Virus record (IMG/VR): IMGVR_UViG_3300006204_000001
Source: a virus
Taxonomy: Duplodnaviria > Heunggongvirae > Uroviricota > Caudoviricetes
DNA: 64,000 nt
Strand: one strand, 5' to 3'
Shown: positions 1 to 64,000 of the stretch, piece by piece
Layout of the letters: every line of letters starts with the position of its first letter
Numbering within the stretch: position 1 is the first letter of the stretch
The notes under the pieces: generated by a model
The model's database searches: none
What the model was told of the DNA's origin: nothing
The model's input: the letters and a program-made list of their open reading frames with translations, nothing else
Position numbers and translations under genes: made by a program

Positions 1-180
1 CCACATAGTAAATGTAATTTTAGTAGTTTTTATTCTTTTTATTTTTCTAGCTTCTCTAGCTATAAGTTTATTAAACGATTCATTATTAGCTTTTTTACCT
101 AATATATATGCAATACGTTCTAATTGAGTATTAGGTATATCACCATATTCTTTCTGATATAATAAATCTTCTTTATTCAT
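1..180 (-). CDS. 5' part of a gene running off the window (MNKEDLLYQKEYGDIPNTQLERIAY...); possibly the N-terminally extended RusA-like resolvase of AR9-like phages
   Basis: ATG at 180 with GGAGG RBS, open to window edge; product guess rests on N-terminal resemblance only. Confidence 0.35.
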   Translation of the reverse strand, partial: MNKEDLLYQKEYGDIPNTQLERIAYILGKKANNESFNKLIAREARKIKRIKTTKITFTMW

Positions 181-274
181 TATTTACCCTCCATAATCAA
201 TATTAAACTAAATGTATTTTTACTAATATTATTAATGGTATAAATAACCAAATATTAGAAAGGATGTTTTAGAA

Positions 275-2179
275 ATGAGTTTTTTAGAGTATTCAAACAA
301 GACACAAAGTAATATTATTCCTAAAGATGAATTCATGGAATTAGTACATGAAGTATTTAATGTAATTGCAACAAATGTTTGTAAATCATTAGGACCTTTA
401 GGATCATCAGCTATCATTCTTGAAGGAGGCCTTACTGAAGCTACAAAGGATGGTTATGAAATTTTCAGTAATTATCGTTTCAGAAATAAGTATAAAAGAA
501 TGATATATAATTTAATGAAAGCACCTTGTACAAGAATGAATAACACTGTAGGTGACGGCACAACTACTGTTATCGCATTGGCAGATGCATTATATGATTC
601 TTATGAGATGTATCGTAATGAGATCGAAGTATTATATAGATTACCAAGAGAATTTAATAGTGCTTTAGATAATATTATTCATAAGATTTGTGATGGTATC
701 AAAGAATTAGCAACTCCAATAGATCCAAAAGATTTTGATACTATTTATAACATTGCATATGTTACAAGTAATGGTAGCGACGAAATCAGTAAGAATATAG
801 CTGAAACATATCAGAATGTTGAGACACCGTCTATAAAACTTAAAGATTCACCTACAAACAAAAGTTATATTAGTCCTATTAATGGATTTGAATTTCCTGC
901 TAATCTTATTAGTGAAGCATATGTTCGTAATCAAGATGGTTCTACAGAAGAAAAAAATGTGTATGTAATGGTATTTGATCATAAGATTGAATCTGATTTC
1001 TTCCAATCAGTATTAGTACCCATTAATCAAGTTATGAGAGCTATGAAGAAAAAAATTATTATATTAGCACCATTCTATGATGAATTAATGACTCAAACTG
1101 TATTAGATCAATATATCAATATTGAGTATCGTACATATTCATCATTAAATATGATTATGGCTAAATATGATCTTAATAAGATTGAACCACAACAGATGAC
1201 AGATCTTGCTGTAATATTAAAAGCTAAACCTATTACACAAGATACAGCTAATTTATTAAAAAATGAAATTGCAGAAAATGTAGATAAGGCTATTGATAAT
1301 ATTTTATCTAATGATCAATCATCTATATGGAGAACTATAGGTATGGCAGATTCGGTTCTTCTTACATGTGGTAAAGGATCAATATTCCAGGTTAATGAAG
1401 ATATTAATAATGATAGATATTATCAGGAATTATTACAGAAAGTAGAACGTGAACTTGAAGATATTAAATCTATAACAGAAAAAGATATGCAATCTTATTC
1501 TCATAAGATTTATGAAAAAAAAGCACGTATTATGAGATTAAAGATGCAAAACTTTATCTATTATATTGGTGCTGACAGTGCATTACAGAAAAAGATTCTA
1601 TGGGATTCTATAGATGATGTTGTAAAATGCACTCGAAGCGCAATTAGATATGGAATTGTTCCTGGATGTCAATTATCTATTGTAAAAATGTGCAATAAAT
1701 TATTAGCTGAATATATTCCTACTGATCTTGATGAAAGTGAAGAGAGTGTAAAAATCTTTGAAGATACAATGAAAAATCTTTCTAATACTGAAAAACTTGA
1801 AGTAAGAATTATTATGATTATTATGTCAGCTATAGGAACTGTATATGGAAGAATTCTTCACGGACCTGATGGGATGGGTATGGTTAAACTTATTGATGGA
1901 TGGGAATACACAAAATCAGAAGAAGAACTTAATGAATTACATAAGAATGCTGAAAACAAAGCAAATGATATTATTGCTGATTCTGTAAATGAATATAAAG
2001 CATATGATATTTCTAAACTTGAATTGAGTGATGATATTATTACATCAGCAGAAACCGATATTATGGCTCTTACGGCAGCATCAGAATTGTTGAAAATTCT
2101 TATTTCAGGTAATCAATGTATTGTACTTGATCCTGAAACAGATGCTGCAGAAGATAGAGAAATGGAAGTATATGTATAA
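275..2179 (+). CDS. groEL: Phage GroEL-like chaperonin
   Basis: SLGPLG, TKDG, VGDGTTT nucleotide-binding motifs, GIVPG; 634 aa; no GGM tail. Confidence 0.9.
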   Translation: MSFLEYSNKTQSNIIPKDEFMELVHEVFNVIATNVCKSLGPLGSSAIILEGGLTEATKDGYEIFSNYRFRNKYKRMIYNLMKAPCTRMNNTVGDGTTTVIALADALYDSYEMYRNEIEVLYRLPREFNSALDNIIHKICDGIKELATPIDPKDFDTIYNIAYVTSNGSDEISKNIAETYQNVETPSIKLKDSPTNKSYISPINGFEFPANLISEAYVRNQDGSTEEKNVYVMVFDHKIESDFFQSVLVPINQVMRAMKKKIIILAPFYDELMTQTVLDQYINIEYRTYSSLNMIMAKYDLNKIEPQQMTDLAVILKAKPITQDTANLLKNEIAENVDKAIDNILSNDQSSIWRTIGMADSVLLTCGKGSIFQVNEDINNDRYYQELLQKVERELEDIKSITEKDMQSYSHKIYEKKARIMRLKMQNFIYYIGADSALQKKILWDSIDDVVKCTRSAIRYGIVPGCQLSIVKMCNKLLAEYIPTDLDESEESVKIFEDTMKNLSNTEKLEVRIIMIIMSAIGTVYGRILHGPDGMGMVKLIDGWEYTKSEEELNELHKNAENKANDIIADSVNEYKAYDISKLELSDDIITSAETDIMALTAASELLKILISGNQCIVLDPETDAAEDREMEVYV

Positions 2180-2188
2180 AGTATAATA

Positions 2189-2217
2189 AAAGAAGAGGGA
2201 TTAAATCCCTCTTCTTT
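2189..2217. terminator. Bidirectional intrinsic terminator
   Basis: aaagaagagggatt/aatccctcttcttt hairpin between convergent genes. Confidence 0.8.
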
Positions 2218-2232
2218 ATCTTTGTATTCATA

Positions 2233-2862
2233 CTATGTTGTAGCTGCTAACTCTGCTTTGATCTCATTGAACATAGTTGTTACTTCATCTTCTGTAATAG
2301 TAACAATATCTTCAATTCTTACATAATCAGCAAGTTTAGTTGTAAGATCAGCAATGGTTTCATAAAGTGAAGGATCAAACTCATCTTTAGACCAATACTC
2401 ATCCATATTAAGTCCAAGATCATCAAGATTAGTAGCTCCTAACTTAATAAATCCAGTTTCACCTTCCTTAGTATTATTGATCCATAACTCTCTAAGATTT
2501 GGTTTCTCAGGATCATTCTTGAATACAAATAAACAATGATCTGTAATTTCATCAAGGCTGAGATTATTTTCATATAATGTAAGAAAATCATCTTTAGTAT
2601 CATTTGTATCCAAGAACATAATTCTTTTTCCAACAATATCAAGAATTCTTTCATTTACAGCCTTTAATGTTGTTACCTTAGTTTCATTTGTAGCAACATC
2701 TTCTGGCCACTCACTTGTAGTCTCAAGAGTTACTGCTTTAACTTCAGTAAGCAATAACCTTAACATTGCCTCCAATGTAGTTTTATCTACAAGATTTAAT
2801 GTAGGTGGTGTTACTATGGTTGTATCACCTGATGGTACACTACTTGTTGTAATATCACTCAT
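2233..2862 (-). CDS. Hypothetical acidic protein, probably virion-associated
   Basis: 209 aa ORF, AAGGAGG RBS, co-oriented with structural genes. Confidence 0.55.
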   Translation of the reverse strand: MSDITTSSVPSGDTTIVTPPTLNLVDKTTLEAMLRLLLTEVKAVTLETTSEWPEDVATNETKVTTLKAVNERILDIVGKRIMFLDTNDTKDDFLTLYENNLSLDEITDHCLFVFKNDPEKPNLRELWINNTKEGETGFIKLGATNLDDLGLNMDEYWSKDEFDPSLYETIADLTTKLADYVRIEDIVTITEDEVTTMFNEIKAELAATT

Positions 2863-2884
2863 TTTATTTATCCTCCTTTTTCTT

Positions 2885-4396
2885 TTATAAATTATTTTTA
2901 ATATTTTGAATCATTTGTTCAATATCATCTTCAGTTATTGGTTCAATCTTTATAGGATTACAGTTTTCATCTCCACATCCACAGTTGATTATTACATCAC
3001 CTGTATCAATATTCTTGATGTCATCTCTAATTTTATCTATTTCAGATTCAATTCCAGTAATCTTAGAATCAATTTCACTATGATCACAATCTGGATTTCT
3101 ATCTTCAAGTTCATCTAACTTAGCCTGTAAATCAGTTATTTGTTGTTTAATTGCTTCTGTATCACAATTACAATTATGATTTGGAATAGCTGGTATTAAA
3201 GGTATAGATGGTATTGAAGTATTATCATCTTTATCAGGATTCTTATCTTCTAATTGCTTCTTAAGATCTTTGATAACACCAGTAAGTTCATAAACAAAAC
3301 CAGTTAATTTATCAACCATCTTTCTTAATCTGATAATCTCCATGTCTTTATCTTCATTTGGATGATGATTACATCCATGATGATTATGGAAACAATCATG
3401 ATTAAATACTTGAGCATTAAGAGCTTGAGCTATACTTTGTGTATTATGAACTACAGTGATATCATTTTTCCATACAGAGAATTTGAAAATAATTCTATGA
3501 CCAGGATTAATAACAAAACTACGATTCACATTGATTGTACCACAAGGAATAAGTATAGACTTAGTATTTGGATTAAAGATTTCTTGATTATGTAAAATAA
3601 AATCTTTTCCATCATGATCTACATGGTAAAATCTATTAAAGTTTTTCCATGAAGGTGGTATAATACATCTGTCAGAATTATCACATCCAAAACTATGTTG
3701 ACTTTGTAATTGTTCATGAAATTGATAATATGATGATCCTGATCCAGGAATACCTTCAGGTTGATAATCAAGATAGTTTAATGTAGGTTTAGTATAAGTA
3801 ATATTACTATCAGGACCTGATTTCAAGCAATCATATAACATCTGAATAGATGTAACTCTAAGAACCATCTTACGATTACCACTAGTAAATTCACTCATAG
3901 TACTTACCAATGTATCATTATAATGAGCAATAATGGCATTATCATTAATATCTCTTGGATTAACATCTAAATAGAATGTTTTTGAATTCAATCTAAGATC
4001 TTCTGACGTTGTACGTATTACTTGTCCATTACTTTGATCTTCAACCTGATAATTTACCCTCATAATAATACCAGGACGAATAACACTGAGTTGATGATTA
4101 AATTGTTCAGCTATATTAGAAATCATTCCAATAAGACGTTTCAATTTAGATTTATTACCCACAATAGCAGGTAATCCATCACTACCTCTCTTTCCAATGT
4201 CATCAATACTAATGTCAATAATAGCTCTCATTGACTCACTCTGATCAATAAATATCCCACTCTTTATAAATGTTCTATCAACTGGTTGTAAATTTCTATT
4301 GTCAAAATATTCAGCATATAAATATGGAATACCATTTAGATCCAAAAATGTATTTGTATGTAAATCCAAATTACATTCATGCTTCTGATTAGACAT
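2885..4396 (-). CDS. Hypothetical protein with His/Cys-rich segments and C-terminal coiled coil, probably virion-associated
   Basis: 503 aa ORF, AAAGGAG RBS, AACA-N6-TA motif upstream. Confidence 0.55.
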   Translation of the reverse strand: MSNQKHECNLDLHTNTFLDLNGIPYLYAEYFDNRNLQPVDRTFIKSGIFIDQSESMRAIIDISIDDIGKRGSDGLPAIVGNKSKLKRLIGMISNIAEQFNHQLSVIRPGIIMRVNYQVEDQSNGQVIRTTSEDLRLNSKTFYLDVNPRDINDNAIIAHYNDTLVSTMSEFTSGNRKMVLRVTSIQMLYDCLKSGPDSNITYTKPTLNYLDYQPEGIPGSGSSYYQFHEQLQSQHSFGCDNSDRCIIPPSWKNFNRFYHVDHDGKDFILHNQEIFNPNTKSILIPCGTINVNRSFVINPGHRIIFKFSVWKNDITVVHNTQSIAQALNAQVFNHDCFHNHHGCNHHPNEDKDMEIIRLRKMVDKLTGFVYELTGVIKDLKKQLEDKNPDKDDNTSIPSIPLIPAIPNHNCNCDTEAIKQQITDLQAKLDELEDRNPDCDHSEIDSKITGIESEIDKIRDDIKNIDTGDVIINCGCGDENCNPIKIEPITEDDIEQMIQNIKNNL

Positions 4397-4438
4397 TTTA
4401 TATTCTCCTTTCTATTAATATTGATCTTTTTAAGATCT

Positions 4439-4450
4439 TACAAATTTGTT
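4439..4450 (-). promoter_or_regulatory. Putative late promoter AACA-N6-TA
   Basis: AACAAATTTGTA upstream of 2885..4396; matches AR9 late-promoter consensus. Confidence 0.45.
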
Positions 4451-4451
4451 T

Positions 4452-5666
4452 CTACTTCATTTTGAGTATTTTCCGTATAATATAAATAATTATTGGAGTA
4501 AATAAATATATCTCTTTATTATCCATAGAAGATATTAACATATCTCCTATATATAGTGAAATATCTTGTATCCGTATAGATGTATGTTGATGAATATATT
4601 TCCATATTAATTTATCATATTCGTATTTAGGCATTTTATCTTCTCTTAAATATGATTGAAACCTTTCATTATCAAGATAACATCTATTATCAAAAGTCTG
4701 ATTCTTCTTATTAGTAGGAAGAGGTATCATAAAATTAACAAGATCATCCCATAAATAAAAAGATGAATCTGGATAACTGTCACTACTTACTTCTGAATAA
4801 TAAAATCTTTGTAATAATCTTTTAGGAGCATCCATCTCTATCCAATTAAATATAGAATTATTATAATAATATGGTAACTGAGGATCTCGTATCTTAGATG
4901 ATATTATAATGTTTTCAAAACTATTGGGAATATTCATTATACTAAATTTAGCCATGAATTCATTTGCACATATATCGAAATAGTCTTCATTAGTTTTAGG
5001 ATCATGATATATAAAACAATTATGTCGTTCATTATAAAATAAAGATTTGTATGATCGAATCATCAATGCAACCATTTGTTCTACTTTTTCTTTATATATG
5101 TAATCATCTTTTTTAATTACAGGATTAAGATCACTACCAATACTATTTAGATCCATCACATATTCATCTACAACTAGTTTCATTAAATTATTAATTGTCT
5201 CTTGTGAAGTACTATGAAGCCTATATTCAATTTTAAAATTACCATCTATCTTCATATTGTCATATGTAACAGATTTAACTTCAAAGATAGCATTCATTTT
5301 TAAATGTTCTATTATAAAAAAATCAAATTGTTTTGGTATAATAGTACCAGGTATTATTATAGCTTCTCCTTCTACTGAAAAATCTTCTATTTCTGATTCT
5401 TCGTTATTATTAGGGGTAGTTTGACCAAATCCATTAATAGGTACATTATTAATTTTATTAAATCTTAATGGTGATCTATTACCAAATAATTCTTCTATAT
5501 CACGTGTACCACGATCCACAGTAGTGGCATCCTCTCTTTGAGAAAAATATGTTGTCAACAACATACCATTTTCTGTATATCTATTTACTTGGGATTTTAA
5601 TCTTGATTCATATTTAAATATATTTTCATCAAATAAAGTTTTCTCATCAAATATCATACCATTCAT
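4452..5666 (-). CDS. Hypothetical protein, putative virion structural protein
   Basis: 404 aa ORF with AAAGGAG RBS; context only. Confidence 0.5.
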   Translation of the reverse strand: MNGMIFDEKTLFDENIFKYESRLKSQVNRYTENGMLLTTYFSQREDATTVDRGTRDIEELFGNRSPLRFNKINNVPINGFGQTTPNNNEESEIEDFSVEGEAIIIPGTIIPKQFDFFIIEHLKMNAIFEVKSVTYDNMKIDGNFKIEYRLHSTSQETINNLMKLVVDEYVMDLNSIGSDLNPVIKKDDYIYKEKVEQMVALMIRSYKSLFYNERHNCFIYHDPKTNEDYFDICANEFMAKFSIMNIPNSFENIIISSKIRDPQLPYYYNNSIFNWIEMDAPKRLLQRFYYSEVSSDSYPDSSFYLWDDLVNFMIPLPTNKKNQTFDNRCYLDNERFQSYLREDKMPKYEYDKLIWKYIHQHTSIRIQDISLYIGDMLISSMDNKEIYLFTPIIIYIIRKILKMK

Positions 5667-5717
5667 AATATAAATCTCCTTTCTATATGTAATAATGTTA
5701 TAAAACGGTAAAAAATA

Positions 5718-5739
5718 AAGGGATCCATATGGATCCCTT
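5718..5739. terminator. Palindromic hairpin/terminator
   Basis: aagggatccatatggatccctt perfect palindrome, followed by a T-rich tract on the minus strand. Confidence 0.7.
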
Positions 5740-6070
5740 ACATATTAAATGTTAATCTTTTCTGATATTGATTAATCAGATAAGTACATAAATCTATAAA
5801 TGCAGAAATTTTTTCAATATATTTATCAATATCCATTAAATGAATTGATTCAATGATAAAATTGGTATAATGATTATTTTTAGATCTTATAATGTAATAT
5901 AAACAATTATGCATTTCATCCAATGCCGATTTTAATTCCTCAACGTGATACATTGACAGATTAAATTTATATGGATCAGAAGAAAACAGAACTTGCATAA
6001 ATGTTTTTAAAAAATTTCTTTCATGATCAATTGTTGCAATAGTTTTAATTAACATTTCATCTTCTGTCAT
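5738..6070 (-). CDS. Hypothetical protein
   Basis: 110 aa ORF, AAAGGAG RBS. Confidence 0.65.
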   Translation of the reverse strand: MTEDEMLIKTIATIDHERNFLKTFMQVLFSSDPYKFNLSMYHVEELKSALDEMHNCLYYIIRSKNNHYTNFIIESIHLMDIDKYIEKISAFIDLCTYLINQYQKRLTFNM

Positions 6071-6071
6071 A

Positions 6072-6383
6072 TTACTCTCCTTTAATTAAAGCTAAAATAT
6101 TATTTACATAATTATTCATATCATCATTTTCTTTTAATAATGCCACAAATAACATTTTCAATTCTGTATCACCCTGCTGAAAAACTAAATCTTTTGTATT
6201 TTCTATTATAAAATCTTTATCTTCATTTATTTTTTTAACTTTTTCCTCAACTTTATTTATAGCCAGTTTGCTTCTTGTCATTATTGCAACATATAAAAGT
6301 TTCTTAATTTCTTCAAAATCATTATATGATTCCTGTATTGTATCAATCATTTTATTTAATTCTTCATTTGTTGGTATATGCAT
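6072..6383 (-). CDS. Hypothetical helical protein
   Basis: 103 aa ORF, GGAGG RBS. Confidence 0.65.
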   Translation of the reverse strand: MHIPTNEELNKMIDTIQESYNDFEEIKKLLYVAIMTRSKLAINKVEEKVKKINEDKDFIIENTKDLVFQQGDTELKMLFVALLKENDDMNNYVNNILALIKGE

Positions 6384-6424
6384 AATATTTACCTCCTATA
6401 AATTGAAACTTATGAAGAGAGAAT

Positions 6425-8134
6425 TTAAATTCTCTCTTCATATTGTTTATTGTACATTTTAGCATATGATCTGTTTAAATTCATAAGCTGTTCATGTGTT
6501 CCACTTTCTATAATTTTTCCTTTACCGAATACATAGATTGTATCACAATTTTCTATTGTAGATAATCTATGCGCTATGGAAATTATAGTCTTTTCATCTC
6601 CCATATTTTCTATAGCTTTCTGAATATGAAACTCTGATTCCGTATCTAATGCACTTGTAGCTTCATCTAGTAATATTATATCAGGATTTCTTAATATAAC
6701 TCTTGCTAAAGCTATTCTTTGTTTTTGTCCACCTGATAATTTTAAACCTCGTGGACCTACTTCTGTGTCGAATTTATCAGTTAATTCCATAATGAAATTA
6801 TAAATATTTGCTTTCTTACATGCATCTATAATATCATTATCTGTATAACCTTTAGATCCATAAGTTATATTTTTTCTAATTGATCCTGGAAATATAAAAT
6901 TATCTTGATGAACACAACCTATTCTTTTCCTTAACGATTCATCAGTTATATTTTTCATGTCAATTCCATCTATCAATATTGAACCACATTCCGGATCATA
7001 GAAATGATTCAATAATTTAAATAGTGAAGATTTTCCTCCACCAGATATTCCACAGATACCTATCTTTTGACCTTTATTTATAGTAATATTGATATCATTT
7101 AATATGTTATCGCTATCACCATATTTAAATGATACATTAGATATCTTTATAGAATCATTAAATGAACTTAATTCTATATCACCTTCTGTTTTAGTGATAT
7201 TTTGGTAATTCATAAAATTATCATAGACATCTAACATAGATAGATTTTCTGATGCTGTATTCATAAAATCAACTATAGCTGATAATGGATGTATGATTGA
7301 TCCTATTAACGATATAATTACCATTCCTTCTGTAGGTGTCATTTCTCCTTTAACAATAAATGATACTACATAAAGAACACCTAATATCGTAGCTCCATTA
7401 TCTATTAACTGAAATATTCCAGATATAGAAGCATCTACTACAGTTCTTTTCATAAATAATCCATAGGTATTATTATTTAACTCATGAAATTTCATTTGAT
7501 GTATTTTTTGCATTCCGAATGATTTAACTTCTATGAATCCATTAATGATATCATCAAGCTCCTGATTCCTTTTCTTCTTGAATTTATCTGCTTGAGTATC
7601 AATTTCATCAAATTTCTTAAAAGCATATTTCATTAATACTCCACCTATTAGATATATTACTAATATTGGTAACATTATTTCTTTCTTAACTTTATATATT
7701 GCTACTATATAAGTTACTATAGAAACTAATGAAACTATTAATTCGGATATTCTTTTACCTACACGAACTATTCTCCAGCCATATTCACTTAATGTATCAA
7801 TACCAGATGCACTCTCTTTTGTATATAGATTATAATCTACTGATAATACTTTATCTGTAAATTTATCCATAATCTTAGTAAATGATCCATTAAATGCTTT
7901 ACTGATAATGCATTGAGCTATAATTGAAATAATAATCATAGCCAGCAAAATTACTAATAATGGTGGAATACGATTTTGTATATCATCGATATTATCTAAC
8001 AATTCACCTATCATTAGTGTTACCTGTGCTCCCATAACATTAACAAGAGCAGTTAATACAGAGCCCAATAACATACTGAAAAGATATTCTTTCATACCCA
8101 TCCAATATTTTAAGACAATTTTTAGTTTACTCAT
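6425..8134 (-). CDS. ABC exporter, fused transmembrane + ATPase half-transporter (MsbA/Atm1-type architecture)
   Basis: N-terminal hydrophobic helices; Walker A GISGGGKS, signature LSGGQKQR, Walker B ILLDEATSALD, IAHRL switch. Confidence 0.95.
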   Translation of the reverse strand: MSKLKIVLKYWMGMKEYLFSMLLGSVLTALVNVMGAQVTLMIGELLDNIDDIQNRIPPLLVILLAMIIISIIAQCIISKAFNGSFTKIMDKFTDKVLSVDYNLYTKESASGIDTLSEYGWRIVRVGKRISELIVSLVSIVTYIVAIYKVKKEIMLPILVIYLIGGVLMKYAFKKFDEIDTQADKFKKKRNQELDDIINGFIEVKSFGMQKIHQMKFHELNNNTYGLFMKRTVVDASISGIFQLIDNGATILGVLYVVSFIVKGEMTPTEGMVIISLIGSIIHPLSAIVDFMNTASENLSMLDVYDNFMNYQNITKTEGDIELSSFNDSIKISNVSFKYGDSDNILNDINITINKGQKIGICGISGGGKSSLFKLLNHFYDPECGSILIDGIDMKNITDESLRKRIGCVHQDNFIFPGSIRKNITYGSKGYTDNDIIDACKKANIYNFIMELTDKFDTEVGPRGLKLSGGQKQRIALARVILRNPDIILLDEATSALDTESEFHIQKAIENMGDEKTIISIAHRLSTIENCDTIYVFGKGKIIESGTHEQLMNLNRSYAKMYNKQYEERI

Positions 8135-8164
8135 AATTTTTCCTCCTTATGTAACTATTTTTTC

Positions 8165-8190
8165 ATGTCTTATAATTAGAATATATCATA
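8165..8190 (-). promoter_or_regulatory. Putative early promoter (TATATTCTA core)
   Basis: tatgatatattctaattataagacat; 25/26 identical to 14995..15020. Confidence 0.65.
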
Positions 8191-8223
8191 TAATAAACTA
8201 GTTATACAATAAAAGAAGAATAT

Positions 8224-8249
8224 AAGGATGGGGAAATTTCCCCATCCTT
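8224..8249. terminator. Terminator after tail tube gene
   Basis: aaggatggggaaatttccccatcctt perfect palindrome. Confidence 0.75.
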
Positions 8250-8284
8250 TATTCATTTATAGAGATACCTTTACAAAAATAAAG

Positions 8285-9370
8285 TTATTCGCCAAATCCA
8301 TCCCAAGATGGTTTACTACTATAGTCGCCACCTTGACCAGAAAGTTTAGCCTTGTTAATATCCTGCATATCAACAATCTTCTTTGTAGGAGTGTTAGTAG
8401 GATTAAATGAAGGCATATTACCGATATTAGTTCCAGTAGCACTATCTGTAGGAACAGGTCCAAGTGCTCTATTGAATTTACTAACATCATTATCAGCATA
8501 TACAGCATCACCAAGTTCAGGATTAAAGTTAAGTGAGTTAGATACAATACGATACTGTTTTAACAGATCATTTGCAATAGCTGTAATAATAGGTCCTCTA
8601 TATACTACACAATTGAAAGTAATATCATATGTAATGTTATCAGGGGCTTGACCCTGTTCCATATTAAGAATATTACCTTCCTGAATACCCTTAGGATAAC
8701 AATCTGCAAGCATAACAGCTTTCTGAACTTGAGCACCAGATCTATCATGCAGAACATAGATAAATTCACATGTATGATTAGCTTCATTAAATGCAATACC
8801 ATCTGCAATATCAGGATCTGTGGATCTTCTATAAAGTCTTTCTTCAAGACCATCTGCATTGGTACCACCACTGATCCATCCACCATATGTTGCAAGACCA
8901 GAGTTTTCATCACCGATTGCATTCATCCATCCATCAATGACTGTATCAACAGGTAAACCATTTAATTCATATAAACCAAATGTTACTTCTGTAGTATTTA
9001 TTTTAGTGATAGTAGGTGTATTAAATTGTCTCTGTGCAAAACCACCTTGAATAGGAGTAGATGCATTCTCTAATGTTTTATCACCAAATCCTGTTACAGA
9101 TCTATTCATATACTCAAGCATATGTTTAAACTGTATAAACAATGAATTAGGATTATAAAGATTACCATCTGATCCACCAAACATTTTGAGCAATACTCTT
9201 GGTGGTCTAACCATAAATACACGTCCTAATTTATTCATTGCTGGTGAATAATTCATCAAAGCATGATGAGTTGCATTTGTACCACCTACGAATTGTGAAT
9301 AGTTACAAAAATTAGGTGCATTAAATTGTACTGCACCAGTTTGAGCAGTAATAACTCCAGGTATAGCCAT
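8285..9370 (-). CDS. Putative tail tube protein
   Basis: Directly downstream of the sheath gene; tube-like pattern (VTFGLYE...DGWMNAI...LADCYPKGI...YDITFN); ATG at 9370 after GGAGG. Confidence 0.65.
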   Translation of the reverse strand: MAIPGVITAQTGAVQFNAPNFCNYSQFVGGTNATHHALMNYSPAMNKLGRVFMVRPPRVLLKMFGGSDGNLYNPNSLFIQFKHMLEYMNRSVTGFGDKTLENASTPIQGGFAQRQFNTPTITKINTTEVTFGLYELNGLPVDTVIDGWMNAIGDENSGLATYGGWISGGTNADGLEERLYRRSTDPDIADGIAFNEANHTCEFIYVLHDRSGAQVQKAVMLADCYPKGIQEGNILNMEQGQAPDNITYDITFNCVVYRGPIITAIANDLLKQYRIVSNSLNFNPELGDAVYADNDVSKFNRALGPVPTDSATGTNIGNMPSFNPTNTPTKKIVDMQDINKAKLSGQGGDYSSKPSWDGFGE

Positions 9371-9384
9371 ATTATTCACCTCCC

Positions 9385-11859
9385 TTATTTAGTATCAGCT
9401 TGACCTTCAGGTCTTCTGATATTTATTTCAAGTATAATACGTTTAATGATATCTCTAAATTTAACTTCTACATAGCAGTGCATCATCATTCGTTCCTGTT
9501 CAAAATCATCTGCTTTGAATTTGATATCAAGATCTTCAACCATAGTACCAATCCATGGTCTATAAATATTCATCTGAGCTTCTGTATAACCTTTTCTTAC
9601 AGTAGAATTATTCCACTCATATGCATATCCTCTACAAGCTTTTTCAAGACCCTTCTTCAGACTATTTAATACACGTACATTATTTTCTTCAAGTAAAGCT
9701 GAAGCTTCAGTTTGTCTTGTATTTTGTGATTGTCTCTGAACTAATCTACCTTCCTCAGATACAAGATAGTAATTAATTCTTTCTTTGTATAATTTTTCCT
9801 TAACATCCCAATCTATAAGATCAAGATCAGGTTGGAAAGTATTTCTGATCATTTCACCTGTAGGAATAATAGTTGAATCATCATCTATTTGCATAGCAAC
9901 AAGTGATGCATAATTATTAGTAAATGGCTTATTAATACCATATGTAACAATATGTCGAATCATATTCTTTGCAAAGAAGTATCCAATGGTTACATTAATT
10001 CTTCTATTAGAACCAGGATCAAAGATTTCATAATAACCCAAATCAACAGATGATTGTCTACCTTTAAACTTGGATACTGAATCAATAATAGCAGATAATT
10101 CTCTGTTAACTCCAATATTCTTTAATCCTACAAGACCACAATCCAAATATAATGAACATCCAGCGCCCTGTTCAAGGTTCATTTTCATACCATTACGATT
10201 TCTGAATTCATTCAGATCATACAAAGCTTGCTTAACATTGAGATCTGAATAAGTAAATTCATTTTCCGTTGTTGTAAGTACAGCAAGTGCAGTACTATCC
10301 TGATCTGTAAGTACAGTAGAAGAATCATACAAGTATGATATTTGATTTGAGATACTAATAGTTTCTTCAAGTGTAAGATTATAGTTAGCATCAAATATAA
10401 CATCAAGATTGATTCTTGCAGGCGATAAGATATTTCTATCTTTAAGACCTCTAAATGCTTTGACATATTCTCTTGCTAACAAGAGTTTCATCTCAGCTTC
10501 AGTAGGTTTACGTGTTTCATTACCAACAGTGATCTCTTCAAAGTCACCATCTGAACCACCTTCCAGACTGAATCCAATTGACTGTGAAATATCAAGACCA
10601 TTATATTGATCAGCATCTATATCTGTTTCTACACCATCATCATACATGATGTTACCAGATTCATCAATATTAGTAACTGTGTAGATCCATCTATGACCTT
10701 CATTAAGAGGGTCAGCTACAACAAGTACTCTTGCTCCTACAGTAGCAGTAGTCCAATCACTAATATTAAGAGGTTTAGTTGCTCCGGCTGTATTAGGAAT
10801 CTCCAACTCAGGAGCTTCGTATTTCTCACCAGCTTTACCAGTATAATTTCTATAATAAGGAATAACCTCATCATTTTGTGTATTATATACTAAACCAAAT
10901 ATAGGATCGAATTGATCAAGAGTAATAGATTGAGCTTTCATAAGCTCTTCAACATCTTCTTTATTTCCACCTGATGCCTGAATATAAGTCTGATTCTCTT
11001 TAATGATATTTCTATAATATGCATATAAAGTATCAAAACCTTCTTCAAACATTTTAATAGATACAGGTACTGAACCTTCAGAATAGATATCCATTACATC
11101 ATTGATGAATGTACTACCTTTAGTTGCTCTTGATACATGTGTAGAACCTACAAACATATTTTCAATCTTTGTAACTTTTTCATTATTAATAAAATTGAAT
11201 GAATACATTTTAATTCCATAGTCTTTTTCTGCATCAACATCACGAGTAATAGACATAGCATAATTATTACCATAATTACCATGTCCAGTTGCTCTTGTAT
11301 AACCAAGTGCTACTGTCATATATCCTGTTAAAGGATCTGCAGTAACTGTTTCAAGACTTTTTGCAAATGCTCTAATTTGTGCATCTGTTTTTGCTCCACC
11401 TTCAACATATGGATTAGTTGCATATGCTACAGAAAATTTGATTTCCATTCTAATCTTACCAGTTTCCTGTCCAAGATCATCAAGAATTTTTCCTCTTCTA
11501 TAATGTGCTAACCATACGAGATTTGCATAACGAGCATTATCAGGTAATACACGCATTAACCATACTTTTGTATAGCCATTAAATAATTCATCTACCTGAA
11601 TACTTGGCTGACCATATTTAGCAAAATTACTCTCACCAAATATAGCTTTCTTTGTTTCTAAGTCTGTTAAATTAACAAACTTATTATCAATACCTTTATC
11701 AAAGCCAGATACTATAACTGTTGCAAAAGGCATTTCCTTTGTAGATGATGCTGTATAAACAGTTTCATCGTATTGAGAATGATCTCTTATAACAGTATGA
11801 ACATGAGGATGAGAATAAAAAGGTATAATTCTAACTGATGTAGGATCTGTCGTTGCCAT
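9385..11859 (-). CDS. Contractile tail sheath protein
   Basis: ~824 aa; N-terminal FGESNFAKYGQ...MRVLPDNA; sheath-like C-terminus (LYKERINY, ENNVRVL, VEVKFRDIIKRIILEI); ATG 11859 after AAAGGAG. Confidence 0.8.
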   Translation of the reverse strand: MATTDPTSVRIIPFYSHPHVHTVIRDHSQYDETVYTASSTKEMPFATVIVSGFDKGIDNKFVNLTDLETKKAIFGESNFAKYGQPSIQVDELFNGYTKVWLMRVLPDNARYANLVWLAHYRRGKILDDLGQETGKIRMEIKFSVAYATNPYVEGGAKTDAQIRAFAKSLETVTADPLTGYMTVALGYTRATGHGNYGNNYAMSITRDVDAEKDYGIKMYSFNFINNEKVTKIENMFVGSTHVSRATKGSTFINDVMDIYSEGSVPVSIKMFEEGFDTLYAYYRNIIKENQTYIQASGGNKEDVEELMKAQSITLDQFDPIFGLVYNTQNDEVIPYYRNYTGKAGEKYEAPELEIPNTAGATKPLNISDWTTATVGARVLVVADPLNEGHRWIYTVTNIDESGNIMYDDGVETDIDADQYNGLDISQSIGFSLEGGSDGDFEEITVGNETRKPTEAEMKLLLAREYVKAFRGLKDRNILSPARINLDVIFDANYNLTLEETISISNQISYLYDSSTVLTDQDSTALAVLTTTENEFTYSDLNVKQALYDLNEFRNRNGMKMNLEQGAGCSLYLDCGLVGLKNIGVNRELSAIIDSVSKFKGRQSSVDLGYYEIFDPGSNRRINVTIGYFFAKNMIRHIVTYGINKPFTNNYASLVAMQIDDDSTIIPTGEMIRNTFQPDLDLIDWDVKEKLYKERINYYLVSEEGRLVQRQSQNTRQTEASALLEENNVRVLNSLKKGLEKACRGYAYEWNNSTVRKGYTEAQMNIYRPWIGTMVEDLDIKFKADDFEQERMMMHCYVEVKFRDIIKRIILEINIRRPEGQADTK

Positions 11860-11907
11860 ATCGTTTTTCACTCCTTTTCTAATTTTTAAAGATAACGGGT
11901 ATCTCTT

Positions 11908-11919
11908 TAACAAATTGTT
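11908..11919 (-). promoter_or_regulatory. Putative late promoter AACA-N6-TA
   Basis: AACAATTTGTTA upstream of sheath gene. Confidence 0.5.
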
Positions 11920-11949
11920 ATAATTTACTACTATAAGAGCGATAAAAAA

Positions 11950-11978
11950 GATAATGGAGGAATTATTCCTCCATTATC
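11950..11978. terminator. Intrinsic terminator
   Basis: gataatggaggaa/ttcctccattatc hairpin with T-run on the minus strand. Confidence 0.75.
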
Positions 11979-11982
11979 AATA

Positions 11983-12696
11983 TTAATAGTATATAATTTT
12001 TTCTAATGGTGATACTTGCTCTTCTACATTATGCCTTGAATTATTAATAGCATTAGATATCATAGTACTTGTATCTTCAAATACCATACCTGAAAATGTT
12101 GATAAATCTCTTACTACTGCTCTTACACTTCCAGTAGCATAATCAAATCCATTAGGATTAGTTTGTCTACCATATAATTGACCATATCGTTCTTTTGTAT
12201 TATTTGGATTACGGTATGTAGCAGCCAATATCATTTCAAATATTTTAGATGGTACTTTAAATGATACTCCTGATATCTCTAAATTTTTCCACCACATATT
12301 GATTGTATTTGTATAATTTAATGTTATAGGTAATTTACCATTTAACACTGATGCTAAAAATGCTTCTGCTACTTCTCTACCATTAGGAATAGTTTGATGT
12401 AATATATATGAATCCTTCATATATTGTAATGTTAATACATCTAATGGTTGACCATGTACATGAATAGTTTCATTTTTAAATTCATATACCATTAGATTAG
12501 TAACAGCAGGTATATTAAATAATTTAATATCTCCTTCTTTACCATCTTTGAATGATCTTACATAACATACAGCAAATGTTTCAATAGATGATCCTTTATT
12601 AATTGCTAAATTAGTTTCAAAATATGACATAGGAACATATAATTCCGTATATTCATTACAATATATTTTACCGTCTTTTGCATATAATAATCCCAT
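11983..12696 (-). CDS. Hypothetical protein between terminase and sheath genes
   Basis: ORF; likely ATG at 12696 after AAGGAGG. Confidence 0.7.
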   Translation of the reverse strand: MGLLYAKDGKIYCNEYTELYVPMSYFETNLAINKGSSIETFAVCYVRSFKDGKEGDIKLFNIPAVTNLMVYEFKNETIHVHGQPLDVLTLQYMKDSYILHQTIPNGREVAEAFLASVLNGKLPITLNYTNTINMWWKNLEISGVSFKVPSKIFEMILAATYRNPNNTKERYGQLYGRQTNPNGFDYATGSVRAVVRDLSTFSGMVFEDTSTMISNAINNSRHNVEEQVSPLEKIIYY

Positions 12697-12712
12697 TATA
12701 TTTTTTACCTCC

Positions 12713-14842
12713 TTATACTCCATTTACTTGATCAAAGAAGAATGGAGATATATCAACTGTACCATCCCATTTACTTTCATTCGGATTTCTCATATTACTA
12801 TATACTTCATCATGTACATAATCTAATGTGAATACAATCTCTTTTATCTCTTCTTCCATTCTGGCTGCATCTTCCATAACTAATTCATCAAATGTAACTT
12901 GTTTAGTTGAGAAAAATCCTGAGAAAGGATCTCTTTCATCAGTTTCTTCCGTATTTAATTGTATAGGTCCAAATATTGGATGATCATTCTTTATAATACC
13001 GAAGTATTCAAGATTATCCCCAGTATAATAACAGAATAATACTATAAGATATGACATTAAGCAGTCGTCATGTTCACCTTTAACTGCTTCATATCTACCA
13101 GTTGGTGTTCTTATGAGTTTACATATATCATCTACTAAATATTCAGTAGTCAATATTTGTTTACATTCATTTACATGTTGGAATAATAACTCAAACATAG
13201 CTGGTCTAGTCTTAGGACCTGTCCAATGACCATATTTTTTATATTGTTCTGATAACATTTTTAATTCCATATCAGGAGAATCTGTTACCATTTCTTCTAA
13301 TTGATTTGTCTTTTGTGACCAATATAAATTTTTCTTTATACTAGTTTCGCATAACATTTGAATCAAATATATTCCCATACTATTTTTCTCTGGTATAAGT
13401 ACAGCATTAGGAATATAGTCTTCAACTAATCTTATTAACATTCTTACTGCATTTGGTCCACTTATATATGGTGATTTAAATTCAGCTGCTATTTGTAAAT
13501 TATATGGATTAACTATAGTAACAGCAAAATTATCACCACCACCTCCTCCAGCAGGATCTATACCTACTATATATGGAATATGTTCATCAAAATCTTTTGG
13601 TCTACCAAATTGATACCCTTGTCCATGTTCATATAAACGAAATCTCCATTTCTTATCTATGATAATATCATTATCTGATTTTCTCATATTAGAAATAAGA
13701 TACTCAATATCTTCTGGTGAAATAGGAGAATTATTAGAACCACGTAATCTTTGTAATAAAATCTCACGTCTAATAGCCATTTTATCACCAGATAATGCAT
13801 ATTGTTCCAATACCCATTTATATGTTTTTCTAACCTGGTAATATTGATATTCCATATAGAATATATTTGTTACTTCACGTTCATGTTTTTCTTCACTATT
13901 ATGATATTCATCTCTACATGCATTTTTATATTCTTCTATTTCTTCTGGAGTCATATCATAAATTTTTTCTGTCCATGGAATCATAGATTTTATAATTGGT
14001 AATGATTCTAAACCTTCTCTCGTATCTAGATTTCCTGGTGTACAAGAAAATGCTCTAAAATATGGAAGACTAGCTGCTGCAGCATTCTCATAAGCTGTCT
14101 TAAATAATGGAGCTGAGTTAGATAATAATTCTCCAAAGAATGGAGTATGTTCGATCTCATCAAAATAAAGTATAGCACCAGAATCACCTCGAGCTAAACC
14201 TTGAGCATGTGATAATGATGTAGGTTTAGGATGTATAATAAGTTTATTATGCATAAGATTATTTTCAAGAGTTTCTGTTGCTTGTCTTGATTTCTTTATT
14301 TTTCCATCAGATCCCATATAACGTTTAAATTGTAACCATTCAGGTAGTAAAGAAATATCATCTTTTAATGTCGCAAGATTTCGTTTAGTATTTTCTGTTT
14401 CCTTACCAAAGAATTGCATATGCAGGTTAGATGATAATTGAAATGCCCATTGTAATGGTCCACCTATGAGACCTGTTGTTTTCCATGTCTGTCGTGGTTC
14501 ACATAAACAAAAATCATAGTGTCTTTCAGCACACCATGTAGCAGCTGCTAATCCTCTATGTAAACCATATTGAACTATACCAGAATCAGTTCTTAATTTG
14601 ACTGCTGTACGCATAAACATCCATGGGTTACTTCTATATTCAATCATTAATGCATCTATTTCTTGTCTAGTTATACGTGGATTAAATGGATCTATATCTG
14701 CTAATTCAGGATGATCTATTCTAAACATAAAATAGAAATTCTTTATACCTAATACTTTCAATTCCTTCGCTGTAAGTTTAAACGAATCATTCGGAGGATT
14801 GAAGTCATACCAAATACCATTAATTTGTTTCAAATCGGACAT
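12713..14842 (-). CDS. terL: Terminase large subunit
   Basis: PRQTWKT Walker A variant, LYFDE Walker B, CTPG coupling motif, RNase H-like nuclease (VGIDPAG, PEKNS, GEHDDCLMS). Confidence 0.9.
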   Translation of the reverse strand: MSDLKQINGIWYDFNPPNDSFKLTAKELKVLGIKNFYFMFRIDHPELADIDPFNPRITRQEIDALMIEYRSNPWMFMRTAVKLRTDSGIVQYGLHRGLAAATWCAERHYDFCLCEPRQTWKTTGLIGGPLQWAFQLSSNLHMQFFGKETENTKRNLATLKDDISLLPEWLQFKRYMGSDGKIKKSRQATETLENNLMHNKLIIHPKPTSLSHAQGLARGDSGAILYFDEIEHTPFFGELLSNSAPLFKTAYENAAAASLPYFRAFSCTPGNLDTREGLESLPIIKSMIPWTEKIYDMTPEEIEEYKNACRDEYHNSEEKHEREVTNIFYMEYQYYQVRKTYKWVLEQYALSGDKMAIRREILLQRLRGSNNSPISPEDIEYLISNMRKSDNDIIIDKKWRFRLYEHGQGYQFGRPKDFDEHIPYIVGIDPAGGGGGDNFAVTIVNPYNLQIAAEFKSPYISGPNAVRMLIRLVEDYIPNAVLIPEKNSMGIYLIQMLCETSIKKNLYWSQKTNQLEEMVTDSPDMELKMLSEQYKKYGHWTGPKTRPAMFELLFQHVNECKQILTTEYLVDDICKLIRTPTGRYEAVKGEHDDCLMSYLIVLFCYYTGDNLEYFGIIKNDHPIFGPIQLNTEETDERDPFSGFFSTKQVTFDELVMEDAARMEEEIKEIVFTLDYVHDEVYSNMRNPNESKWDGTVDISPFFFDQVNGV

Positions 14843-14994
14843 ATTTCCGTATATTTCTCCTTTCTATATAAATATTTATAATGTAATTAACACATATCTT
14901 TGATTTCTAGTATTAGGAGGTTTAAACCTCTTTTCTAAAGTTTTTATATAATTTGGTTTCATACATATATTTCTATAATATATTAAAAAATTAT

Positions 14995-15020
14995 TATGAT
15001 ATATTCTATTTATAAGACAT
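14995..15020 (+). promoter_or_regulatory. Putative early promoter
   Basis: tatgatatattctatttataagacat ahead of an accessory operon. Confidence 0.65.
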
Positions 15021-15053
15021 AATAAAAATATTTAACAAAGGAGGAAAAATATT

Positions 15054-16140
15054 ATGTTGAAACATTTACTTTTTACTCATGATGATTTGGATGGTGCAGG
15101 CTGCAAAATCATTTTCAGTTTATTCTTTGATAAACTTGAAGATGAATTCGATGTTGTTATTTGCTCAAATAAAAATGTCGATATCATGGTATCTAATGAA
15201 TATAACAGCAAAGAAGATGGAGCAAGAATTTCTCCTGAAGAAACTGTAATATGGTTTGCAGACATTGTTGCAAGCAGGGAAATTATGGAAGCACTTAAAG
15301 ATCTTGGTTATGAAGTCAAGATCTTTGACCATCATAGAACCAATTTCTTCGTTCAGCAGATCTTCGAAAGTGCGGTAATAATTCCTGAAAATGATATGGG
15401 AGTTATGCAGTCAGGTACGTCATTGTTATACCAGTACTTAGTTGCTAATAGTAATTTCAATGATCTTTATGAAAGAAATTTATTCAGAGCGATCACATAT
15501 AGCAACAAATGGAAAGTTGCAAATTTTATTGGAGATCTGGTCTTCAATATAAGAAGCTACGATACATTTGAATTCAAGGAAACAAATAATCTTGTAGCTA
15601 AGAAGTTACAAATGTTTTTCGGATTTGTCGGTATCGATATATTCTGTTCTAGATATATCAACAAAATTCTTTTGTGGGCAGTGCAGCCAGCAAATTGTAA
15701 TCAGGTATCTGATAATATTATACTTGCAGATGGTGATTTAGCCTATGTTATTGATCAGCGAATTGTTAACGAACGGGACATCATTGACAAGATTACACCT
15801 GATAGTGTATATGATATTGAAGTCAATGGATATAAAGCAGCATTTTCATTCCCTGTATTTGGGACGAATGTATCAGAACTGGCTTATCAGTTTTTAAGAA
15901 AATATCCAGAATACGATTATCTTTGTACAATTTAGTTGGGCTAATGGAGGGGAATTCTCATTCAGAACAGCTAAAGAAGAAATTAATTGTGGAGTAGATA
16001 TCGCAGAAAAACTTGGTGGTGGTGGTCATCCTAAAGCTGCTGGATGTAATATTGGAGATTGGTTAAGAGACCAATTTATTTGGATATTAACTGAATATCT
16101 CAATGGTAACCTTGAATCTAAAACAATTGTTATTGAATAA
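15054..16140 (+). pseudogene. DHH/DHHA1 phosphoesterase interrupted by a +1 frameshift at ~15930 (or a sequence error)
   Basis: THDDLDGAG, FADI, FDHH motifs in 15054..15935; DHHA1 tail FSFRT...LGGGGHPKAAG continues in the +1 frame to TAA at 16140. Confidence 0.85.
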
Positions 16141-16148
16141 TTAGGTGT

Positions 16149-16643
16149 GTGAATATGAAATCAATAGATATAAATTTAAGTGTCAATAACGGTATGACGA
16201 TGCATACTGATTGCCTCCATACCAAGTTTTTGATAACTGGTATTGCTGAGACACTTATTCATATAATTCAGTCATCAGTTATTTCAGTTACTATGGATGG
16301 ATATGAATTGGCAGATACAATGTATTCATATCTTAGCAGAGATTATTGTGGTATTAGTTCTGAAACAGTTATTCTGAATCAAATGAATACGTTTGCAACT
16401 ATTTTGTATAATGTTACAAAAGAAGTTGTTGATAATAATTCTGTAAAATTATGTGACCGATTTCAACCTGGTTACTTAGAAGGAATACATGGTAATAGTT
16501 ATGAAGTTATCATTATGGCTTTATATAAATACCAAATATTTCTTGATAAAGCAAAGGAAGCAAGGTTACAAGTTCCTGAAACAAATTATATGAAATATAC
16601 TGAAAGATTTAGAAAAATTTGCAAAGAAAGGATAGGTGATTAA
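16149..16643 (+). CDS. Hypothetical protein
   Basis: 164 aa ORF in accessory operon. Confidence 0.65.
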   Translation: MNMKSIDINLSVNNGMTMHTDCLHTKFLITGIAETLIHIIQSSVISVTMDGYELADTMYSYLSRDYCGISSETVILNQMNTFATILYNVTKEVVDNNSVKLCDRFQPGYLEGIHGNSYEVIIMALYKYQIFLDKAKEARLQVPETNYMKYTERFRKICKERIGD

Positions 16644-17201
16644 ATGGATTTTGATGTTGATTCAATTAATTTGTATATCAAAGATTGTTTTATTAAGGCA
16701 CATCAAAAAGAGCACAGGGATTACTCTGTGCTCAATTATGATTACAGATGGATCTTAATTAAGGACAAAGGACAGAAAGAAAAATGGCATTTGATTCCTA
16801 TATATTCCAAATGTAAATATGAAAGAGTATTAAGGGAAGTTAATAAGAATTTGAAATGGAATCTTCCTAGAAAGTTTAATATTACATTTGGTAAAACAGA
16901 TGATCTGCGGTATCTTCTTTATGAAGATCAATTAGATTATAATTATACCGAGTTTGCTTTTAAAGCATCTGATAAATATAGTTATGTTTCATTATCTATA
17001 TTTGATTCATATACAGATGATCTCATAGAAAATGAAAAACCTCCAAGAACTTTTAAGTTACAGGAAGTATTTGAAGGAACAGAAAAAGAATATTATGCTA
17101 TAAAAGATTGGCAACAATTTAAAGATCTTTGTGAAAAAGCAGGAGTTAATCTTGGTAGAGATTATAAAATAATATGCGGACCCAATGTAAAATTATTATA
17201 A
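16644..17201 (+). CDS. Hypothetical protein
   Basis: 185 aa ORF abutting the previous stop codon. Confidence 0.7.
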   Translation: MDFDVDSINLYIKDCFIKAHQKEHRDYSVLNYDYRWILIKDKGQKEKWHLIPIYSKCKYERVLREVNKNLKWNLPRKFNITFGKTDDLRYLLYEDQLDYNYTEFAFKASDKYSYVSLSIFDSYTDDLIENEKPPRTFKLQEVFEGTEKEYYAIKDWQQFKDLCEKAGVNLGRDYKIICGPNVKLL

Positions 17202-17221
17202 AAGAAAGGTAAGGTGGTAAT

Positions 17222-17653
17222 ATGTTAAATACACCAGTAAGAAAAATCATTGAAAGAATGAGGAAATGCGGATCTCATACTATTATCTGTAACAATAAAA
17301 CAAAAATCATTATCCAAGATTTGGGATTAAGATCAATTGATCAGCCAATCAGCAAAATAAAATGGAATCCAGATGGCAGCATGAAAGTTATGCGCCGTTT
17401 CTTTGTGACTATTGTTGAGTCACCAAGAAGCGTGATGAAGTATATTCCTAAAAATAAGAATCATTGGTTATATGAACCAGAAAGCAATTATAACTTCTTT
17501 AATGAGAATGATTATTATCTTACGGAGCGGGAACTAAATGAGTTTATCAGCGATAATGATGATGTTGACATATATGAAACCTGTTGTGTACATGAATATA
17601 TGTTAGCCGATATGGAAGATATGTATAAAGAATTTGAAAAGAGTATGGCTTAG
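17222..17653 (+). CDS. Hypothetical protein
   Basis: 143 aa ORF, AAGGTGG RBS. Confidence 0.7.
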   Translation: MLNTPVRKIIERMRKCGSHTIICNNKTKIIIQDLGLRSIDQPISKIKWNPDGSMKVMRRFFVTIVESPRSVMKYIPKNKNHWLYEPESNYNFFNENDYYLTERELNEFISDNDDVDIYETCCVHEYMLADMEDMYKEFEKSMA

Positions 17654-17690
17654 GCTGTACTCTCTTCTATTTTTGCGAGAGGAGAAAAAT

Positions 17691-18047
17691 ATGAATAAAA
17701 ATGTATATAATCTTTATTTAAAATCTTTAAAAGATTTAAGTAAAGAAGAATTAATCCAAAAAATAATAGCAGCTAACGAAATTATTGTTTCTGACAGAGA
17801 ATTTGCAAATCATTGTTTAGCATCAAGTACAGTGGCAAATATGAATGAAATATTTAGACTTAATAATTTATTACAAAAGAAACATAGCTACAAAATTGCA
17901 GATAATCTTGAAGAAGCTATTAATAAAGCAGAACATAATTGGAATTTTATTGTATCAGAATTGGAATCAATGAAAGAAAGTAATCGAGTAGACGAAAGAT
18001 TATCATTGTTGATAGATGATATAAAACTTTGGAAAGATGAGGTGTAG
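17691..18047 (+). CDS. Hypothetical helical protein
   Basis: ATG at 17691 after GAGGAG. Confidence 0.65.
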   Translation: MNKNVYNLYLKSLKDLSKEELIQKIIAANEIIVSDREFANHCLASSTVANMNEIFRLNNLLQKKHSYKIADNLEEAINKAEHNWNFIVSELESMKESNRVDERLSLLIDDIKLWKDEV

Positions 18048-18252
18048 CATAATGAATGGATGTATGAACATTAAAGAAGGATACAATGAATATTCTGATA
18101 AAACTTTTGCATGTGATCAATTTGGTTGTGTATATTGTACTAACAATGGAAGATGCATATATAATATAGCTACATTACAACAAGAAGTAGCAAGAGCATG
18201 TCATCATGATATTGTTCAAGCTGATAGGGAAATGGAATTAGATTTTTTATGA
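18037..18252 (+). CDS. Small Cys-rich hypothetical protein
   Basis: CDQFGCVYCTNNGRC cluster. Confidence 0.6.
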   Translation: MRCSIMNGCMNIKEGYNEYSDKTFACDQFGCVYCTNNGRCIYNIATLQQEVARACHHDIVQADREMELDFL

Positions 18253-18284
18253 TGTCGGTGCTCATTAAAAAGGAGGAAATAAAA

Positions 18285-18476
18285 ATGAGAGAATTTGGTA
18301 CAGAACCTTATGGAGATAAAGATGGTTTTAAAGTTATTTGCAATAAGTGTGGAAAGGAAGCTTCTATAGTTCCTATCAGTTATTATGAAGATGGTAATTA
18401 TGATAATCCTATAAAGATAGTATTGGAGATTAGATGTACATGTGGTAATAAATATGGTAGTACTATACATTCTTAA
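18285..18476 (+). CDS. Small zinc-ribbon-like protein
   Basis: CNKC...CTCG; ATG 18285 after AAGGAGG. Confidence 0.65.
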   Translation: MREFGTEPYGDKDGFKVICNKCGKEASIVPISYYEDGNYDNPIKIVLEIRCTCGNKYGSTIHS

Positions 18477-18497
18477 AATTATAATAAAATTTATTAC

Positions 18498-18563
18498 GAT
18501 TACAGCTATAGCTGTAATCTATTTTTATTCATCTAATAATAGGAGCTATTAGCTCCTATTATT
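18498..18563. terminator. Two tandem hairpins ending the operon
   Basis: gattacagctatagctgtaatc and aataataggagcta/tagctcctattatt, each followed by T-runs. Confidence 0.7.
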
Positions 18564-18590
18564 TTTTATTGTATATTTCTTTTATTATAT

Positions 18591-18601
18591 TATATATTCT
18601 A
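18591..18601 (+). promoter_or_regulatory. Putative early promoter
   Basis: TATATATTCTA ~50 bp upstream of 18649. Confidence 0.6.
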
Positions 18602-18648
18602 AAAATGATACATGATAAAGAATATAACTAAAAATAGGAGGAAAATTT

Positions 18649-19131
18649 ATGTTAGAAGTAATTAATGAAGTTGTAAGTATTAACGATATGGAGGCTTTCA
18701 TTATTCCTAATGGAGCTTTCATGGCAAAGGATATTCTTTGTGATGGACCAAGAAACAGGATGATCTTAGTATTAGACAGAATAGGAAAGGCATCAGGTTT
18801 TGAAGCTTTTGATCCTGAAAAAGATTTGTTGGTTGATCTTTGGTACTGCAGCAAGGAAGCAGAATCTGATAATATCTGTGATCATGGCTTCAAACTTACC
18901 GGTTCACCAGATGATATTTTCAAAGGCAATTATCTCAGTGACATCAAATCCATACCAGTAAAATGGTTGCAGGGTTTGAAAGAAGGAGAAAGTTTTAACA
19001 TGATAGTACCTTATCATGAAAAAATCAAATTCATTCTTCATATCACTACTGCGCAGAGTAAGTACAGGTATAAAAATTATGGTACATTTGAAAATGCAGT
19101 AAACCTGAGTGTGGATTCCTATAAGAGATAA
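18649..19131 (+). CDS. Hypothetical protein
   Basis: 160 aa ORF, AGGAGG RBS. Confidence 0.7.
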   Translation: MLEVINEVVSINDMEAFIIPNGAFMAKDILCDGPRNRMILVLDRIGKASGFEAFDPEKDLLVDLWYCSKEAESDNICDHGFKLTGSPDDIFKGNYLSDIKSIPVKWLQGLKEGESFNMIVPYHEKIKFILHITTAQSKYRYKNYGTFENAVNLSVDSYKR

Positions 19132-19156
19132 AAACTAAATATGGAACTATTAATTG

Positions 19157-19178
19157 GGGGATTATTGCAATAATCCCC
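19157..19178. terminator. Palindromic hairpin/terminator
   Basis: ggggattattgcaataatcccc followed by a T-run. Confidence 0.7.
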
Positions 19179-19202
19179 TATTTTTAAATGGAGGTATTCA
19201 TT

Positions 19203-19826
19203 ATGAGTAACAAAGCAAAGGTAGCAGTTGGAACAGTAGTTGGTTTTATAGGTGGTTTTTTAATTGGAGTATTTCTTATGCTTGCAGTAACCGTAGCATT
19301 TTTAACAGTTCCTTATGAAGAAGAACCAGTGGCAGCAAATAATCAACAGGAAATTATTGACCCTGTTGAAGATCCAGTAGTATCATTTAATACTAATACA
19401 AATTACGGAAATATGAACGACAACATTGGAATGACAAATAATGATATAGCAGCTGAAGAATATTCAGAAGAAATATTTGAAGCTACTATTGAAGACTTCA
19501 TGAGAAATCCAAAAGAATATAGAGGAACTTCATATCATATGGAAAACCTGGAAGTTATATCCGATTATAGTGGCGGTATAACAAATGAAGGATTATATGA
19601 AAATATAACCATTGATAATTTTAAAATTTATGATTCTGCATACAAATGTTATGTTAGAGATGTAAATGGGGTTTCAAATGAAGTTATTATAATAGATGAC
19701 AACAATGTTCTTGCTGGTTCAAGATGGCTAGAGGGAGACGAGATATCTTCATTGGATGCTGAGTTTGTGAACAGACTGGATGGATTTAATCTGCCAGTAT
19801 TTATATTAATATCAGTAGAACAATAA
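19203..19826 (+). CDS. Single-pass membrane protein with acidic soluble domain (possible OB-like fold)
   Basis: N-terminal TM helix (VAVGTVVGFIGGFLIGVFLMLAVTVAFL); ATG 19203 after GGAGG. Confidence 0.7.
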   Translation: MSNKAKVAVGTVVGFIGGFLIGVFLMLAVTVAFLTVPYEEEPVAANNQQEIIDPVEDPVVSFNTNTNYGNMNDNIGMTNNDIAAEEYSEEIFEATIEDFMRNPKEYRGTSYHMENLEVISDYSGGITNEGLYENITIDNFKIYDSAYKCYVRDVNGVSNEVIIIDDNNVLAGSRWLEGDEISSLDAEFVNRLDGFNLPVFILISVEQ

Positions 19827-19849
19827 ATAAGAAAGGGGAATGTGATGAT

Positions 19850-20632
19850 ATGAAGACACTATTAATAAGACAATATTCAAGTAATAAATCAGATGATATC
19901 GACTATGTATCATCATTACTTGAGAAAGATCACAGGAGACCATCTTTTGATTCAAGCGAATTATCATTATTTCTTGAGAGGAATAATGGTTATAACTGTA
20001 AAATGAGTTTTGAAAAATCTACATTAACAAATGGCGATTATGATAAATCATTAATCGCAATTATGCCATCCAGTATTAGAATAATCTATGATGATTATGA
20101 TGATACTTTAATTGGTGATAAAGTGTTACTTCCAATGTTAAACAATATTGAAGTCACTAATTTATATTATCACGATGCATTCATTCTTGAAGTAGCCACA
20201 GCGGAAGATAGGAAATTATTTGATATTATGAATGATTCAGATTCAGTTTGCTGGCATCGAAATCCAAGTAATGGTAAATTCAATCAGATAACTAAAAAGC
20301 AAATTGGGAAATGCATTGTGAAAGCTAAGGAACTCGTAAATTTTGTTTCAATTGAATTTCCAGCTAGTATGGGTAACTTCAAGTTTGATGGCAGATTTTC
20401 TATTAATGTTCCAGGAAAAAATCTTCAAATGTTTACTCTTAACATTATTGATTGGAATAATAATGAAAATCATTCTGGTTGCAGATATGAATTGACAGAT
20501 TATGACGGTAACACACATCAATCAGATGATGATGGATTATTGTATTTCAACAAAATGTCATTCCATGGAGTCCATCTTACAGATGAAAATAATAAGTATA
20601 TTGGATTCTTCAAATTAGATGTAATATCATAA
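19850..20632 (+). CDS. Hypothetical protein
   Basis: 260 aa ORF. Confidence 0.7.
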   Translation: MKTLLIRQYSSNKSDDIDYVSSLLEKDHRRPSFDSSELSLFLERNNGYNCKMSFEKSTLTNGDYDKSLIAIMPSSIRIIYDDYDDTLIGDKVLLPMLNNIEVTNLYYHDAFILEVATAEDRKLFDIMNDSDSVCWHRNPSNGKFNQITKKQIGKCIVKAKELVNFVSIEFPASMGNFKFDGRFSINVPGKNLQMFTLNIIDWNNNENHSGCRYELTDYDGNTHQSDDDGLLYFNKMSFHGVHLTDENNKYIGFFKLDVIS

Positions 20633-20645
20633 GGAGGAAATAAAT

Positions 20646-20864
20646 ATGATTATGTTTAAGAAATTTTCATTCACAATAAATGATTATAAAGCGAGTGATA
20701 AAGATTTAGAAAGGATTACTGATAAAATTAATCAGTTTATTTCTGAAGAAAATATCAAAAAGAATGATATCAAAGATATAAATTATTCATCTAAAGTGTA
20801 TGATTCGAATCCAGTGCATCCGTCTTCAGGTGTAACTGTAATATTATTCTATTGGAAGGATTAA
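20646..20864 (+). CDS. Small hypothetical protein
   Basis: 72 aa ORF, AAGGAGG RBS. Confidence 0.65.
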   Translation: MIMFKKFSFTINDYKASDKDLERITDKINQFISEENIKKNDIKDINYSSKVYDSNPVHPSSGVTVILFYWKD

Positions 20865-20873
20865 AACAAATAA

Positions 20874-20906
20874 AAATAGAGCTGGTTTATTATACCAGCT
20901 CTATTT
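20874..20906. terminator. Bidirectional terminator
   Basis: aaatagagctggt/accagctctattt hairpin between convergent genes. Confidence 0.8.
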
Positions 20907-20910
20907 ATTT

Positions 20911-23520
20911 TTATCCTTCATATCCAGCTGGATATTTAATATCGATGATTGGTCTATCTGCTTTAGGTATTGGAGTTGCCATTATTTTTTTATAACATGC
21001 AAGAAGTTGTGTACGTATAGCTTCCAATTGGGGTTTTGTATGAGGTACTACATATTTATTACTTCCAACTTCTAATAATTCTATATACCATTCCACTATC
21101 TCTAATTTACCAAGACAATATGATGCAATCATCATTTTATCATTAGCATCTTTGATAGCTTCTGTCTCTATAGAAATATATGCTACTAAGTCTGATGGAA
21201 TCTTTTTTAATTTTTTAACAAAGAATTTTTCATACATTGCTTTTGTTTCTTTGTCTGCATTCATCATACCTTCATGATCAATATTCTCTGATATAAATTT
21301 AGATTCACTATCTTTGATTTTATCATTAAATTTATTATGATAATAATCATCAATAGCTTCTGATAAATATGATAATTCTCTCATATTATCAGAATCATCA
21401 CATGCTTCTCTTAAAGCTTTAACCATTTCTTTTACATCATCTACAATCTTTTTCTTTTCATTTTCAGGAGATGCATATTTAGAGTAAATACCTCTAATGA
21501 ATCTATTAATTGTATTAATATCCTCTTGTGATATTTTAAATGTATCCTTATTATCCATTTTTACATCATCGAATACAAATAATAACTTCATAGGATAAAT
21601 TACTAAACCTGATAATTTAGTTGTAGATACTAAATGTTTTAGATTATGATTCATTTTCATAATTTCACTAGTTAAGTGTTTAGCATATTTTTCTATTTTA
21701 GAATCATAATATTGAATAGCAGCTTTAAAGAAATTAAATGCATCATCAGGATTTTTCATTGTATGAAATATTCTAGGTGACATTTTAATTTTTATTTCTG
21801 GTATTCTATGTAAAAATGCATTAATTGGTTCTCTACCATCTACAAATCTAGCTATAAAATCTTGACTCATAGTAGGTATCTTAAATTCAAGAGTATTATA
21901 TGACTGATATGAATTCAATGTAATAGTAAACTTTTTAAATCCATTAGCCCATTTAGGTAACAGATTTTTTGTGATAATATTAGCATATATATTAGCCGTA
22001 TATTGACTCATCTTATATTTATTATCTTTAGTAGATGTCTTATTGATAATATCCTGTGATAACGTACGTAAAGTAGCTTTAGCTTGTTTCTCAGTCATGT
22101 CTGTATTATATTCTTTCTTATAATCAGGATTGGACTCAGGATCAACTGATTCTGTTATTTTATTGATATTATCACTAATAACGATCATATCTGCATGTTC
22201 ATATATATCATTTAATGATTCCCTAAATGATTCATAAAAATCATTTAAATTAAAATCAGATGTTGTAATTCCATTTAACATAGCTATCATATTATTCATT
22301 TTAGCATTTTCATAATATTCAGGATTTCTCTTTTTATCTTTCTTAGATGGATGATTATATACAATATCACCATTAGCTGCATCTCTTGAATTAATATCAT
22401 CCATTTTAGCCCCTCGGGCATATTTTAAATGTTCTATACCACTGATCATATCACTTGTTTTATCAACTACTTCACCTTCAAAATCAGTATAGCGAAGTTT
22501 ACCTTTAGGAAGTTTAGTTGTTTTAAATGATGAATTGTCATCAATTTCTCCAACTTTAACTACAGGGAATTCATCCTTTGAAACATTTTTTTCTATATAT
22601 GATTTATCTGATTTCGTCAATTCTAAATATTTAAATGAAGATCTAGCAGGTAAATAAAATAAACCTATAACTCTTGATTCTTTTAATCTTTCACCAGTTT
22701 TTCTATCTATGATAGCAAGAACTTTTTGTCCATGTGATGCATGATCAGGATCACCTTTTTTGTTTATAGTCTTTTTCACTTTATCTGTAGTTTCTTTAGA
22801 TGTTCTAAGTTCAATATTTTTTTCAGACTTTTTATGTCCATACTCTTTATTTTTATATGCACCACCAGCCATATCTATTTTGGCATCATCTAATGAATAT
22901 ACTATTTTGATTGCATGACCTGTATCATAATCAAAACCAAGTCTAAAATCATATTTTAATTTACTATGAGATTTTTCCAATAAATATTCTAATTCATCAA
23001 TATCATATGATTCATATAATTCTTTTGCTTCTTTATATATCCTTTCACGTCTATCAAAGAATAAATCCCATATTTCTTTAGATTCTTTATTTGATAAATA
23101 AATATCAAAACCTTCATATGATTCCCCATTACTAGATTCATTATCTAGTTTAACATCATATTTTTTTCTAATAATTCCTCTTACATTTTGGAATAAATCA
23201 TTTATTAATTCACTTAATAACGTTTCTATCCAACCATATTGATGATTAGTAAAATGACCTGTTACTTGAATCATACATTCATATTTTTTTCCATTCTTAT
23301 ATACTCTAACAGATCCACATTCAGTATTTCCTCCAGGTTTAGTACAAAAATCATCAATACATGACATAGCCCAACTAGAAGATTTTAAATCTGAATAAGA
23401 ATCTTTATCTATTAAACGATACATCTCATCTTTAATAATCTTATTTATATCAATAATCTTCTTTTGAATATTATCAGGTAAGTCTTTAAGATATCCATCT
23501 TTAACTTTACTTCTTTTCAT
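20911..23520 (-). CDS. Modular putative head protein carrying copy A of the repeated SHxxLKYxFR module
   Basis: 869 aa, immediately downstream of the capsid gene; many hydrophobic-x-E-S/A motifs; module at 22309..22977. Confidence 0.65.
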   Translation of the reverse strand: MKRSKVKDGYLKDLPDNIQKKIIDINKIIKDEMYRLIDKDSYSDLKSSSWAMSCIDDFCTKPGGNTECGSVRVYKNGKKYECMIQVTGHFTNHQYGWIETLLSELINDLFQNVRGIIRKKYDVKLDNESSNGESYEGFDIYLSNKESKEIWDLFFDRRERIYKEAKELYESYDIDELEYLLEKSHSKLKYDFRLGFDYDTGHAIKIVYSLDDAKIDMAGGAYKNKEYGHKKSEKNIELRTSKETTDKVKKTINKKGDPDHASHGQKVLAIIDRKTGERLKESRVIGLFYLPARSSFKYLELTKSDKSYIEKNVSKDEFPVVKVGEIDDNSSFKTTKLPKGKLRYTDFEGEVVDKTSDMISGIEHLKYARGAKMDDINSRDAANGDIVYNHPSKKDKKRNPEYYENAKMNNMIAMLNGITTSDFNLNDFYESFRESLNDIYEHADMIVISDNINKITESVDPESNPDYKKEYNTDMTEKQAKATLRTLSQDIINKTSTKDNKYKMSQYTANIYANIITKNLLPKWANGFKKFTITLNSYQSYNTLEFKIPTMSQDFIARFVDGREPINAFLHRIPEIKIKMSPRIFHTMKNPDDAFNFFKAAIQYYDSKIEKYAKHLTSEIMKMNHNLKHLVSTTKLSGLVIYPMKLLFVFDDVKMDNKDTFKISQEDINTINRFIRGIYSKYASPENEKKKIVDDVKEMVKALREACDDSDNMRELSYLSEAIDDYYHNKFNDKIKDSESKFISENIDHEGMMNADKETKAMYEKFFVKKLKKIPSDLVAYISIETEAIKDANDKMMIASYCLGKLEIVEWYIELLEVGSNKYVVPHTKPQLEAIRTQLLACYKKIMATPIPKADRPIIDIKYPAGYEG
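22305..22360 (-). repeat. 56 bp perfect repeat, copy 1 (inverted relative to 42842..42897)
   Basis: Minus strand reads atataatcatccatctaagaaagataaaaagagaaatcctgaatattatgaaaatg. Confidence 0.95.
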
Positions 23521-23577
23521 TATTATCTACTCCTTTATTATAGTTTATAATTTTTATAGTCTGGTAAATAAATAAGT

Positions 23578-23615
23578 AATATAGTAAGTGAGCTAAATAG
23601 CTCACTTACTATATT
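23578..23615. terminator. Strong terminator after major capsid gene
   Basis: aatatagtaagtgagct/agctcacttactatatt long stem. Confidence 0.85.
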
Positions 23616-23658
23616 TTGAGGATTTTATTATGTCAGTGAAAAAGAATAATACCCAATT

Positions 23659-25497
23659 TTATGCTGCTGCCTTCCAAGGTGCACCTGTAATAGGAGGTCT
23701 AGAAGGAGCATCTCCATATACTTTATCAGAATTAAGAATAATAAGATCAGCCTGAATACCCTGAATACTCATTGTCTTAAATCTTGCTGTTGCAGTTACG
23801 ATATTATATGCACCTGCAGGAGCCTGAGGACTCTGATAAGCTGTCTGAGATTGAGAAGTAAACAGATGATTTGTATACTTCAAATGTCTATATGACACAT
23901 GATCAGGACTTGTAGGATATCCATAAATATGAAGTACAAGCTCTCTGTTATTTGTTTCATCAACTGGATCAATTGTATATGCATCATAAAGATTAGATGC
24001 AACTACTCTAATGTTAGCACCAAGATCAGAAGCAAAACCATATGATCCATTACACTTAATACCTCCAATAGAAGTTCCAGATGACTGCTTCCATTGAATA
24101 TACTCTGTAAGCAACTGTGTAGCCATTGGATTGCCAGTAATTACAAATGAAAGATCATCCAACTTTGTAAGTTCTGTTAACTGATAAATGATGGAACGAA
24201 GTCTAAACTGAATAGCTGAAGCTACATACTTAAACGGATCTCCAGCATAACCTGCAGGAGGCTTAATATCACATGTATAAGTCTGAGCCAATGATTCAAG
24301 TTTATACGTATCAGTTGTAACACCATTAAACTTAGCCTGTTCATCACATAAGAACTTGATAACTGTCATGCACTCTTCCATTTCCTGAGTCTTTGTAATC
24401 TCATCAACCATTCTATTGTAATAGTTGATATCAAGAAGAGCTGCAGCATCATCGATCTGCTCAATTGTGAATGGCATGTTCCAACGAGGACCATCCTCAA
24501 TAGTAAAACGAATAATATCACGTTTCTCTCTTACAGATACACTTCTAAGATTCTTCTCATTGGAAAGATATCCAGAGAATACTACACCAGTAACCTGTCC
24601 AGAAGTAGATGCAATACTTACTGTACCATTCTTGAAGTCTACACGTCCGCCAAGTTCATCTTCAACATGAGTTCCATTATAATCAAAATCAAGATTACCA
24701 TTTACAAATGTACCATTTGTCGAGAACTCAACTGTGATACCATTACCATTCAAAGGAATAGTCTCATCACCAACCTGAACTGCAATAATCTTAAACTGGA
24801 ATGATAACTGATCAAGACCTTTTGTACCATCTGTAAGATTAGTAATAATATCATATTTACTCAATCTTCCATTTACAAAAGGAACAACAACTTCTTTGAT
24901 CTTATGACCCTTAGCTGCATCATAAATCTTTTCCCATGTACCATCAAACATACACTTAGGATATTCATACTCATCGCCAGTATTGTTATCAATAAGATAT
25001 GTTGTTCTAATATGCTTAACGATATTAGGTGTCTTAACAGACTCAACCTCAATAATATCTTTAAGAATAGAACTAAAGAACTGTTTAACGAGTACAGGGA
25101 ATTCAAGTGTAGCAATTGGCAAAAATGCAGTAATAGCTGCAGACTCAGTATAATTCTTAACCTTTGTATCCCAGAAGTTGTTAACCTGATCAATTACATA
25201 CTCAATATGAGGATCATTTTCTGATGTTTGACGATAAGCCTCAAATACAGGTTCCAATAGAGCTTCCTTATATCCATTCATGAATTCTCTATCAGAGATC
25301 ATCTTGGTGATATCTCTCTTAATATCGATTCCTCTTTCTTTATAGCCTTCACAAATTGAACTAAAATGATCATCGAATGACTGTACATTTCCATCTGCAC
25401 TTTTAGCATTAAAAGCAGATGCTGAAGTTACAGGATTTTCTTTTCTTGATGCTTCACTTGCTGATTCATAAAACCAGCTAACCTTATTTGTAGTCAT
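23659..25497 (-). CDS. Major capsid protein precursor
   Basis: 612 aa; N-terminal propeptide-like region ending YTE/SAAITAFLP...FPVL; own upstream late motif and strong terminator; resembles phiKZ/AR9-type MCP. Confidence 0.75.
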   Translation of the reverse strand: MTTNKVSWFYESASEASRKENPVTSASAFNAKSADGNVQSFDDHFSSICEGYKERGIDIKRDITKMISDREFMNGYKEALLEPVFEAYRQTSENDPHIEYVIDQVNNFWDTKVKNYTESAAITAFLPIATLEFPVLVKQFFSSILKDIIEVESVKTPNIVKHIRTTYLIDNNTGDEYEYPKCMFDGTWEKIYDAAKGHKIKEVVVPFVNGRLSKYDIITNLTDGTKGLDQLSFQFKIIAVQVGDETIPLNGNGITVEFSTNGTFVNGNLDFDYNGTHVEDELGGRVDFKNGTVSIASTSGQVTGVVFSGYLSNEKNLRSVSVREKRDIIRFTIEDGPRWNMPFTIEQIDDAAALLDINYYNRMVDEITKTQEMEECMTVIKFLCDEQAKFNGVTTDTYKLESLAQTYTCDIKPPAGYAGDPFKYVASAIQFRLRSIIYQLTELTKLDDLSFVITGNPMATQLLTEYIQWKQSSGTSIGGIKCNGSYGFASDLGANIRVVASNLYDAYTIDPVDETNNRELVLHIYGYPTSPDHVSYRHLKYTNHLFTSQSQTAYQSPQAPAGAYNIVTATARFKTMSIQGIQADLIILNSDKVYGDAPSRPPITGAPWKAAA

Positions 25498-25569
25498 GAT
25501 TAAATCTCTCCTTTTCTAAAATAATTTTTTTGGTCCACAATGTTGTGAATTTTTAACATATGGTTATTA

Positions 25570-25581
25570 TATTACTATGTT
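25570..25581 (-). promoter_or_regulatory. Putative late promoter AACA-N6-TA
   Basis: AACATAGTAATA upstream of capsid gene. Confidence 0.5.
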
Positions 25582-26187
25582 TTATTGCTGTTCTTTAATA
25601 CCTTTATGGATGTTTTTATCAAACATTATATTAGCTAACTGCAATAAATTCAAACACTTGTTAAAAAATAGTAGATTATCTGAGAAATCAGTATTAGTGA
25701 ATTTATGTTTTAAATATAAATGAATATTTTCATCTAATCTTTCTAAGATTTTTAATGTATCTATCATCTTATCCGATAATACAAAAAGTATATCACTATT
25801 CTTCTTAACAGCTGTTAATTGTGTTTGGACTTTGTTTAATAGTGATAAAAATCTTTGATATAATTTTTGATTTATTATAGCAGAAATCTTTTCACTTAAC
25901 TGCATATTAGTTTGATTATTAGTAAGATCTTCTAAACCATCTGTATCAAATTCTTCATTAGATTCATCATCTATATTTTCAAAAGATTCATCGTCATTAA
26001 AATCCATATCAGGTGGTGCTTGATCACTCATATCATCAGAATTGCTATCTCCACCAGTTGGCATATCTGGTGGAGAAGAATCTTCTATATTTTGGTTATC
26101 ACTACTTATATCAGGAGGATCATTTTCAGCTTCTTTATAATATTTATTATTGTACATTTGAAGCCAATCCTCAAATCCAACTCCCAT
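25582..26187 (-). CDS. Putative head-associated protein with acidic disordered N-half
   Basis: 201 aa; YYKEA motif followed by D/E/S/P-rich tract; adjacent to MCP. Confidence 0.6.
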   Translation of the reverse strand: MGVGFEDWLQMYNNKYYKEAENDPPDISSDNQNIEDSSPPDMPTGGDSNSDDMSDQAPPDMDFNDDESFENIDDESNEEFDTDGLEDLTNNQTNMQLSEKISAIINQKLYQRFLSLLNKVQTQLTAVKKNSDILFVLSDKMIDTLKILERLDENIHLYLKHKFTNTDFSDNLLFFNKCLNLLQLANIMFDKNIHKGIKEQQ

Positions 26188-26206
26188 TTATAATCTCCTT
26201 TCTATA

Positions 26207-29086
26207 TTAAATTATTTGACCTTTTCGCCATGCTTTATTTGATGCTGGTCCAGATATTCTATAAAGTTTTTGACTTATTTGATTCTTTAAACGTGTTAAT
26301 TGAGATACTGCTTTAATATCACCTTTTCCTTCAGCATGAGCAATCTTCTTTTCTATGATCTCAATTTCAGTTTTAATTTCCCCGATCATTTCATGTCTAA
26401 GTTGTTCCATTTGATTTTTATTCTTTGATTTTCTTGCTATAGAAAATCCTAAAAAGAATGGATTGAGTAGTAAACCAGCTTTCAAATATGCTCCTGTTTT
26501 AATACACCAATTAACTGCACTTAAAAGATTACTTCTTGCTGCAGGATCAGCTATCTTTTCTTTTATTTTTGTCTCATCTGTGTCTTTCCAATCCTGGATT
26601 GTTTTCATAACCCAACCTTGTGTTTTTCTAATTGGTTTTATAGCTGCTCTACCAGCATTTTGTACATTTTGAACTGTTCTTTTTGCAGATTGTTGAGCTT
26701 TAGTAGTAGCACGATCAATATCAGTTAAAGCATCTTTTACAGGATGATCAGATTCAGGTTTATTATCATCTGCATCTCCAACTTTCTCAGTTACATAATT
26801 CTTCCTAAATCTATCAAAAAAACCTTCTGTAAATGGTTGATTTGGTAATATATTCATTTTATATGGTATTACAATAGATTCATTATGTTCTTTAGATGAA
26901 TGATCGTCTTTAATGTTTTTATCAGTAGAATTATCAATATTATGTACTGAATGGTTATCATGTCTGCTATTATTGATATTATGGACAGAATGATTGTCAT
27001 GCTTACTATTATCATTGTCTCTATTAAAAGAATTAGTATTCTTATTCATAGAATTATTGTATGTATAATAGTAATAATTATTAGTAGAAGAGTGATCCTC
27101 TTTATCAGAAGAAGATACTCCTAATTCATCTGATACATCATCATAGTGATCATTTTCATCTTTGTTTGCAGATGGTCTACTAAAATCTTCTAAAGATTTA
27201 TTTTCATTATCTGTATCATCATTCTTTTTATCAGGGCTATCAATTTCTCCATAGCTTAAATCATGATTACCTCCGAGATATGTAGGAGCTTTACCTGTAT
27301 ATTTATCAGTCGTATTTGATAATCTATATGATTCATTAATATTATCATCATTTATAGGATCTGCTGATTTTACTAATGTACCATCCTCATTCAATAAACC
27401 ATCAAATTCTTCATATAAAGAATATACTTCATCTTGTAACTTAAATGCTTCTTCTGTTGATTCAGCACATACAATCTGATATTCTTTTAATTCAATAAGA
27501 TCTTTTATATTGTCTATATCTTCTTCTGTATATTCTAAGAATCCTTCTGTATTACCTGTAATCATTGATTCTCTAAATATAGACATATTATTATCCTGCA
27601 TTATTTTTACATGAGCTGATAATGAATTTGATTCTATAATTTGAAAATTCTTGTTATCTAACAAATTAGAATCATATTTGCAACATTCAACTATTAATTG
27701 AGATACATGAGGATCATTATAAATCCTACTAAAGTATTCTAAAACTAAATTAATAGTATTATTACCTAATTGATTTGCAGTAATAATAATATCAGGTATA
27801 GCTACTTCTTCATATTTTTCTGTTAAACCTACTAGAAAAGTTCTACCTTGTTTAGAATTATCATTCAATGAATAATAATCTTCAATATATTCTTCCGCAG
27901 ATTCTTTCAACGAATGACGAGGATCTTTACGAGAAGCTCTTCCTCTTATAGTTACACCTTTTCCTTGCAATTTCTTTTTGAGAACTTTGATTTTATCATT
28001 ACATTCTTTTATTTTATTTTCATATTTTTTAATCTGTTGCTTAGTTTCTTCAATAATTCTCAAATGAGATTCACTATGATTATCATATTTTAATAAATCA
28101 TTAAGGTTATTTTTACATCTTTCAATATTGAATTCTGCACGTTCGATCTCACCCTCATAGAACTTTATATCACCACTAATAGCATAATCTTTAGGTTTCT
28201 CTCTTTTATTTTGAATTTGTTCACCACGTCCATCTCCATTATTTTCTTTTTTCGATATATCTTTTCGTATATCATATGTTATAGAATCATTTAATATATC
28301 ACGGGTTTCTTCATTTTTATGACGATAATTATCATATTTATTTTTTCTCATTGATGTTGATTTAAATGTCGGAACATTTTCTATATCACCAACTTTAATA
28401 TGAAATATATCTGAATCATTATATCCAAATATACCTGTAACATCTGCTTCTTGTAATCGTTTATTAGTTATAACATCAATTATAGCTAATACTTTTTGAC
28501 CAGATGATTTATGGTCAGTATTACCTTTACTACGTATTCTACTTAATTTTTCTTCTTTTGATAACCCTTTAAGTTTTTTATAAGATGTATGATGTGCAAA
28601 ACTGGGATCTTCATCTAATATCATATTATCTAATGAATATACAATTTTCAATGGATGATCTGTTTCTACATCTGTGACCATTCTAAAATCATATTTCAAC
28701 TTACCATGTGATTTTTCCATGAATGATCCATTTGTTATAATTTCATACATATTAAAACATTCTTTGAATGATCTCTTATATTTCTCCAATTCTTCTAAAT
28801 GTTTCCTATAATTAGAAGGATCTTTCTTTTGTGATTCACATTTTTTAATACAATTTTCAAAACATGAAATAACATCATCATATACTGCAACAGATACACC
28901 ATATTTTTCTACAAAGGTTTCCCATGTTTCTAATCCTATACTAGATTCAATGATATATTTTAGATTAGAAATATAACTTGCAGGATTGGTGTTTAATATT
29001 TCATTGATACATTCTGAATATGTATCGATGTCAGATTGTCTTCCACTACTTTTAGCAATGGAGTATAACGATTTAATATCTTTCAT
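26207..29086 (-). CDS. Modular putative head protein carrying copy B of the repeated module
   Basis: 959 aa; module starts at SFME-KSHGKLKYDFR (28717); many hydrophobic-x-E motifs; helical C-terminus. Confidence 0.65.
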   Translation of the reverse strand: MKDIKSLYSIAKSSGRQSDIDTYSECINEILNTNPASYISNLKYIIESSIGLETWETFVEKYGVSVAVYDDVISCFENCIKKCESQKKDPSNYRKHLEELEKYKRSFKECFNMYEIITNGSFMEKSHGKLKYDFRMVTDVETDHPLKIVYSLDNMILDEDPSFAHHTSYKKLKGLSKEEKLSRIRSKGNTDHKSSGQKVLAIIDVITNKRLQEADVTGIFGYNDSDIFHIKVGDIENVPTFKSTSMRKNKYDNYRHKNEETRDILNDSITYDIRKDISKKENNGDGRGEQIQNKREKPKDYAISGDIKFYEGEIERAEFNIERCKNNLNDLLKYDNHSESHLRIIEETKQQIKKYENKIKECNDKIKVLKKKLQGKGVTIRGRASRKDPRHSLKESAEEYIEDYYSLNDNSKQGRTFLVGLTEKYEEVAIPDIIITANQLGNNTINLVLEYFSRIYNDPHVSQLIVECCKYDSNLLDNKNFQIIESNSLSAHVKIMQDNNMSIFRESMITGNTEGFLEYTEEDIDNIKDLIELKEYQIVCAESTEEAFKLQDEVYSLYEEFDGLLNEDGTLVKSADPINDDNINESYRLSNTTDKYTGKAPTYLGGNHDLSYGEIDSPDKKNDDTDNENKSLEDFSRPSANKDENDHYDDVSDELGVSSSDKEDHSSTNNYYYYTYNNSMNKNTNSFNRDNDNSKHDNHSVHNINNSRHDNHSVHNIDNSTDKNIKDDHSSKEHNESIVIPYKMNILPNQPFTEGFFDRFRKNYVTEKVGDADDNKPESDHPVKDALTDIDRATTKAQQSAKRTVQNVQNAGRAAIKPIRKTQGWVMKTIQDWKDTDETKIKEKIADPAARSNLLSAVNWCIKTGAYLKAGLLLNPFFLGFSIARKSKNKNQMEQLRHEMIGEIKTEIEIIEKKIAHAEGKGDIKAVSQLTRLKNQISQKLYRISGPASNKAWRKGQII
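26928..27010 (-). repeat. Two tandem 13-codon repeats (NS[KR]HDNHSVHNI[ND])
   Basis: Seen in translation of 26207..29086. Confidence 0.8.
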
Positions 29087-29155
29087 AATTTACATCAACC
29101 TCATTTCTTAAAGATTTAAAATTTTAATATTTGGTGAAGGAGATATATAAAGAAT

Positions 29156-30895
29156 ATGGCGACACAAGTGAAAAAGAAAAATACTATAACTAAAATCCAA
29201 GATGTTAAAATGGATAAAATTAAAGTATTCTATAGGAAAAGCATTCTTAAATCTGTATTAAAAATATTAGTAATGGAGCATGGTGGATTTAGAACATTTA
29301 AATCTGTTAAAAATATAAATAAACTATTTACCCATCTAGATTTATCAAAATATAATAATAATGAAGAATTAAAATCATATATATGGTGTATATCATTTAT
29401 ATCAAAACATTGGTTAGATGGGATAACTAATGTAGATCTTATATTAGAGGGAGCTAAACGACAACCAGAATATGATAATATTAAAGATAATATTATCAAT
29501 CAATGCATGAATGATAAAAATGAAATCACATATCCAGAAGCAAAAGGAATATTTGATTTAATAGGTGAAGCATTACAATATGGATTTATAGGTTCATTAA
29601 AAGATGAATACATAAATCTATTAGAAGATATTAATATGGAAAGCCCAAATGCATTCAAAGAAGTAGTAAATCGATTATTCTTAATATCAAAATCATTGAT
29701 TGATATTCAATATGGTACTAATATGGTATCAGATAAAGTAACGTTTAATACAGCAGATATGAGTTCTATAAGAAATGCTATTAGAATGACTCAAGAATCT
29801 TTATCATCTACAAATAATATGTTTAAAATGGGAATTCGTAGATGGAATACTTTATTATCTCCTGCACTAATGAATGGAAGATTTTATTTATATGCTGGCC
29901 CAGTTGGTGCTGGCAAATCTATTATATTACAGAAAACTGCAACAGATATAAGAAAATATAATCCAGACTATCAACCTAAAACACCAGGTATGAAACCATG
30001 TGTATTATATATTACTATGGAAAATTTCTTTACTGAAGTAATTGAAAGATTATGGAACATGGAATTTGATGAATCAATTACAAATTATAGTGAAGAAGAA
30101 GCAATGAATATGATATGTGATACTTTAGGCATTACACAAGTATTGAAAGAAGATGTTAAAGTTAAAGATGTTGATACTGATAAACCTCTAGAAGCCCAAT
30201 TAATAAAAAAGCCAAAAAATAAATCTAATATTGAAATTGTAATGAAATATTTTTCTTATAGAGAAATTAGTACAGATGATCTTCATACTATTATTCATGA
30301 TCTTAGAGAAGATAATATGGAAGTATGTGCATTAGTATTAGATTATGTAAAAAGAATTGCTCCTGCTACTCCAACACCGGATAATGAAAAACTAGAATTA
30401 AATCATATAGGTAATGAGCTAAAAGCCATAGCTGTAATATATGATATACCTGTAATAAGTGCTCATCAATTAAATAGAGTTGCAACATCGATTATTGATA
30501 ATGCAGAAAGATCAGGTAAAACAGATTCATTGAAATTAGTAGGTAAAGAGCATATCGGAACAGCATATGAATTGGCAGAAGTATCTGATTGGTTAGGTTT
30601 ATGTAAAATATCATATAAACCTGGAACTAATCAAAGATATTTAGAATTAAATGTCGTTAAAAGAAGACGTATTGATCAAGCAGAAGCAGAGTTTGCTAAG
30701 TATACTTATTTAGCACATCCATTTGCTCCTAACAATGGAATGAGATTATTAGATGATATTAATCTTGATAAAGTATTATCATTACAATCATTAATAAGTG
30801 ATATAAATACAGTAGGAATGGAAAAAACAAATGCAGTACCAAGATTAAGAACGATGGAACAAAGTGAATTTATTGAATTAGATGAAGACTATTAA
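29156..30895 (+). CDS. dnaB: DnaB-like (SF4) replicative helicase
   Basis: GPVGAGKS Walker A, ITMEN, VLDYV Walker B, SAHQLNR. Confidence 0.9.
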   Translation: MATQVKKKNTITKIQDVKMDKIKVFYRKSILKSVLKILVMEHGGFRTFKSVKNINKLFTHLDLSKYNNNEELKSYIWCISFISKHWLDGITNVDLILEGAKRQPEYDNIKDNIINQCMNDKNEITYPEAKGIFDLIGEALQYGFIGSLKDEYINLLEDINMESPNAFKEVVNRLFLISKSLIDIQYGTNMVSDKVTFNTADMSSIRNAIRMTQESLSSTNNMFKMGIRRWNTLLSPALMNGRFYLYAGPVGAGKSIILQKTATDIRKYNPDYQPKTPGMKPCVLYITMENFFTEVIERLWNMEFDESITNYSEEEAMNMICDTLGITQVLKEDVKVKDVDTDKPLEAQLIKKPKNKSNIEIVMKYFSYREISTDDLHTIIHDLREDNMEVCALVLDYVKRIAPATPTPDNEKLELNHIGNELKAIAVIYDIPVISAHQLNRVATSIIDNAERSGKTDSLKLVGKEHIGTAYELAEVSDWLGLCKISYKPGTNQRYLELNVVKRRRIDQAEAEFAKYTYLAHPFAPNNGMRLLDDINLDKVLSLQSLISDINTVGMEKTNAVPRLRTMEQSEFIELDEDY

Positions 30896-30927
30896 AAATA
30901 AAGGAGGATAATACCTCCTTTATTTTT
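30895..30927. terminator. Intrinsic terminator
   Basis: aaataaaggagg/cctcctttattt hairpin. Confidence 0.8.
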
Positions 30928-30948
30928 TGTATTTTTATTTTATATAAA

Positions 30949-30958
30949 TATATATTCT
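30949..30958 (+). promoter_or_regulatory. Putative early promoter
   Basis: TATATATTCT ~50 bp upstream of 31006. Confidence 0.55.
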
Positions 30959-31005
30959 TTATTTGTATCAATAAATATATTTTTACATAAGAATGGAGGA
31001 TTTAT

Positions 31006-31458
31006 ATGGTAGGAATTTTAAAGTGGGCTGACACAAGAAGTAAACAGGAGTCTCTTGCAGGAAGATTAATAACATGGGATAAAAATGGTGATACTATTTA
31101 TACCATTAAAGATTTCATAACACATGAAACGTTAATGTTGTTACCAGATGTTATTAATTTTGAAGAAAATGCAGATGAGATCAGATTCGACTGTGAAACA
31201 GGAGGTATCATATTAACACCGATAAATATACCTATAAAATGCATTACTAAAAATAGGGATAAGATCAATGTAGGAAATGGCTGTTATAACACAATTGAAT
31301 TCATGTTTGATAAAGAAATATCATATATGGATTTCATTGTTTACTTAATAACAACAAACCAGTTTCCAGAAAGAAAATATGAACCTGGCAGTATCATGAT
31401 CAGTAGAAGTAAAGAAAACCCTAATACCATTGTATATAGGGAAGAATTGATTAAATAA
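31006..31458 (+). CDS. Hypothetical protein (stand-alone cassette)
   Basis: 150 aa ORF, GGAGG RBS, flanked by promoter motif and terminator. Confidence 0.7.
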   Translation: MVGILKWADTRSKQESLAGRLITWDKNGDTIYTIKDFITHETLMLLPDVINFEENADEIRFDCETGGIILTPINIPIKCITKNRDKINVGNGCYNTIEFMFDKEISYMDFIVYLITTNQFPERKYEPGSIMISRSKENPNTIVYREELIK

Positions 31459-31463
31459 AAATC

Positions 31464-31500
31464 AAAAAATAAAGGGCTTGTAACAAGCCCTTTATTTTTT
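31464..31500. terminator. Bidirectional terminator
   Basis: aaaaaataaagggcttgt/acaagccctttatttttt. Confidence 0.85.
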
Positions 31501-31795
31501 ATATTTCTTCCATTACCCCATCTAATAAATCTCCTGATGATTCTTCATTACTTGGAAATGGATCTATAACATCCATCTCTATAGTTTCTGATAAAAATGA
31601 TTCTTCATCAATTTCCTTTGAAACTATATTAACAATACAAGCTGTCATATTACCCAAAGTTTCTGTTACTTGGTTTAATAGTTCTTTCCCATTGTCATCT
31701 ACTTCTTCTTTAGCTTCATTTAAATCAGTCATAGCAGATTCCATTTTCATAATTGCTTGTCTTAGTATTCCTAATGGTAATCCTTGTTCTTCCAT
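31499..31795 (-). CDS. Hypothetical acidic helical protein
   Basis: 98 aa ORF, AAGGA RBS. Confidence 0.65.
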   Translation of the reverse strand: MEEQGLPLGILRQAIMKMESAMTDLNEAKEEVDDNGKELLNQVTETLGNMTACIVNIVSKEIDEESFLSETIEMDVIDPFPSNEESSGDLLDGVMEEI

Positions 31796-31801
31796 ATTAT
31801 A

Positions 31802-32179
31802 TCACATCCTTCTTATTCTACTTATGAATACTTTATTAAAATCACAGTTAACTATCCCGGAATATGATATGTATTCCATATTTCCATTTTCATATATAAA
31901 CATACATGGAACTCTGTTTGTATTAGGTAGATTAAATTTCTTAAATAATAAAGTAGTGAAATCATCTATTAATATTCCAGGATGTCTATTGGGAATAGTT
32001 ACGTTATAGATAGGACATGTTACCCTTCCTCTTAATTTTTCTGCAATCATATTCATATATTGTTTACATTCTTTATTATATTCAGCTATATAAAATACAG
32101 TATTTTCTTCAAGTTCTGTAGCTGTATTATATGCATCCTCAAATTCTTTTAATGTGTTAATATTTTTAATTGAAGCCAT
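31802..32179 (-). CDS. Thioredoxin-fold-like protein lacking CxxC
   Basis: INTLKEFEDAY start, YNKEC at the active-site position, NRVPCMFIYENG cis-Pro strand. Confidence 0.5.
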   Translation of the reverse strand: MASIKNINTLKEFEDAYNTATELEENTVFYIAEYNKECKQYMNMIAEKLRGRVTCPIYNVTIPNRHPGILIDDFTTLLFKKFNLPNTNRVPCMFIYENGNMEYISYSGIVNCDFNKVFISRIRRM

Positions 32180-32193
32180 TTTATATTTCCTCC

Positions 32194-32556
32194 TTATACA
32201 GTAAAATCTCTGATTTCTTCCATAATATTATTATAGTTAATATTAAAATCATCATCTTGATATAAAAACTTAATTTCTCCTTCTTTGAAACCAATTATTG
32301 CTGGTAACGATGTTAAATCTTTTTGATATTCAAATATAGACAACATATCAGAATTTATATCATCTTCAATATCCATTTCTGTTACATCAATAGAAGCAAA
32401 TTCCATATCAGTATTTTTAGAAATTTCAGATAGATCCGCATGAAGAACTTTAGCAAGATCTTCATTATTATTTAATAATAATACACATGGCATATTATGA
32501 TTTAATATATCATCCTCATATGTCATATAATATTGATCCATTGTTATTTTTTCCAT
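32194..32556 (-). CDS. Thioredoxin-fold-like protein lacking CxxC
   Basis: EFASIDV and TSLPAIIGFKEGE, typical thioredoxin strand motifs. Confidence 0.55.
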   Translation of the reverse strand: MEKITMDQYYMTYEDDILNHNMPCVLLLNNNEDLAKVLHADLSEISKNTDMEFASIDVTEMDIEDDINSDMLSIFEYQKDLTSLPAIIGFKEGEIKFLYQDDDFNINYNNIMEEIRDFTV

Positions 32557-32573
32557 AATAAAATCATCCTTTC

Positions 32574-32732
32574 TTATTTTAAAACATTTTTACATGCAAT
32601 ACATCCAGGGAAATAACATGAACATTTCTCACAACATGGATTATTATCAAGAAGATCTTTAATTTTTATACATCTTTCTTCATCTTCTTTTAAAATCCTT
32701 TTAATATCATTATCTGTTAATAATTTACTCAT
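32574..32732 (-). CDS. 52 aa Cys-rich protein not in the ORF track (MSKLLTD...PCCEKCSCYFPGCIACKNVLK)
   Basis: Manual translation; AAGGAGG RBS, overlaps the stop of 32725..33789. Confidence 0.65.
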   Translation of the reverse strand: MSKLLTDNDIKRILKEDEERCIKIKDLLDNNPCCEKCSCYFPGCIACKNVLK

Positions 32733-33789
32733 TATTGTTTTCCTCCTTAATAAAATATAATTTAAAGATATATAATACTACCTTTCCTAAATCAGTTATC
32801 CATGATCCGGTAATATTAGATCCATGGTCTGTAAGTCCTCTATTATCAAGATCATACGCAAAATATTGAAATATCGGATTTTCACATTCATTCGATATAC
32901 CAAACCTTTCTTTCATCTTTTCTTTTCTTATACTAAAAGCTTTATCAGATATCTCTTTATTTTTAGATAAAATCATATCTGTGTGATCATTTACTATCTG
33001 TAAATAATCTCTTATAGCTTTAGCTGTTCCATCTGGCCATCCGCAACCGCAAAATGGTAATAAATAAAATTTACAAAATTCAAATATATTAATAAATAAT
33101 TCATCCATTTGAATTTTATTAAGAGGATCAAGATTATCATATTCTTTTGATGCCATGTCAGAATCAGGATATTCTTTTTTAAAATAATCTTTTATCTGTA
33201 TTAAAATTTCCCCGTCTGTATATATTTTTTGATTTATTACAGAATCTTTACAATGATATTCATAACAAATATCATGTCTATGACAATTACTACAATAATC
33301 ATATTGTTTATCAGATGCATTAGTATTTTCGTTTCCTATCAATAAATCACATTCAGGATCAAATTTTACACGATTATTTACTTTATCAATTATAAATGAT
33401 TTAAAATTATTAAATGTTAAATATGTTAGTACCCAAAATGGGATATATCCCATTTCTACTTGATCCGATAAATAACAATCCGATATAATAAATGCATCAT
33501 TTTTTAATCTTACTGCAAATCCTTTATAACATTTAGGATTATTTAAATCTATAAAAATTTCTACTGGTTCTTTTGTAAATTCTTTTATTAATTCTCCATT
33601 TTTAAAATATGAATTATAATGTTTCCTTTTTTTAGGTGCAAATGCTGCTGATGTAAATGATCCTTTGAAATCTTCAATTTTAATAATCTGAGCCGCTAAT
33701 TCATTTGTTTCTTCATAATAAAAACCTCTGTAAATTTTCCCATCATTAAAATGGATAAGTGCTAATGAATGATTCTCGTAATACGCCAT
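32725..33789 (-). CDS. Multi-domain hypothetical protein (CxxC...C...C segment; C-terminal FCGCGWP...GLTDHGSNI...WITDLG domain)
   Basis: 354 aa ORF, AAAGGAG RBS. Confidence 0.7.
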   Translation of the reverse strand: MAYYENHSLALIHFNDGKIYRGFYYEETNELAAQIIKIEDFKGSFTSAAFAPKKRKHYNSYFKNGELIKEFTKEPVEIFIDLNNPKCYKGFAVRLKNDAFIISDCYLSDQVEMGYIPFWVLTYLTFNNFKSFIIDKVNNRVKFDPECDLLIGNENTNASDKQYDYCSNCHRHDICYEYHCKDSVINQKIYTDGEILIQIKDYFKKEYPDSDMASKEYDNLDPLNKIQMDELFINIFEFCKFYLLPFCGCGWPDGTAKAIRDYLQIVNDHTDMILSKNKEISDKAFSIRKEKMKERFGISNECENPIFQYFAYDLDNRGLTDHGSNITGSWITDLGKVVLYIFKLYFIKEENNNE

Positions 33790-33839
33790 AATTAATTTCT
33801 CCTTTTTTTAAATAAATATTTTTATTAATATTACATAAT

Positions 33840-33897
33840 TAGAATATATAATTTAAAAAAATAATTGTATATAATGTTATTAATATTATATATTCTA
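33840..33897. promoter_or_regulatory. Back-to-back pair of putative early promoters
   Basis: TATATATTCTA on minus (33840..33850) and plus (33887..33897) strands between divergent operons. Confidence 0.65.
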
Positions 33898-33941
33898 ATA
33901 ATGTAACTAATTAAAATTATTTTCATAATGGAGGTATTATT

Positions 33942-34430
33942 ATGAGAAAAATAATTAAAAAATATACAAAGAAAGATTTTAACAGAGTAAAATCAATAGT
34001 AAACAACGATTATGCAAACAGAGGTGTTACTGTTAATTTTAATGATGTTAAAAGATTTATGAATCGATATAATATTAATAATATTGATTTATTAACAGTG
34101 CATAAACCTCATGTTTTTGAAAAGCATGGGTTATTATGCATAACCCCAGCCAGAATTTCAGCATTGGTAAAAATAGCCTGTCATTATCAAAAAAGATCAA
34201 TATATGGAGATATTAAATTACCAGAGGTATCTGATATAAAAATACTTGGTATATTTAATAATGATTATGGAACTGAGCTGGTATTAACATCTGATGAAGA
34301 TTCAAAATTCTTTGCATCATTACCAGATGATGTTATTATCGATTGGGAATATAATGGTAGCTATTATTATCAGGTAACAAAAGTAAATATTGATCATGTA
34401 ACGGTTCGTACTAAATTTAGTAAATACTAA
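33942..34430 (+). CDS. Hypothetical protein, paralog of 34825..35517
   Basis: Shared VHxPH...LCIxPxRIS...YQxRSxY...FFxxLPDD.IIxWEYxG...QV pattern. Confidence 0.75.
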   Translation: MRKIIKKYTKKDFNRVKSIVNNDYANRGVTVNFNDVKRFMNRYNINNIDLLTVHKPHVFEKHGLLCITPARISALVKIACHYQKRSIYGDIKLPEVSDIKILGIFNNDYGTELVLTSDEDSKFFASLPDDVIIDWEYNGSYYYQVTKVNIDHVTVRTKFSKY

Positions 34431-34452
34431 TGAATGGGAAAGGAAAAATACT

Positions 34453-34797
34453 ATGGCTATGGATTTTACAGAATTAGGAAAAATGATAAAATATCAAAGA
34501 AGATCTTTAGGTTTAACTCAGGAAGAATTAGCTGAAGAAGTTGGAATGACAAAAGCAGTGTTAGGACAAGTTGAAAGAGGAGAAAGATCTATAACAGTTG
34601 AAAGACTTGTTTTATTGGCTGATCGTTTTGGTGTAACTGTTGATTTTCTTCTCAATGGATACAAATTTAATGAACATACTCAAGTCATGAAAGATTTTGT
34701 TGGAATCATGCGTGACCAGCCATTAGAACGAAAACAAATGGCAATTGATGTATTACGTACGATATTTTCTCATCTAAATAAAGAAAATAATAAATAA
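34453..34797 (+). CDS. XRE-family helix-turn-helix regulator
   Basis: RRSLGLTQEELAEEVG...VERGER...LADRFGVTVDFLL. Confidence 0.92.
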   Translation: MAMDFTELGKMIKYQRRSLGLTQEELAEEVGMTKAVLGQVERGERSITVERLVLLADRFGVTVDFLLNGYKFNEHTQVMKDFVGIMRDQPLERKQMAIDVLRTIFSHLNKENNK

Positions 34798-34824
34798 AAA
34801 ATATTATTAAAAAGGAGATATAAG

Positions 34825-35517
34825 ATGAAAAGAGAAGTAATTAGATGTTATTTAGATATGACTGAGCTGAATAATCTCATTCAGTCTGAATATAATCTAA
34901 TAAGTGGTTGTGCTATTGATATTAGAAAAATCATAAAATTTATGAATGATTATGGTGTTAACAATATTAATAGTCTTAAAGTTCATGGACCTCATATTGT
35001 AAAAACAGGTGACGATATGTTGTGCATAATACCTCCAAGAATTTCTTTAGATGTTAATATAAAAGGGAAAGGATATCAGGAGAGATCATTATACTATACT
35101 GATTTTCAAGTACCAAAAGTAAGTACCATTAATATTTATGAATTTTTTGTCAACGGTGATGAAAACAAATTAATTGTCCATGATGAAGAAGATCTGGATT
35201 TTTTTGATACTTTACCAGATGACGCAATAATCACATGGGAATATGATGGTACTTGGTTTCATCAGGTATTAAAACAGGATATTGATACTATCGATATATT
35301 CTATGAGAGTAAGCCGAGTGCATATAATCAATTAATTTCTATGGGTTGGAATTTACCTGATGATACACAAACATGGTGGGATAACGAATATATATTCTTC
35401 AAAGTTTCAGATGAAGATGATGTAACTGGTTATATTGTTCAGATAAATCCTAAAACTGGTGAATTTCGTAGTAAAGGTAATGGTAATGGATGTTTCTGGA
35501 CAGAATGGGAGAAATAA
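34825..35517 (+). CDS. Hypothetical protein, paralog of 33942..34430 with extra Trp-rich C-terminal domain
   Basis: 230 aa ORF; shared motifs with 33942..34430. Confidence 0.75.
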   Translation: MKREVIRCYLDMTELNNLIQSEYNLISGCAIDIRKIIKFMNDYGVNNINSLKVHGPHIVKTGDDMLCIIPPRISLDVNIKGKGYQERSLYYTDFQVPKVSTINIYEFFVNGDENKLIVHDEEDLDFFDTLPDDAIITWEYDGTWFHQVLKQDIDTIDIFYESKPSAYNQLISMGWNLPDDTQTWWDNEYIFFKVSDEDDVTGYIVQINPKTGEFRSKGNGNGCFWTEWEK

Positions 35518-35549
35518 TACATTCCGGCATAAATAAAAAAATAAAATAA

Positions 35550-35572
35550 AGAGGGGTCTATAAGACCCCTCC
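35550..35572. terminator. Terminator between convergent genes
   Basis: agaggggtct/agacccctct hairpin. Confidence 0.75.
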
Positions 35573-35585
35573 TCCATCTTTATTT

Positions 35586-37058
35586 TTAATCGATATCTAT
35601 AACTTTAAATGATTTTGATTTTCTTTTTAATACATCTGCTCTAGCATTAGCCCATGCTCTTAATTGTTTTACATCTGCATCTACAATATCCCACATATAA
35701 GTATCTTTTTCATCATCTCTTCTTCTTAAACGTCCACTAACTTGATCTGCAAGTATCCAACTTTTAAATTGTTGCACTACTATTAATTTAGCTAATCCTT
35801 TCCAGTCAAATCCAGTACCACATGATGCTACTGTGGATATTAATATATCAGATTCACTTTTATATTTTTCATTCTCCTGTTTAGTATTTTTAGAATGATA
35901 TGTTCCAATCTTTTTATCAGGAAACATTTTTTCCGTATAATCACGAATAACATTTACAGATGTTATAGTAGGAGCTAATATTAAAGTTTTACCATATGTT
36001 ACTTCTTTTTCTGCCATCTTAATTATTTTTAATACCATAGTGAGAAATTTTGTCATAGTACCATCTGATGGTATAGTCAATGCAGTATATGCTGGTATAC
36101 TAATACCATATCGCATCCATTTGCCAGCTCTTTCAGAATATCTCATATTTTCAGATACTGCTCTAATTTCTTCTTTAGATAATCCAGAATGCCCCCACAT
36201 CATTCTTACATGCATATGTGGTTTCATTCCATATACATTTCCTGGTTTTGGATTAAACAATGTAGGTTTCTTTTGTTGTTCTTTAAATAAACTGAGATCA
36301 CCAAACATTTTCTGATATAGGGAATTTTCTTCTTCTCCAGACCTACCAAATGTACCTGTAAGATATAAATTATATCTTATATTTGAATTTGATTCAACTT
36401 GTACTATATTATGAAACCACATTTGTACTTCATCTATTACTTTTAAACCAAATTTATTTAATTTCATTATTTTCTCTAAATCATATTTTTTATTTAATGA
36501 TGCTAATGATGCTTGTGAAATAATAACGAAATCTTCTTTAACATTAAAAAAATCTTGTGGACCACTTACATTTTTTATTCTATTAGGATCTACTTTAAAC
36601 ATATTTACCAATGTTTCATACCATTGTTTTTTAATTCCACTAGTAGGAGCAATAAATAATGTTCTTACAGATACTGCACATGCACAAAAACAGGCAACTA
36701 CGGTCTTTCCAGAACCAGTTCCTAGGATCGCCCCGATTTTCTGGGACTTATTAAAGCCATCTAAAATATATTTTATACAATCAATTTGTAATTGATTACG
36801 TGGTTTAATATCGTGCTCTATTTTAGGGGTTATAGCTGCATAATCCCAATATTCTTTTGTATGATCTTCAATTGGTATTTTTGGAAATGCTTGTCTTATA
36901 GTCTCTTCCATACCTGGTGCAAAAGCTATAAAATTATCATCTGGATCATTATACCAGAATACTCTATCATCTGTACCAACTAATTTATCCAATTTTAATT
37001 TTTCAAATTCTGTATATTCTGTAAATATTAAACGTGTTCTTTCCTTTCTTATTCTCAT
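35586..37058 (-). CDS. SF2 DNA helicase (UvsW-like)
   Basis: PRNQLQ Q-motif, GTGSGKT, IDEVQ, LTGT, GTGFD, QVSGRLRR. Confidence 0.9.
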   Translation of the reverse strand: MRIRKERTRLIFTEYTEFEKLKLDKLVGTDDRVFWYNDPDDNFIAFAPGMEETIRQAFPKIPIEDHTKEYWDYAAITPKIEHDIKPRNQLQIDCIKYILDGFNKSQKIGAILGTGSGKTVVACFCACAVSVRTLFIAPTSGIKKQWYETLVNMFKVDPNRIKNVSGPQDFFNVKEDFVIISQASLASLNKKYDLEKIMKLNKFGLKVIDEVQMWFHNIVQVESNSNIRYNLYLTGTFGRSGEEENSLYQKMFGDLSLFKEQQKKPTLFNPKPGNVYGMKPHMHVRMMWGHSGLSKEEIRAVSENMRYSERAGKWMRYGISIPAYTALTIPSDGTMTKFLTMVLKIIKMAEKEVTYGKTLILAPTITSVNVIRDYTEKMFPDKKIGTYHSKNTKQENEKYKSESDILISTVASCGTGFDWKGLAKLIVVQQFKSWILADQVSGRLRRRDDEKDTYMWDIVDADVKQLRAWANARADVLKRKSKSFKVIDID

Positions 37059-37130
37059 ATCATCAATCCACCTTATATAAGTTTTTCGTTATTCAATCGT
37101 TGAATATATAGTCAGATAAAAAGATAAACA

Positions 37131-37155
37131 CTGGAGTAGCATTTCGCTACTCCAG
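37131..37155 (-). terminator. GC-rich hairpin with no long ORF ending at it
   Basis: ctggagtagc/gctactccag; T-rich tail on the minus strand. Confidence 0.6.
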
Positions 37156-37357
37156 CATTCATCTTTGCCAAAAATAAAAAGCCCCAAAATCATAAAAGAA
37201 GGAAGATGCCAAAAACCACTTTTATGAAGGTAATATACAATCATTTGTTTTTTATTTTCCTAAGAGATTTAATTATACTGAATCAAGACATATTAATTTT
37301 AATTTATTAATCCAATATTCACAAATGATTATTTCTATGTAAAGGTAATAATAAAAT

Positions 37358-37368
37358 TATATATTCTA
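37358..37368 (+). promoter_or_regulatory. Putative early promoter
   Basis: TATATATTCTA upstream of accessory operon. Confidence 0.6.
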
Positions 37369-37398
37369 ATATAGAATAATATGAAAGGAGAAAATTAT

Positions 37399-37887
37399 AT
37401 GTATGATTTAAATTATTATTCAGAAAATATTGTTTGTAGAGGTCACGGTATAAGTATTTGTGTATGTAAAGAAAAATTACACAAATTAATTGTACCACCA
37501 TATTTCATTGTGTTTAATAATGAGGATATTGAAAAAGCAGATAAATCTATCAGATTAAAATTTAAGAGTAATAAATCTGTTAAAGTAAATTGTCCATTAG
37601 GAAAACAATGGTGGGAAATGAAACCAAATGAAATACTTGAACTAAAGAAATTACTTAGAGATACTAATGAATATTCAGAATATTCTAATTGGGACACTAT
37701 ATGTTTTATATGGAATAAAGTATATAAAACTATAAATTACAAAATGAAAATTACTGAATGGAAAAGGGATCCTCATTATATCGATAAAGCAAGTGCATAT
37801 GCGTTTTGGGATTTTACAATTAGCAATAATTTAGATATTCCAATTGTATGGGATACTACTGATTATAGGAAGGAGAATAAAATATGA
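37399..37887 (+). CDS. Hypothetical protein
   Basis: ATG 37399 after AAAGGAG. Confidence 0.7.
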   Translation: MYDLNYYSENIVCRGHGISICVCKEKLHKLIVPPYFIVFNNEDIEKADKSIRLKFKSNKSVKVNCPLGKQWWEMKPNEILELKKLLRDTNEYSEYSNWDTICFIWNKVYKTINYKMKITEWKRDPHYIDKASAYAFWDFTISNNLDIPIVWDTTDYRKENKI

Positions 37888-38204
37888 TTTATCATGGGAA
37901 TTTGATTGAATTTGAAAGGACAGAAAAAATACCAGCAAATGAAATGAGTAATTTCAACTATTATTACGAAAAAAGATTAGTATTAGCAGATTTATTTTCA
38001 TTAACAGGTGGAAAAGTTGAATATGATATATATTTCGATGATACAGGATATGAAAATATTTATGTTGGTAGAGCAGAAGACTTAATGACTACCGCAAATG
38101 GAATAATGAGCGAATATTGTCAATATCCTGTCCATAGTATTGATATCAGTAGAGATGGAAAATTACTTGTTGTTTTATATAATGATTTTGGAGGATGTGA
38201 ATAA
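37884..38204 (+). CDS. Hypothetical protein, paralog of 40498..40812
   Basis: FERTxK...LADLFxLxxGKxEY...YxGR shared. Confidence 0.75.
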   Translation: MIYHGNLIEFERTEKIPANEMSNFNYYYEKRLVLADLFSLTGGKVEYDIYFDDTGYENIYVGRAEDLMTTANGIMSEYCQYPVHSIDISRDGKLLVVLYNDFGGCE

Positions 38205-38206
38205 AT

Positions 38207-38848
38207 ATGTCAGTATTAAATAAGAAAATGTTACCACGTTATGAATATATACGAGATAGTATTATTCAATTATTAACAGAATATCTGAATAAATATCAGT
38301 TGCCATCTATAAAATACACATTCATTGATGAATTTGCTAAAACAGAAGATAGAGAACTTATAGATGAATCAGGATTGTTATTAACTGATAATCCACCAAG
38401 CATGGGAACGATAATATCTGTAGGTCATGATAAGGAAACTAGTATTGTTAAAGAAATGACGTTTTTATTAGTAATACCAAATTCCAATTTATTAGAGACA
38501 TGGATTAATACAGGATTGGATGATATTAAAACCTTATTAATCATGCATACGGTATTAAAACATGAGATTGGGCATATTATTTATAATTGGTCTTTTATGG
38601 GTAATTATATAGACACTATACATGAAAAATTTAAGAAAGATGAGGAAGTTAAAAAGGATTTTTATAAAAAATATAAAATTAATAAAAATACTAGCATTAA
38701 ACAAAGAGCAAGAATAATGATACACTATAATAGATTAGAACCAGAAGAGAAAAATGCTAATGAGTTAATGGGTATAACTGATCAAGATTGGGTTGATTAT
38801 ATAAATGCTATTTATGATACTACATATAAATTAAAGGATTTATTATAA
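38207..38848 (+). CDS. Zincin-like metallopeptidase (HExxH), paralog of 40781..41377
   Basis: LKHEIGHII and downstream EKNAN. Confidence 0.7.
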   Translation: MSVLNKKMLPRYEYIRDSIIQLLTEYLNKYQLPSIKYTFIDEFAKTEDRELIDESGLLLTDNPPSMGTIISVGHDKETSIVKEMTFLLVIPNSNLLETWINTGLDDIKTLLIMHTVLKHEIGHIIYNWSFMGNYIDTIHEKFKKDEEVKKDFYKKYKINKNTSIKQRARIMIHYNRLEPEEKNANELMGITDQDWVDYINAIYDTTYKLKDLL

Positions 38849-38865
38849 AAGGAGGATATAATAAT

Positions 38866-39255
38866 ATGAGAAAACAATGGCATGTTGGAGAATTTTGTGG
38901 ATTTGAATATGATGACGGTAAATGGGTAAAAGCAGAAATTATTAGTGTTAAGAAACCTAGTAGCGTAGGTGAAGAATATTCTGTTACTATAAAATATGAT
39001 GAACCTAGGACTGTTATAACTTCATGTGGAAGTCATATGTTACATGTATTAGGTAAACAAAGCATAAAAATACAAGAGTTACAGAATATAGAGAAATATA
39101 ATAAATTAGCCAAATTCGTATTTCCTAAATCTAATGGTGAATATTCTAAGCTAGATGATTTAGAAAAAGCATGTATTAGAAAAATATATGATAGACTTAT
39201 ACTCATTATATCAGAAGAGAAACTTTTAATTATGAAAGAGAAAGGGGTATTATAA
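38866..39255 (+). CDS. Hypothetical protein with SH3/Tudor-like N-terminus
   Basis: WHVGEFCG...DGKWVKAEIISV...YSVTIKYD pattern. Confidence 0.6.
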   Translation: MRKQWHVGEFCGFEYDDGKWVKAEIISVKKPSSVGEEYSVTIKYDEPRTVITSCGSHMLHVLGKQSIKIQELQNIEKYNKLAKFVFPKSNGEYSKLDDLEKACIRKIYDRLILIISEEKLLIMKEKGVL

Positions 39256-40017
39256 TGGAAGATATATTAGGTAAATTAAATCCTAATAAAAAAAATAGTG
39301 GCACGCAATTATGGCACTATTAGTCATCTTAAAGGTTCAAAGATGATTAATTCAAGAGATAAGTTAATTGGCATTAACCAAGAAATTATGTTAACTGAAA
39401 AAATTAGGAATAGAGGTGATTTAATAATTATAACTGAAAAAATTGATGGATGTAATGTTGGTGTATTTAGATGCAATAATAAATTATATCCACTAGTAAG
39501 AAAAGGTTATGATGTTAGAACTAATCCGGTTAGCTGGATTAAATCATTTGCTAATTATGTAGAAGATAGAGCAGAACAGTTTTTTGATTTATTACAAGAT
39601 CAAGAAAGAGTTTGCGGTGAATGGATGATTCATCAACATACATTGAAATATAAACTCAAAGGAGATCCTTTTATTGCATTTGATATCATTAGAGGAGATC
39701 ATAGAGAACGATATATTGACATGTGTAAAAGACTTGATAAAGTCAATATAGAACATACTGGGTTAGTTCATATTGGTTCTCCTATGCATCCTAATTTGGC
39801 AATGTTATTATTAGGAAAGGGTTTCCATGGGGTTGAAGATGATCAACCAGAAGGAATAGTTTACAGATATGAATCAGCGAAGTATGGGTTTGAATTTTCT
39901 GCTAAATTCGTTGATAATTATAAATTAGGCATTAATGAATATTTTAAAGTAGATGATCCATATTCATGGAATGAAGTTAAGGGTAGATACAAAAAATATT
40001 GTATCTTGAATATATAA
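39255..40017 (+). CDS. ATP-dependent RNA ligase (nucleotidyltransferase); likely start 39255 with a +1 frameshift in an A8 run, or GTG start at 39298
   Basis: TEKIDGCN motif I, CGEW, FIAFDI, PEGIV, AKFV. Confidence 0.85.
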
Positions 40018-40030
40018 GGAGCATAAATAT

Positions 40031-40426
40031 ATGATTAATGTTATTCCAGAAGAAATATTAAAGCGTTCTAAGAGTGCTTTAGATGATGATTGTTTTAAAA
40101 TTTATAATAAATCACATCAAATTTATATTTATGACTTATTAGAACGAATAGAACCATATATCGATATTCAAATTATCAGTTTAAAATTATATACAGATGG
40201 TAATATGATCATAGCTGAAAATACTAAAGAAATAATATATAAAGGGAGAGGTATTTTCTTATTGAATGAAAGTAAAAGGATTGACTTAACTTTAGAACGA
40301 AATTCATTAGTAAAGTTACCAGTTTCATTAATTTCATTTAACGAAAATATATTGTCTGTATTTGTTGATAAAGAATATATTGATAAATTAGATGAAAGTG
40401 GATTTGCTAATATTATTGATTCATAA
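40031..40426 (+). CDS. Hypothetical protein, possibly a distant paralog of 37884/40498
   Basis: IYDLL...IYKGR...PVSLIS...ILSVFV pattern. Confidence 0.6.
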   Translation: MINVIPEEILKRSKSALDDDCFKIYNKSHQIYIYDLLERIEPYIDIQIISLKLYTDGNMIIAENTKEIIYKGRGIFLLNESKRIDLTLERNSLVKLPVSLISFNENILSVFVDKEYIDKLDESGFANIIDS

Positions 40427-40435
40427 TTATACAAT

Positions 40436-40469
40436 AATGATTCACCGCTTTAATATGCGGTGAATCATT
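40436..40469 (+). terminator. Intrinsic terminator
   Basis: aatgattcaccgc/gcggtgaatcatt followed by a T-run. Confidence 0.8.
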
Positions 40470-40497
40470 TATTTTTTATAAATTTAGGAGGTAAATA

Positions 40498-40812
40498 ATG
40501 GAAAATAAATATATGTTCGAGAGAACAGATAAATCAATAAATGATTATCCTGAAAAGGTAATTATTTTAGCTGATTTATTTCATCTTGGTGATGGTAAAA
40601 TTGAATATATAATAATGGAATCAGAATCTGAAGAAGAATTGTATAATGGACGACAGGAGTATTTAGAATGGACAACCGAAGGTTGTGCTTCATCCTTATG
40701 CAGTAGAGTTATTGATTATATTGACATAGGAAGCAATAAAATACTTGTATATTTGAAACCTGAAGAGAGGAATACGGATAATGAACAATTCAAAGATGTT
40801 AAAAATGACTAA
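40498..40812 (+). CDS. Hypothetical protein, paralog of 37884..38204
   Basis: Shared motifs; AGGAGG RBS. Confidence 0.75.
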   Translation: MENKYMFERTDKSINDYPEKVIILADLFHLGDGKIEYIIMESESEEELYNGRQEYLEWTTEGCASSLCSRVIDYIDIGSNKILVYLKPEERNTDNEQFKDVKND

Positions 40813-41377
40813 TAAATTGATACATGATTCTCTCGACTATTGGTATAGTACCTGTAGTAAATATAATATTACTGAAGTAAGTCTTAACATATATGGAAAT
40901 GCATGTGTAGATGATAAAGTACAATACGTTAGGAATCATATATCTGATACCAGAGCAGTAACAGTATCAATAGCTCATACGGATGATAATCTAAATATAG
41001 ATCCCAATGATAGAATCATAAAATCTGTAACATCAGAAGTGTACATCTCATTACAAGAATTGTATGCTATATTAATAGATACTGAACTTGATTTCAATAA
41101 AGCATTAAAAACTATGGAATTTACATTACGTCATGAAATCGGGCATATTATAGTCAAAAATAAATTTGTTGATAAACCGATAAAAGAATGGGATAAGGTG
41201 GATTATGAAGAATCTATCGGATATAATGGAATGCCTACATTAAGAAAAAATGCTAGTAAGCAAGCAAGATTGGAATGGCTATTACAATACAACAGTTTGC
41301 CATCTGAAAAAGCAGCTAACGATGCAGTTGATATCACAGAAGAAGACATTATTGAGGATTTTAACAGATTAAGTTAG
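40781..41377 (+). CDS. Zincin-like metallopeptidase (HExxH), paralog of 38207..38848
   Basis: LRHEIGHII...KNASKQAR...YNSLPSEKAAN. Confidence 0.7.
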   Translation: MNNSKMLKMTNKLIHDSLDYWYSTCSKYNITEVSLNIYGNACVDDKVQYVRNHISDTRAVTVSIAHTDDNLNIDPNDRIIKSVTSEVYISLQELYAILIDTELDFNKALKTMEFTLRHEIGHIIVKNKFVDKPIKEWDKVDYEESIGYNGMPTLRKNASKQARLEWLLQYNSLPSEKAANDAVDITEEDIIEDFNRLS

Positions 41378-41383
41378 TTAAAC

Positions 41384-41414
41384 ATATTCACTCCATATTA
41401 AGTGGAGTGAATAT
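41384..41414 (+). terminator. Intrinsic terminator
   Basis: atattcactcca/tggagtgaatat followed by a T-run. Confidence 0.8.
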
Positions 41415-41441
41415 ATTTTTTTGTTGAAAGGAGATATATTA

Positions 41442-44400
41442 ATGAGTGAAATAAAAATTGATAATTCAATTAAAAATGCTATTACAAAAGGAAACTGGAA
41501 GGATCCAGGAGCAAAACTATATGATGATATTTTAAAAAATACAAATTGGAAGGATCTTTTAAAAGAAGCATATCTTGTTGCTCCAGTTAATGATATAACT
41601 AATGATCCAAGAGTACGTACGAGATTAAATAGTTCTGGATGTAAATATCCTCATCATCATATAAAGGATGGTAAACTTGTTGTATCAATTTCTGGATTGC
41701 GTTCTGCATATATATGTGCAAGAAATCAGGGTTATTTCAATAATGATTCAAATAATAGACCTGAATATAGTAGATCAGTAGTTACTCATTTGAATAGACA
41801 TTGTAAAGAGTTAGGAATTGAACCTATATGGCATCACGGTGAACTTTATTTTCAGGATATTAAATCAAAGAAATTTGTTGAATATACTGATATAAATGAA
41901 TTTAATGAAGATTCAGATGAAAAGTTATATAGAGTTACATTTAATGACATTGGTATTTATGAAGCTATGAGACAACATATGTCATTAGATAAATGGAGAG
42001 ATTTTTTAAAATCTGATAATGCTACATGGTTACCAAAACCAGATAAATATCCAGATGGATATACTTCATATTTCACTAAAGAAGGAATTGATAAATTTAA
42101 TGAATTAGTATATCCTATATCATGTGGAATTCTTGGAGATAATATTAAATATGAAGAATTTGATCAGGATGATATAGGAGATATTGTTTATAAAGATAAT
42201 TATCAAATAATAGCCGAATATAAAGAATTTAACGAAGCATCACATGGAAAATTAAAATATGATTTTAGAAAAGGTTATGATTGGAATTCTGGTCATGGAA
42301 TAAAGATTATATATTCATTAGATAATATTGAAATCACTAATATAGGAAAAGGATTTTCAACTGATGCTGATAAAGATAAAAATATAAAAGATATAGAAAA
42401 AAATATTAAAAATAAAGGTAATATGGATCATGTATCTAAAGGTCAAAAAGTATTAGCTATAATAGATAGAGTAACTGGAGAAAGACTTAATGAATGTGAT
42501 TATATTGGTCCATTTGCTCCAGCTATATCAAATCGTAATCTAGATTTATCTGATGATATAGATGATCTGCATGATTATTATAATTCTAAAGGTCCAGATT
42601 TTGTAAAGCGATATATTAATCATATTAAGGTAGGAGAAAATGATAATACTAGCGTATATAAATCTACTCATTGGTTCAAAAATGATATGAAGGAAGTAAA
42701 AGATAGATATGGATATATGGATAAAGTAGATAATACTATTGTAAGGGGAACTAAAGCAGAAGCTCTTAAATATGGAAGAGGAGCTAAAATGAATGATATT
42801 GATAATAATGATGCTTTAGGTATGGTAGGATCATTTCCAAAATATAATCATCCATCTAAGAAAGATAAAAAGAGAAATCCTGAATATTATGAAAATGAAG
42901 AATTTACAGAAAAATCGCATTCTAATTTGAAATATGCTTTTAGAATGGCTGTAAATCCTCATAATGGCCATTTTATAAAAATCGTATTTGATTTAGATTC
43001 AGATAAAGTATTACAAATAGGAGATCATACTCAACAATCTGGAAGAAATAAAGAAAAAGATGAAGAAACAAGAAAGAATATAAGAAAAAATGGATCTAAT
43101 GATTTTTCTTCTATTGGACTAGTTAAAGGTATTCAAGATTTAGATACTAAAGAGCAACTTAAATCAGTAGATACTCTTGGTGTTATTGGAGCTAGTAATC
43201 AAACTAGGTTTAGTGTTCCAGAAGAATTAAGAGATAAGCGTTTAGGAGATGAGCAATATAATATGTTTTCATATCCATTAAAGGATAGAGAAAAAATTAT
43301 TAAAACATTAAATCTTGATAATGCTAAAGATATAATAAAATTTACAGTTGGAGAAGTTGAAAAGGTTCCAAGTTATAAAGCTACATTATTATCTAAATCA
43401 ATATCTGGTGTATATCATAATCAGTTTAATCCGAAAGGAAGAGGAGATCAGAGTAAAAGTAAAAGTTATGATCAAAGTGTATATGCAGGATTGAAATCTT
43501 TAAAGTCAAGATACAAAAAAGTTCATGATGTATTAAAGGATAATGATTATTATGAAGACGATTTTGATTATATTGAGAAATTATTAAATAAATTAGAAGA
43601 AGATGTTGATAAACATAGTGATGAAAAATATGGTCAAAGTACAATGCATCCAAGATATAGCAGAAGATATAGTAACATAGACAGTTCTATTAGCGAACTT
43701 GAAGTTGAAATAAAAAATATGAAAAAGAAAAAAGATAGTAAGGTAGATAAACAAATCAATGAAAATTTCAATATTATGTACACTATAATTCAGGAACAAA
43801 CAGGAGCTAATTTATTTGATGATAACTTTGAAATATTTGAAGAGTCTGATAAAATAGATATAGTAAAGGAAATTAATTACTGTATGGATATGTTAAATAA
43901 AACAGGAGATGAGAAATGGTTAAATAAATTTAAATTAGCTCAAAAGAAATTGATAAATGAATCATATGCAGAATCATCTGATATCAAAAAAAACGATGAA
44001 TTTGTTCCAATATTTGGAATATTAAAGAAAACATCTTTAGATGATAAAAGAAATGATGGTTCTGAAAAAGATGAATATGATAAGGAAATGAGTAAATTTC
44101 AAAAACAAATTAGTACTCTTACATTCGGAGATAATTATGCTCATGCATTAATATCTTTTGATGATAAGTTTAATCATCTATATTCTTTTGGTGATGAAGG
44201 AATTGAGGATGACAGTATATATTTAGATAGTTGGATGGCTACGGATTCTATCTATATCTGTGTAATGTTTGTTACAAAAGATGAAAGAGATAAGATGAAA
44301 ATATATGTGGATGATATACTTGCTCATCCAGAAAAAACATCATATGCATTTTCTAATTTATTAAAAGCATATATAAGTAAACCTGCGAAGATAGATAAAC

Positions 44401-44717
44401 GATTTGTTTGTTCTACATTCACTGGATTTATTATGAGCTGTGCAAATCCTAAAAATTTAAATAGAGATTATTCCAGATTAAGACCAGAAGATATTACTAT
44501 ATTACCTAGAGCATTTTATGTAATGAATATCAAAGATAGAGAAGAATTCATTAATAGAAGAAGTGAATTAATAAATAGAGTGAAAGCTATTTATGATGAA
44601 TACCATGAAGAATTAGAAGATTATAATAATCATTTACCTAAATTATTATTGAAAGATAGAGTAGATAAATTAAAAACTTCTGATAAAATACTTGATTGGA
44701 TAATTAGTAAATTATAA
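41442..44717 (+). CDS. Polyvalent putative head polyprotein: KYPHH domain, WLPKP domain, repeated module copies C and D, C-terminal permuted papain-like (NlpC/P60-type) domain
   Basis: ATG 41442 after AAAGGAG; His-before-Cys order YAHALISFD...LYSF...FVCSTF...RPEDI. Confidence 0.7.
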   Translation: MSEIKIDNSIKNAITKGNWKDPGAKLYDDILKNTNWKDLLKEAYLVAPVNDITNDPRVRTRLNSSGCKYPHHHIKDGKLVVSISGLRSAYICARNQGYFNNDSNNRPEYSRSVVTHLNRHCKELGIEPIWHHGELYFQDIKSKKFVEYTDINEFNEDSDEKLYRVTFNDIGIYEAMRQHMSLDKWRDFLKSDNATWLPKPDKYPDGYTSYFTKEGIDKFNELVYPISCGILGDNIKYEEFDQDDIGDIVYKDNYQIIAEYKEFNEASHGKLKYDFRKGYDWNSGHGIKIIYSLDNIEITNIGKGFSTDADKDKNIKDIEKNIKNKGNMDHVSKGQKVLAIIDRVTGERLNECDYIGPFAPAISNRNLDLSDDIDDLHDYYNSKGPDFVKRYINHIKVGENDNTSVYKSTHWFKNDMKEVKDRYGYMDKVDNTIVRGTKAEALKYGRGAKMNDIDNNDALGMVGSFPKYNHPSKKDKKRNPEYYENEEFTEKSHSNLKYAFRMAVNPHNGHFIKIVFDLDSDKVLQIGDHTQQSGRNKEKDEETRKNIRKNGSNDFSSIGLVKGIQDLDTKEQLKSVDTLGVIGASNQTRFSVPEELRDKRLGDEQYNMFSYPLKDREKIIKTLNLDNAKDIIKFTVGEVEKVPSYKATLLSKSISGVYHNQFNPKGRGDQSKSKSYDQSVYAGLKSLKSRYKKVHDVLKDNDYYEDDFDYIEKLLNKLEEDVDKHSDEKYGQSTMHPRYSRRYSNIDSSISELEVEIKNMKKKKDSKVDKQINENFNIMYTIIQEQTGANLFDDNFEIFEESDKIDIVKEINYCMDMLNKTGDEKWLNKFKLAQKKLINESYAESSDIKKNDEFVPIFGILKKTSLDDKRNDGSEKDEYDKEMSKFQKQISTLTFGDNYAHALISFDDKFNHLYSFGDEGIEDDSIYLDSWMATDSIYICVMFVTKDERDKMKIYVDDILAHPEKTSYAFSNLLKAYISKPAKIDKRFVCSTFTGFIMSCANPKNLNRDYSRLRPEDITILPRAFYVMNIKDREEFINRRSELINRVKAIYDEYHEELEDYNNHLPKLLLKDRVDKLKTSDKILDWIISKL
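42842..42897 (+). repeat. 56 bp perfect repeat, copy 2
   Basis: Identical to reverse complement of 22305..22360. Confidence 0.95.
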
Positions 44718-44739
44718 ATTATGGAGGTATTAAATAACA

Positions 44740-47700
44740 ATGGATAATTATATGGAAAATAATATATTCATAGAATCTAATGAAGATATTGGAATCAATT
44801 ATAAAAATTATGTACCATTGATTCAACAATCAAAAAGATTCTTATCAATTATTGAAGATAGTATAGAAGAATTATTAAAAGATCCTTTTATTCCAATTGA
44901 TTTAAGAGATGAAATAAGTCAATTTAAAGAAGATATTAATAATACTAATAAAAATCCTTATGATATCATTATTAGTGATATTCCAAAATTGAAAATAAAA
45001 ATAAATAAGTCTAGGCATGAAATGACTAATATTTTACAAAGAATGAGTAATATTAAAAAGGATATTGCTTTCGGAGGTGATTTTATTCATGGTATCCTAA
45101 TGAAAAGTAAAGTATATTCTAAAGACATTAATGAAGAAAAATATAATATAGGATCTATGAATATTAGAAATATTACTAGAGCATTTGACTGGTTAGAAAA
45201 AGTTGTTATTGATTTATTTAATATGATAGATCAAGATTTAAATGTCCTTACAATTGTGCATGAATTATATGGTAAAAATAAAATTTATGAATCTACTAAT
45301 AATGTATTAGAAAACCATGATACAGTATTAACATCTGAAATATTCAAAGAGACTGGAACTACTCCTAGAGAAATATATAATTGGATGAGTAAAAATATTT
45401 CATATGATAAAACTATTAAGGGATGGAAACTACGAGATGCTGCTAAATTGTATAAAGATAAGAAAGGTAATTGTCATGACCAATCTTATTTTACTACATT
45501 ACAATTGCATTCATTAGGATATGTTACAGGTCAAATATTTTTTGTTGAATGTGCAATGGCTGCAGATAATCCTGATGGTAATGCCCATACTACTACATGG
45601 TATAAAGAAGATGGAAAATTTTATTGGCTAGAAACAGCATGGAAAAAATTTAATGGTATCCATGGTCCATTTGATAATATGGATGACTTAAAGAAAGAAA
45701 TTATAGATTCATATAATCATGATTCCGATATTAACTCTCATAATCCTAAATATAAAACATTAGCTATGGGAGATATATCTAATTATAGAATAGGAATGAA
45801 TTTACATAGATACGTAGTATCATGGAAGTATTTGAAAGAAGTACAAGTATTAGATGATAAAAAGAAATCTGTAAAATTTAATGAATCAATGACTATAGAA
45901 GATCAAATAAAAGTGTCTATAAATAATATAGAATCCATTGTATTATATAATGAATCCAATGATACATCATATGATATGATATCTACACCTGAAGAATTAT
46001 TGAATTGGATGGATTGTATTCAATACGGATGGATATCAAAAGTAGATGGAAAAATATATGGTACTTCTGAAGAAGATGATGAAAATATATTCTTCAGAGA
46101 GTATTATTTGCAATCGCCAAATCAATTGATTAATTCAAAAATTGGTGTATGTTGGGACCAGGCTGAATTGGAAAGAAAATGGTTCAGTGATCATAATATA
46201 GATTGTACTGTTATCTATATCATGATTAATGATAATAAAAATTGTCCAACTCATACATTTCTTGTATATGAAACAGAAGATGGATATTATAAATGGTTTG
46301 AACATTCATGGGGGCAATATAAAGGTATTCATTCATATACATCTTTAAAGGATTTATTAATGAATGTTATATCAAAACATCAAGAATGTAATAATGATAC
46401 TGAATCTCCTATTATAATCAATAATATTTGTATAACACCTAAGTTTGGATCTAGTTGTAATGAGTTCATGGATTTTTGTGCTAATTGTAAAAGTATTGAT
46501 TTGAATGATGTTGGTAATGAAATATTTAGTGAATCAGTATTATTAGAATTGGAAGAATCATTTAATGAATTTAAATCATTAATTGATGAATCATATTATT
46601 ACAATGAATCTGTCTCAAATAATACCATTAAAGATTTTAAAAAGAGATGGAAATACGATGAAAAAACTCAAACTATTGAATATGAAAAAAGAAGGTTCAA
46701 AGTTGATTTTAATCCTGATATTGATATAAGTGAAAAATATGCTTTATGTGTTGTAAAAAGACGTGGTCAAGAGGCTGTTATTTCTATTAGTGATAGAATA
46801 TGGAAATTTGATGCAGATTCTCAAGATGTATTAGTACTTCATGAAATAGGTCATATTGTATATCAATTATCAGAAAGACCATTTCCAAAATCAATAAGAG
46901 AATTAATTGAAAGAATTAAAAAAGCTATTCAAAGGTTAGTTGCTAGAATAAAGATGAGAAAATATACAAAAGGAGTTCATGGAAATGGATATTGGGAAAT
47001 AGAAGCAGATATGTATGCAGCTAATAGATCATCACCAGAAAATATGAAAAGATCATTATCAAATTTTTATAATTATGAAATATTACATGAATTAGAAAAA
47101 AATCTTGATAATGATCTTAATAATTCTAATATCAAAAAGAAATATGATGAATTGAAAAATATTAATTCTATATCTATGTCATATGAAGATTATAAAAAAG
47201 AAATGATTAAAGCCCTTGCAAGAAAAAAATATGAAGAAATAATGAAAAATCCTAATAACGTAGTAGTTCGTGATTTGAATCAAAGGATAAAAGCTTTATC
47301 AGATAATAAACTTGTAAATAGTAAATACTTTAAAAAAGAATCATATGATCCACCATTTTCATATGATCAATTACCAGAGCATTTAAAGAATGATCCAGTT
47401 CATAAATGGAGAGCTGAAACTGGTATAGAATTAATTCATAAAGAATCTGTATATATAGATATAGCTTCATTACCAGATAGATTATATTTTGCTTCACCAA
47501 ATAAAATTGAAGGTTCAATAACTCCTATGACAGATAGAGGATTATTTATGACTCCATTTCAAGGTATAGCTTCCCTATTTATCATTGATAGACATAGAAT
47601 AATGAAAGATTATATCAGAGATAGTATAGCTCCATTAATATGCATAGGTAATCAATATAATCTTGAATATAGTGAATGGAAATTAGAGAATGATATATTA

Positions 47701-49197
47701 ATAACTCCTTTAACTTCAGCACATATTAATCATAATATTCCATGTCTTACTAATATGATAGAAGGTGAGTCAATCGGTTACATTCATGAAATAGATATTT
47801 CATCTATAAAAGATGAACTTCAATATTTTGTATCTAAGGATGCTAATAGAGAAGTTATTTATAAAGGAAATAAATCATTACCAATCACAAATATTATTGA
47901 ACACAAAATTCATTATAATTTGGGATATGAGAAAGACGAATGGGATGGAAGTATAAATATTTTATTTGATGGAAAACCAATAAAAGTTTCTACTGAAGAA
48001 GAATTAAACAATTTAAAAAATAATTCATCTATAGTAGAATCGTTTGATGCCATGATAACTAATAAATTATATTTTGCAACCACTAAAGAATTATCATCAG
48101 AGACCATATCAGTTAAATATCCTAGAGCTTTAATATTATATCAAACCATAAGAAGTGCATCTTTGCATGGTATTAATAAAGATATATTAGCAAAGAAATA
48201 TTTTGAAGATATTTTAGCCAAAAATAATAAAGAAATATATAAATCTAAATATACTACAATGTATGCTCCCATAGATCCATCTAGTGATAAAACAAAAGTA
48301 TTATCACATATTCATATATATCATGATGTCCCTTCATATACTGAAATTGGATCAGGAGAAGAAACTATATATGTATATGAAGTAGATGTATCTGAAATAC
48401 AATATGAATTATCTTTTATTAAAGATGGATGGTTGTATCAAGGAACTTCTAAATTACCTATTAAAAAATTAGGTAATAGTACTATTAATTGGGATATTAC
48501 TTATAGTAATAAAATTGGTACTACTGGAAGTATAGAGATAAAAGATAATGCAAAAGGACGTATGATAGAATGTGGTATAGTGGATGAAACAGGATTAACT
48601 GGAACTGATATGGTATGGTTAGAAAAGTTTCTTGAAGAAGAAGGATTAAAAATTTATTCTGAATCAGAATTGAAATATACTGATACTACAAAACCAATTA
48701 AAAAAGAATCTATGCCTAAACAAATAGATGAGGTTGAATCTGATAAAAATGGTATTAGAAGAAAAAAATTATATATGAAATTTATTGAATGGGCTAAGGA
48801 GTATAATCCGCGTAATACTTTTGGATCACTTTTTGATAAAGATGTTTTTCATATAACATATTCCTTTATACCAGAAGAAATGAGATATTTCTATAGATTA
48901 GCAAATCCTCTATTATGTGTTTTATCGGGTGATTTAACTTTCTTTCAAGCATCTGAATTAAGGAAATTAAATTCAGAAAATAAAGAAATAGATAAGTTAT
49001 TAATATTTGCAGCTACAGAAAATGATATGCGAATATTTAATAAAAATGATAAGAAAATATATAAAGGTATAGAAGAAAATAAAAAAATAATATTAAAGGA
49101 GCCATTAGCAGATACGTTTGATTTATACATACAGAATATGATTAAATGTGGGGATATATTAAATGGTCCTGTAGATGATATTAAGAAAGGAGAATAA
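44740..49197 (+). CDS. Polyvalent putative head polyprotein: two transglutaminase-like domains, HExxH zincin, two ART-like domains, C-terminal SMI1/KNR4 (SUKH)-like domain
   Basis: GNCHDQ..HT..WLE; GVCWDQ..HT..WFE; LHEIGH..EIEAD; RLYFAS..GLFMT..YIHEID..EVIY; IPEEMRYFY..LIFA..LADTFDLYI. Confidence 0.7.
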   Translation: MDNYMENNIFIESNEDIGINYKNYVPLIQQSKRFLSIIEDSIEELLKDPFIPIDLRDEISQFKEDINNTNKNPYDIIISDIPKLKIKINKSRHEMTNILQRMSNIKKDIAFGGDFIHGILMKSKVYSKDINEEKYNIGSMNIRNITRAFDWLEKVVIDLFNMIDQDLNVLTIVHELYGKNKIYESTNNVLENHDTVLTSEIFKETGTTPREIYNWMSKNISYDKTIKGWKLRDAAKLYKDKKGNCHDQSYFTTLQLHSLGYVTGQIFFVECAMAADNPDGNAHTTTWYKEDGKFYWLETAWKKFNGIHGPFDNMDDLKKEIIDSYNHDSDINSHNPKYKTLAMGDISNYRIGMNLHRYVVSWKYLKEVQVLDDKKKSVKFNESMTIEDQIKVSINNIESIVLYNESNDTSYDMISTPEELLNWMDCIQYGWISKVDGKIYGTSEEDDENIFFREYYLQSPNQLINSKIGVCWDQAELERKWFSDHNIDCTVIYIMINDNKNCPTHTFLVYETEDGYYKWFEHSWGQYKGIHSYTSLKDLLMNVISKHQECNNDTESPIIINNICITPKFGSSCNEFMDFCANCKSIDLNDVGNEIFSESVLLELEESFNEFKSLIDESYYYNESVSNNTIKDFKKRWKYDEKTQTIEYEKRRFKVDFNPDIDISEKYALCVVKRRGQEAVISISDRIWKFDADSQDVLVLHEIGHIVYQLSERPFPKSIRELIERIKKAIQRLVARIKMRKYTKGVHGNGYWEIEADMYAANRSSPENMKRSLSNFYNYEILHELEKNLDNDLNNSNIKKKYDELKNINSISMSYEDYKKEMIKALARKKYEEIMKNPNNVVVRDLNQRIKALSDNKLVNSKYFKKESYDPPFSYDQLPEHLKNDPVHKWRAETGIELIHKESVYIDIASLPDRLYFASPNKIEGSITPMTDRGLFMTPFQGIASLFIIDRHRIMKDYIRDSIAPLICIGNQYNLEYSEWKLENDILITPLTSAHINHNIPCLTNMIEGESIGYIHEIDISSIKDELQYFVSKDANREVIYKGNKSLPITNIIEHKIHYNLGYEKDEWDGSINILFDGKPIKVSTEEELNNLKNNSSIVESFDAMITNKLYFATTKELSSETISVKYPRALILYQTIRSASLHGINKDILAKKYFEDILAKNNKEIYKSKYTTMYAPIDPSSDKTKVLSHIHIYHDVPSYTEIGSGEETIYVYEVDVSEIQYELSFIKDGWLYQGTSKLPIKKLGNSTINWDITYSNKIGTTGSIEIKDNAKGRMIECGIVDETGLTGTDMVWLEKFLEEEGLKIYSESELKYTDTTKPIKKESMPKQIDEVESDKNGIRRKKLYMKFIEWAKEYNPRNTFGSLFDKDVFHITYSFIPEEMRYFYRLANPLLCVLSGDLTFFQASELRKLNSENKEIDKLLIFAATENDMRIFNKNDKKIYKGIEENKKIILKEPLADTFDLYIQNMIKCGDILNGPVDDIKKGE

Positions 49198-49199
49198 TT

Positions 49200-49328
49200 A
49201 TGATTATAGTCGGATTATCTTTTGTATTGTTATCTTTAGTTGCAATTAATCTTATTAGAAGAGAAATAAAACTTAATAAAATTTATACTAAAATGTCAAA
49301 TATATTGATATCATCTATTATAGAATAA
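49200..49328 (+). CDS. 42 aa membrane peptide (MIIVGLSFVLLSLVAINLIRREIK...)
   Basis: Manual translation; AAAGGAG RBS; ends at a terminator. Confidence 0.55.
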   Translation: MIIVGLSFVLLSLVAINLIRREIKLNKIYTKMSNILISSIIE

Positions 49329-49335
49329 AATTAAC

Positions 49336-49361
49336 AAAAGGAGGATTAAAATCCTCCTTTT
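49336..49361 (+). terminator. Intrinsic terminator
   Basis: aaaaggaggatt/aatcctcctttt. Confidence 0.8.
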
Positions 49362-49372
49362 ATTTTTATAAT

Positions 49373-49383
49373 TATATATTCTA
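49373..49383 (+). promoter_or_regulatory. Putative early promoter
   Basis: TATATATTCTA. Confidence 0.55.
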
Positions 49384-49461
49384 ATTATGAATCAATAATA
49401 GCTATTTTGATTTTGTAACTAAAGTTAACTTACCTTTCGAACATAATTGGAGATATACACA

Positions 49462-49575
49462 ATGAATGATACACATAATATACGTAACTATTGTTATTCT
49501 AAAGATCAAAACTTGAAATACAGAAGTTTTGTTTCAATATTTTATGTTTCATTTATATGGAGTATAAAAATATAA
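49462..49575 (+). CDS. Possible 37 aa peptide (MNDTHNIRNYCYSKDQNLKYRSFVSIFYVSFIWSIKI)
   Basis: GGAGA RBS; lies between promoter motif and terminator. Confidence 0.35.
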   Translation: MNDTHNIRNYCYSKDQNLKYRSFVSIFYVSFIWSIKI

Positions 49576-49598
49576 TAGGCCCATATGGGCCTATTATA
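49571..49598. terminator. Bidirectional palindromic terminator
   Basis: tataataggcccatatgggcctattata perfect palindrome. Confidence 0.75.
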
Positions 49599-49613
49599 AA
49601 ATTTTTTGTTTTG

Positions 49614-51908
49614 TTAACGAGTTACAACTCCTGCTAATGGAACCCATCCAGGTGCCTTATTACCATAACCAAAATTTGGATCATTCTTATATCCTTCATT
49701 ATATACAAATGATACTCCTGTAGCTACATTTATATACAATACTTGATTTGTTACATCTATTTCTTTACATACAGATGATTCAGGATCTACTCTATAATCA
49801 GTAAATTTTTGATCTGGTCTTGGATCTCTTTGATCCTTATGAATATAAAGTTGAGATAAAGCATTAGGATTATTTGTTTCTACACCATCTGGATTACGAG
49901 CAATATTATCAAGCATACTATCCAATGTAAATTTATAATAATTATTGAAATTATTAGTATCATAATTAGAGAATAATAATGCCTTTATATCGCATGGTCT
50001 TTCTACACCCATAGGTCCTTGATCAACCCATTCACCAGTAAACACTTGTATTCCGTCTTTAATTACCCATGTAGGATTTTGTGTATTAATTACATATCTA
50101 AATAGATGTACATGTACTCCAGCTGTTGCATTGCCTCCATGTTCATAAAATGCTACTGATGATGTATTAGGATTAGGTATTGGACCACCTCTACCAGAAT
50201 TAATTCCACTATATGCTGGACCTGCAGCTGTTGATCTAATATTAATTATCCCTCCTTGAGTATCAGGAGTATTTACATCTGACCATAATGATTCATTATC
50301 GGATCTTACAGATGGTGTAATATCAACATATGCATATAGATTATTTTTTATCTGTGTAGCATTACATTCTATAGTAGCTTTACATGATACAGATAATAAT
50401 GCACCATGACCAACTCCACTCATATTTGAGAATGGTAATCCTACTCCATGTGTACTTGGATCTTGTTCGAAAACCCTTTCTTTTTCTATTATATATTCAC
50501 CTGATTGAATTTGTCCATTGGATCCAACTGTCTTTACAATATAAATGAACACATCATCACCAAAAGACCATCTTAATTTATCACCAATTTCATATTGTAA
50601 TCCTGATTCAACAATGTTAATTTTTATATTTTCAGAATAATATTTAATAGATACTCTATTATATCTCCATTGATATAATTGACCACGTTGAAATGGTTGA
50701 TTTGTTGTGTTTAATTTTGCAAATGGAACAGGTTCACTATTTTCAATAACAATTTCCATATTAACTGGATTTAATGGTTGAGCAAGATAAGAATCATTGT
50801 ATGTATATCTATCAAACCAATTTGGTGACCATTTACCATCAAATGAATAATAAAATATGTGTCGTTTAGCTCCAGGTGTTTCATTATGTATCATAGGAGT
50901 CATAGTTTGATTAACTAAATCCACTCTATTCAATTCATCTAATGATCTAAATATACCTGGTAAATATCCTGCTTCATGTTTAACACCACAAAAATCTTGA
51001 TTAGCTCCATATGAATTAATTGGTTCACCCAGACGATCACCTTTTCTACCTAATTCTAAATCAACTCCTAAATCAGGTTGTTTGTTATATTGATCATTAC
51101 CATCACATTCACCATAATTCGGTTCACCTTTTAATCCTATCCTTTTATTGGTTATAAAGTCACCACCATTCTTATCACGCGATATTTCAGGATAAACGAA
51201 AGTACGATCATCAAGATTATCTAACATATATCTATTAGAATTAGTAAAATTATTATCAGTATGACGATAATCTGGATCAGATACAAAGTCAAGATCATTC
51301 ATTAATTGTGTTATTCTTGTAGGTATATCCCCTATTCTTGCTACTGTTCTTTCAGGTAATCTATCTTTGATTTGTCTTGTCTCATTGTTAACATAATTAG
51401 GATCATCATTACTATATAAATATGCTCTACCGTCATATGGATCGAACACCATTCCTGCCATTCTATTATCTGTTTTAGTAACCATATCATGATCATTAGA
51501 TAATCCATATCCTTCTTTTTCTGGTATAGTTGCATTAGCTCCTATATAAGTTCTATTTACTACTGTACTAATAGAATCAGAAGACATAGATTTATCCCAT
51601 TCTTCTATGTTATGAGGTAAACCAAATACTCCACTATCATTAGTTATACCTGCATAACCATGATATGCATTATTATCTGGAAATGTACGGATTTCCATTC
51701 TTTGGTAAATACCTCTATTATGTAATTCACCTGTATATTTATATAGCAATTGATTATCATAAAAATCAGTATCGGTATTAGGTTTTAAATTCCATCTCAA
51801 TCTTTCCTGACGTAACATTTGTCTTATACCATCAGGATTTAAATAACGTAATATTTCTTCTGGTGTTGTTCCTATCTCTTCACCACTTGGAAGAATTGAT
51901 TTTCCCAT
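49614..51908 (-). CDS. Putative virion structural (tail/baseplate-associated) protein
   Basis: 764 aa, G/N/P-rich, preceded by AACA-N6-TA motif. Confidence 0.5.
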   Translation of the reverse strand: MGKSILPSGEEIGTTPEEILRYLNPDGIRQMLRQERLRWNLKPNTDTDFYDNQLLYKYTGELHNRGIYQRMEIRTFPDNNAYHGYAGITNDSGVFGLPHNIEEWDKSMSSDSISTVVNRTYIGANATIPEKEGYGLSNDHDMVTKTDNRMAGMVFDPYDGRAYLYSNDDPNYVNNETRQIKDRLPERTVARIGDIPTRITQLMNDLDFVSDPDYRHTDNNFTNSNRYMLDNLDDRTFVYPEISRDKNGGDFITNKRIGLKGEPNYGECDGNDQYNKQPDLGVDLELGRKGDRLGEPINSYGANQDFCGVKHEAGYLPGIFRSLDELNRVDLVNQTMTPMIHNETPGAKRHIFYYSFDGKWSPNWFDRYTYNDSYLAQPLNPVNMEIVIENSEPVPFAKLNTTNQPFQRGQLYQWRYNRVSIKYYSENIKINIVESGLQYEIGDKLRWSFGDDVFIYIVKTVGSNGQIQSGEYIIEKERVFEQDPSTHGVGLPFSNMSGVGHGALLSVSCKATIECNATQIKNNLYAYVDITPSVRSDNESLWSDVNTPDTQGGIINIRSTAAGPAYSGINSGRGGPIPNPNTSSVAFYEHGGNATAGVHVHLFRYVINTQNPTWVIKDGIQVFTGEWVDQGPMGVERPCDIKALLFSNYDTNNFNNYYKFTLDSMLDNIARNPDGVETNNPNALSQLYIHKDQRDPRPDQKFTDYRVDPESSVCKEIDVTNQVLYINVATGVSFVYNEGYKNDPNFGYGNKAPGWVPLAGVVTR

Positions 51909-51928
51909 TATTTTAACCTCTCTTTCTA

Positions 51929-51940
51929 TAGTAAACTGTT
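51929..51940 (-). promoter_or_regulatory. Putative late promoter AACA-N6-TA
   Basis: AACAGTTTACTA upstream of 51908. Confidence 0.5.
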
Positions 51941-52030
51941 ATAAAGCAGTAATAAAAATTTCTAATATATATTATTAATGAGATATAAACTATTATTAAA
52001 ATTTAATTTTATAAAAGGAGGAAATAATAT

Positions 52031-52681
52031 ATGGAAGGTAAATTTATTGTTTTTGAAGGTATAAATTCATGTGGTAAAACTGAAATAAAAAATAGAATTT
52101 ATCATAGAATGATATCAGAAAACTATCAAGTTGAAACTAGAGAGGAACCATCTCATGATACTCCTATAGGTAAAATGACAAGAGAATTATATTTATCTGG
52201 GAAAAGATATCATGATCCTATTATATTAGGACATTTAATATCTATAGATAGGTATGAAAATACTGTAGATCCAAATTTTGGTACATATTGGAAGTTACAA
52301 AAAGGCATTAATATCTTACAAAGTAGAAATTATATTTCTACATGTGCATTGAATTGCATGGGTAATACATTATCAATTGAAGATTGTGCAAGATTAAATG
52401 AAATTACTACTAATATACTACAACCAGATCTTGTATTATTTTTAGATATTGATTATAAAACTGCTAAAGAAAGATTATCTAAATATAAATATCATGATGT
52501 CCATGAAAAGGATGAAGATTTAAAGTTAAAAGATCTTATTGATTCATATAAAAAAGCAGTTGATTTTTTACAATATAGAGATAAATTAGATATTGCAATT
52601 GTAAATGCTAAATTATCTATTAATGATGTAGAAGAAATATGTTGGAACTTAATAGAACCTATTCTAAAAAAGGAGGAATAA
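52031..52681 (+). CDS. tmk: Thymidylate kinase
   Basis: GKFIVFEGINSCGKT P-loop, REEPS, DRYE, QPDLVLFLD. Confidence 0.9.
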   Translation: MEGKFIVFEGINSCGKTEIKNRIYHRMISENYQVETREEPSHDTPIGKMTRELYLSGKRYHDPIILGHLISIDRYENTVDPNFGTYWKLQKGINILQSRNYISTCALNCMGNTLSIEDCARLNEITTNILQPDLVLFLDIDYKTAKERLSKYKYHDVHEKDEDLKLKDLIDSYKKAVDFLQYRDKLDIAIVNAKLSINDVEEICWNLIEPILKKEE

Positions 52682-52686
52682 TACCA

Positions 52687-53370
52687 ATGAATATTACAAT
52701 TGGAGAATTAGTCAACGTATTAATTCCTTATACAAGTAGAATTGAAGTATTATACATTGATACTATACCTATTATAAAAGCATATCTTCAAAGAAGAAAT
52801 ATGGTTTGCAGAGCTTTAATGTATATTGCTCAAACAAATGAAAATAGTTATACAGTTATTGATAATTGTGATGATATTAATAATCGTATTTATTTATCTT
52901 CTAATAAAGAAAAACCATTTGTAGTTATTAAAGAAATAATACCCCATGTATTTAGTATGAATACAATGGATTTTCCAGAAGATATTTCTATAAAAAAAGA
53001 TATTAGATATACAGAATTTATAGATTATTTATATCAAAGATTGTTTTATTATGGTATTATAAAATTCAATCCTAAATATTTTAATACCATTATAACACAA
53101 GATATGAATATTAATAGTAATAAAATAAAGAATATAATCAATAAACGTTTTAAAGAGAATAATAAACAAGGCACAATTAGAGATCTAATTGAAATTGTTC
53201 ATTATAAAAAGAAACCATTTGATTTAGAAAATTTGAAACCACGTGAACTTGGATGTGTTACAGGTAAATTGAGAGATATAGGTTTATCAGTTACAGTAGA
53301 AAACAATGTCATTATTGATATTGAAATACAAATAGAAAGGAATGAAATAAAATATGAATCGAGAACTTAA
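52687..53370 (+). CDS. Hypothetical protein
   Basis: ATG 52687 after AAGGAGG. Confidence 0.7.
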   Translation: MNITIGELVNVLIPYTSRIEVLYIDTIPIIKAYLQRRNMVCRALMYIAQTNENSYTVIDNCDDINNRIYLSSNKEKPFVVIKEIIPHVFSMNTMDFPEDISIKKDIRYTEFIDYLYQRLFYYGIIKFNPKYFNTIITQDMNINSNKIKNIINKRFKENNKQGTIRDLIEIVHYKKKPFDLENLKPRELGCVTGKLRDIGLSVTVENNVIIDIEIQIERNEIKYESRT

Positions 53371-53632
53371 AATTGGAGGATTGTATCACCATTTTAAAAA
53401 AGAGAAAGATCAGAATTATAGAGTTATAGGTGTAGCATTACATACAGAAACAGAAGAAAAACTTGTTATATATCAACAAGAATGGGGAGATCGCACTGGA
53501 TTATTTGCTAGACCATTAGATATGTTTTTATCTGAGGTTGATAAAGAAAAATATCCTAATGTAACTCAAAAATATAGATTAGAAGAAATAAAAGAAGATG
53601 ACTTAATTTTGGAAGGTGAAAGTAATGGATAA
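53354..53632 (+). CDS. DUF1653-family protein
   Basis: GLYHHFK...YRVIGVALHTETEEKLVIYQ...FARPLDMFLSEVD...YR. Confidence 0.85.
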   Translation: MNRELKIGGLYHHFKKEKDQNYRVIGVALHTETEEKLVIYQQEWGDRTGLFARPLDMFLSEVDKEKYPNVTQKYRLEEIKEDDLILEGESNG

Positions 53633-53918
53633 TATTTGTAGAATTGATTATAAGAAGGCATTAGAAACAGGGGGAATTACAATGGCAAATTTATTAACTA
53701 CGAACAATACAGTTGTTACATATACTAATGAACGACCAAGAATGAAATTAAATCCTGATCTAGATGTTACTATACCTATTATCAGTTCTATTGCTTCAAA
53801 TAATGGAAGATGTCCATGGATATTTGAAGCTAACTCAACTATTGATGATCACTGCCCATGTCCTATGATGTTAGTTCATGGAAAATGTGTAGTTGATCTA
53901 TATATAGAAGATAAATAA
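53625..53918 (+). CDS. Ferredoxin:thioredoxin reductase catalytic-subunit-like protein, degenerate
   Basis: KLNPD...NNGRCPW...CPC...GKCVVDLY versus family pattern G.CPC...CPC...G.CHC.L[YF]. Confidence 0.6.
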   Translation: MDNICRIDYKKALETGGITMANLLTTNNTVVTYTNERPRMKLNPDLDVTIPIISSIASNNGRCPWIFEANSTIDDHCPCPMMLVHGKCVVDLYIEDK

Positions 53919-53940
53919 ATTTATTAAAGGAGGACTTTTT

Positions 53941-55137
53941 ATGTCAATTTTTAATCAACTTAATATCAATTTCATAGAACCTGGCTATGAAATTGCAACT
54001 ATGCCGTGTGCACACAAACATTGGGATGTATTAAAACATCTTGAAAGAATTGGACGAGTATGTTACAAATCAGAGGATAAGATCACAGAGGAATCATGTA
54101 TTAAATTTCTTGATAATATTAAAAAAAGAAGACATTGGGCTATGCTTGAACATTTTACATTTGTAATGGAAGTATCAGAAAGAGTTTATTCTGAATTAGT
54201 TTATGATATTCCAACTAAAGTAGTTCAAGATATTGATTATAATCAAAAAAGAAGATTTATTAATGTATCAAAGTATAAAGATTCAAAAGGTAATACCAGA
54301 GCTCTTGTATCTGGATCAGCTACTGCATTTAATTATCTATGGGAATGTAAATGTTTTTCAGATAATGATTCTAAAGATGCAATTCCTTTTCTATGTAAAT
54401 TTTTAAATAGTTTATATCCTGAGATTATGAGAAATCCTTGGGCTATTAATAATTTTACAGATGAAAAATTATTATCAACAAGAATGACTGCTTTGTTATT
54501 AAGTAGAGAAGAAATTGAAGCATTACCTACTGAGCAAAGATTAATCCATGATACAATGTCAGTTAAGTTTTTAACTAATATAGGAATAGCAATTGATATG
54601 TGTAGACATCGTCCTGTATCAATTGCTATGGAAAGTACAAGATATGTCAATTATGGCAACAAAGGTTATCAGTATATTGTACCAGAATGGGTTTCAGATC
54701 ATGATAGAGAAATATTAGAAGATCATGATAAATTATCTAAAATAATTGATTTACCTATAGGAACAATGGATAAAGCTTTAAGACAACAAGATGATCCATT
54801 TGATGATACTGCTGTATTGGAATGGCTATATAATCAAATGATAGCATCATTACAGTATCAACGTTGTCTTGATAAAGGATGGGTGGCTCAACAAGCTAAA
54901 GATAATCTTCCTAAAGCATATAAGACAGAATTATATATTACAGCTAATTATTATGAATGGATCCATTTCTTTAATATGAGAGCTGATACTGCTCCACATC
55001 CAGATATGAAGAAACTTACATATCCATTACTAAAAGAATGCTGTAATAAAGAACCTGATATCTTTAAAAATATTAAATGGAGAATTGAAACAGAGGAGGG
55101 AATGAAATATGCAAACAAACTCAATACAGTCAACTAG
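53941..55137 (+). CDS. thyX: Flavin-dependent thymidylate synthase
   Basis: GRVCYKS, HWAMLEH, RHRPVSIAMESTRY, AQQAKDNLP, WIHFFNMR, PHPDM. Confidence 0.92.
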   Translation: MSIFNQLNINFIEPGYEIATMPCAHKHWDVLKHLERIGRVCYKSEDKITEESCIKFLDNIKKRRHWAMLEHFTFVMEVSERVYSELVYDIPTKVVQDIDYNQKRRFINVSKYKDSKGNTRALVSGSATAFNYLWECKCFSDNDSKDAIPFLCKFLNSLYPEIMRNPWAINNFTDEKLLSTRMTALLLSREEIEALPTEQRLIHDTMSVKFLTNIGIAIDMCRHRPVSIAMESTRYVNYGNKGYQYIVPEWVSDHDREILEDHDKLSKIIDLPIGTMDKALRQQDDPFDDTAVLEWLYNQMIASLQYQRCLDKGWVAQQAKDNLPKAYKTELYITANYYEWIHFFNMRADTAPHPDMKKLTYPLLKECCNKEPDIFKNIKWRIETEEGMKYANKLNTVN

Positions 55138-55432
55138 ACAGGTTACATTACAAAAAAATGAATTTCTTACAGAGATTAAACCTGTAGGAGTATCATATAG
55201 ATGTGAATTCTGTAATGAAGGAGAAATGATATTTGATGTTAAAGCAATTATGACTAATCAAGTTATTATTGCTCCTAATCAAGCTCCGTTATTTCCTCAT
55301 ATATGTACAAAATGTAATAAGACAATGAAGTTACAAAAACAATATCCATATATTGATTGGATTAAATTGGAGGATAATAATGAGAATGAATCAACTGACA
55401 TTTCTAAAAATGACAATGAAATTAAAAAATAA
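55109..55432 (+). CDS. Zinc-ribbon hypothetical protein
   Basis: CEFCNEGEM...HICTKC...YP. Confidence 0.7.
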   Translation: MQTNSIQSTRQVTLQKNEFLTEIKPVGVSYRCEFCNEGEMIFDVKAIMTNQVIIAPNQAPLFPHICTKCNKTMKLQKQYPYIDWIKLEDNNENESTDISKNDNEIKK

Positions 55433-55685
55433 AGTATCCTGTATTCAACAGGATAGATTTACTAAGTTAACATTAAGACCAGAATTGGAAATTACTTTAA
55501 CACACTCCAATGGAAATATGCATGTAACATTTCCTCCCAATTGTGTAAGTTTTATTATTACTACTAAAAAAGATTTACAAGAGGTAATTAATATACATGA
55601 AAACAATGAAAATGTTGGAATAAAGTTAAAAGAATTTCAAAATGAAATTGATAAATATATTCAAAGTCAATTAAATGAATTTTAA
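55380..55685 (+). CDS. Hypothetical protein
   Basis: ATG 55380 after GGAGG. Confidence 0.55.
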   Translation: MRMNQLTFLKMTMKLKNKVSCIQQDRFTKLTLRPELEITLTHSNGNMHVTFPPNCVSFIITTKKDLQEVINIHENNENVGIKLKEFQNEIDKYIQSQLNEF

Positions 55686-55717
55686 ATAATAAGGGGAGAT
55701 ATCTCCCCTTATTATTT
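55684..55717. terminator. Bidirectional palindromic terminator
   Basis: aaataataaggggagatatctccccttattattt perfect palindrome. Confidence 0.8.
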
Positions 55718-55736
55718 ATTTTTTTTATTTATGAAG

Positions 55737-57443
55737 TTATCTTCCTGCAAATGGATTTATAAAATCTTCTATATCTTCTACTATACCTGATACCATATCA
55801 TTTAACCATTCTCCTGATGATAAATAATTATCAAGGTTTTTAAACATAACTTTTCGTTGTTGAGTATATGTATCTATAGAAGGAAATAAACCTGATATAT
55901 TAGCAAGATAATCATTTAATGTTTCATTAAATAAAAATGATGCTGGATCATTTGCAGGTGATATTGTCATAGAATTATATAAATCTTCTATTATAAATGT
56001 TACTTTTACCTCTAATGGAAATCCGTTTACAGATACTCTCTTTCCATTAGGATTTTTACTAATAGTCATTTCTTTTATAATACCAAGATGACATGTAGTT
56101 TGTCCTGGTATCCATGACTGAACAAGATATGGTGATGCTGTAGTATTAGCAGTAACTAATCTAGGTGATGCTAATGCAATAAGATGTAATAATGGTACTA
56201 TAATATTCATAAAATAATTATAAATGTCACCATATGGTGTAGTTAATGTTACAGTATATTCAGAATTCATACCACTAGATGTAGATGATTTATATATCTT
56301 TGGATATATCATTTTTTGTCCTTTTAATGATCCTATAGCGCCAGAGAATAGATTAGTCATAAATCCACCAGTTAATCCTTCACATAATTGTGATATTTTA
56401 GTTGTAATACCTTCTCCTGCATCTCCTAAAAATCCTATTACTGATCCAATAATTCCAGTATCAGCATTAGAATTAGTTATAAAACCAATCTCGCTACCAA
56501 TCTCATCACCTACGGCTTGTATAGCATTTGCTATAGCAGATGGTCCAACTTCATTTGATAACGTTTCATTATATGTAGACATTTCTACCATAAATTGTAC
56601 AGTAGATATTTTATTTCGTAATCCATTAGCAATAGATTTTTTACTCCATATTTCTTTTGCTTGTTGTGCCATATTTCCTAAAAAAGTTGTACCTAATGAA
56701 TTATCGATACTAGAATCATTTGTATATGATCCTAAATAATATGCTGTTGCCGTACTACCTGCACCGAACAAACTAGCAATATCATTAGCTGCTCCATCTA
56801 ATAAATGCTTTAAATATTGCCATGGTGTTAATACAGACGATGTTCGTAACATTCTATAATTTTCCCATTTTATGTCAGAAAAATCACTCATATTATTTTC
56901 TTCTTCACCTAAGAATGTACCATGTGGATATTTAGTATTTTCTGATGCTGTTAATCCTAAGAATATTGCTACAGATCTACACATGTAATTTACATGTTGC
57001 ATATAATCATAATAAGTTTCTCTAAATCCAAACATTCTTCTTTGTAATTTAGATCCTTTTCCAAAAATAGTATTCTTTGCTAATTCTCTTAATAAATTTA
57101 ATACATTACTATTATTGGAATTCTTATCCCAATATAAACCTTTAATCATGCTGACTAAATCAGTATTATTATCACCACCTGTATATTTAGGCATACCTGG
57201 TTTAATATATAATATTGGACTATTTAACATAATATTTTTCATATATTGATAACCTAAACTACTATTAACATCTTCAATTCTCATATCCACTTGATCCATT
57301 AATTGAAATGGAGCACCAAATACTCTATTTGTATATTGATTTACAAATCCTCCAAATACTATATTACCGGTTTCAGGATTTTGCCTAATAAGTCCTTCTG
57401 TTTGTTCTAATTCTTTATTTACTATTTTAGCAATTGTACTCAT
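55737..57443 (-). CDS. Putative baseplate/tail-tube-associated structural protein
   Basis: 568 aa; C-terminal YTVTL...SPYLV...GII..MTI..K...GFPLEVKVTF..EDLY tube-initiator-like strand pattern. Confidence 0.5.
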   Translation of the reverse strand: MSTIAKIVNKELEQTEGLIRQNPETGNIVFGGFVNQYTNRVFGAPFQLMDQVDMRIEDVNSSLGYQYMKNIMLNSPILYIKPGMPKYTGGDNNTDLVSMIKGLYWDKNSNNSNVLNLLRELAKNTIFGKGSKLQRRMFGFRETYYDYMQHVNYMCRSVAIFLGLTASENTKYPHGTFLGEEENNMSDFSDIKWENYRMLRTSSVLTPWQYLKHLLDGAANDIASLFGAGSTATAYYLGSYTNDSSIDNSLGTTFLGNMAQQAKEIWSKKSIANGLRNKISTVQFMVEMSTYNETLSNEVGPSAIANAIQAVGDEIGSEIGFITNSNADTGIIGSVIGFLGDAGEGITTKISQLCEGLTGGFMTNLFSGAIGSLKGQKMIYPKIYKSSTSSGMNSEYTVTLTTPYGDIYNYFMNIIVPLLHLIALASPRLVTANTTASPYLVQSWIPGQTTCHLGIIKEMTISKNPNGKRVSVNGFPLEVKVTFIIEDLYNSMTISPANDPASFLFNETLNDYLANISGLFPSIDTYTQQRKVMFKNLDNYLSSGEWLNDMVSGIVEDIEDFINPFAGR

Positions 57444-57522
57444 TTATATTTCACCTCGTATCATTATATAAATATTAAGATAAGGGTTTAAAGATAAAAT
57501 AACATAATGGGATATAATCCTA

Positions 57523-57687
57523 TTATGTTATTATTTTAAATTGTTTATTAAATCTATCATAGCATAATGCTTGTAAATATGTTGGTTGTCCAGTAAGATA
57601 AGGATTTGGTTTTATTCTATAAAAATTACAAGTTGGAATACTACTAGTTGGACAATTATATCCTAATCTAAAAATATCACATTGCAT
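57523..57687 (-). CDS. Possible 54 aa ORF or gene remnant (MQCDIFRLGYNCPTSS...)
   Basis: Open frame extends ~26 codons upstream of the ATG, no RBS; ends within a hairpin. Confidence 0.25.
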   Translation of the reverse strand: MQCDIFRLGYNCPTSSIPTCNFYRIKPNPYLTGQPTYLQALCYDRFNKQFKIIT

Positions 57688-57742
57688 AATTTTTGATATT
57701 GCAACTAATAATTGTATTTCAGTTAATGAAAAGTATCTGCTA

Positions 57743-57753
57743 TATATATTCCT
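57743..57753 (+). promoter_or_regulatory. Putative early promoter variant
   Basis: TATATATTCCT ~50 bp upstream of 57802. Confidence 0.45.
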
Positions 57754-57801
57754 AAATACATAGTATCAAATTATTAAATTATAATAAAAGGAGAGAAAAC
57801 A

Positions 57802-58995
57802 ATGAATGCAAAGTTTGAAAGAAATGATCATGTTATAATTAATAAAGGAAAACATAAAGGTGAAAAAGCTGTTATAGTTGATAGACTTATACCAAATGAA
57901 GATACAGGTAAATCCGCATATATTATCAATTATAATAGTAATAATATTAAATTATTTGAAGAATATCTTGATAAAGATTTAGAATATGTAGAGCCTGAAA
58001 AAGATGTATTCTTAGAAAGTTTAAAACCAAAGGAATATATTCCTAAATACAAAATGGGTGATGTGTTAGATGGACCAGATTGGGATCCTAAATATAGAAA
58101 AAGAAGATTATCTAGAAGATATGTTATTCAAGAATGTATTGAAACTATAAAAGAAGATGGTAGCAGTGAATTCTCTTATCTCGTAAATTGGAATCATTCT
58201 TATATGGAAGGAATAACATATACATTTACAGAAGAAGAATTATTTGATTATAAATATACAGATGAAAATTGGTGTGAAGTATTTACAGAGCATATGAATA
58301 ATAATTTATCTGAATGGAGAGGAGAATTATATAATTATGATATAATTTATAATAATCTAACAAATAGGTTTGAGCCAGCAGATAAAGTTACAATGGATGA
58401 ATATTCGCCTGAAAAATATACACTTCCGATTAAACAATTAGATCATATAATGAAAAGGCATACAATATGGTGGAGAGGTACTCTTATAATGAATAATAAA
58501 GATAAAAAACACCAAGAAATGAAAAAACATCTATTCGAAAAATTCAATTTTAATAGTTATGATGAAATGGAAAATTTCTTTCAGATTATGTGTGATAAAA
58601 TAGTTTCTCGTAATAGAAGTAAAGATATGTCAAATGAACAATTAAAGAATTTTGTGCCTGAAAATAAATGTGGCTTTACCACAGATGAAATTAATTTTGC
58701 TTTAGAAATTGATAAAATAGATGAAGAGAATGGACGAAAAATAAGCCATTTTCCATTAGAGATGACATCATTACAAATAATGAAAAACATTTATGAAGCA
58801 TATCGTTTTTGTAAGAAGCAAGGTAAAAGACAGATAGTGAAAATTGCAGATGAATCTAAAGGTAGTCTTCCTGCACCTGAAAAAGGTAAAGTATTATACA
58901 GAGGAATGAGTCAAGAACTTATAATTGACTTTTGGTATAATTTTGATTATGACATTATAGAAATAGCATATCCTGTTAGTAAAAGATATTATTAA
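57802..58995 (+). CDS. KOW/SH3-like domains fused to a C-terminal EndoU-like nuclease domain
   Basis: HVIINKGKHKGEKAVI (KOW-like); DHIMKRH...SHFP...IYEAY...YRG...IEIAYPV. Confidence 0.55.
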   Translation: MNAKFERNDHVIINKGKHKGEKAVIVDRLIPNEDTGKSAYIINYNSNNIKLFEEYLDKDLEYVEPEKDVFLESLKPKEYIPKYKMGDVLDGPDWDPKYRKRRLSRRYVIQECIETIKEDGSSEFSYLVNWNHSYMEGITYTFTEEELFDYKYTDENWCEVFTEHMNNNLSEWRGELYNYDIIYNNLTNRFEPADKVTMDEYSPEKYTLPIKQLDHIMKRHTIWWRGTLIMNNKDKKHQEMKKHLFEKFNFNSYDEMENFFQIMCDKIVSRNRSKDMSNEQLKNFVPENKCGFTTDEINFALEIDKIDEENGRKISHFPLEMTSLQIMKNIYEAYRFCKKQGKRQIVKIADESKGSLPAPEKGKVLYRGMSQELIIDFWYNFDYDIIEIAYPVSKRYY

Positions 58996-59002
58996 TAAAA
59001 TA

Positions 59003-59031
59003 AATAAAGGGAGATTAAATCTCCCTTTATT
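59003..59031. terminator. Intrinsic terminator
   Basis: aataaagggagatt/aatctccctttatt followed by a T-run. Confidence 0.8.
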
Positions 59032-59152
59032 TTTTATCATATTATATTATTTATATAAGGTTTATAATAATTATAATAATTTATATCTGATTTATATAAT
59101 GCTAATATTTTATAATTATATGTAATCCCATATATGGGAACTCTATTATGAT

Positions 59153-60205
59153 TTATTTCCAATCTCTTTTATTATCGATATGATCCTCTTCTTTTTTCTT
59201 TTTCTCTTCTTCATTATTAATAACATCTGATGCTTTAAGTTTAGAATTAATCTTATTATCTCTATCTTTATTTGCATCATCTACTACTTTATCAACATCC
59301 TGTTTTACAGATTCAATAAGATATGATGATGAATTATCATTAACTACAATACCCTTACCAAATCTAATTCTAGTAACACACTCATTAAATGCACTACTTT
59401 CCATCTTTAATGTTTTATCCATCATATTAATTACAGATTCTCTAATAGCTAATCCAATCATTTCATCCTGTATGCTTTCTGTAATTTCTACATTTTCTTT
59501 CATAAATTGTTTATTAATATAATGAAGAGCTATAGATGTAACAGATTCAGTCTGTTCCTCAATTTCAGCTACTGGTTTAGGATCAAATTTCATTTCATCA
59601 GATTGTTGTCTATCTTCAATTTCTTTAGTGATATCATTTACAATCTGTTTTTTAGCTTTATCTTTAAGGATATCCATAAAATTATCATAATCCCGATAAT
59701 CTTCAATATCCACAATATTATCATTTATTTCAGGATTTGTTTCTACATCTGGAACCTCTGGTTCAGGAATATCAATCTTTTTATCTTTAGCATCTTTTAA
59801 TTTTTCATCAGCTTCTTTCATATATTCATCACCGATAAGTTTAGTCATATATTTAATATATTCCAACATAGGTGATTTAGTATTATCTGATGATGATTGA
59901 ATATATTGTGTAGCGTTCATTCCTTTACTAGCTAATAGGTTAGAAACATCATTAGCTAATAAACCTTTATTGTTATCAATAAACTCTTTATCAAGTGGAA
60001 GTATATGACAATAAAGATCTACAATAATACGTTTTCTACAATTATCAACTAATTCATCTCTACACTTTAATGCTTTCGCTTTCCATGCATCGGCTCCAAT
60101 ATCTGAACAAACTGGTATTGTTAGTGGTTTAGTTGTGTTATTCAATCCATCTTTTAAATTGTCATACATCGTTCCTAAATCTGTTGTATTAGTACTATAA
60201 TCCAT
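59153..60205 (-). CDS. Putative head/scaffold-like protein
   Basis: 350 aa, acidic and helical, many x-x-E-S motifs (QTES, ITES, IRES, LIES). Confidence 0.5.
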   Translation of the reverse strand: MDYSTNTTDLGTMYDNLKDGLNNTTKPLTIPVCSDIGADAWKAKALKCRDELVDNCRKRIIVDLYCHILPLDKEFIDNNKGLLANDVSNLLASKGMNATQYIQSSSDNTKSPMLEYIKYMTKLIGDEYMKEADEKLKDAKDKKIDIPEPEVPDVETNPEINDNIVDIEDYRDYDNFMDILKDKAKKQIVNDITKEIEDRQQSDEMKFDPKPVAEIEEQTESVTSIALHYINKQFMKENVEITESIQDEMIGLAIRESVINMMDKTLKMESSAFNECVTRIRFGKGIVVNDNSSSYLIESVKQDVDKVVDDANKDRDNKINSKLKASDVINNEEEKKKKEEDHIDNKRDWK

Positions 60206-60243
60206 TTTACTTTCCTCCTATATAAATACTTTTACTAACTCGG

Positions 60244-62997
60244 TTAAACTTCTTCAATGAATTCAATGCTATTTTCATCTATACGAATCATCTCAGGTAC
60301 ATATGTTGATAATTGTGATCTATTCATTTTAGATGTATCATTTTCTTTAATAAATATAGATTGTTTATTAGCATCATAATCATTAAATCCTAAGAAACGT
60401 AAATATCTTACATTTGAATTATTTTCTTTTATCATATGAATCAAATCTGATACATGCACGTCTGTTAATGTTCCATTATCTAAAGATTCAAAATATAATT
60501 TTAAATCATTTATAATAGAAGAAACAGTCTGTGTATATAAAGATCTATCATATACTGATAATACAAATCGTATTTTTAGATAAACATTATCTAACAATAT
60601 ATCAGAATCCCAAATTGTATCAGAGCCATCTTTAGGTCCAATAAAATAATTTGTTGATCTTCCATATGTGTTATATAATTTATAATCTAAAGTTGCATTA
60701 CCACTACCTTTCATTTTAGATAATACTGGTTCTATCGCATTATATTGCTCACTAAATGCTCTAATAAAATATGTCATCTTTTCTTCATCTAAAGGTATAT
60801 CATATTTTAAAAATGGAATTAATGATGCATTAATTGTATAATTATTATTCTCACCTTCGAATGTAATTACAGATTTCATCATTGATAATGGTTTATATAA
60901 TATTAAATCTCTATTTGCATTTGCAAATCTGTTAGCTACTAAATAACCATCATATGTAGGATCATCAAATAAACTTGTAGTCATGCTTCCTTTTATATCT
61001 TTCATTAAACATATAAAATGAAATGATGTTTCCTGTGAATCAATAATTATCTTTCCTTTATTTATTCCATGTGATATTAATGATTTCATAGTAGGTGTTC
61101 TGTCTATATCTACAGATAAAGTCATATCTGTACTAATATTATCATCTACAGCTATATATGTTTCAAATAATATAGCGCCACCTTTTCTTATTTCTATAGG
61201 AGTCATTTCAATATAACCTGTTTCTCCTTCAGAATTACATCTAGTTACTAATATTAATCGAAGTTTATTATCATTAATATCGTATCCATCTCCAATACCC
61301 TCTACATATTTAAATTTTTTATCAGTAGTTATAGTAGGAACACAGATAACTTGTAATTTATATTTATTGCTATTCTTACTTGATAATGATCTTTCTACAC
61401 TAAATGTAGCTAATTGAAATTGATAAAATGAATTTGGGTTACTATATAAATCTTCTGGCCATGAAGTATCATTAATTAAATAATTATAATTCATGGATAT
61501 AGTAGGATCCCTATAAATTTTTATATAGAAAGGATTAGTAAACATATATGGTCTATTTGTACCAGTTGGTGGTAAAGTTTCATCAGTTACCATTGCTAAT
61601 CCTTCTGTACTATTTATCATTCTTACAGTAGATCTAGAATCATCAATATATTCCCATAAATGACCAGGTTTAATAATAAATTCTTCATTAATACCTGCAG
61701 CATTGTTATTAATAAAATCAAATTGATCATGTTCTACTATAATATTCAATGTATTAGTAGGATAAATATAACTATCATTTGTAATAGCTATAAATTGTGA
61801 AAATAATGTTCCTGATGGATCATCTCTTCGTTTAAAGAATTTTGATCTACTATTATATCGTTTACCATAATTTTCAAACCACAGATTTAGATCATGATCT
61901 GATATTAATGTATTACTTGTATTATGTAATAATATTACATCATTTCTCAATGATTCAATATCACCTTTATCTAATCCACCATTCGATCCGCTATAACATA
62001 ATGCTACCATTTTTGTTTGTGCATTATATGAATATCTTTTACCTGTTTTTTGTACAGCTACACCCGATTTTGAATTATATTGATCAAAATTAGATTTACT
62101 TCCATTACACATATAAATTATGGATTCTATCTTACTGTTAAACTCAGGAGAAAAATATCCTGAATTACTAGAGAATGATAATTTAATGATATTATCAGTT
62201 TCAAATCTATACCATGCAAATGGTTCTATTTCTGCTTTTGTATATTGATTCTTTAATTTTATTTTTCTTCTTAAGCCTGTAGGAGTAATATATGTAACAT
62301 CTAATCCAGCTATTTGTCTAGTCCACTTTAACTCAACATCACTATTTACTGTAACAAGATTATCTGTAATAGATTTAGTTATAGTCTTTCTTTCAAATTC
62401 TTTAAGATCTACAAACAAAACTAACCAATCAATACTTGTTACTTGATGTTTAATATATTTAGATGCAATATCAGATATACTATTTTCTTCACTCATATCA
62501 TAGTAAACATTAAATATATACTTACCTCCTATAGATTGATATTCTATTATAATATCATAATCTAATCTATATGAGTTATCATTAAGAATTAAACGTGTAT
62601 CTTTGTCTAATACATATCTAAATTTACTACTATTTTGTACTTTAGTAGCATATTTCATTACATCTGGTAACCATATTTGTAAACCGAAATTACATGTAGA
62701 TGGTTTTGCAAATGTGTATCCTTTATCATATAATGAAGCTTCTGAATAAATAGAGTTTGGTAATACTGCTCTAGTTATAAAAGATTCATTTATCATAAGA
62801 GATCCAGTTGCATATGCATCTTCTATAGCTTGTGACATATATTCTGATACTATACCAGTAAATCCTAAATTCAATTTTTCCATTGGAATATTAGGATATG
62901 CTTTAGGAATCATTACATTTTGAACATATTCTTTTATAGCAAAATTACTAGTATAGTCTTTTATAACATTACCATTTTTATTTGTTTCTAATGACAT
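60244..62997 (-). CDS. Putative baseplate wedge protein (gp6/J-like)
   Basis: 917 aa; ESFITRAVLPNSIY..AS..GY..AKPS N-terminus; SNGGLDKGDIESLR...LISDHDL motif typical of wedge proteins. Confidence 0.65.
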   Translation of the reverse strand: MSLETNKNGNVIKDYTSNFAIKEYVQNVMIPKAYPNIPMEKLNLGFTGIVSEYMSQAIEDAYATGSLMINESFITRAVLPNSIYSEASLYDKGYTFAKPSTCNFGLQIWLPDVMKYATKVQNSSKFRYVLDKDTRLILNDNSYRLDYDIIIEYQSIGGKYIFNVYYDMSEENSISDIASKYIKHQVTSIDWLVLFVDLKEFERKTITKSITDNLVTVNSDVELKWTRQIAGLDVTYITPTGLRRKIKLKNQYTKAEIEPFAWYRFETDNIIKLSFSSNSGYFSPEFNSKIESIIYMCNGSKSNFDQYNSKSGVAVQKTGKRYSYNAQTKMVALCYSGSNGGLDKGDIESLRNDVILLHNTSNTLISDHDLNLWFENYGKRYNSRSKFFKRRDDPSGTLFSQFIAITNDSYIYPTNTLNIIVEHDQFDFINNNAAGINEEFIIKPGHLWEYIDDSRSTVRMINSTEGLAMVTDETLPPTGTNRPYMFTNPFYIKIYRDPTISMNYNYLINDTSWPEDLYSNPNSFYQFQLATFSVERSLSSKNSNKYKLQVICVPTITTDKKFKYVEGIGDGYDINDNKLRLILVTRCNSEGETGYIEMTPIEIRKGGAILFETYIAVDDNISTDMTLSVDIDRTPTMKSLISHGINKGKIIIDSQETSFHFICLMKDIKGSMTTSLFDDPTYDGYLVANRFANANRDLILYKPLSMMKSVITFEGENNNYTINASLIPFLKYDIPLDEEKMTYFIRAFSEQYNAIEPVLSKMKGSGNATLDYKLYNTYGRSTNYFIGPKDGSDTIWDSDILLDNVYLKIRFVLSVYDRSLYTQTVSSIINDLKLYFESLDNGTLTDVHVSDLIHMIKENNSNVRYLRFLGFNDYDANKQSIFIKENDTSKMNRSQLSTYVPEMIRIDENSIEFIEEV

Positions 62998-63010
62998 TTA
63001 TTTTTCCTCC

Positions 63011-64000
63011 TTATGCTAATAATGAAGCTTGTGGTTTTCCACCACCTCCAGTTTTATTTTTATCTTCTTTATATTTTACCTTCTTTCTTTCATTATCAAT
63101 ATATACTCGTGAATATAATAAATTATCTGTTAATCTTTTATCACTTGGCTTTTTAAATTTCAATCTTAATCTGGTATCTTGTGTAGCATAATTAACACCA
63201 TCTGCAACTAATGCTGCTGCTTTATTTGCATAACGAATTTCTATAAATGGTGCTCCCACAAATGGTCTTGCTGAATGACCTATATATGGATTGAATTGTG
63301 ATACAGCATTTACATTTTGATCTTTTATAATACCTGAATCTTTATTAAATTCAATTAATGATACTATATTCATTGGATCTTTAAATGCATATTGGAATGT
63401 AATATTAACTTTTCTTGATCCAGTAGACATATCATCTGATGACCATGATAATGCAGATATAGGTACATTAATAGGAAATATTCCATAATATTTAACCCAA
63501 TATAAAATATCTCCTCCATCTGGTCCGCATACAAATACATATGCTGATGATGCATAGTCTAATGTTTTTGTATATACATAACTTGCATTTATTTGATTAG
63601 ATACTGCTGATGTTCCAAATAAATTATAAGATGGACTCCATAATCCATTAGCAACATTTGATATATATCGTGTCCATAATGTAGTTAAATTAATTATGGA
63701 TAAATCAGATATTTCTGTAAATGAGCATGTAAATGTACCACCTTTTGTTCCTGTATATGTATCACCATATGGTACAGAATGTTCATTCCAAGATTTTCCT
63801 ACTTCGGTTACATTTAAAGAATCATCTGTTAATTCAAATGAATTTACCTGATTTGATAATAAAAAATTAAAATTATCATCATCACCACATCTTTTATAGT
63901 TCGTTAATAATTTAAATAAATCAGGATTTCTTCTCCATATCATATATGTAGATGTATTATTTTTTACCTGTGAATTAGCTGTTCCAGGTTGAGCATCAGA
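63011..64000 (-). CDS. Putative tail-tube-like baseplate protein, 5'-truncated at window end
   Basis: Frame open to 64000; tube-like pattern FTCSFTE...WTRYI...DYASS..Y..YWVKYYGIFPINVP...NITFQY. Confidence 0.55.
   Translation of the reverse strand, partial: SDAQPGTANSQVKNNTSTYMIWRRNPDLFKLLTNYKRCGDDDNFNFLLSNQVNSFELTDDSLNVTEVGKSWNEHSVPYGDTYTGTKGGTFTCSFTEISDLSIINLTTLWTRYISNVANGLWSPSYNLFGTSAVSNQINASYVYTKTLDYASSAYVFVCGPDGGDILYWVKYYGIFPINVPISALSWSSDDMSTGSRKVNITFQYAFKDPMNIVSLIEFNKDSGIIKDQNVNAVSQFNPYIGHSARPFVGAPFIEIRYANKAAALVADGVNYATQDTRLRLKFKKPSDKRLTDNLLYSRVYIDNERKKVKYKEDKNKTGGGGKPQASLLA

Follow-up and report, generated by a model that had tools for sequence, protein, structure and literature searches.

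Module copies, carriers and the capsid gene

Four homologous copies of a module of approximately 220–280 residues have been identified in three large genes near the capsid gene of an AR9/phiKZ-like jumbo phage from the gut, with a genome of 289 kb (Table 1; the window is the whole stretch of 64,000 nucleotides analyzed). The sequence-only reading had placed four copies at these coordinates and on these strands, and both the MAFFT alignment and the HMM search are in agreement with it. Identity among the copies, relative to copy A, is 31–49%, with 31 invariant columns, including E1, S3, H4, L7, K8, Y9, F11, R12, H21, K24, and D30; the most divergent one is copy D, with the hexapeptide NEEFTE between it and copy C. 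When the whole genome is scanned with the profile, the same four copies and no others are recovered, with E-values of 3e-107 to 2.5e-96, far beyond chance. All border strings reported earlier are found: the starts read YLLE-K, SFME-K, EFNE-A, and EFTE-K, and the ends, EYYE-N, SLKE-S, EYYE-N, and QINE-N; the Glu codon ahead of KSH in copy A occupies 22975–22977. A candidate fifth copy in the adjacent gene of the 1485-aa protein was rejected, as no module is detected there by HMM, and P0134 merely has an equal length by coincidence.

Table 1. Coordinates of genes, module copies and repeats in the window
Feature	Coordinates	Strand	Description and evidence
Carrier 1, P0001, 869 aa	20911..23520	-	Orthologue comparison
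Inverted repeat pair I2, left arm, perfect, 56 nt	22305..22360	.	Encodes copy A tail YNHPSKKDKKRNPEYYEN
Module copy A	22309..22977	-	P0001 residues 182-405; alignment, HMM E 2.5e-96
Major capsid protein	23659..25497	-	Between carriers 1 and 2; phrog_20655 E 3.5e-26
Carrier 2, P0002, 959 aa	26207..29086	-	Orthologue alignment
Module copy B	27902..28717	-	P0002 residues 124-395, coiled-coil tail; alignment, HMM E 6e-103
Carrier 3, P0003, 1098 aa as listed	41421..44717	+	Likely start ATG at 41442
Module copy C	42234..42893	+	P0003 residues 272-491; alignment, HMM; AlphaFold model
Inverted repeat pair I2, right arm, 56 nt	42842..42897	.	Encodes copy C tail
Module copy D	42909..43763	+	P0003 residues 497-781; alignment, HMM E 3e-107
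Adjacent polyvalent-type protein, 1485 aa	44740..49197	+	Transglutaminase-like cassettes, Pfam PF01841 and PF04473

Carrier 1 consists of a conserved N-domain (residues 1–165), module A, a variable stretch, and the conserved C-domain P1_C (residues 516–869; 20914–21975). In its orthologues the N- and C-domains are 50–68% identical, and zero to three modules are located between or ahead of them. Carrier 2 comprises an N-segment (residues 1–117), module B, a middle segment, an N/Y/H-rich low-complexity stretch, and a C-domain beginning with VGDADDNKPESDHPVKD, and carrier 3, the widely shared N-domain P3_N, cassette P3_N2, modules C and D, and the C-domain P3_C. The likely start of carrier 3 is supported by MSEIKID being the start of both P0136 and P0008. 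When the modules are masked, the three carriers show no BLASTP similarity to one another, in line with the earlier remark that no other similarity among them is obvious. Across the family, three frames are observed: P1_N-(MOD)n-P1_C, P2_N-[MOD]-P2_mid-[MOD]-P2_C, and P3_N-cassettes-W_C or P3_C.

The position of two carriers on both sides of the capsid gene, noticed before, is preserved in genomes G001–G004, and it is this conserved synteny that suggests the carriers to be putative head proteins; the fold of P1_C is uninformative on virion location, and no related loci were retrieved when the capsid protein was the only query. The capsid protein is ~24% identical to those of AR9-like jumbo phages of Staphylococcus and Bacillus. 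Its candidate maturation site, Y-T-E|S after residue 118 (NYTE-SAAIT), also pointed out in the sequence-only reading, lies at the expected propeptide border, with Y-[TN]-E-S-A kept in five relatives and higher conservation downstream.

A family of cassette domains

As judged by profile searches, the module represents a family of cassette domains that had no name before. Among 1.84 billion proteins, the family profile retrieves 130 cluster representatives at E<=1e-3 (62 at E<=1e-30), all from uncultured phage contigs, with carriers of 700–1900 aa having one to four module copies at variable positions. Pfam, PHROGs, NCBIfam, and PADLOC yield zero matches in carriers P0001–P0003, no recurrent Pfam family is seen in 26 module sequences at E<=10, the profile search of PDB sequences retrieves coiled coils only, confined to the tails of copies B and D, and the ESM Atlas search gave no usable match. 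In a search for cultured relatives among 50,697 phage records, tblastn did not retrieve the module, and, for the four carrier frame domains, nothing except one unannotated faecal contig (P3_N).

The AlphaFold model of copy C is fairly confident (pLDDT 78.9, pTM 0.72) and predicts a basic alpha/beta core of ~175 residues followed by a disordered or coiled-coil tail; no structural neighbors of the model have been found. The earlier failure to assign the module to a known family is borne out by the libraries and by the model, and the fold is apparently unmatched among characterised structural domains. The modules are basic, with pI of 8.6–9.3, compared to 5.8–7.8 for the carriers. The conserved residues S3, H4, K8, R12, D16, H21, K24, D65, S68, D78, T81, K143, T145, and R182 suggest a putative enzyme or a phosphate- or nucleotide-binding site.

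Module carriers elsewhere also contain NUDIX, GNAT, and transglutaminase-like cassettes, and a HExxH stretch constitutes one more cassette in the variable middle of the frames. In total, ~170 carrier architectures combine the module with transglutaminase-like, GNAT, NUDIX, and frame domains in many orders, and the cassettes and the C-terminal domain of the adjacent 1485-aa protein accompany the module in ~44 carriers. In P0001–P0003 no effector or anti-defence enzyme domains are recognisable with the family libraries, such domains being present only in the neighbor gene and in relatives.

With NUDIX, GNAT, and transglutaminase-like domains among its cassettes, the system is similar to polyvalent proteins, which have 2–15 distinct domains per polypeptide and are found in phages and conjugative elements (Iyer, Burroughs, Anand, de Souza, and Aravind, 2017; PMC5512222). 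Common features are long chains of shuffled cassettes beside virion genes (here, flanking the capsid gene in a large phage genome), GNAT, NUDIX, and papain- or transglutaminase-like peptidase domains, multi-domain architectures highly variable among relatives, and predicted packaging and injection of the cassettes. The present system departs from polyvalent proteins as follows: its most frequent cassette is a domain not described before; the motif at the junctions suggests processing by the prohead protease rather than by an embedded autopeptidase; and the cassettes reside on three conserved frames, two of them flanking the capsid gene. The description of the module as inserted into head proteins is better modified: the three conserved, polyvalent-protein-like frames have a variable middle that holds several kinds of cassette, of which the module is one.

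Cassette turnover and recombination

The module is optional, as had been proposed: its presence, number, and position differ among orthologous carriers and between near-identical strains. Alignment of orthologous carriers shows that it is not fixed, with zero to three copies at different linker positions, and the number of copies per genome is 4, 4, 2, 1, and 1. In P2 orthologues the module occurs at three different linker positions or is missing, and P1 orthologues of G002, G003, and G004 have no module, the G004 protein being P1_C alone, a 395-aa frame. Linkers holding modules in some carriers are occupied by unrelated cassettes in others. P0008, a strain variant, is 98% identical to P0003 and lacks exactly 225 residues, which correspond to copy C, the junction of this indel being within a 9-nt microhomology. 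Moreover, the tails of copies A and C are identical in 54 of 54 nt and form the inverted repeat pair I2, and the chimeric protein P0144 is a fusion of P0003 to P0001 exactly at this 56-nt repeat.

The presence/absence polymorphism with precise unit borders and the multiple insertion positions might be expected of a selfish insert resembling an intein or a homing element, spreading among head genes by a mobility mechanism of its own. We consider this extremely unlikely. No Pfam match to a Hint or splicing domain or to a homing endonuclease, and no recombinase signature in Pfam and other family libraries, is seen in modules or carriers, and the module shows no sign of a mobility function; the junctions fall in the microhomology and in the identical tail, and the same linkers accept unrelated cassettes. 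The earlier suggestion of a selfish insert relying on the phage protease instead of self-splicing is therefore unsupported, as ordinary recombination accounts for the mobility. Cassette turnover would then proceed by recombination at microhomologies and between module copies, with no module-encoded mobility.

Junction motif and possible processing

In 93 motif-defined module starts, Glu at P1 is present in all 93, as is F, L, I, Y, M, or V at P3, with variation at P2 and, in most cases, K, A, or R at P1', followed by SH; in the alignment-based count the junction Glu is present in 147 of 160. N-terminal modules are preceded by leaders of 13–25 residues ending in the motif, e.g., MATYVELLDIVLE|ASH and MDINNIMDLDIFEE|KSH. 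Hydrophobic-x-Glu is also found ahead of P1_C (ITE|S, LTE|S, INE|S) and W_C (MME|D, FME|D, LIE|E), and the P2 C-domain is preceded by K-P-E|S, without hydrophobic P3. However, such triplets account for 40–45% of all Glu in the carriers, so that the border motif lacks significance when the window is taken by itself, and gains it solely from its conservation in the family. In this sense the N-terminal border noticed in four copies corresponds to an [FLIYM]-x-E site conserved throughout the family. The triplets also occur in the core of the module, the conserved VGE being one example, and there cutting would depend on accessibility. The genome also encodes the anticipated T4 gp21-like protease, with a Peptidase_S77 match (PF03420; G000:C1:256255-256698) scoring 29.9 bits, above the cut-off of 27. 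Taken together, the conserved start motif, this protease gene, the capsid Y-T-E|S site, and the short leaders make release of the module as cargo by the head protease plausible, if unproven. The invariant junction Glu could instead belong to the domain, together with S3 and H4.

We see about an even chance that the module, an optional cassette of polyvalent-like late proteins, is cut out by the prohead protease as a packaged and ejected basic protein and is turned over by recombination. It sits mid-chain or N-terminally in three families of large, putatively late proteins of uncultured AR9/phiKZ-related gut jumbo phages, in which domains conserved at either end of the chain, the N-terminal one being a frame domain, enclose cassettes that change from relative to relative. 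In this scheme, carrier precursors would be incorporated in the prohead, where the gp21-like protease would cut after Glu in [FLIYM]-x-E on the N-terminal side of each module, and probably also at Y-x(1,2)-E-[SN] on the C-terminal side of many. This would free proteins of 25–32 kDa with pI ~9, which may associate with DNA similarly to T4 internal proteins and would likely be ejected into the host. The homology of the copies, the size of the family, the variability of the cassettes, the conserved motif, and the protease gene are observed directly, and packaging, cleavage, ejection, and activity are inferred from them.

The same motif may be read differently, if the module is an ordinary domain that stays uncleaved, with h-x-E-[KA]-S-H as its first structural or catalytic element, and the carriers are large multidomain proteins, either of the virion or early, that act as intact chains. 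Conservation of S3 and H4 equals that of E1, h-x-E is frequent throughout the carriers, and some polyvalent proteins, N4 virion RNA polymerase among them, enter the particle without being processed (PMC5512222). Still, we regard this as not very likely, given a variable P2 between two invariant positions, the junction Glu lying within the unconfident first three residues of the AlphaFold model, and recurrence of the motif at the ends of short leaders, ahead of unrelated domains, and ahead of the mature capsid protein. The invariant Ser-His beside the junction could also point to self-cleavage of the module at its own N-terminus, e.g., by an N-O acyl shift at Ser3 with the help of His4, the module being a polyprotein processing device, as embedded autoprotease domains are typical of polyvalent proteins (PMC5512222). 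This is very unlikely: the invariant Glu with hydrophobic P3 fits the gp21-family specificity instead, similar motifs precede non-module domains, and there is no link to a known autoproteolytic fold or Pfam family.

Alternatively, cleavage may occur but the modules may be a part of a long N-terminal propeptide or scaffold, which aids prohead assembly and is then degraded and expelled, with no delivery to the host. Modules of the P1 frame are indeed upstream of a conserved C-domain that is a separate gene in G004, and propeptides of SPN3US and phiKZ are, as a rule, long and cut at multiple sites (PMC10052503). Such a role is unlikely, as it sits badly with zero to four copies and with the copy-C indel between near-identical strains; moreover, complete relatives have P1 and P2 frames that lack the module, NUDIX and GNAT enzymes are present on the same chains, and the conserved polar constellation resembles an active site.

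Release by the head protease, the reading we prefer, can be compared with known systems. The SPN3US protease cuts after A-x-E, removing N-terminal propeptides of 111–254 residues from ejection proteins (PMC10052503), and the first modules here begin at residues 124, 182, and 272. With the ejection and inner-body proteins of phiKZ, 201phi2-1, and SPN3US, whose long N-terminal propeptides are removed after x-x-Glu (PMC10052503), the modules share a related jumbo-phage background and several paralogous copies per genome, while the residue preferred at P3 in the modules is aromatic or aliphatic instead of Ala, Ser, or Gly, and the copy number and position are far more fluid. No match to phiKZ_IP (PF12699) is seen in the carriers at E<=0.1, and the genome scan gave only sub-threshold hits in other genes.

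T4 internal proteins IPI–III and Alt have capsid-targeting sequences cut by gp21. The module leaders, being short, acidic or hydrophobic, and ending in hydrophobic-x-Glu, presumably resemble these targeting peptides. In both cases a gp21-family protease is encoded, hydrophobic-x-Glu is found at the predicted border of the mature protein, and the predicted products are basic; the modules, in contrast, show no sequence or fold similarity to T4 internal proteins, are larger, at 25–32 kDa, and are mostly embedded in polyproteins, unlike the single small genes of T4.

A bolder version of the preferred reading is possible but doubtful: the module may be a new-fold enzyme or DNA-associated effector with a variable capsid dose, cut by the protease, whose conserved DNA ends would serve as portable homology reshuffling cargo among frames, possibly including a 20.5-kb A–C inversion. 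If this tentative version held, such a protease-processed, recombination-diversified cargo system would be one undescribed for phage heads. To our knowledge, what jumbo-phage heads carry besides DNA, and how this cargo is chosen and diversified, is largely unknown beyond phiKZ, SPN3US, and T4. The module family offers a sharp predicted processing site, natural presence/absence variants in near-identical strains, and an apparently unmatched fold, and suggests that chains of polyvalent effectors might be processed by the head protease rather than by an embedded autopeptidase. The module domain could also be used as a query to find members of this phage clade in metagenomes.

A new module family and the frames that carry it

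The module occurs in the source phage in four copies, A in carrier 1 (P0001), B in carrier 2 (P0002), and C and D in carrier 3 (P0003). The copies align end to end with 31–49% identity and 31 invariant columns; a profile built on them matched exactly four places in the genome (E 1e-96 to 1e-107), and no fifth copy was found there with a broader family profile. No similarity among the carriers was found by BLAST of their non-module parts, with the modules masked. Alignment, genome scan and masked comparison agree with the sequence-only reading, which had described four homologous copies in three otherwise dissimilar carriers; all border strings quoted there were located.

A profile search of the kind proposed in that reading recovered a family of 130 proteins among 1.84 billion cluster representatives (62 at E<=1e-30), in which 166 module instances were counted. 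Nearly all carriers in the family are 700–1900 aa long, with one to four modules each at variable positions. None of these proteins bears a name, and the source contigs reach ~293 kb. The module was seen in only seven contigs of the viral collection and in 0 of 50,697 deposited phage records. It is a new family, whose full subtype has the signature KYDFR...GH..KIVYSLD, while the second subtype (KYCYR...VAVQFELDP) matches only the first ~146 positions.

The virus record is a complete genome of 289,059 bp with terminal repeats (the window being 16512–80511). GC content of the window is ~27%, and its genes encode a large terminase, tail sheath, helicases and the major capsid protein, which is ~24% identical to capsid proteins of Staphylococcus, Listeria and Bacillus AR9/PBS1-like jumbo phages. 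The capsid gene is flanked by carriers 1 and 2. Coordinates are collected in the table.

Coordinates of carriers and other features (window positions, unless a genome prefix is given)
Feature	Position	Strand	Remark
Carrier 1 (P0001)	20911-23520	-	869 aa
Carrier 2 (P0002)	26207-29086	-	959 aa
C-domain of carrier 2	26207-26839 (start of the domain)	-	
Carrier 3 (P0003)	41421-44717	+	probable start 41442
Third-frame member without module	44740-49197		1485 aa; adjoins P0003
Major capsid protein	23659-25497	-	phrog_20655 match
Gene between capsid gene and carrier 2	25582-26187	-	201 aa; no Pfam or PHROGs match
Perfect inverted repeat, tails of A and C	22305-22360 and 42842-42897		56 nt
ABC transporter	6425-8134	-	phrog_2392, E 1e-134
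Peptidase_S77 (T4 gp21 family) protein	G000:C1:256255-256698		above Pfam cut-off
Frames of 412 and 438 aa	G000:C1:285749-286168 and 155280-155762		sub-threshold phiKZ_IP matches
Carrier 1 orthologue in relative G003 (L038)	G003:C1:196000-199800		1202 aa; no module
Capsid gene of relative G004 (L032)	G004:C1:71397-73241		one in-frame TAA within match

BLAST sorting of the non-module parts yields three frames among the carriers: P1_N-(module)n-P1_C, P2_N-[module]-P2_mid-[module]-P2_C, and P3_N-cassettes-W_C or P3_C, the named parts being non-module domains. Cassettes of the third frame are the module, two transglutaminase-like units, GNAT acetyltransferases and NUDIX. Polyvalent proteins have the same architecture (PMC5512222), and the sequence-only interpretation is partly supported: the module is an optional cassette in a polyvalent-protein-like system, with a border that is conserved and probably protease-cut. 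In the module-free carrier 1 orthologue L038, P1_N is preceded by a ~380-residue N-terminal cassette with a HEIGH (HExxH) motif, by which it is possibly a zincin-like peptidase, a kind typical of polyvalent proteins. KPESDHP[IV]KD stands at the start of the C-domain of carrier 2, is invariant in 6 of 6 aligned P2-frame proteins, and leads into a conserved domain of 200 residues that includes a hydrophobic, membrane-like stretch, GAYLKAGLLLNPFFLGF.

Optional occurrence and recombination at module ends

P0008 is 98% identical to carrier 3, minus exactly 225 residues (EFNEASH...EYYENE) that constitute copy C, and the deletion junction lies inside a 9-nt microhomology, AAGAATTTA. Orthologues of the P2 frame have four colinear segments in common. 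The window protein has the module behind segment 1, P0100 and P0070 have it behind segment 2, and P0053 and P0031 behind the low-complexity stretch; in the orthologue from relative G001 the module is absent and unrelated sequence fills those linkers. P1 orthologues with modules have one to three of them, at times ahead of P1_N, those of relatives G002 and G003 have none, and in G004 P1_C is a separate 395-aa frame, still adjoining the capsid gene. Copy numbers per genome are four in the source phage and in G001, two in G002 (66% complete), and one each in G003 and G004. Because of the copy C deletion, shifting positions, module-free orthologues and varying copy numbers, the module is clearly not fixed in orthologous carriers, and its description as optional and mobile stands. 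The in-frame TAA in the G004 capsid gene may reflect a sequencing error, an intron or a gene split in two.

Copies A and C have tails that match perfectly for 56 nt, against 65–80% identity in the rest of the two copies. P0144 (949 aa, from a 4.9-kb contig) equals carrier 3 through the end of copy C and continues from the shared tail as the rest of carrier 1 (99–100% identity). It is the product expected if the 20.5 kb between the repeat arms inverted, and could be a real inversion isomer; it could also have arisen as an assembly chimera at the repeat. P0146 is a carrier 1 variant in which 29 residues of the copy A tail are duplicated in tandem (GDIVYNHPSKKDKKRNPEYYENAK.NNMI, twice); otherwise it is identical to carrier 1. 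All three of these rearrangements in near-identical strains have breakpoints in or at module ends. The proposal of a selfish insert is not supported: ordinary recombination accounts for module mobility, and signatures of nucleases or recombinases are absent.

Border motif and candidate processing

The SH..LKY.FR signature defines 93 module starts. In all 93, Glu precedes [KARGS]-SH, and two residues ahead of this Glu stands F, L, I, Y, M or V, again in 93/93; the intervening residue is variable. By alignment, 147 of 160 cases show the border Glu. Modules that are first domains follow a 13–25-residue leader ending in the border motif (for example in P0018, P0007, P0049, P0119, P0062 and P0044). 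These leaders recall T4 internal proteins, whose ten-residue targeting peptides have I-A-E at the end. At the other border, Y.HPSKKD..(N/H)P..Y closes many full-type modules, with E-[SN] coming within one to three residues. Hydrophobic-x-Glu also stands ahead of P1_C (ITE|S, LTE|S, INE|S) and of the acidic linker that leads to W_C (MME|D, FME|D, LIE|E). In five relatives Y-[TN]-E|S-A precedes the conserved capsid protein region, and K-P-E|S precedes the P2 C-domain.

A Peptidase_S77 protein is encoded in the genome, and no HK97-type S78 protease was found there. The former is homologous to the SPN3US protease, which cuts after A-x-E and removes 111–254-residue propeptides from ejection proteins (PMC10052503); in carriers 1, 2 and 3 the first module starts at residues 182, 124 and 272, respectively. 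Hydrophobic-x-Glu comprises 40–45% of all Glu in the carriers and occurs within the module core too. Since the motif is that common, is found in the core, and is replaced by K-P-E|S at the P2 C-domain, we infer cleavage at module borders, on good grounds, rather than report it as a result. The family-wide conserved motif and the gp21-family gene are established, and the border is probably protease-cut.

Module structure and the nature of the carriers

An AlphaFold model built with a 26-sequence alignment (pLDDT 78.9, pTM 0.72) has a beta3-alpha-beta3-alpha-beta4-alpha core at residues 8–177, followed by a disordered tail, which in B and D is lengthened into a coiled coil; residues 1–3 have pLDDT below 50. 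Alpha-kinases are among the top-ranked Foldseek PDB matches and first in the VIA-align list, without significance. Polar residues conserved family-wide (S3, H4, K8, R12, D16, H21, K24, D65, S68, D78, T81, K143, T145, R182) suggest a site for catalysis or ligand binding. The module is basic (pI 8.6–9.3), and the carriers are neutral or acidic.

The carriers may be head proteins, the evidence being that they keep their place next to the capsid gene, together with the T4 and SPN3US analogy. P1_C and the capsid protein are conserved to the same degree (43–69% identity), and the P1_C model, a helical domain, has generic matches only. No frame has a cultured homologue, and the carriers give no match to phiKZ_IP (PF12699). 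In each of the 412- and 438-aa frames outside the window, this family has two colinear sub-threshold matches; the two frames may be true phiKZ-type internal head proteins of the source phage. The ABC transporter in the window is full-length, with both membrane and ATPase domains present.

Follow-up and report, generated by a model that had tools for sequence, protein, structure and literature searches.

Two virion-type genes of a jumbo phage, pointing away from each other, share a 56-bp stretch that is identical, in frame and inverted, its two copies lying some 20 kb apart. The question this raises is whether the repeat is the trace of a past exchange between the genes or makes the DNA between them invertible. 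The window analysed here is a stretch of 64,000 nucleotides from a complete 289,059-bp genome (Caudoviricetes; IMG/VR record IMGVR_UViG_3300006204_000001). In an initial annotation the repeat was attributed either to gene conversion or to shufflon-like inversion. We regard it as a fresh recombination mark in this 289-kb gut jumbo phage, which may occasionally flip the 20 kb between its copies. The features concerned are listed below.

20911..23520, minus strand: gene A (P0001, 869 aa), located immediately downstream of the gene for the major head protein
22305..22360, minus strand: left arm of the repeat (56 bp, perfect, inverted), within gene A
22306..23001, minus strand: module copy A
22361..42841: segment between the arms (20,481 bp), with the 5' parts of genes A and C, gene B, small genes and the four genes marked below as inside the segment
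22885..22977: a further inverted block of homology, imperfect (93 nt, 78%) and pairing with 42234-42326, at the proximal border of the module (SHGKLKYDFR...IKIVYSLD)
23659-25497: major head protein, inside the segment
28307..28759, minus strand: module copy B, in gene B (26207-29086, P0002), short type without the end motif
29156-30895: DnaB-like helicase, inside the segment
35586-37058: second helicase, inside the segment
39298-40017: RNA-ligase-like gene, inside the segment
41442..44717, plus strand: gene C, 1091 aa from an ATG start as in the database proteins (a TTG at 41421 gives 1098 aa)
42210..42896, plus strand: module copy C, missing from gene C of some near-identical strains (P0086)
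42842..42897, plus strand: right arm of the 56-bp repeat, inside gene C; module D begins directly after it
42897..43490, plus strand: module copy D, short type without the HPSKKD end motif

The perfect in-frame repeat at a module border is confirmed. Positions 22305-22360 and 42842-42897 are complementary at 56 of 56 nt (100%), synonymous choices included, in inverted orientation and with a spacing of 20,481 nt; the 56-mer is confined to these two positions in the genome. Module copies A and C each have, at their distal border, an arm that encodes the peptide YNHPSKKDKKRNPEYYEN in frame. By codon alignment the tract in gene A runs from the final base of codon 387 through Y388-N405 to the initial base of codon 406; in gene C it is read in the same frame, its end falling at N492 (1098-aa reading). 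The flanks are unalignable, both upstream (AANGDIV versus GMVGSFPK) and downstream (AKMNN versus EEFTE). Over the 199 aligned codons of the two modules outside the tract, 44% of residues and 57.5% of bases are identical, as against 100% of bases within it, a pattern expected of gene conversion. Where residues are identical the same codon is used at 54 of 86 positions (63%) outside the tract and at 18 of 18 inside. The GQKVLAIID block, unlike the tract, does differ in codon choice between modules A and C, as first noted, at 4 of its 9 codons, and the second-longest exact run between genes A and C is 21 nt. The DNA identity of the arms is established in one genome, other strains having been compared as protein. 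An assembly artefact as the source of the identity in the window was ruled out at the protein level: the same 18 residues recur in proteins A and C of assemblies from JGI, ENA and Logan.

The long type of module has a conserved, charged motif at its end, Y-x-HPSKKD-x-K/R-x-NP-x-x-Y, and this part of the protein is predicted to be unstructured. Given that the whole family keeps the HPSKKD..NP..Y core and that codon usage shows a strong bias, the identity might be put down to selection against changes in the peptide combined with extreme AT codon bias, with no exchange at all. However, a match of 18 of 18 codons has, given identical residues, a probability of P = 1.4e-3 under genome codon usage and of P = 2.4e-4 at the empirical same-codon rate of 0.63. 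The motif itself is also far from fixed: the 33 distinct variants in the family have on average 10 of 18 residues in common (maximum 16), and two copies within one protein of other phages are alike at 11-12 of 18 residues in a protein-level comparison. Free variation is seen across the family at seven or eight of the 18 positions, which in A and C are nonetheless identical and derived, and contig motif scans did not find the same 18 residues and codons in many unrelated lineages. Codon bias alone was rejected as the cause of the tract on the match probability and this family variation, and we consider selection with codon bias hardly credible. The derived states common to A and C are absent from orthologues elsewhere, again as expected of gene conversion, and the NPEYYEN ending is confined to the window's lineage among the 33 variants. 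Because codon bias and protein conservation fail to explain the identity and the ending is lineage-specific, the tract is well supported as a record of recent exchange between paralogues A and C, which was the minimum claim for this locus. The relatives that were fetched hold at most one motif copy per genome, and within-genome homogenisation was compared at the protein level.

Genes A, B and C are not recognised by Pfam or PHROGs, and gene A has no significant Foldseek match in PDB. Its C-terminal part matches predicted structures annotated 'Peptidase [Myoviridae sp.]' (E = 4.9e-11) and, more weakly, predicted structures of an AR9 'zincin protease' and an RP12 virion protein. In gene A, module A (174-405) lies between an N-terminal domain (1-160) and a C-terminal part (406-869), both conserved; AlphaFold gives residues 337-473, motif included, a pLDDT of about 30-53, between better-folded parts. 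In gene C the N-terminal part is followed by modules C and D and then by a C-terminal domain, which relatives carry in fusion with many enzymes. The best reading is that genes A and C encode modular virion-type polyproteins of a jumbo phage, predicted from sequence to be part of the virion and putatively processed. The candidate protease site proposed at the junction is plausible: relatives carry Y-K-x-E-S just after the motif, while the window has Y-Y-E-N.

Module borders are variable in other ways as well. In close strains, P0004 and P0210 (on 84-kb and 11-kb contigs) have an 87-bp tandem duplication containing the motif, and in near-identical strains module C is precisely missing from P0086 and P0253 (4 contigs). 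The loss of one arm in the P0086 strains suggests that it carries no fitness cost. A clean module swap is seen in a related species: P0007 and P0018 share 97-100% identity beyond the module but 23-57% within it, and the breakpoints fall at SHGKLKYDFR and HPSKKD. Natural alleles with breakpoints at conserved border motifs (P0007/P0018, P0005, P0086) are the pattern expected of modular exchange.

The geometry of the locus is also as claimed: because the 5' halves of both genes lie between the arms, a crossover would exchange them in frame. One such predicted chimera, P0005, is present in public JGI data. It is a protein of 949 aa in which the first 485 residues of gene C, as far as the motif and with module C included, are joined to the last 464 of gene A. 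Its N part is identical to the window allele of C and its C part is 2 residues off the window's A; the join keeps the frame exactly, and neither end of the gene is truncated. This predicted product of a cassette swap is confined to one JGI contig of 4,937 bp; its reciprocal partner (A N part with C C part) was found neither among proteins of similar length nor among shorter fragments.

P0005 could also be explained by a past short exchange that left a gene-conversion scar and no inversion, the chimera being a mis-join through the 56-bp repeat in a low-coverage sample. The parental forms are found on about 38 contigs (about 21 with intact A and about 17 with intact C) versus the single 4.9-kb chimeric contig, and distant relatives are collinear with the window. 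P0005 bears a private substitution, I846R, in a column that is invariant in 18 homologues, which suggests low coverage of the contig. A repeat of 56 bp is longer than common small k-mer sizes, and coverage gaps on the other two arms could mimic a linear graph. Given the single short contig, the private substitution and the missing reciprocal partner, a low-coverage mis-join is possible. Against a scar alone stand the exact frame of the junction in a gene complete at both ends and the structural variants at the same motif described above, which sit on long contigs and show that the site is truly recombinogenic. Perfect repeats of about 50 bp, moreover, are enough for homologous recombination by phage and host. 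We consider this explanation a serious one, although rather unlikely.

The initial annotation saw no site-specific recombinase in the window, and this holds for the whole 289-kb genome: PF00239, PF00589 and PF07508 (Resolvase, Phage_integrase and large serine Recombinase) gave no match in the complete genome but matched control genomes, and no TnpB-type match was found anywhere in it. No phage recombinase of RecA, RecT or ERF type was recognised. The annotation had also called for synteny and pairing to be compared in relatives. Two distant complete relatives, G001 and G002, keep synteny, being collinear with the window; neither has an exact repeat between the module genes or a pair of motifs, so that the repeat is not kept at the same positions. 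No near relative was found by exact and degenerate motif scans of viral, metagenome and genome contigs, collections apparently without records close to the window's genome, and blastn against GenBank phages gave no match.

These results bear on whether the arms are maintained for a dedicated switch (a shufflon, a Gin/Hin-like system or a selected flip-flop) that varies virion cargo. The repeat is perfect, in frame and exactly at a module border, its predicted product exists in P0005, and a recombinase-free precedent has been reported in Anabaena cyanophages (bioRxiv 10.64898/2026.02.14.705889). However, a serine invertase or tyrosine recombinase of the kind that serves a shufflon has no match in the complete genome, relatives do not conserve the repeat, module C and with it one arm is missing from some near-identical strains, and the parental form dominates. 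A strong phenotypic switch is further argued against because cleavage at the junction would give the same mature fragments in both isomers. Shufflon-like programmed variation is thus not supported, and we judge a dedicated switch very improbable. Somewhat less improbable, though still doubtful, is that repeated flip-flop keeps the 56 bp identical and both isomers coexist in natural populations of the phage, a recombinase-independent switch that would re-link N-terminal cargo cassettes with other C-terminal parts of the virion polyproteins and flip the major head protein gene. Identical inverted repeats do flank the segment, at 56 of 56 nt, but they are far shorter than the 400-700 nt of the cyanophages.

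The reading that we favour, and consider probable, is that the linker motifs serve as homologous-recombination junctions, that an exchange made the tract, and that rare inversion is possible and not programmed. A module of ~200 aa would lie between variable N-terminal cassettes and conserved C-terminal parts, and conservation of the motif would let paralogues retain DNA similarity sufficient for homologous recombination. A short ectopic exchange (gene conversion) in the window's lineage would then have made 56 bp identical in A and C, and the perfect inverted repeat would now be a substrate for general, recombinase-independent homologous recombination. A crossover there would invert 22361-42841 and swap the N-terminal cassettes in frame. 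Such inversion would be rare and unprogrammed, the parental orientation being ancestral and dominant, and, should the prohead protease cleave at YYE|N, either isomer would give rise to identical mature fragments, making inversion nearly neutral. Several observations weigh against this favoured reading: the chimera is on a single contig for which I846R suggests low coverage, no reciprocal chimera was found at full length or as a fragment, no enzyme of RecA/RecT/ERF type was recognised, and a 56-bp conversion tract without flanking homology is short for classical gene conversion.

On the favoured reading, the locus displays, at single-crossover resolution, how virion polyproteins of giant phages may be reshuffled through linker motifs at module borders. 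With two such genes inverted in one genome, the same process could flip 20 kb, including the major head protein gene, and leave reading frames intact. The locus offers a concrete, inexpensive case in which to test for recombinase-free isomerism of jumbo-phage genomes, and a warning that assemblies of such genomes can differ or be mis-joined at short coding repeats.

Giant phiKZ-like phages have head and ejected proteins processed by a prohead protease, such as the SPN3US gp245 substrates (PMC10052503). The likeness lies in paralogous families whose N-terminal regions are long and removable, and in a cut after Glu that favours Ser at P1', a preference matched by the Y-K-x-E-S of the window's relatives; the window has N, not S, at P1', and its processing is predicted from the motif. 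Type I restriction-modification loci switch specificity through inverted repeats in inverted hsdS genes (PMC7394358), where in-frame repeats in two opposed paralogous genes likewise allow domain reassortment. Those loci, however, are compact, often have a recombinase nearby and have been shown experimentally to switch. In the Anabaena cyanophages, about 30 kb lie between inverted repeats of 400-700 nt and both isomers coexist (bioRxiv 10.64898/2026.02.14.705889). They too have a large lytic-phage segment between inverted repeats and no obvious dedicated recombinase, but the repeat in the window is 56 bp long, coding, in frame and not conserved in relatives, with one chimeric contig as the candidate trace of a second isomer. 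As in the Mu Gin/G, P1 Cin/C and R64 Rci shufflon systems, inversion would change which alternative part of two genes is joined to which constant part; here, in contrast, there is no recombinase gene, the segment measures 20 kb where those span a few kb, and a coding motif forms the arms, not a gix- or sfx-type site. In the distal tail fibres of T-even phages, recombination at short conserved motifs, the 'His boxes', reportedly swaps domains, as Tetart et al. are said to have described in 1998. There, too, module borders carry short, conserved protein motifs in which DNA similarity persists and which act as crossover points. The genes of the window, however, are of the head or ejected-protein polyprotein type and not adhesins, and because the two partners are inverted in one genome a single crossover would also flip 20 kb including the major head protein gene.

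The window corresponds to G000:C1:16512-80511 within a complete IMG/VR phage record of 289,059 bp (26.9% G+C) whose contig ends overlap by 104 bp; a single-base mismatch between the window and this record lies at window position 25873. A module of ~200 amino acids is present in four copies, and no more, in the whole genome. The genes concerned are as follows, in window coordinates.

20911-23520, minus: gene A (P0001, 869 aa), directly downstream of the major head protein gene, with module copy A at residues 174-405
22305-22360: arm of the 56-bp repeat in gene A
23659-25497, minus: major head protein (phrog_20655, E = 3.5e-26)
26207-29086, minus: gene B (P0002), with module copy B inside it
41421/41442-44717, plus: gene C (P0003), with module copy C at residues 264-492 and copy D immediately after it
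42842-42897: arm of the 56-bp repeat in gene C
44740-49197: polyvalent protein of 1485 aa with transglutaminase-like domains
Same region of the window: a DnaB-like helicase, a second helicase and an RNA-ligase-like gene

The initial annotation reported a perfect in-frame inverted repeat at the ends of modules A and C and read it as evidence of recent exchange at a module border; both points are borne out. The arms are complementary at 56/56 positions, account for both occurrences of the 56-mer in the genome, and encode YNHPSKKDKKRNPEYYEN, the final 18 residues of each copy, in the same frame. The sequences flanking this tract are unalignable between genes A and C on either side. Within the tract, residues (18/18), codons (18/18) and bases (100%) are all identical and the longest exact run is 56 nt; elsewhere in the two modules, identical residues make up 44% of 199 aligned codons, the codon is the same in 63% of these (54/86), 57.5% of bases are identical and the longest exact run is 21 nt. 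The HPSKKD..NP..Y core of this motif is conserved across the protein family. Nevertheless, selection and codon bias are insufficient to account for the identity, since 18 matching codons have a probability of 1.4e-3 under genome codon usage (2.4e-4 under the empirical same-codon rate) and the motif varies across the family: 33 distinct variants have on average 10/18 residues in common (maximum 16), and two copies within one protein of other phages have 11-12/18. Among these variants the ending NPEYYEN is confined to this lineage. The codon excess, the low sharing of the motif in the family and the lineage-specific ending thus identify the tract as a recent recombination scar, left where A and C exchanged sequence at a conserved linker motif.

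The in-frame swap of N-terminal cassettes that had been predicted has an exact counterpart in P0005, a 949-aa JGI protein retrieved from 5.8 billion proteins with gene A as query and encoded on a single 4,937-bp contig. Its first 485 residues are the N-terminal part of gene C up to and including the motif, without differences from the window allele; the C-terminal 464 residues of gene A follow, with two differences. One of these, I846R, falls in a column invariant in 18 homologues and thus hints that coverage of the contig was low, a condition under which the 56-bp repeat could conceivably cause a mis-join. The chances that this single recombinant contig is real are about even. Some 21 contigs have an intact gene A and some 17 an intact gene C, and protein searches did not find the reciprocal chimera (N part of A with C part of C), whether complete or fragmentary.

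Further structural variants coincide with these borders. A tandem duplication of 29 aa (87 bp) that includes the motif is present in P0004 and P0210, which are encoded on contigs of 84 kb and 11 kb. On four Logan contigs of up to 40 kb, P0086 and P0253 represent gene C without module C, which is missing exactly, KEF being joined to TEKSHS; since relatives have C-type modules in their gene C orthologues (P0096, for example), this is probably a deletion. A related species has the pair P0007 and P0018, in which identity is 97-100% outside the module and 23-57% inside it: the module is A-like in one protein and C-like in the other, with breakpoints at SHGKLKYDFR and HPSKKD. As P0005, the duplication, the loss of module C and this swap all fall there, the module borders of this phage family are genuine recombination junctions.

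The shufflon-like variation proposed earlier is not supported by these contig counts of ~21 and ~17 against one, with no reciprocal product and no recombinase match. The absence of a visible site-specific recombinase, claimed for the window, extends to the whole genome, which has no match to Resolvase, Phage_integrase, Recombinase or TnpB-type domains; nor were RecA, RecT or ERF matched. Synteny likewise argues against active inversion: two complete IMG/VR relatives, with genomes of 292 kb and 289 kb and 40-72% protein identity, are collinear with the window across a stretch that begins with genes left of A and extends to genes right of C, and neither has an exact repeat between module genes. 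One contains no modules; the other carries two copies in gene A but lacks them in gene C, and its polyvalent protein gives a full match and a partial one. A programmed switch is therefore unlikely, and the tract may instead permit 20.5 kb to invert on rare occasions by homologous recombination, exchanging cassettes in frame.

Gene A as modelled by AlphaFold (mean pLDDT 66.8) has better-folded parts at residues 1-160 (N-terminal domain), 187-336 (module core) and 474-850 (C-terminal part). Residues 337-473 between them, including the motif, are mostly of low confidence (pLDDT ~30-53), so a junction here should, on this model, be tolerated. Among predicted phage structures, those annotated 'Peptidase' match the C-terminal part (E = 4.9e-11), and those of AR9 and RP12 proteins match it weakly; gene A has no significant match among PDB structures. 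Immediately after the motif relatives have Y-K-x-E-S, which as a sequence fits the preference of giant-phage prohead proteases for Glu at P1 and Ser at P1' (PMC10052503); the window has Y-Y-E-N. If cleavage occurred there, both isomers would yield the same mature fragments and inversion would alter only the linkage of pieces within the precursors.

Further repeats and possibly mobile domains were observed. The 104-bp end overlap (G000:C1:1-104, 288956-289059) has a perfect inverted copy outside the window at 113374-113477; a repeat is thus where the circle was opened, and formally a second inversion isomer, far larger (~113 kb), is possible. Beyond these, the genome has over 20 further exact repeats of at least 40 nt, in clusters at ~156.5, 187, 251.3 and 272.1 kb and at ~7, 139 and 274 kb. 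In the 289-kb relative an inverted repeat of ~500 bp, a string of exact 22-46 nt runs (G002:C1:21570-22040 and 68569-69078; L023:1570-2040, L025:8569-9078), brackets ~46.5 kb that take in the entire head-gene region, with the polyvalent protein at one end and genes past A at the other. The last ~105 residues of gene A (~766-869; window 20911-21225) are ~70% identical to six-frame translations of three other IMG/VR contigs (L001-L003) that match no other part of the gene; this domain appears to be independently mobile. The C-terminal domain of gene C (~240 aa, window 43990-44717) has a paralogue at G000:C1:10057-11430 (38.5% identity) and in relatives is preceded by parts annotated as transglutaminase-like, GNAT acetyltransferase, helicase or uridine kinase; it resembles a shared anchor to which different enzymatic cargo is attached. 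Gene C is truncated on three ENA contigs (P0215, 852 aa, ...SSDIKKKR), ending at a poly-A run after GATATC (window 43960-44000), and the 250-aa P0251 occurs in an equal number of contigs, the longest also of 69,516 bp; these may reflect a homopolymer frameshift that detaches the C-terminal domain, or a sequencing error.

Two known systems come closest to the tract. One is the tail fibres of the T-even phages, in which domains are swapped through conserved motifs. The other is the cyanophages, in which genome isomers are flanked by inverted repeats (bioRxiv 10.64898/2026.02.14.705889).

Follow-up and report, generated by a model that had tools for sequence, protein, structure and literature searches.

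A modular jumbo-phage protein with Glu-Ser junctions: a candidate head-packaged effector polyprotein

The 64,000-nucleotide stretch of DNA analysed here (the window) comes from a 289-kb gut jumbo phage and contains an ORF of 1485 aa, referred to as P0001, with the ribosome-binding site TATGGAGGT directly 5' of it. P0001 forms a two-gene unit with the partner gene upstream of it, and this tandem pair of a partner gene and a P0001-type gene recurs in relatives. The genes around P0001 are mainly those of nucleotide metabolism and replication. The features of the window discussed below are the following.

23659..25497, minus strand: major capsid protein, with WFYE|S at aa 11 and NYTE|S at aa 118
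41384..41414, plus strand: terminator-like hairpin immediately 5' of the two-gene unit
41442..44717, plus strand: partner gene, 22 nt 5' of P0001, encoding N-module B, two KYDFR cassettes and a C-terminal His...Cys domain
44740..49197, plus strand: whole P0001 ORF
44740..44775, plus strand: 12-aa N-terminal leader, ending IFIE|S
44776..45291, plus strand: N-module A (aa 13-184), helical, ending K-I-Y-E|S
45292..45885, plus strand: transglutaminase-like domain 1 (aa 185-382), with conserved Cys245 and His283
45886..45954, plus strand: linker with three E|S sites (E382, E398, E405)
45955..46533, plus strand: transglutaminase-like domain 2 (aa 406-598), ending GNEIFSE|S, with conserved Cys471, His505 and Glu521
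46534..46608, plus strand: linker with E|S at 598, 606, 617 and 623
46609..47340, plus strand: zincin-like metallopeptidase (aa 624-867), ending FKKE|S, with HEIGH at aa 701
47341..47445, plus strand: 35-aa remnant (aa 868-902) of a ~75-aa module that usually precedes an ART-fold domain
47446..48039, plus strand: LYFA domain 1 (aa 903-1100), ADP-ribosyltransferase (ART) fold by model
48040..48663, plus strand: LYFA domain 2 (aa 1101-1308), paralog of LYFA domain 1
48664..48738, plus strand: linker with E1308|S, E1323|S and E1333|S
48739..49194, plus strand: C-module, SUKH (SMI1/KNR4) fold by model, the constant family end
49336..49361, plus strand: terminator-like hairpin 3' of the P0001 ORF

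Neither P0001 nor its locus has a tblastn or megablast match among the 50,697 phage genomes searched, cultured or deposited, and since the protein has no homolog in cultured phages its presence in the virion is argued by analogy. Among PHROGs, P0001 hits just the non-significant phrog_35150 (E 0.0085), and nothing was found for the partner gene or for two large genes flanking the capsid gene; an NCBIfam search gave no meaningful match. Some 30 genes have the strong motif TATATATTCTAATAATGTAA upstream, but it is absent before the structural genes and the P0001 operon. The element AACA-N6-TA, as in AR9 late promoters, lies 5' of the capsid gene and one virion gene and is also absent before the P0001 operon, which matched no class in a promoter-class search with these two motifs.

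The original prediction, made from the DNA letters, described P0001 as a string of enzyme cassettes, and the ORF, the eight junction strings, the string of a supposed mini-cassette, the codons of Cys245 and Cys471 and the HEIGH motif all lie where it placed them. Its two paralogous transglutaminase-like domains are borne out by Pfam matches above the cut-offs (Transglut_core, PF01841, at aa 208-268, E 1.6e-7; DUF553, PF04473, at aa 416-517, E 4e-5) and by the similarity of the two domains to each other (E 4e-8); together with the Cys-His pair, these matches place the domains in the transglutaminase-like superfamily. Cys245 is conserved in 54 of 55 homologs and His283 in all 55, while in the second domain Cys471 is retained in 61 of 66 homologs and His505 and Glu521 in 65 each. 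Both domains are active-looking. The predicted zincin that follows has the motifs HE[IM]GH and, ~50 aa downstream, E[IL]EAD (EIEAD in P0001), which are kept in seven homologs, whereas its score against the Pfam YgjP-like model (E 0.0047, 17.4 bits) is under the cut-off of 26; a PDB sequence search with the zincin gave noise only. The next 35 aa had been taken for a mini-cassette in their own right and are actually the truncated first half of the ~75-aa module, which in relatives runs on as ...IHKE-P[ST]xEELxRIWxNW.

The two LYFA domains are related as had been predicted (E 4e-13), and by structure modelling they have an ART fold. The model of LYFA domain 1 has a pLDDT of 94.8, and in a VIA-wide structure search almost all of its top 50 matches are ARTs, the best being Tpt1 (9ld3; Z 7.6, rmsd 3.8 over 85 aa), with diphtheria toxin at Z 6.9, HopF at 6.5 and Arr at 6.4. 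Each single Z score is middling and the Foldseek result is weak when taken alone, so that the assignment draws on the consistency of the VIA list. The catalytic signature of ARTs is H-Y-E or R-S-E. Strand 1 of the LYFA domain reads Y-F-x-S, which by sequence pattern rather than structural superposition would place Phe where His or Arg is expected; candidates for the S and E are the conserved Ser945 and R1037-E1038. In the pattern first described for these domains, Y[IV][HY]E[IV]D, the Glu (that of 'HEID') is not conserved across the LYFA family. For the C-module, the predicted SUKH-like character is recovered as a fold-level match. Its AF2 model (pLDDT 88.8) indicates a SUKH fold: Foldseek places SUKH proteins in each of its first 23 rows (best E 2.8e-3), and VIA gives Z 9.5-10 to 3d5p, 2pag, 2prv, Knr4 and FBXO3 (114-153 residues aligned at rmsd 3.0-4.9), whereas the class ranked after these reaches Z ~6. 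No Pfam SUKH/SMI1_KNR4 model matches the C-module at E up to 5, so its SUKH membership is at fold level only. The ESM Atlas gave no usable match for N-module A or the C-module, and a PDB sequence search with N-module B returned only noise.

At the N-terminus, the leader, which resembles the capsid-targeting leader of T4 (PMC9026906), is kept as IF[TV]E|S in every class-A relative and in a paralog in the same genome. The 172-aa N-module A is a candidate propeptide or targeting domain. Its paralog heads a 457-aa protein encoded at G000:C1:10057-11430 of the phage genome, and among relatives its end is constantly K-I-[YF]-E while the following residue and module vary. A module map built from about 100 homologs, which supplied the comparison of cassette order proposed with the original prediction, revealed 95 different orders in 101 proteins, with the same cassettes reused. 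The ends of the family are constant, with N-module A or B in front and SUKH at the back, and the minimal forms consist of these ends (NA-SUKH, 387 aa; NB-SUKH, 380 aa). GNAT or NUDIX cassettes occur in relatives, and the KYDFR cassette is common to the P0001 family (in the partner gene) and the two large capsid-flanking genes.

Domain borders in P0001 had been predicted to coincide with x-x-E-S junctions. The protein contains 17 Glu-Ser (ES) dipeptides versus 9.3 expected (shuffle p 0.009) and is the top outlier of a phage proteome that as a whole lacks an ES excess (426 versus 409). When internal ends of BLAST alignments with homologs are considered, 238 of 447 fall within 6 residues of an ES, compared with 67 +/- 29 for random sites (0 of 5000 trials reach 238), and ES ranks first among all dipeptides with at least 8 copies in coinciding with homology breakpoints, in agreement with the prediction. 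The enrichment test at linkers that had been called for was also positive: 14 of the 17 ES lie in linkers that make up 13% of the chain (binomial 2e-10), versus 4.1 +/- 1.7 when residues are shuffled within linkers. The linker windows were drawn by eye, and the BLAST-breakpoint test is therefore the unbiased one of the two. The ES sites at E555 and E1010 are inside domains, outside the linker windows, and Ser1011 belongs to a part of the LYFA fold that is conserved and modelled with confidence. Ser is preferred at P1' of the junctions, as the prediction had it, but is not invariant, and the fuller motif is [FILMY]-x-E|S. Around the ends of BLAST HSPs the offset histogram of phi-x-E has a broad 1.6-fold rise; HSP ends are too imprecise for a sharp peak to show.

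These joints might be flexible linkers, module caps or recombination traces in an uncut, non-virion cytoplasmic multi-domain enzyme. Such an enzyme would suit the metabolic gene neighbourhood, and the linkers are richer than the whole chain in Glu (14.7% versus 8.4%) and Ser (13.7% versus 7.5%), which contributes to the ES signal. It would also suit the codons, since Ser is encoded by TCN at every one of the 17 junctions, so that the DNA there reads GA[AG]-TC (GAA-TC in 16 of 17), while the gene uses AGT for 21 of its 111 Ser residues. The ES count nevertheless exceeds that of the within-linker shuffle, P3 is specifically hydrophobic with no border enrichment of phi-x-D or phi-x-K, and the same motif is present at the start of the capsid core and in the protease tail, all of which make an uncut enzyme quite unlikely. 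A DNA-level recombination signal at the junctions was considered and rejected, as the third base of TCN varies and the shared GA[AG]-TC provides just 5 nt of identity, too short for guiding recombination.

The motif extends to the whole family, in which ES occurs 992 times versus 625 expected and is 2.7-fold concentrated at borders, in a context of F/I/L/M/Y at P3, N at P2 and V at P2'. The phi-x-E-S motif is found 481 times in the family versus 178 expected, many of the enriched sites being homologous positions and hence non-independent events, and is just 1.17-fold above expectation in the other proteins of the phage. The linker stretch E|SMPKQTDxAE|S before SUKH, which has low pLDDT in the model, is kept family-wide. 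The P1 Glu before the C-module is swapped for L, V, D, Q, I or K in some relatives, and E|P stands in relatives in place of E902|S. If the joints are cut, the precursor could process itself, before or after injection, by means of the embedded zincin and/or the papain-fold transglutaminase-like domains. Processing of polyvalent proteins by a zincin-like MPTase was proposed by Iyer et al. 2017 (PMC5512222), and both HEIGH...EIEAD and the Cys-His pairs are conserved. The zincin cassette, however, is present in only 7 of about 100 relatives, and motif enrichment is unchanged (2.69-fold versus 2.71-fold) in the 20 members with neither a transglutaminase nor a zincin cassette, a result on which self-processing was rejected as the general mechanism and which points to a protease acting in trans. 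As cleavage after Glu is, in addition, a hallmark of S77 proteases (PMC10052503), self-processing is very improbable.

A protease of this kind, an S77 prohead protease of the T4 gp21/phiKZ gp175 type, is encoded at G000:C1:256123-256992 (PF03420, 29.9 bits with a cut-off of 27; phrog_3014, E 3e-24). Orthologs of the protease and the capsid protein are present in five of five related phages (168-292 kb), whose genomes were reached through alignment of the C-module, the capsid protein as sole query having retrieved none. Some 50 aa before its C-terminus the protease has a conserved LCE|[SA]F, which parallels the C-terminal self-cleavage of 64 residues by SPN3US gp245 (PMC10052503). In the capsid protein the sites WFYE|SA and SYTE|SA are conserved, the second exactly where the capsid-profile match begins. 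In SPN3US, gp245 favours Ser at P1' and takes off N-terminal propeptides that are 111-254 aa long (PMC10052503). In T4, the ART Alt and the internal proteins are packaged by way of leaders that are cleaved, and redundant cleavage sites have been reported for phiKZ propeptides (PMC9026906).

By analogy with these systems, the balance tips modestly towards P0001 being a head-packaged effector polyprotein that is cut by the prohead protease. The 12-aa leader and N-module A would carry the precursor into the prohead, where the S77 serine protease would cut after Glu in exposed, linker-clustered [FILMY]-x-E|S motifs. Cleavage would free the N-module, two transglutaminase/papain-fold thiol enzymes, the zincin, two ART-fold domains and the SUKH protein-binding domain, and the pieces would remain inside the head until they passed into the host along with the DNA. 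What we infer is the packaging, the cleavage, the ejection and the enzyme targets. Counting against this reading are the lack of a homolog in cultured phages, the metabolic neighbours of P0001, the operon's failure to match a promoter class, the replaced P1 Glu and the E|P junction in relatives, the non-independence of many enriched sites, the breadth of the BLAST-end peak and the share of the signal that comes from Glu- and Ser-rich linkers. The original idea of a single precursor divided within the capsid into separate effectors is consistent with the findings in view of the S77 protease, the motif shared by the capsid protein and the protease tail, the peptidase-independent enrichment, and the leader with its propeptide-like module. 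Alternatively, P0001 could be packaged and trimmed only N-terminally, at E12 and/or E184, with the enzyme string ejected whole as a single polyvalent protein. The ejection proteins of phiKZ and SPN3US would be the model for this, given that 13 of 14 cleavages mapped in SPN3US take off N-terminal propeptides (PMC10052503), and the strictest conserved sites in P0001 are those of the leader and the end of N-module A, the internal junction motifs being less uniform. Trimming restricted to the N-terminus is unlikely, however, as the internal linkers each hold 3-4 clustered phi-x-E|S sites, much like the redundant sites of phiKZ (PMC9026906), and the motif is enriched at internal borders family-wide.

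If the joints of this putative polyprotein are real cleavage sites, the capsid protease would gain a second job and one gene would yield customisable enzymes for host takeover or anti-defence. Processing of a polyprotein would also explain the free exchange of effectors among relatives and would provide a sequence rule for predicting packaged proteins of uncultured jumbo phages. A more tentative proposal is that a clade of gut jumbo phages runs a plug-in effector system with a constant chassis and phi-x-E|S joints, in which the capsid protease serves as polyprotein processor and loads the head with changeable, separate effectors. The chassis would be N-module A or B plus SUKH, and any cassette (thiol enzymes, zincin, ART-fold, GNAT, NUDIX or others) could stand between; among tailed phages such a system would correspond to the polyproteins of RNA viruses and to polymorphic toxin loci. 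The family also offers unstudied domains, including an ART-fold domain that seems to lack the usual catalytic signature, a SUKH domain specific to phages and two N-terminal modules.

With two transglutaminase-like domains, a zincin motif, and ART and SUKH folds by model in one phage ORF, P0001 falls among the polyvalent proteins (Iyer, Burroughs, Anand, de Souza and Aravind 2017, PMC5512222), with which it shares several unrelated enzymatic domains, mosaic cassettes and, as predicted from its motifs, a zincin MPTase-like module. Delivery with the DNA was proposed for those proteins and may apply here. The text of that paper is without SUKH or transglutaminase, whereas P0001 has both, and the P0001 family has constant N- and C-terminal end modules. 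For polyvalent proteins the paper proposes processing via embedded MPTase or assemblin-like domains, whereas the Glu|Ser joints of P0001 fit an S77 protease. The prohead-protease substrates of T4 (Alt and IPI-III, with capsid-targeting leaders) and of phiKZ and SPN3US (ejection and inner-body proteins, with long propeptides) belong with the same S77 family. They are cut behind Glu, SPN3US showing a preference for Ser at P1', and, like P0001, have a leader ending phi-x-E and a long propeptide-like module with in-genome paralogs; T4 Alt, moreover, is an ART among the cargo (PMC9026906, PMC10052503). P3 in the P0001 motif is hydrophobic as in T4, whereas phiKZ and SPN3US have A/S/G. Those substrates carry a single cargo and are trimmed at the end, while members of the P0001 family have up to seven modules with a candidate site at every joint. 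Polymorphic toxins such as Rhs and CdiA likewise combine a constant part with hypervariable enzymatic cassettes and short junction motifs, but in them a constant trafficking part carries swappable toxin ends, whereas in the P0001 family both ends are constant and the middle varies. A SUKH-fold domain is shared with SUKH immunity proteins such as YobK (2prv), which in polymorphic toxin systems are encoded by a separate immunity gene, while in P0001 the domain is fused in cis at the C-terminus in a lytic jumbo phage. Finally, RNA-virus polyproteins resemble P0001 in having one ORF for several enzymes with short protease sites between them; P0001 differs in belonging to a dsDNA tailed phage, in which the candidate protease has its gene elsewhere in the genome and serves to mature the capsid.

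P0001, the protein under study, is encoded by a single 1485-aa open reading frame at window positions 44740..49197 (+) which has a good ribosome-binding site. The window corresponds to positions 16512-80511 in a virus record of 289,059 bp (G000:C1) that possesses direct terminal repeats, is judged complete and has a GC content of ~27%. The source genome belongs to a jumbo myovirus whose portal shows distant kinship to the portals of PBS1/AR9 and Staphylococcus jumbo phages; other genes encode a tail sheath, the large terminase subunit, the major capsid protein and an RNA polymerase beta-subunit. No homolog of P0001 in cultured phages was found among 50,697 cultured or deposited phage genomes. 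Among 5.8 billion proteins searched, 100 relatives were retrieved, one of which is 99% identical to P0001 while the remainder match only portions of it. Module borders were set from local alignments to these relatives.

Modules of P0001 as delimited by local alignments
aa 1-184, N-module A
~aa 188-381, TGase 1
~aa 405-600, TGase 2
~aa 606-867, zincin
aa 868-902, 35-aa piece
~aa 905-1100, LYFA 1
~aa 1105-1300, LYFA 2
aa 1324-1480, C-module, present in 98 of 99 relatives

The reading frame and module map confirm the original prediction of a 1485-aa protein built from enzyme cassettes. The two TGase-like domains that it described are paralogs which both score above the Pfam cut-offs, and Cys245/His283 of TGase 1 and Cys471/His505/Glu521 of TGase 2 are conserved. 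The zincin has its HEIGH motif at aa 701 with a conserved EIEAD ~50 residues downstream, and its match to Pfam is sub-threshold only. A mini-cassette of ~35 aa had also been predicted; the piece is present, but it is truncated and comprises just the first half of a ~75-aa module that in relatives goes on ...IHKE-P[ST]xEELxRIWxNW and usually lies before the ART-fold domain.

The two LYFA domains are likewise paralogs, as had been proposed. When a model of LYFA 1 (pLDDT 94.8) was searched against 48,161 chains, ADP-ribosyltransferase-fold proteins made up nearly all of the top 50, with matches to Tpt1 (Z 7.6), diphtheria toxin (6.9), HopF (6.5) and Arr (6.4). Judging from the sequence, a Phe appears to stand where the catalytic His or Arg is normally found. 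The polar residues S919, S945, D950, E979, H995, H998, N999, D1019, R1037 and E1038 are conserved, while the Glu of the Y[IV][HY]E[IV]D motif by which the domains were originally described is not conserved across relatives. The C-terminus, suggested earlier to be SUKH-like, does have this fold: a model of the C-module (pLDDT 88.8) matches SMI1/KNR4 (SUKH) structures, with SUKH proteins filling all top 23 rows in Foldseek and VIA giving Z ~10 to 3d5p, 2pag, YobK, Knr4 and FBXO3, far over the next class. The C-module has no match to the Pfam SUKH models. Among 1.84 billion proteins, the SUKH module accounts for 173 clusters at 50% identity, a tight family in which it is nearly always C-terminal.

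The dipeptide ES occurs 17 times in P0001 versus 9.3 expected (p 0.009), an excess which is absent from the rest of the phage proteome and makes P0001 the top outlier. Linkers account for 13% of the chain and hold 14 of the 17 occurrences, and Ser follows 14 of 29 linker Glu residues versus 4.1 +/- 1.7 in within-linker shuffles, the enrichment at linkers for which the original prediction had proposed a statistical test. The linker windows were drawn by eye, and the unbiased test is therefore that of alignment ends, in which 238 of 447 internal ends lay <=6 residues from ES versus 67 +/- 29 for random sites, and ES ranked first among all dipeptides. ES also occurs inside domains at E555 and E1010, both outside the linker windows, and Ser1011 lies within a conserved, confidently modelled portion of the LYFA fold. 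At the codon level, Ser after Glu in P0001 is encoded by TCN in 17 of 17 cases (TCT 7, TCA 7, TCC 2, TCG 1) and never by AGT, versus 21 AGT among 111 Ser codons in the whole gene (chance ~0.03). Because the junction Ser codons are all TCN, every P0001 junction reads GA[AG]-TC (GAA-TC in 16 of 17).

In 91 non-redundant relatives, ES was found 992 times versus 625 expected with a 2.7-fold concentration at borders, and phi-x-E-S (phi, hydrophobic) 481 times versus 178 expected, compared with 1.17-fold in the phage's other proteins; many of these counts are homologous positions counted repeatedly, so the family-wide ratios overstate independent events. Border sites have F/I/L/M/Y at P3, Asn at P2 and Val at P2', and phi-x-D and phi-x-K show no border enrichment across the family. 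The x-x-E-S junctions of the original prediction hold as to E-S at borders, but the fuller motif is [FILMY]-x-E/S, where the slash marks the presumed cut. N-module A ends in K-I-[YF]-E in all relatives that have it, and is followed by a variable residue (S, Y, Q, N or D) and by variable modules. TGase cassettes commonly start after MNE/S, INE/S or FNE/S and end INE/x. The C-module starts E/SMPKQTDxAE/S, with P1 at times L, V, D, Q, I or K. P0001 itself begins with a conserved 12-residue leader ending in IFIE/S, and it is conceivable, if unlikely, that packaged P0001 is trimmed at the N-terminus only. Self-processing of P0001 seems very improbable: motif enrichment is 2.69-fold in 20 relatives without TGase and zincin versus 2.71-fold, and this equality favours a protease acting in trans.

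Relatives carry a family gene at a conserved locus. N-terminal modules in the family are of type A (IFTE/SNEDxG...) or B (KINNSK...GCKYPHH...), and C-terminal modules are SUKH or a His...Cys domain labelled C-Y. The smallest members, NA-SUKH and NB-SUKH, are 387 and 380 aa long, respectively. Comparison of cassette order, which the original prediction had proposed, gave 95 distinct orders in 101 proteins, of which 75 contain TGase, 64 the recurring KYDFR cassette, 37 ART-fold, 33 GNAT, 31 the 75-aa module and 7 zincin; precomputed Pfam lists add NUDIX, HAD, LRR and AAA domains. Further genes of the phage share these modules.

Other genes with family modules (window coordinates unless prefixed)
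41442..44717, + strand, partner gene 22 nt upstream of P0001: N-B, two KYDFR cassettes, C-Y
G000:C1:10057-11430 (L007:10057-11430), + strand, 457-aa paralog: N-A fused directly to C-Y
20911..23520, - strand, p869, large gene flanking the capsid gene: KYDFR directly after YLLE/K
26207..29086, - strand, p959, large gene flanking the capsid gene: KYDFR directly after SFME/K

The partner gene has the N-module B pattern KIDNS...GCKYPHH and the conserved C-Y pattern GDNYxHAL...RFxCS[ST]. Since His precedes Cys, C-Y may be a permuted papain-like fold. The joints of the partner are also phi-x-E/[SA] (GIYE/A, EFNE/A, LINE/S, YAE/S), and the same tandem gene pair occurs in relatives L012 and L015. N-module A of the 457-aa paralog is 37% identical to P0001 aa 7-188 and ends VLFE/N.

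The two-gene unit is flanked on both sides by terminator-like hairpins. A perfect 12-bp-stem palindrome (TATAATAGGCCC ATAT GGGCCTATTATA) at window 49571..49598 separates the convergent genes 44740-49197 (+) and 49614-51908 (-) and has a terminator score on both strands. An AT-rich motif, TATATATTCTAATAATGTAA, is found ~55 nt upstream of ~30 genes genome-wide, including window positions 15000, 18593, 30951, 33840 (-), 33889 and 37360, and the 8-mer TATATTCT occurs 25 times versus 3 expected. The motif probably represents one promoter class; it is absent upstream of the capsid, portal, sheath and protease genes and the P0001 two-gene unit. A nearly identical 5' leader, AAAAAATTATTTTAGAAAAGGAGAGAT, is shared by the capsid gene (window 25498..25580, -) and a gene for a virion protein, phrog_23804 (G000:C1:251570-251691), and both have an AACA-N6-TA element farther upstream. 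Elsewhere, an NrdD-like anaerobic ribonucleotide reductase of 1083 aa (G000:C1:266276-269527, +) matches NrdD profiles at aa 2-396 and 761-1083; the weakly helicase-like insert of ~365 aa between them may be an intein or inserted domain.

The genes around P0001 are mostly metabolic, and P0001 could be a cytoplasmic enzyme that is never cut, a reading to which we assign a rather low probability. The phage encodes an S77 (T4 gp21/phiKZ gp175-type) prohead protease at G000:C1:256123-256992, and orthologs of both this candidate protease and the capsid protein are present in 5 of 5 related phages of 168-292 kb. Conserved sites in the capsid protein are WFYE/SA at residue 11 and [NS]Y[TN]E/SA at residue 118, the exact start of the capsid-profile match, and a conserved LCE/[SA]F lies ~50 residues before the C-terminus of the protease. 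The best available reading, which we favour with modest confidence, is that P0001 is a candidate head-packaged effector polyprotein that would be cut by the prohead protease. The original proposal of one precursor cut into many effectors is in this respect partly supported, by the modules, the joint motif, the protease gene and cassette shuffling.

The features of the candidate protease and capsid sites fit published work on the S77 family. In SPN3US, gp245 cleaves after A-X-E, favours Ser at P1', takes off N-terminal propeptides 111-254 residues long and trims its own C-terminus (PMC10052503). T4 gp21 cuts after Glu, and its cited site LIE-9 (PMC9026906) agrees with the hydrophobic-x-Glu pattern. 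In T4, Alt (an ART) and internal proteins are packaged via a 10-residue cleavable leader (PMC9026906). P0001 would thereby unite two described kinds of protein, the polyvalent proteins (PMC5512222) and ejection proteins that a prohead protease processes, in a combination that is new with respect to the literature.
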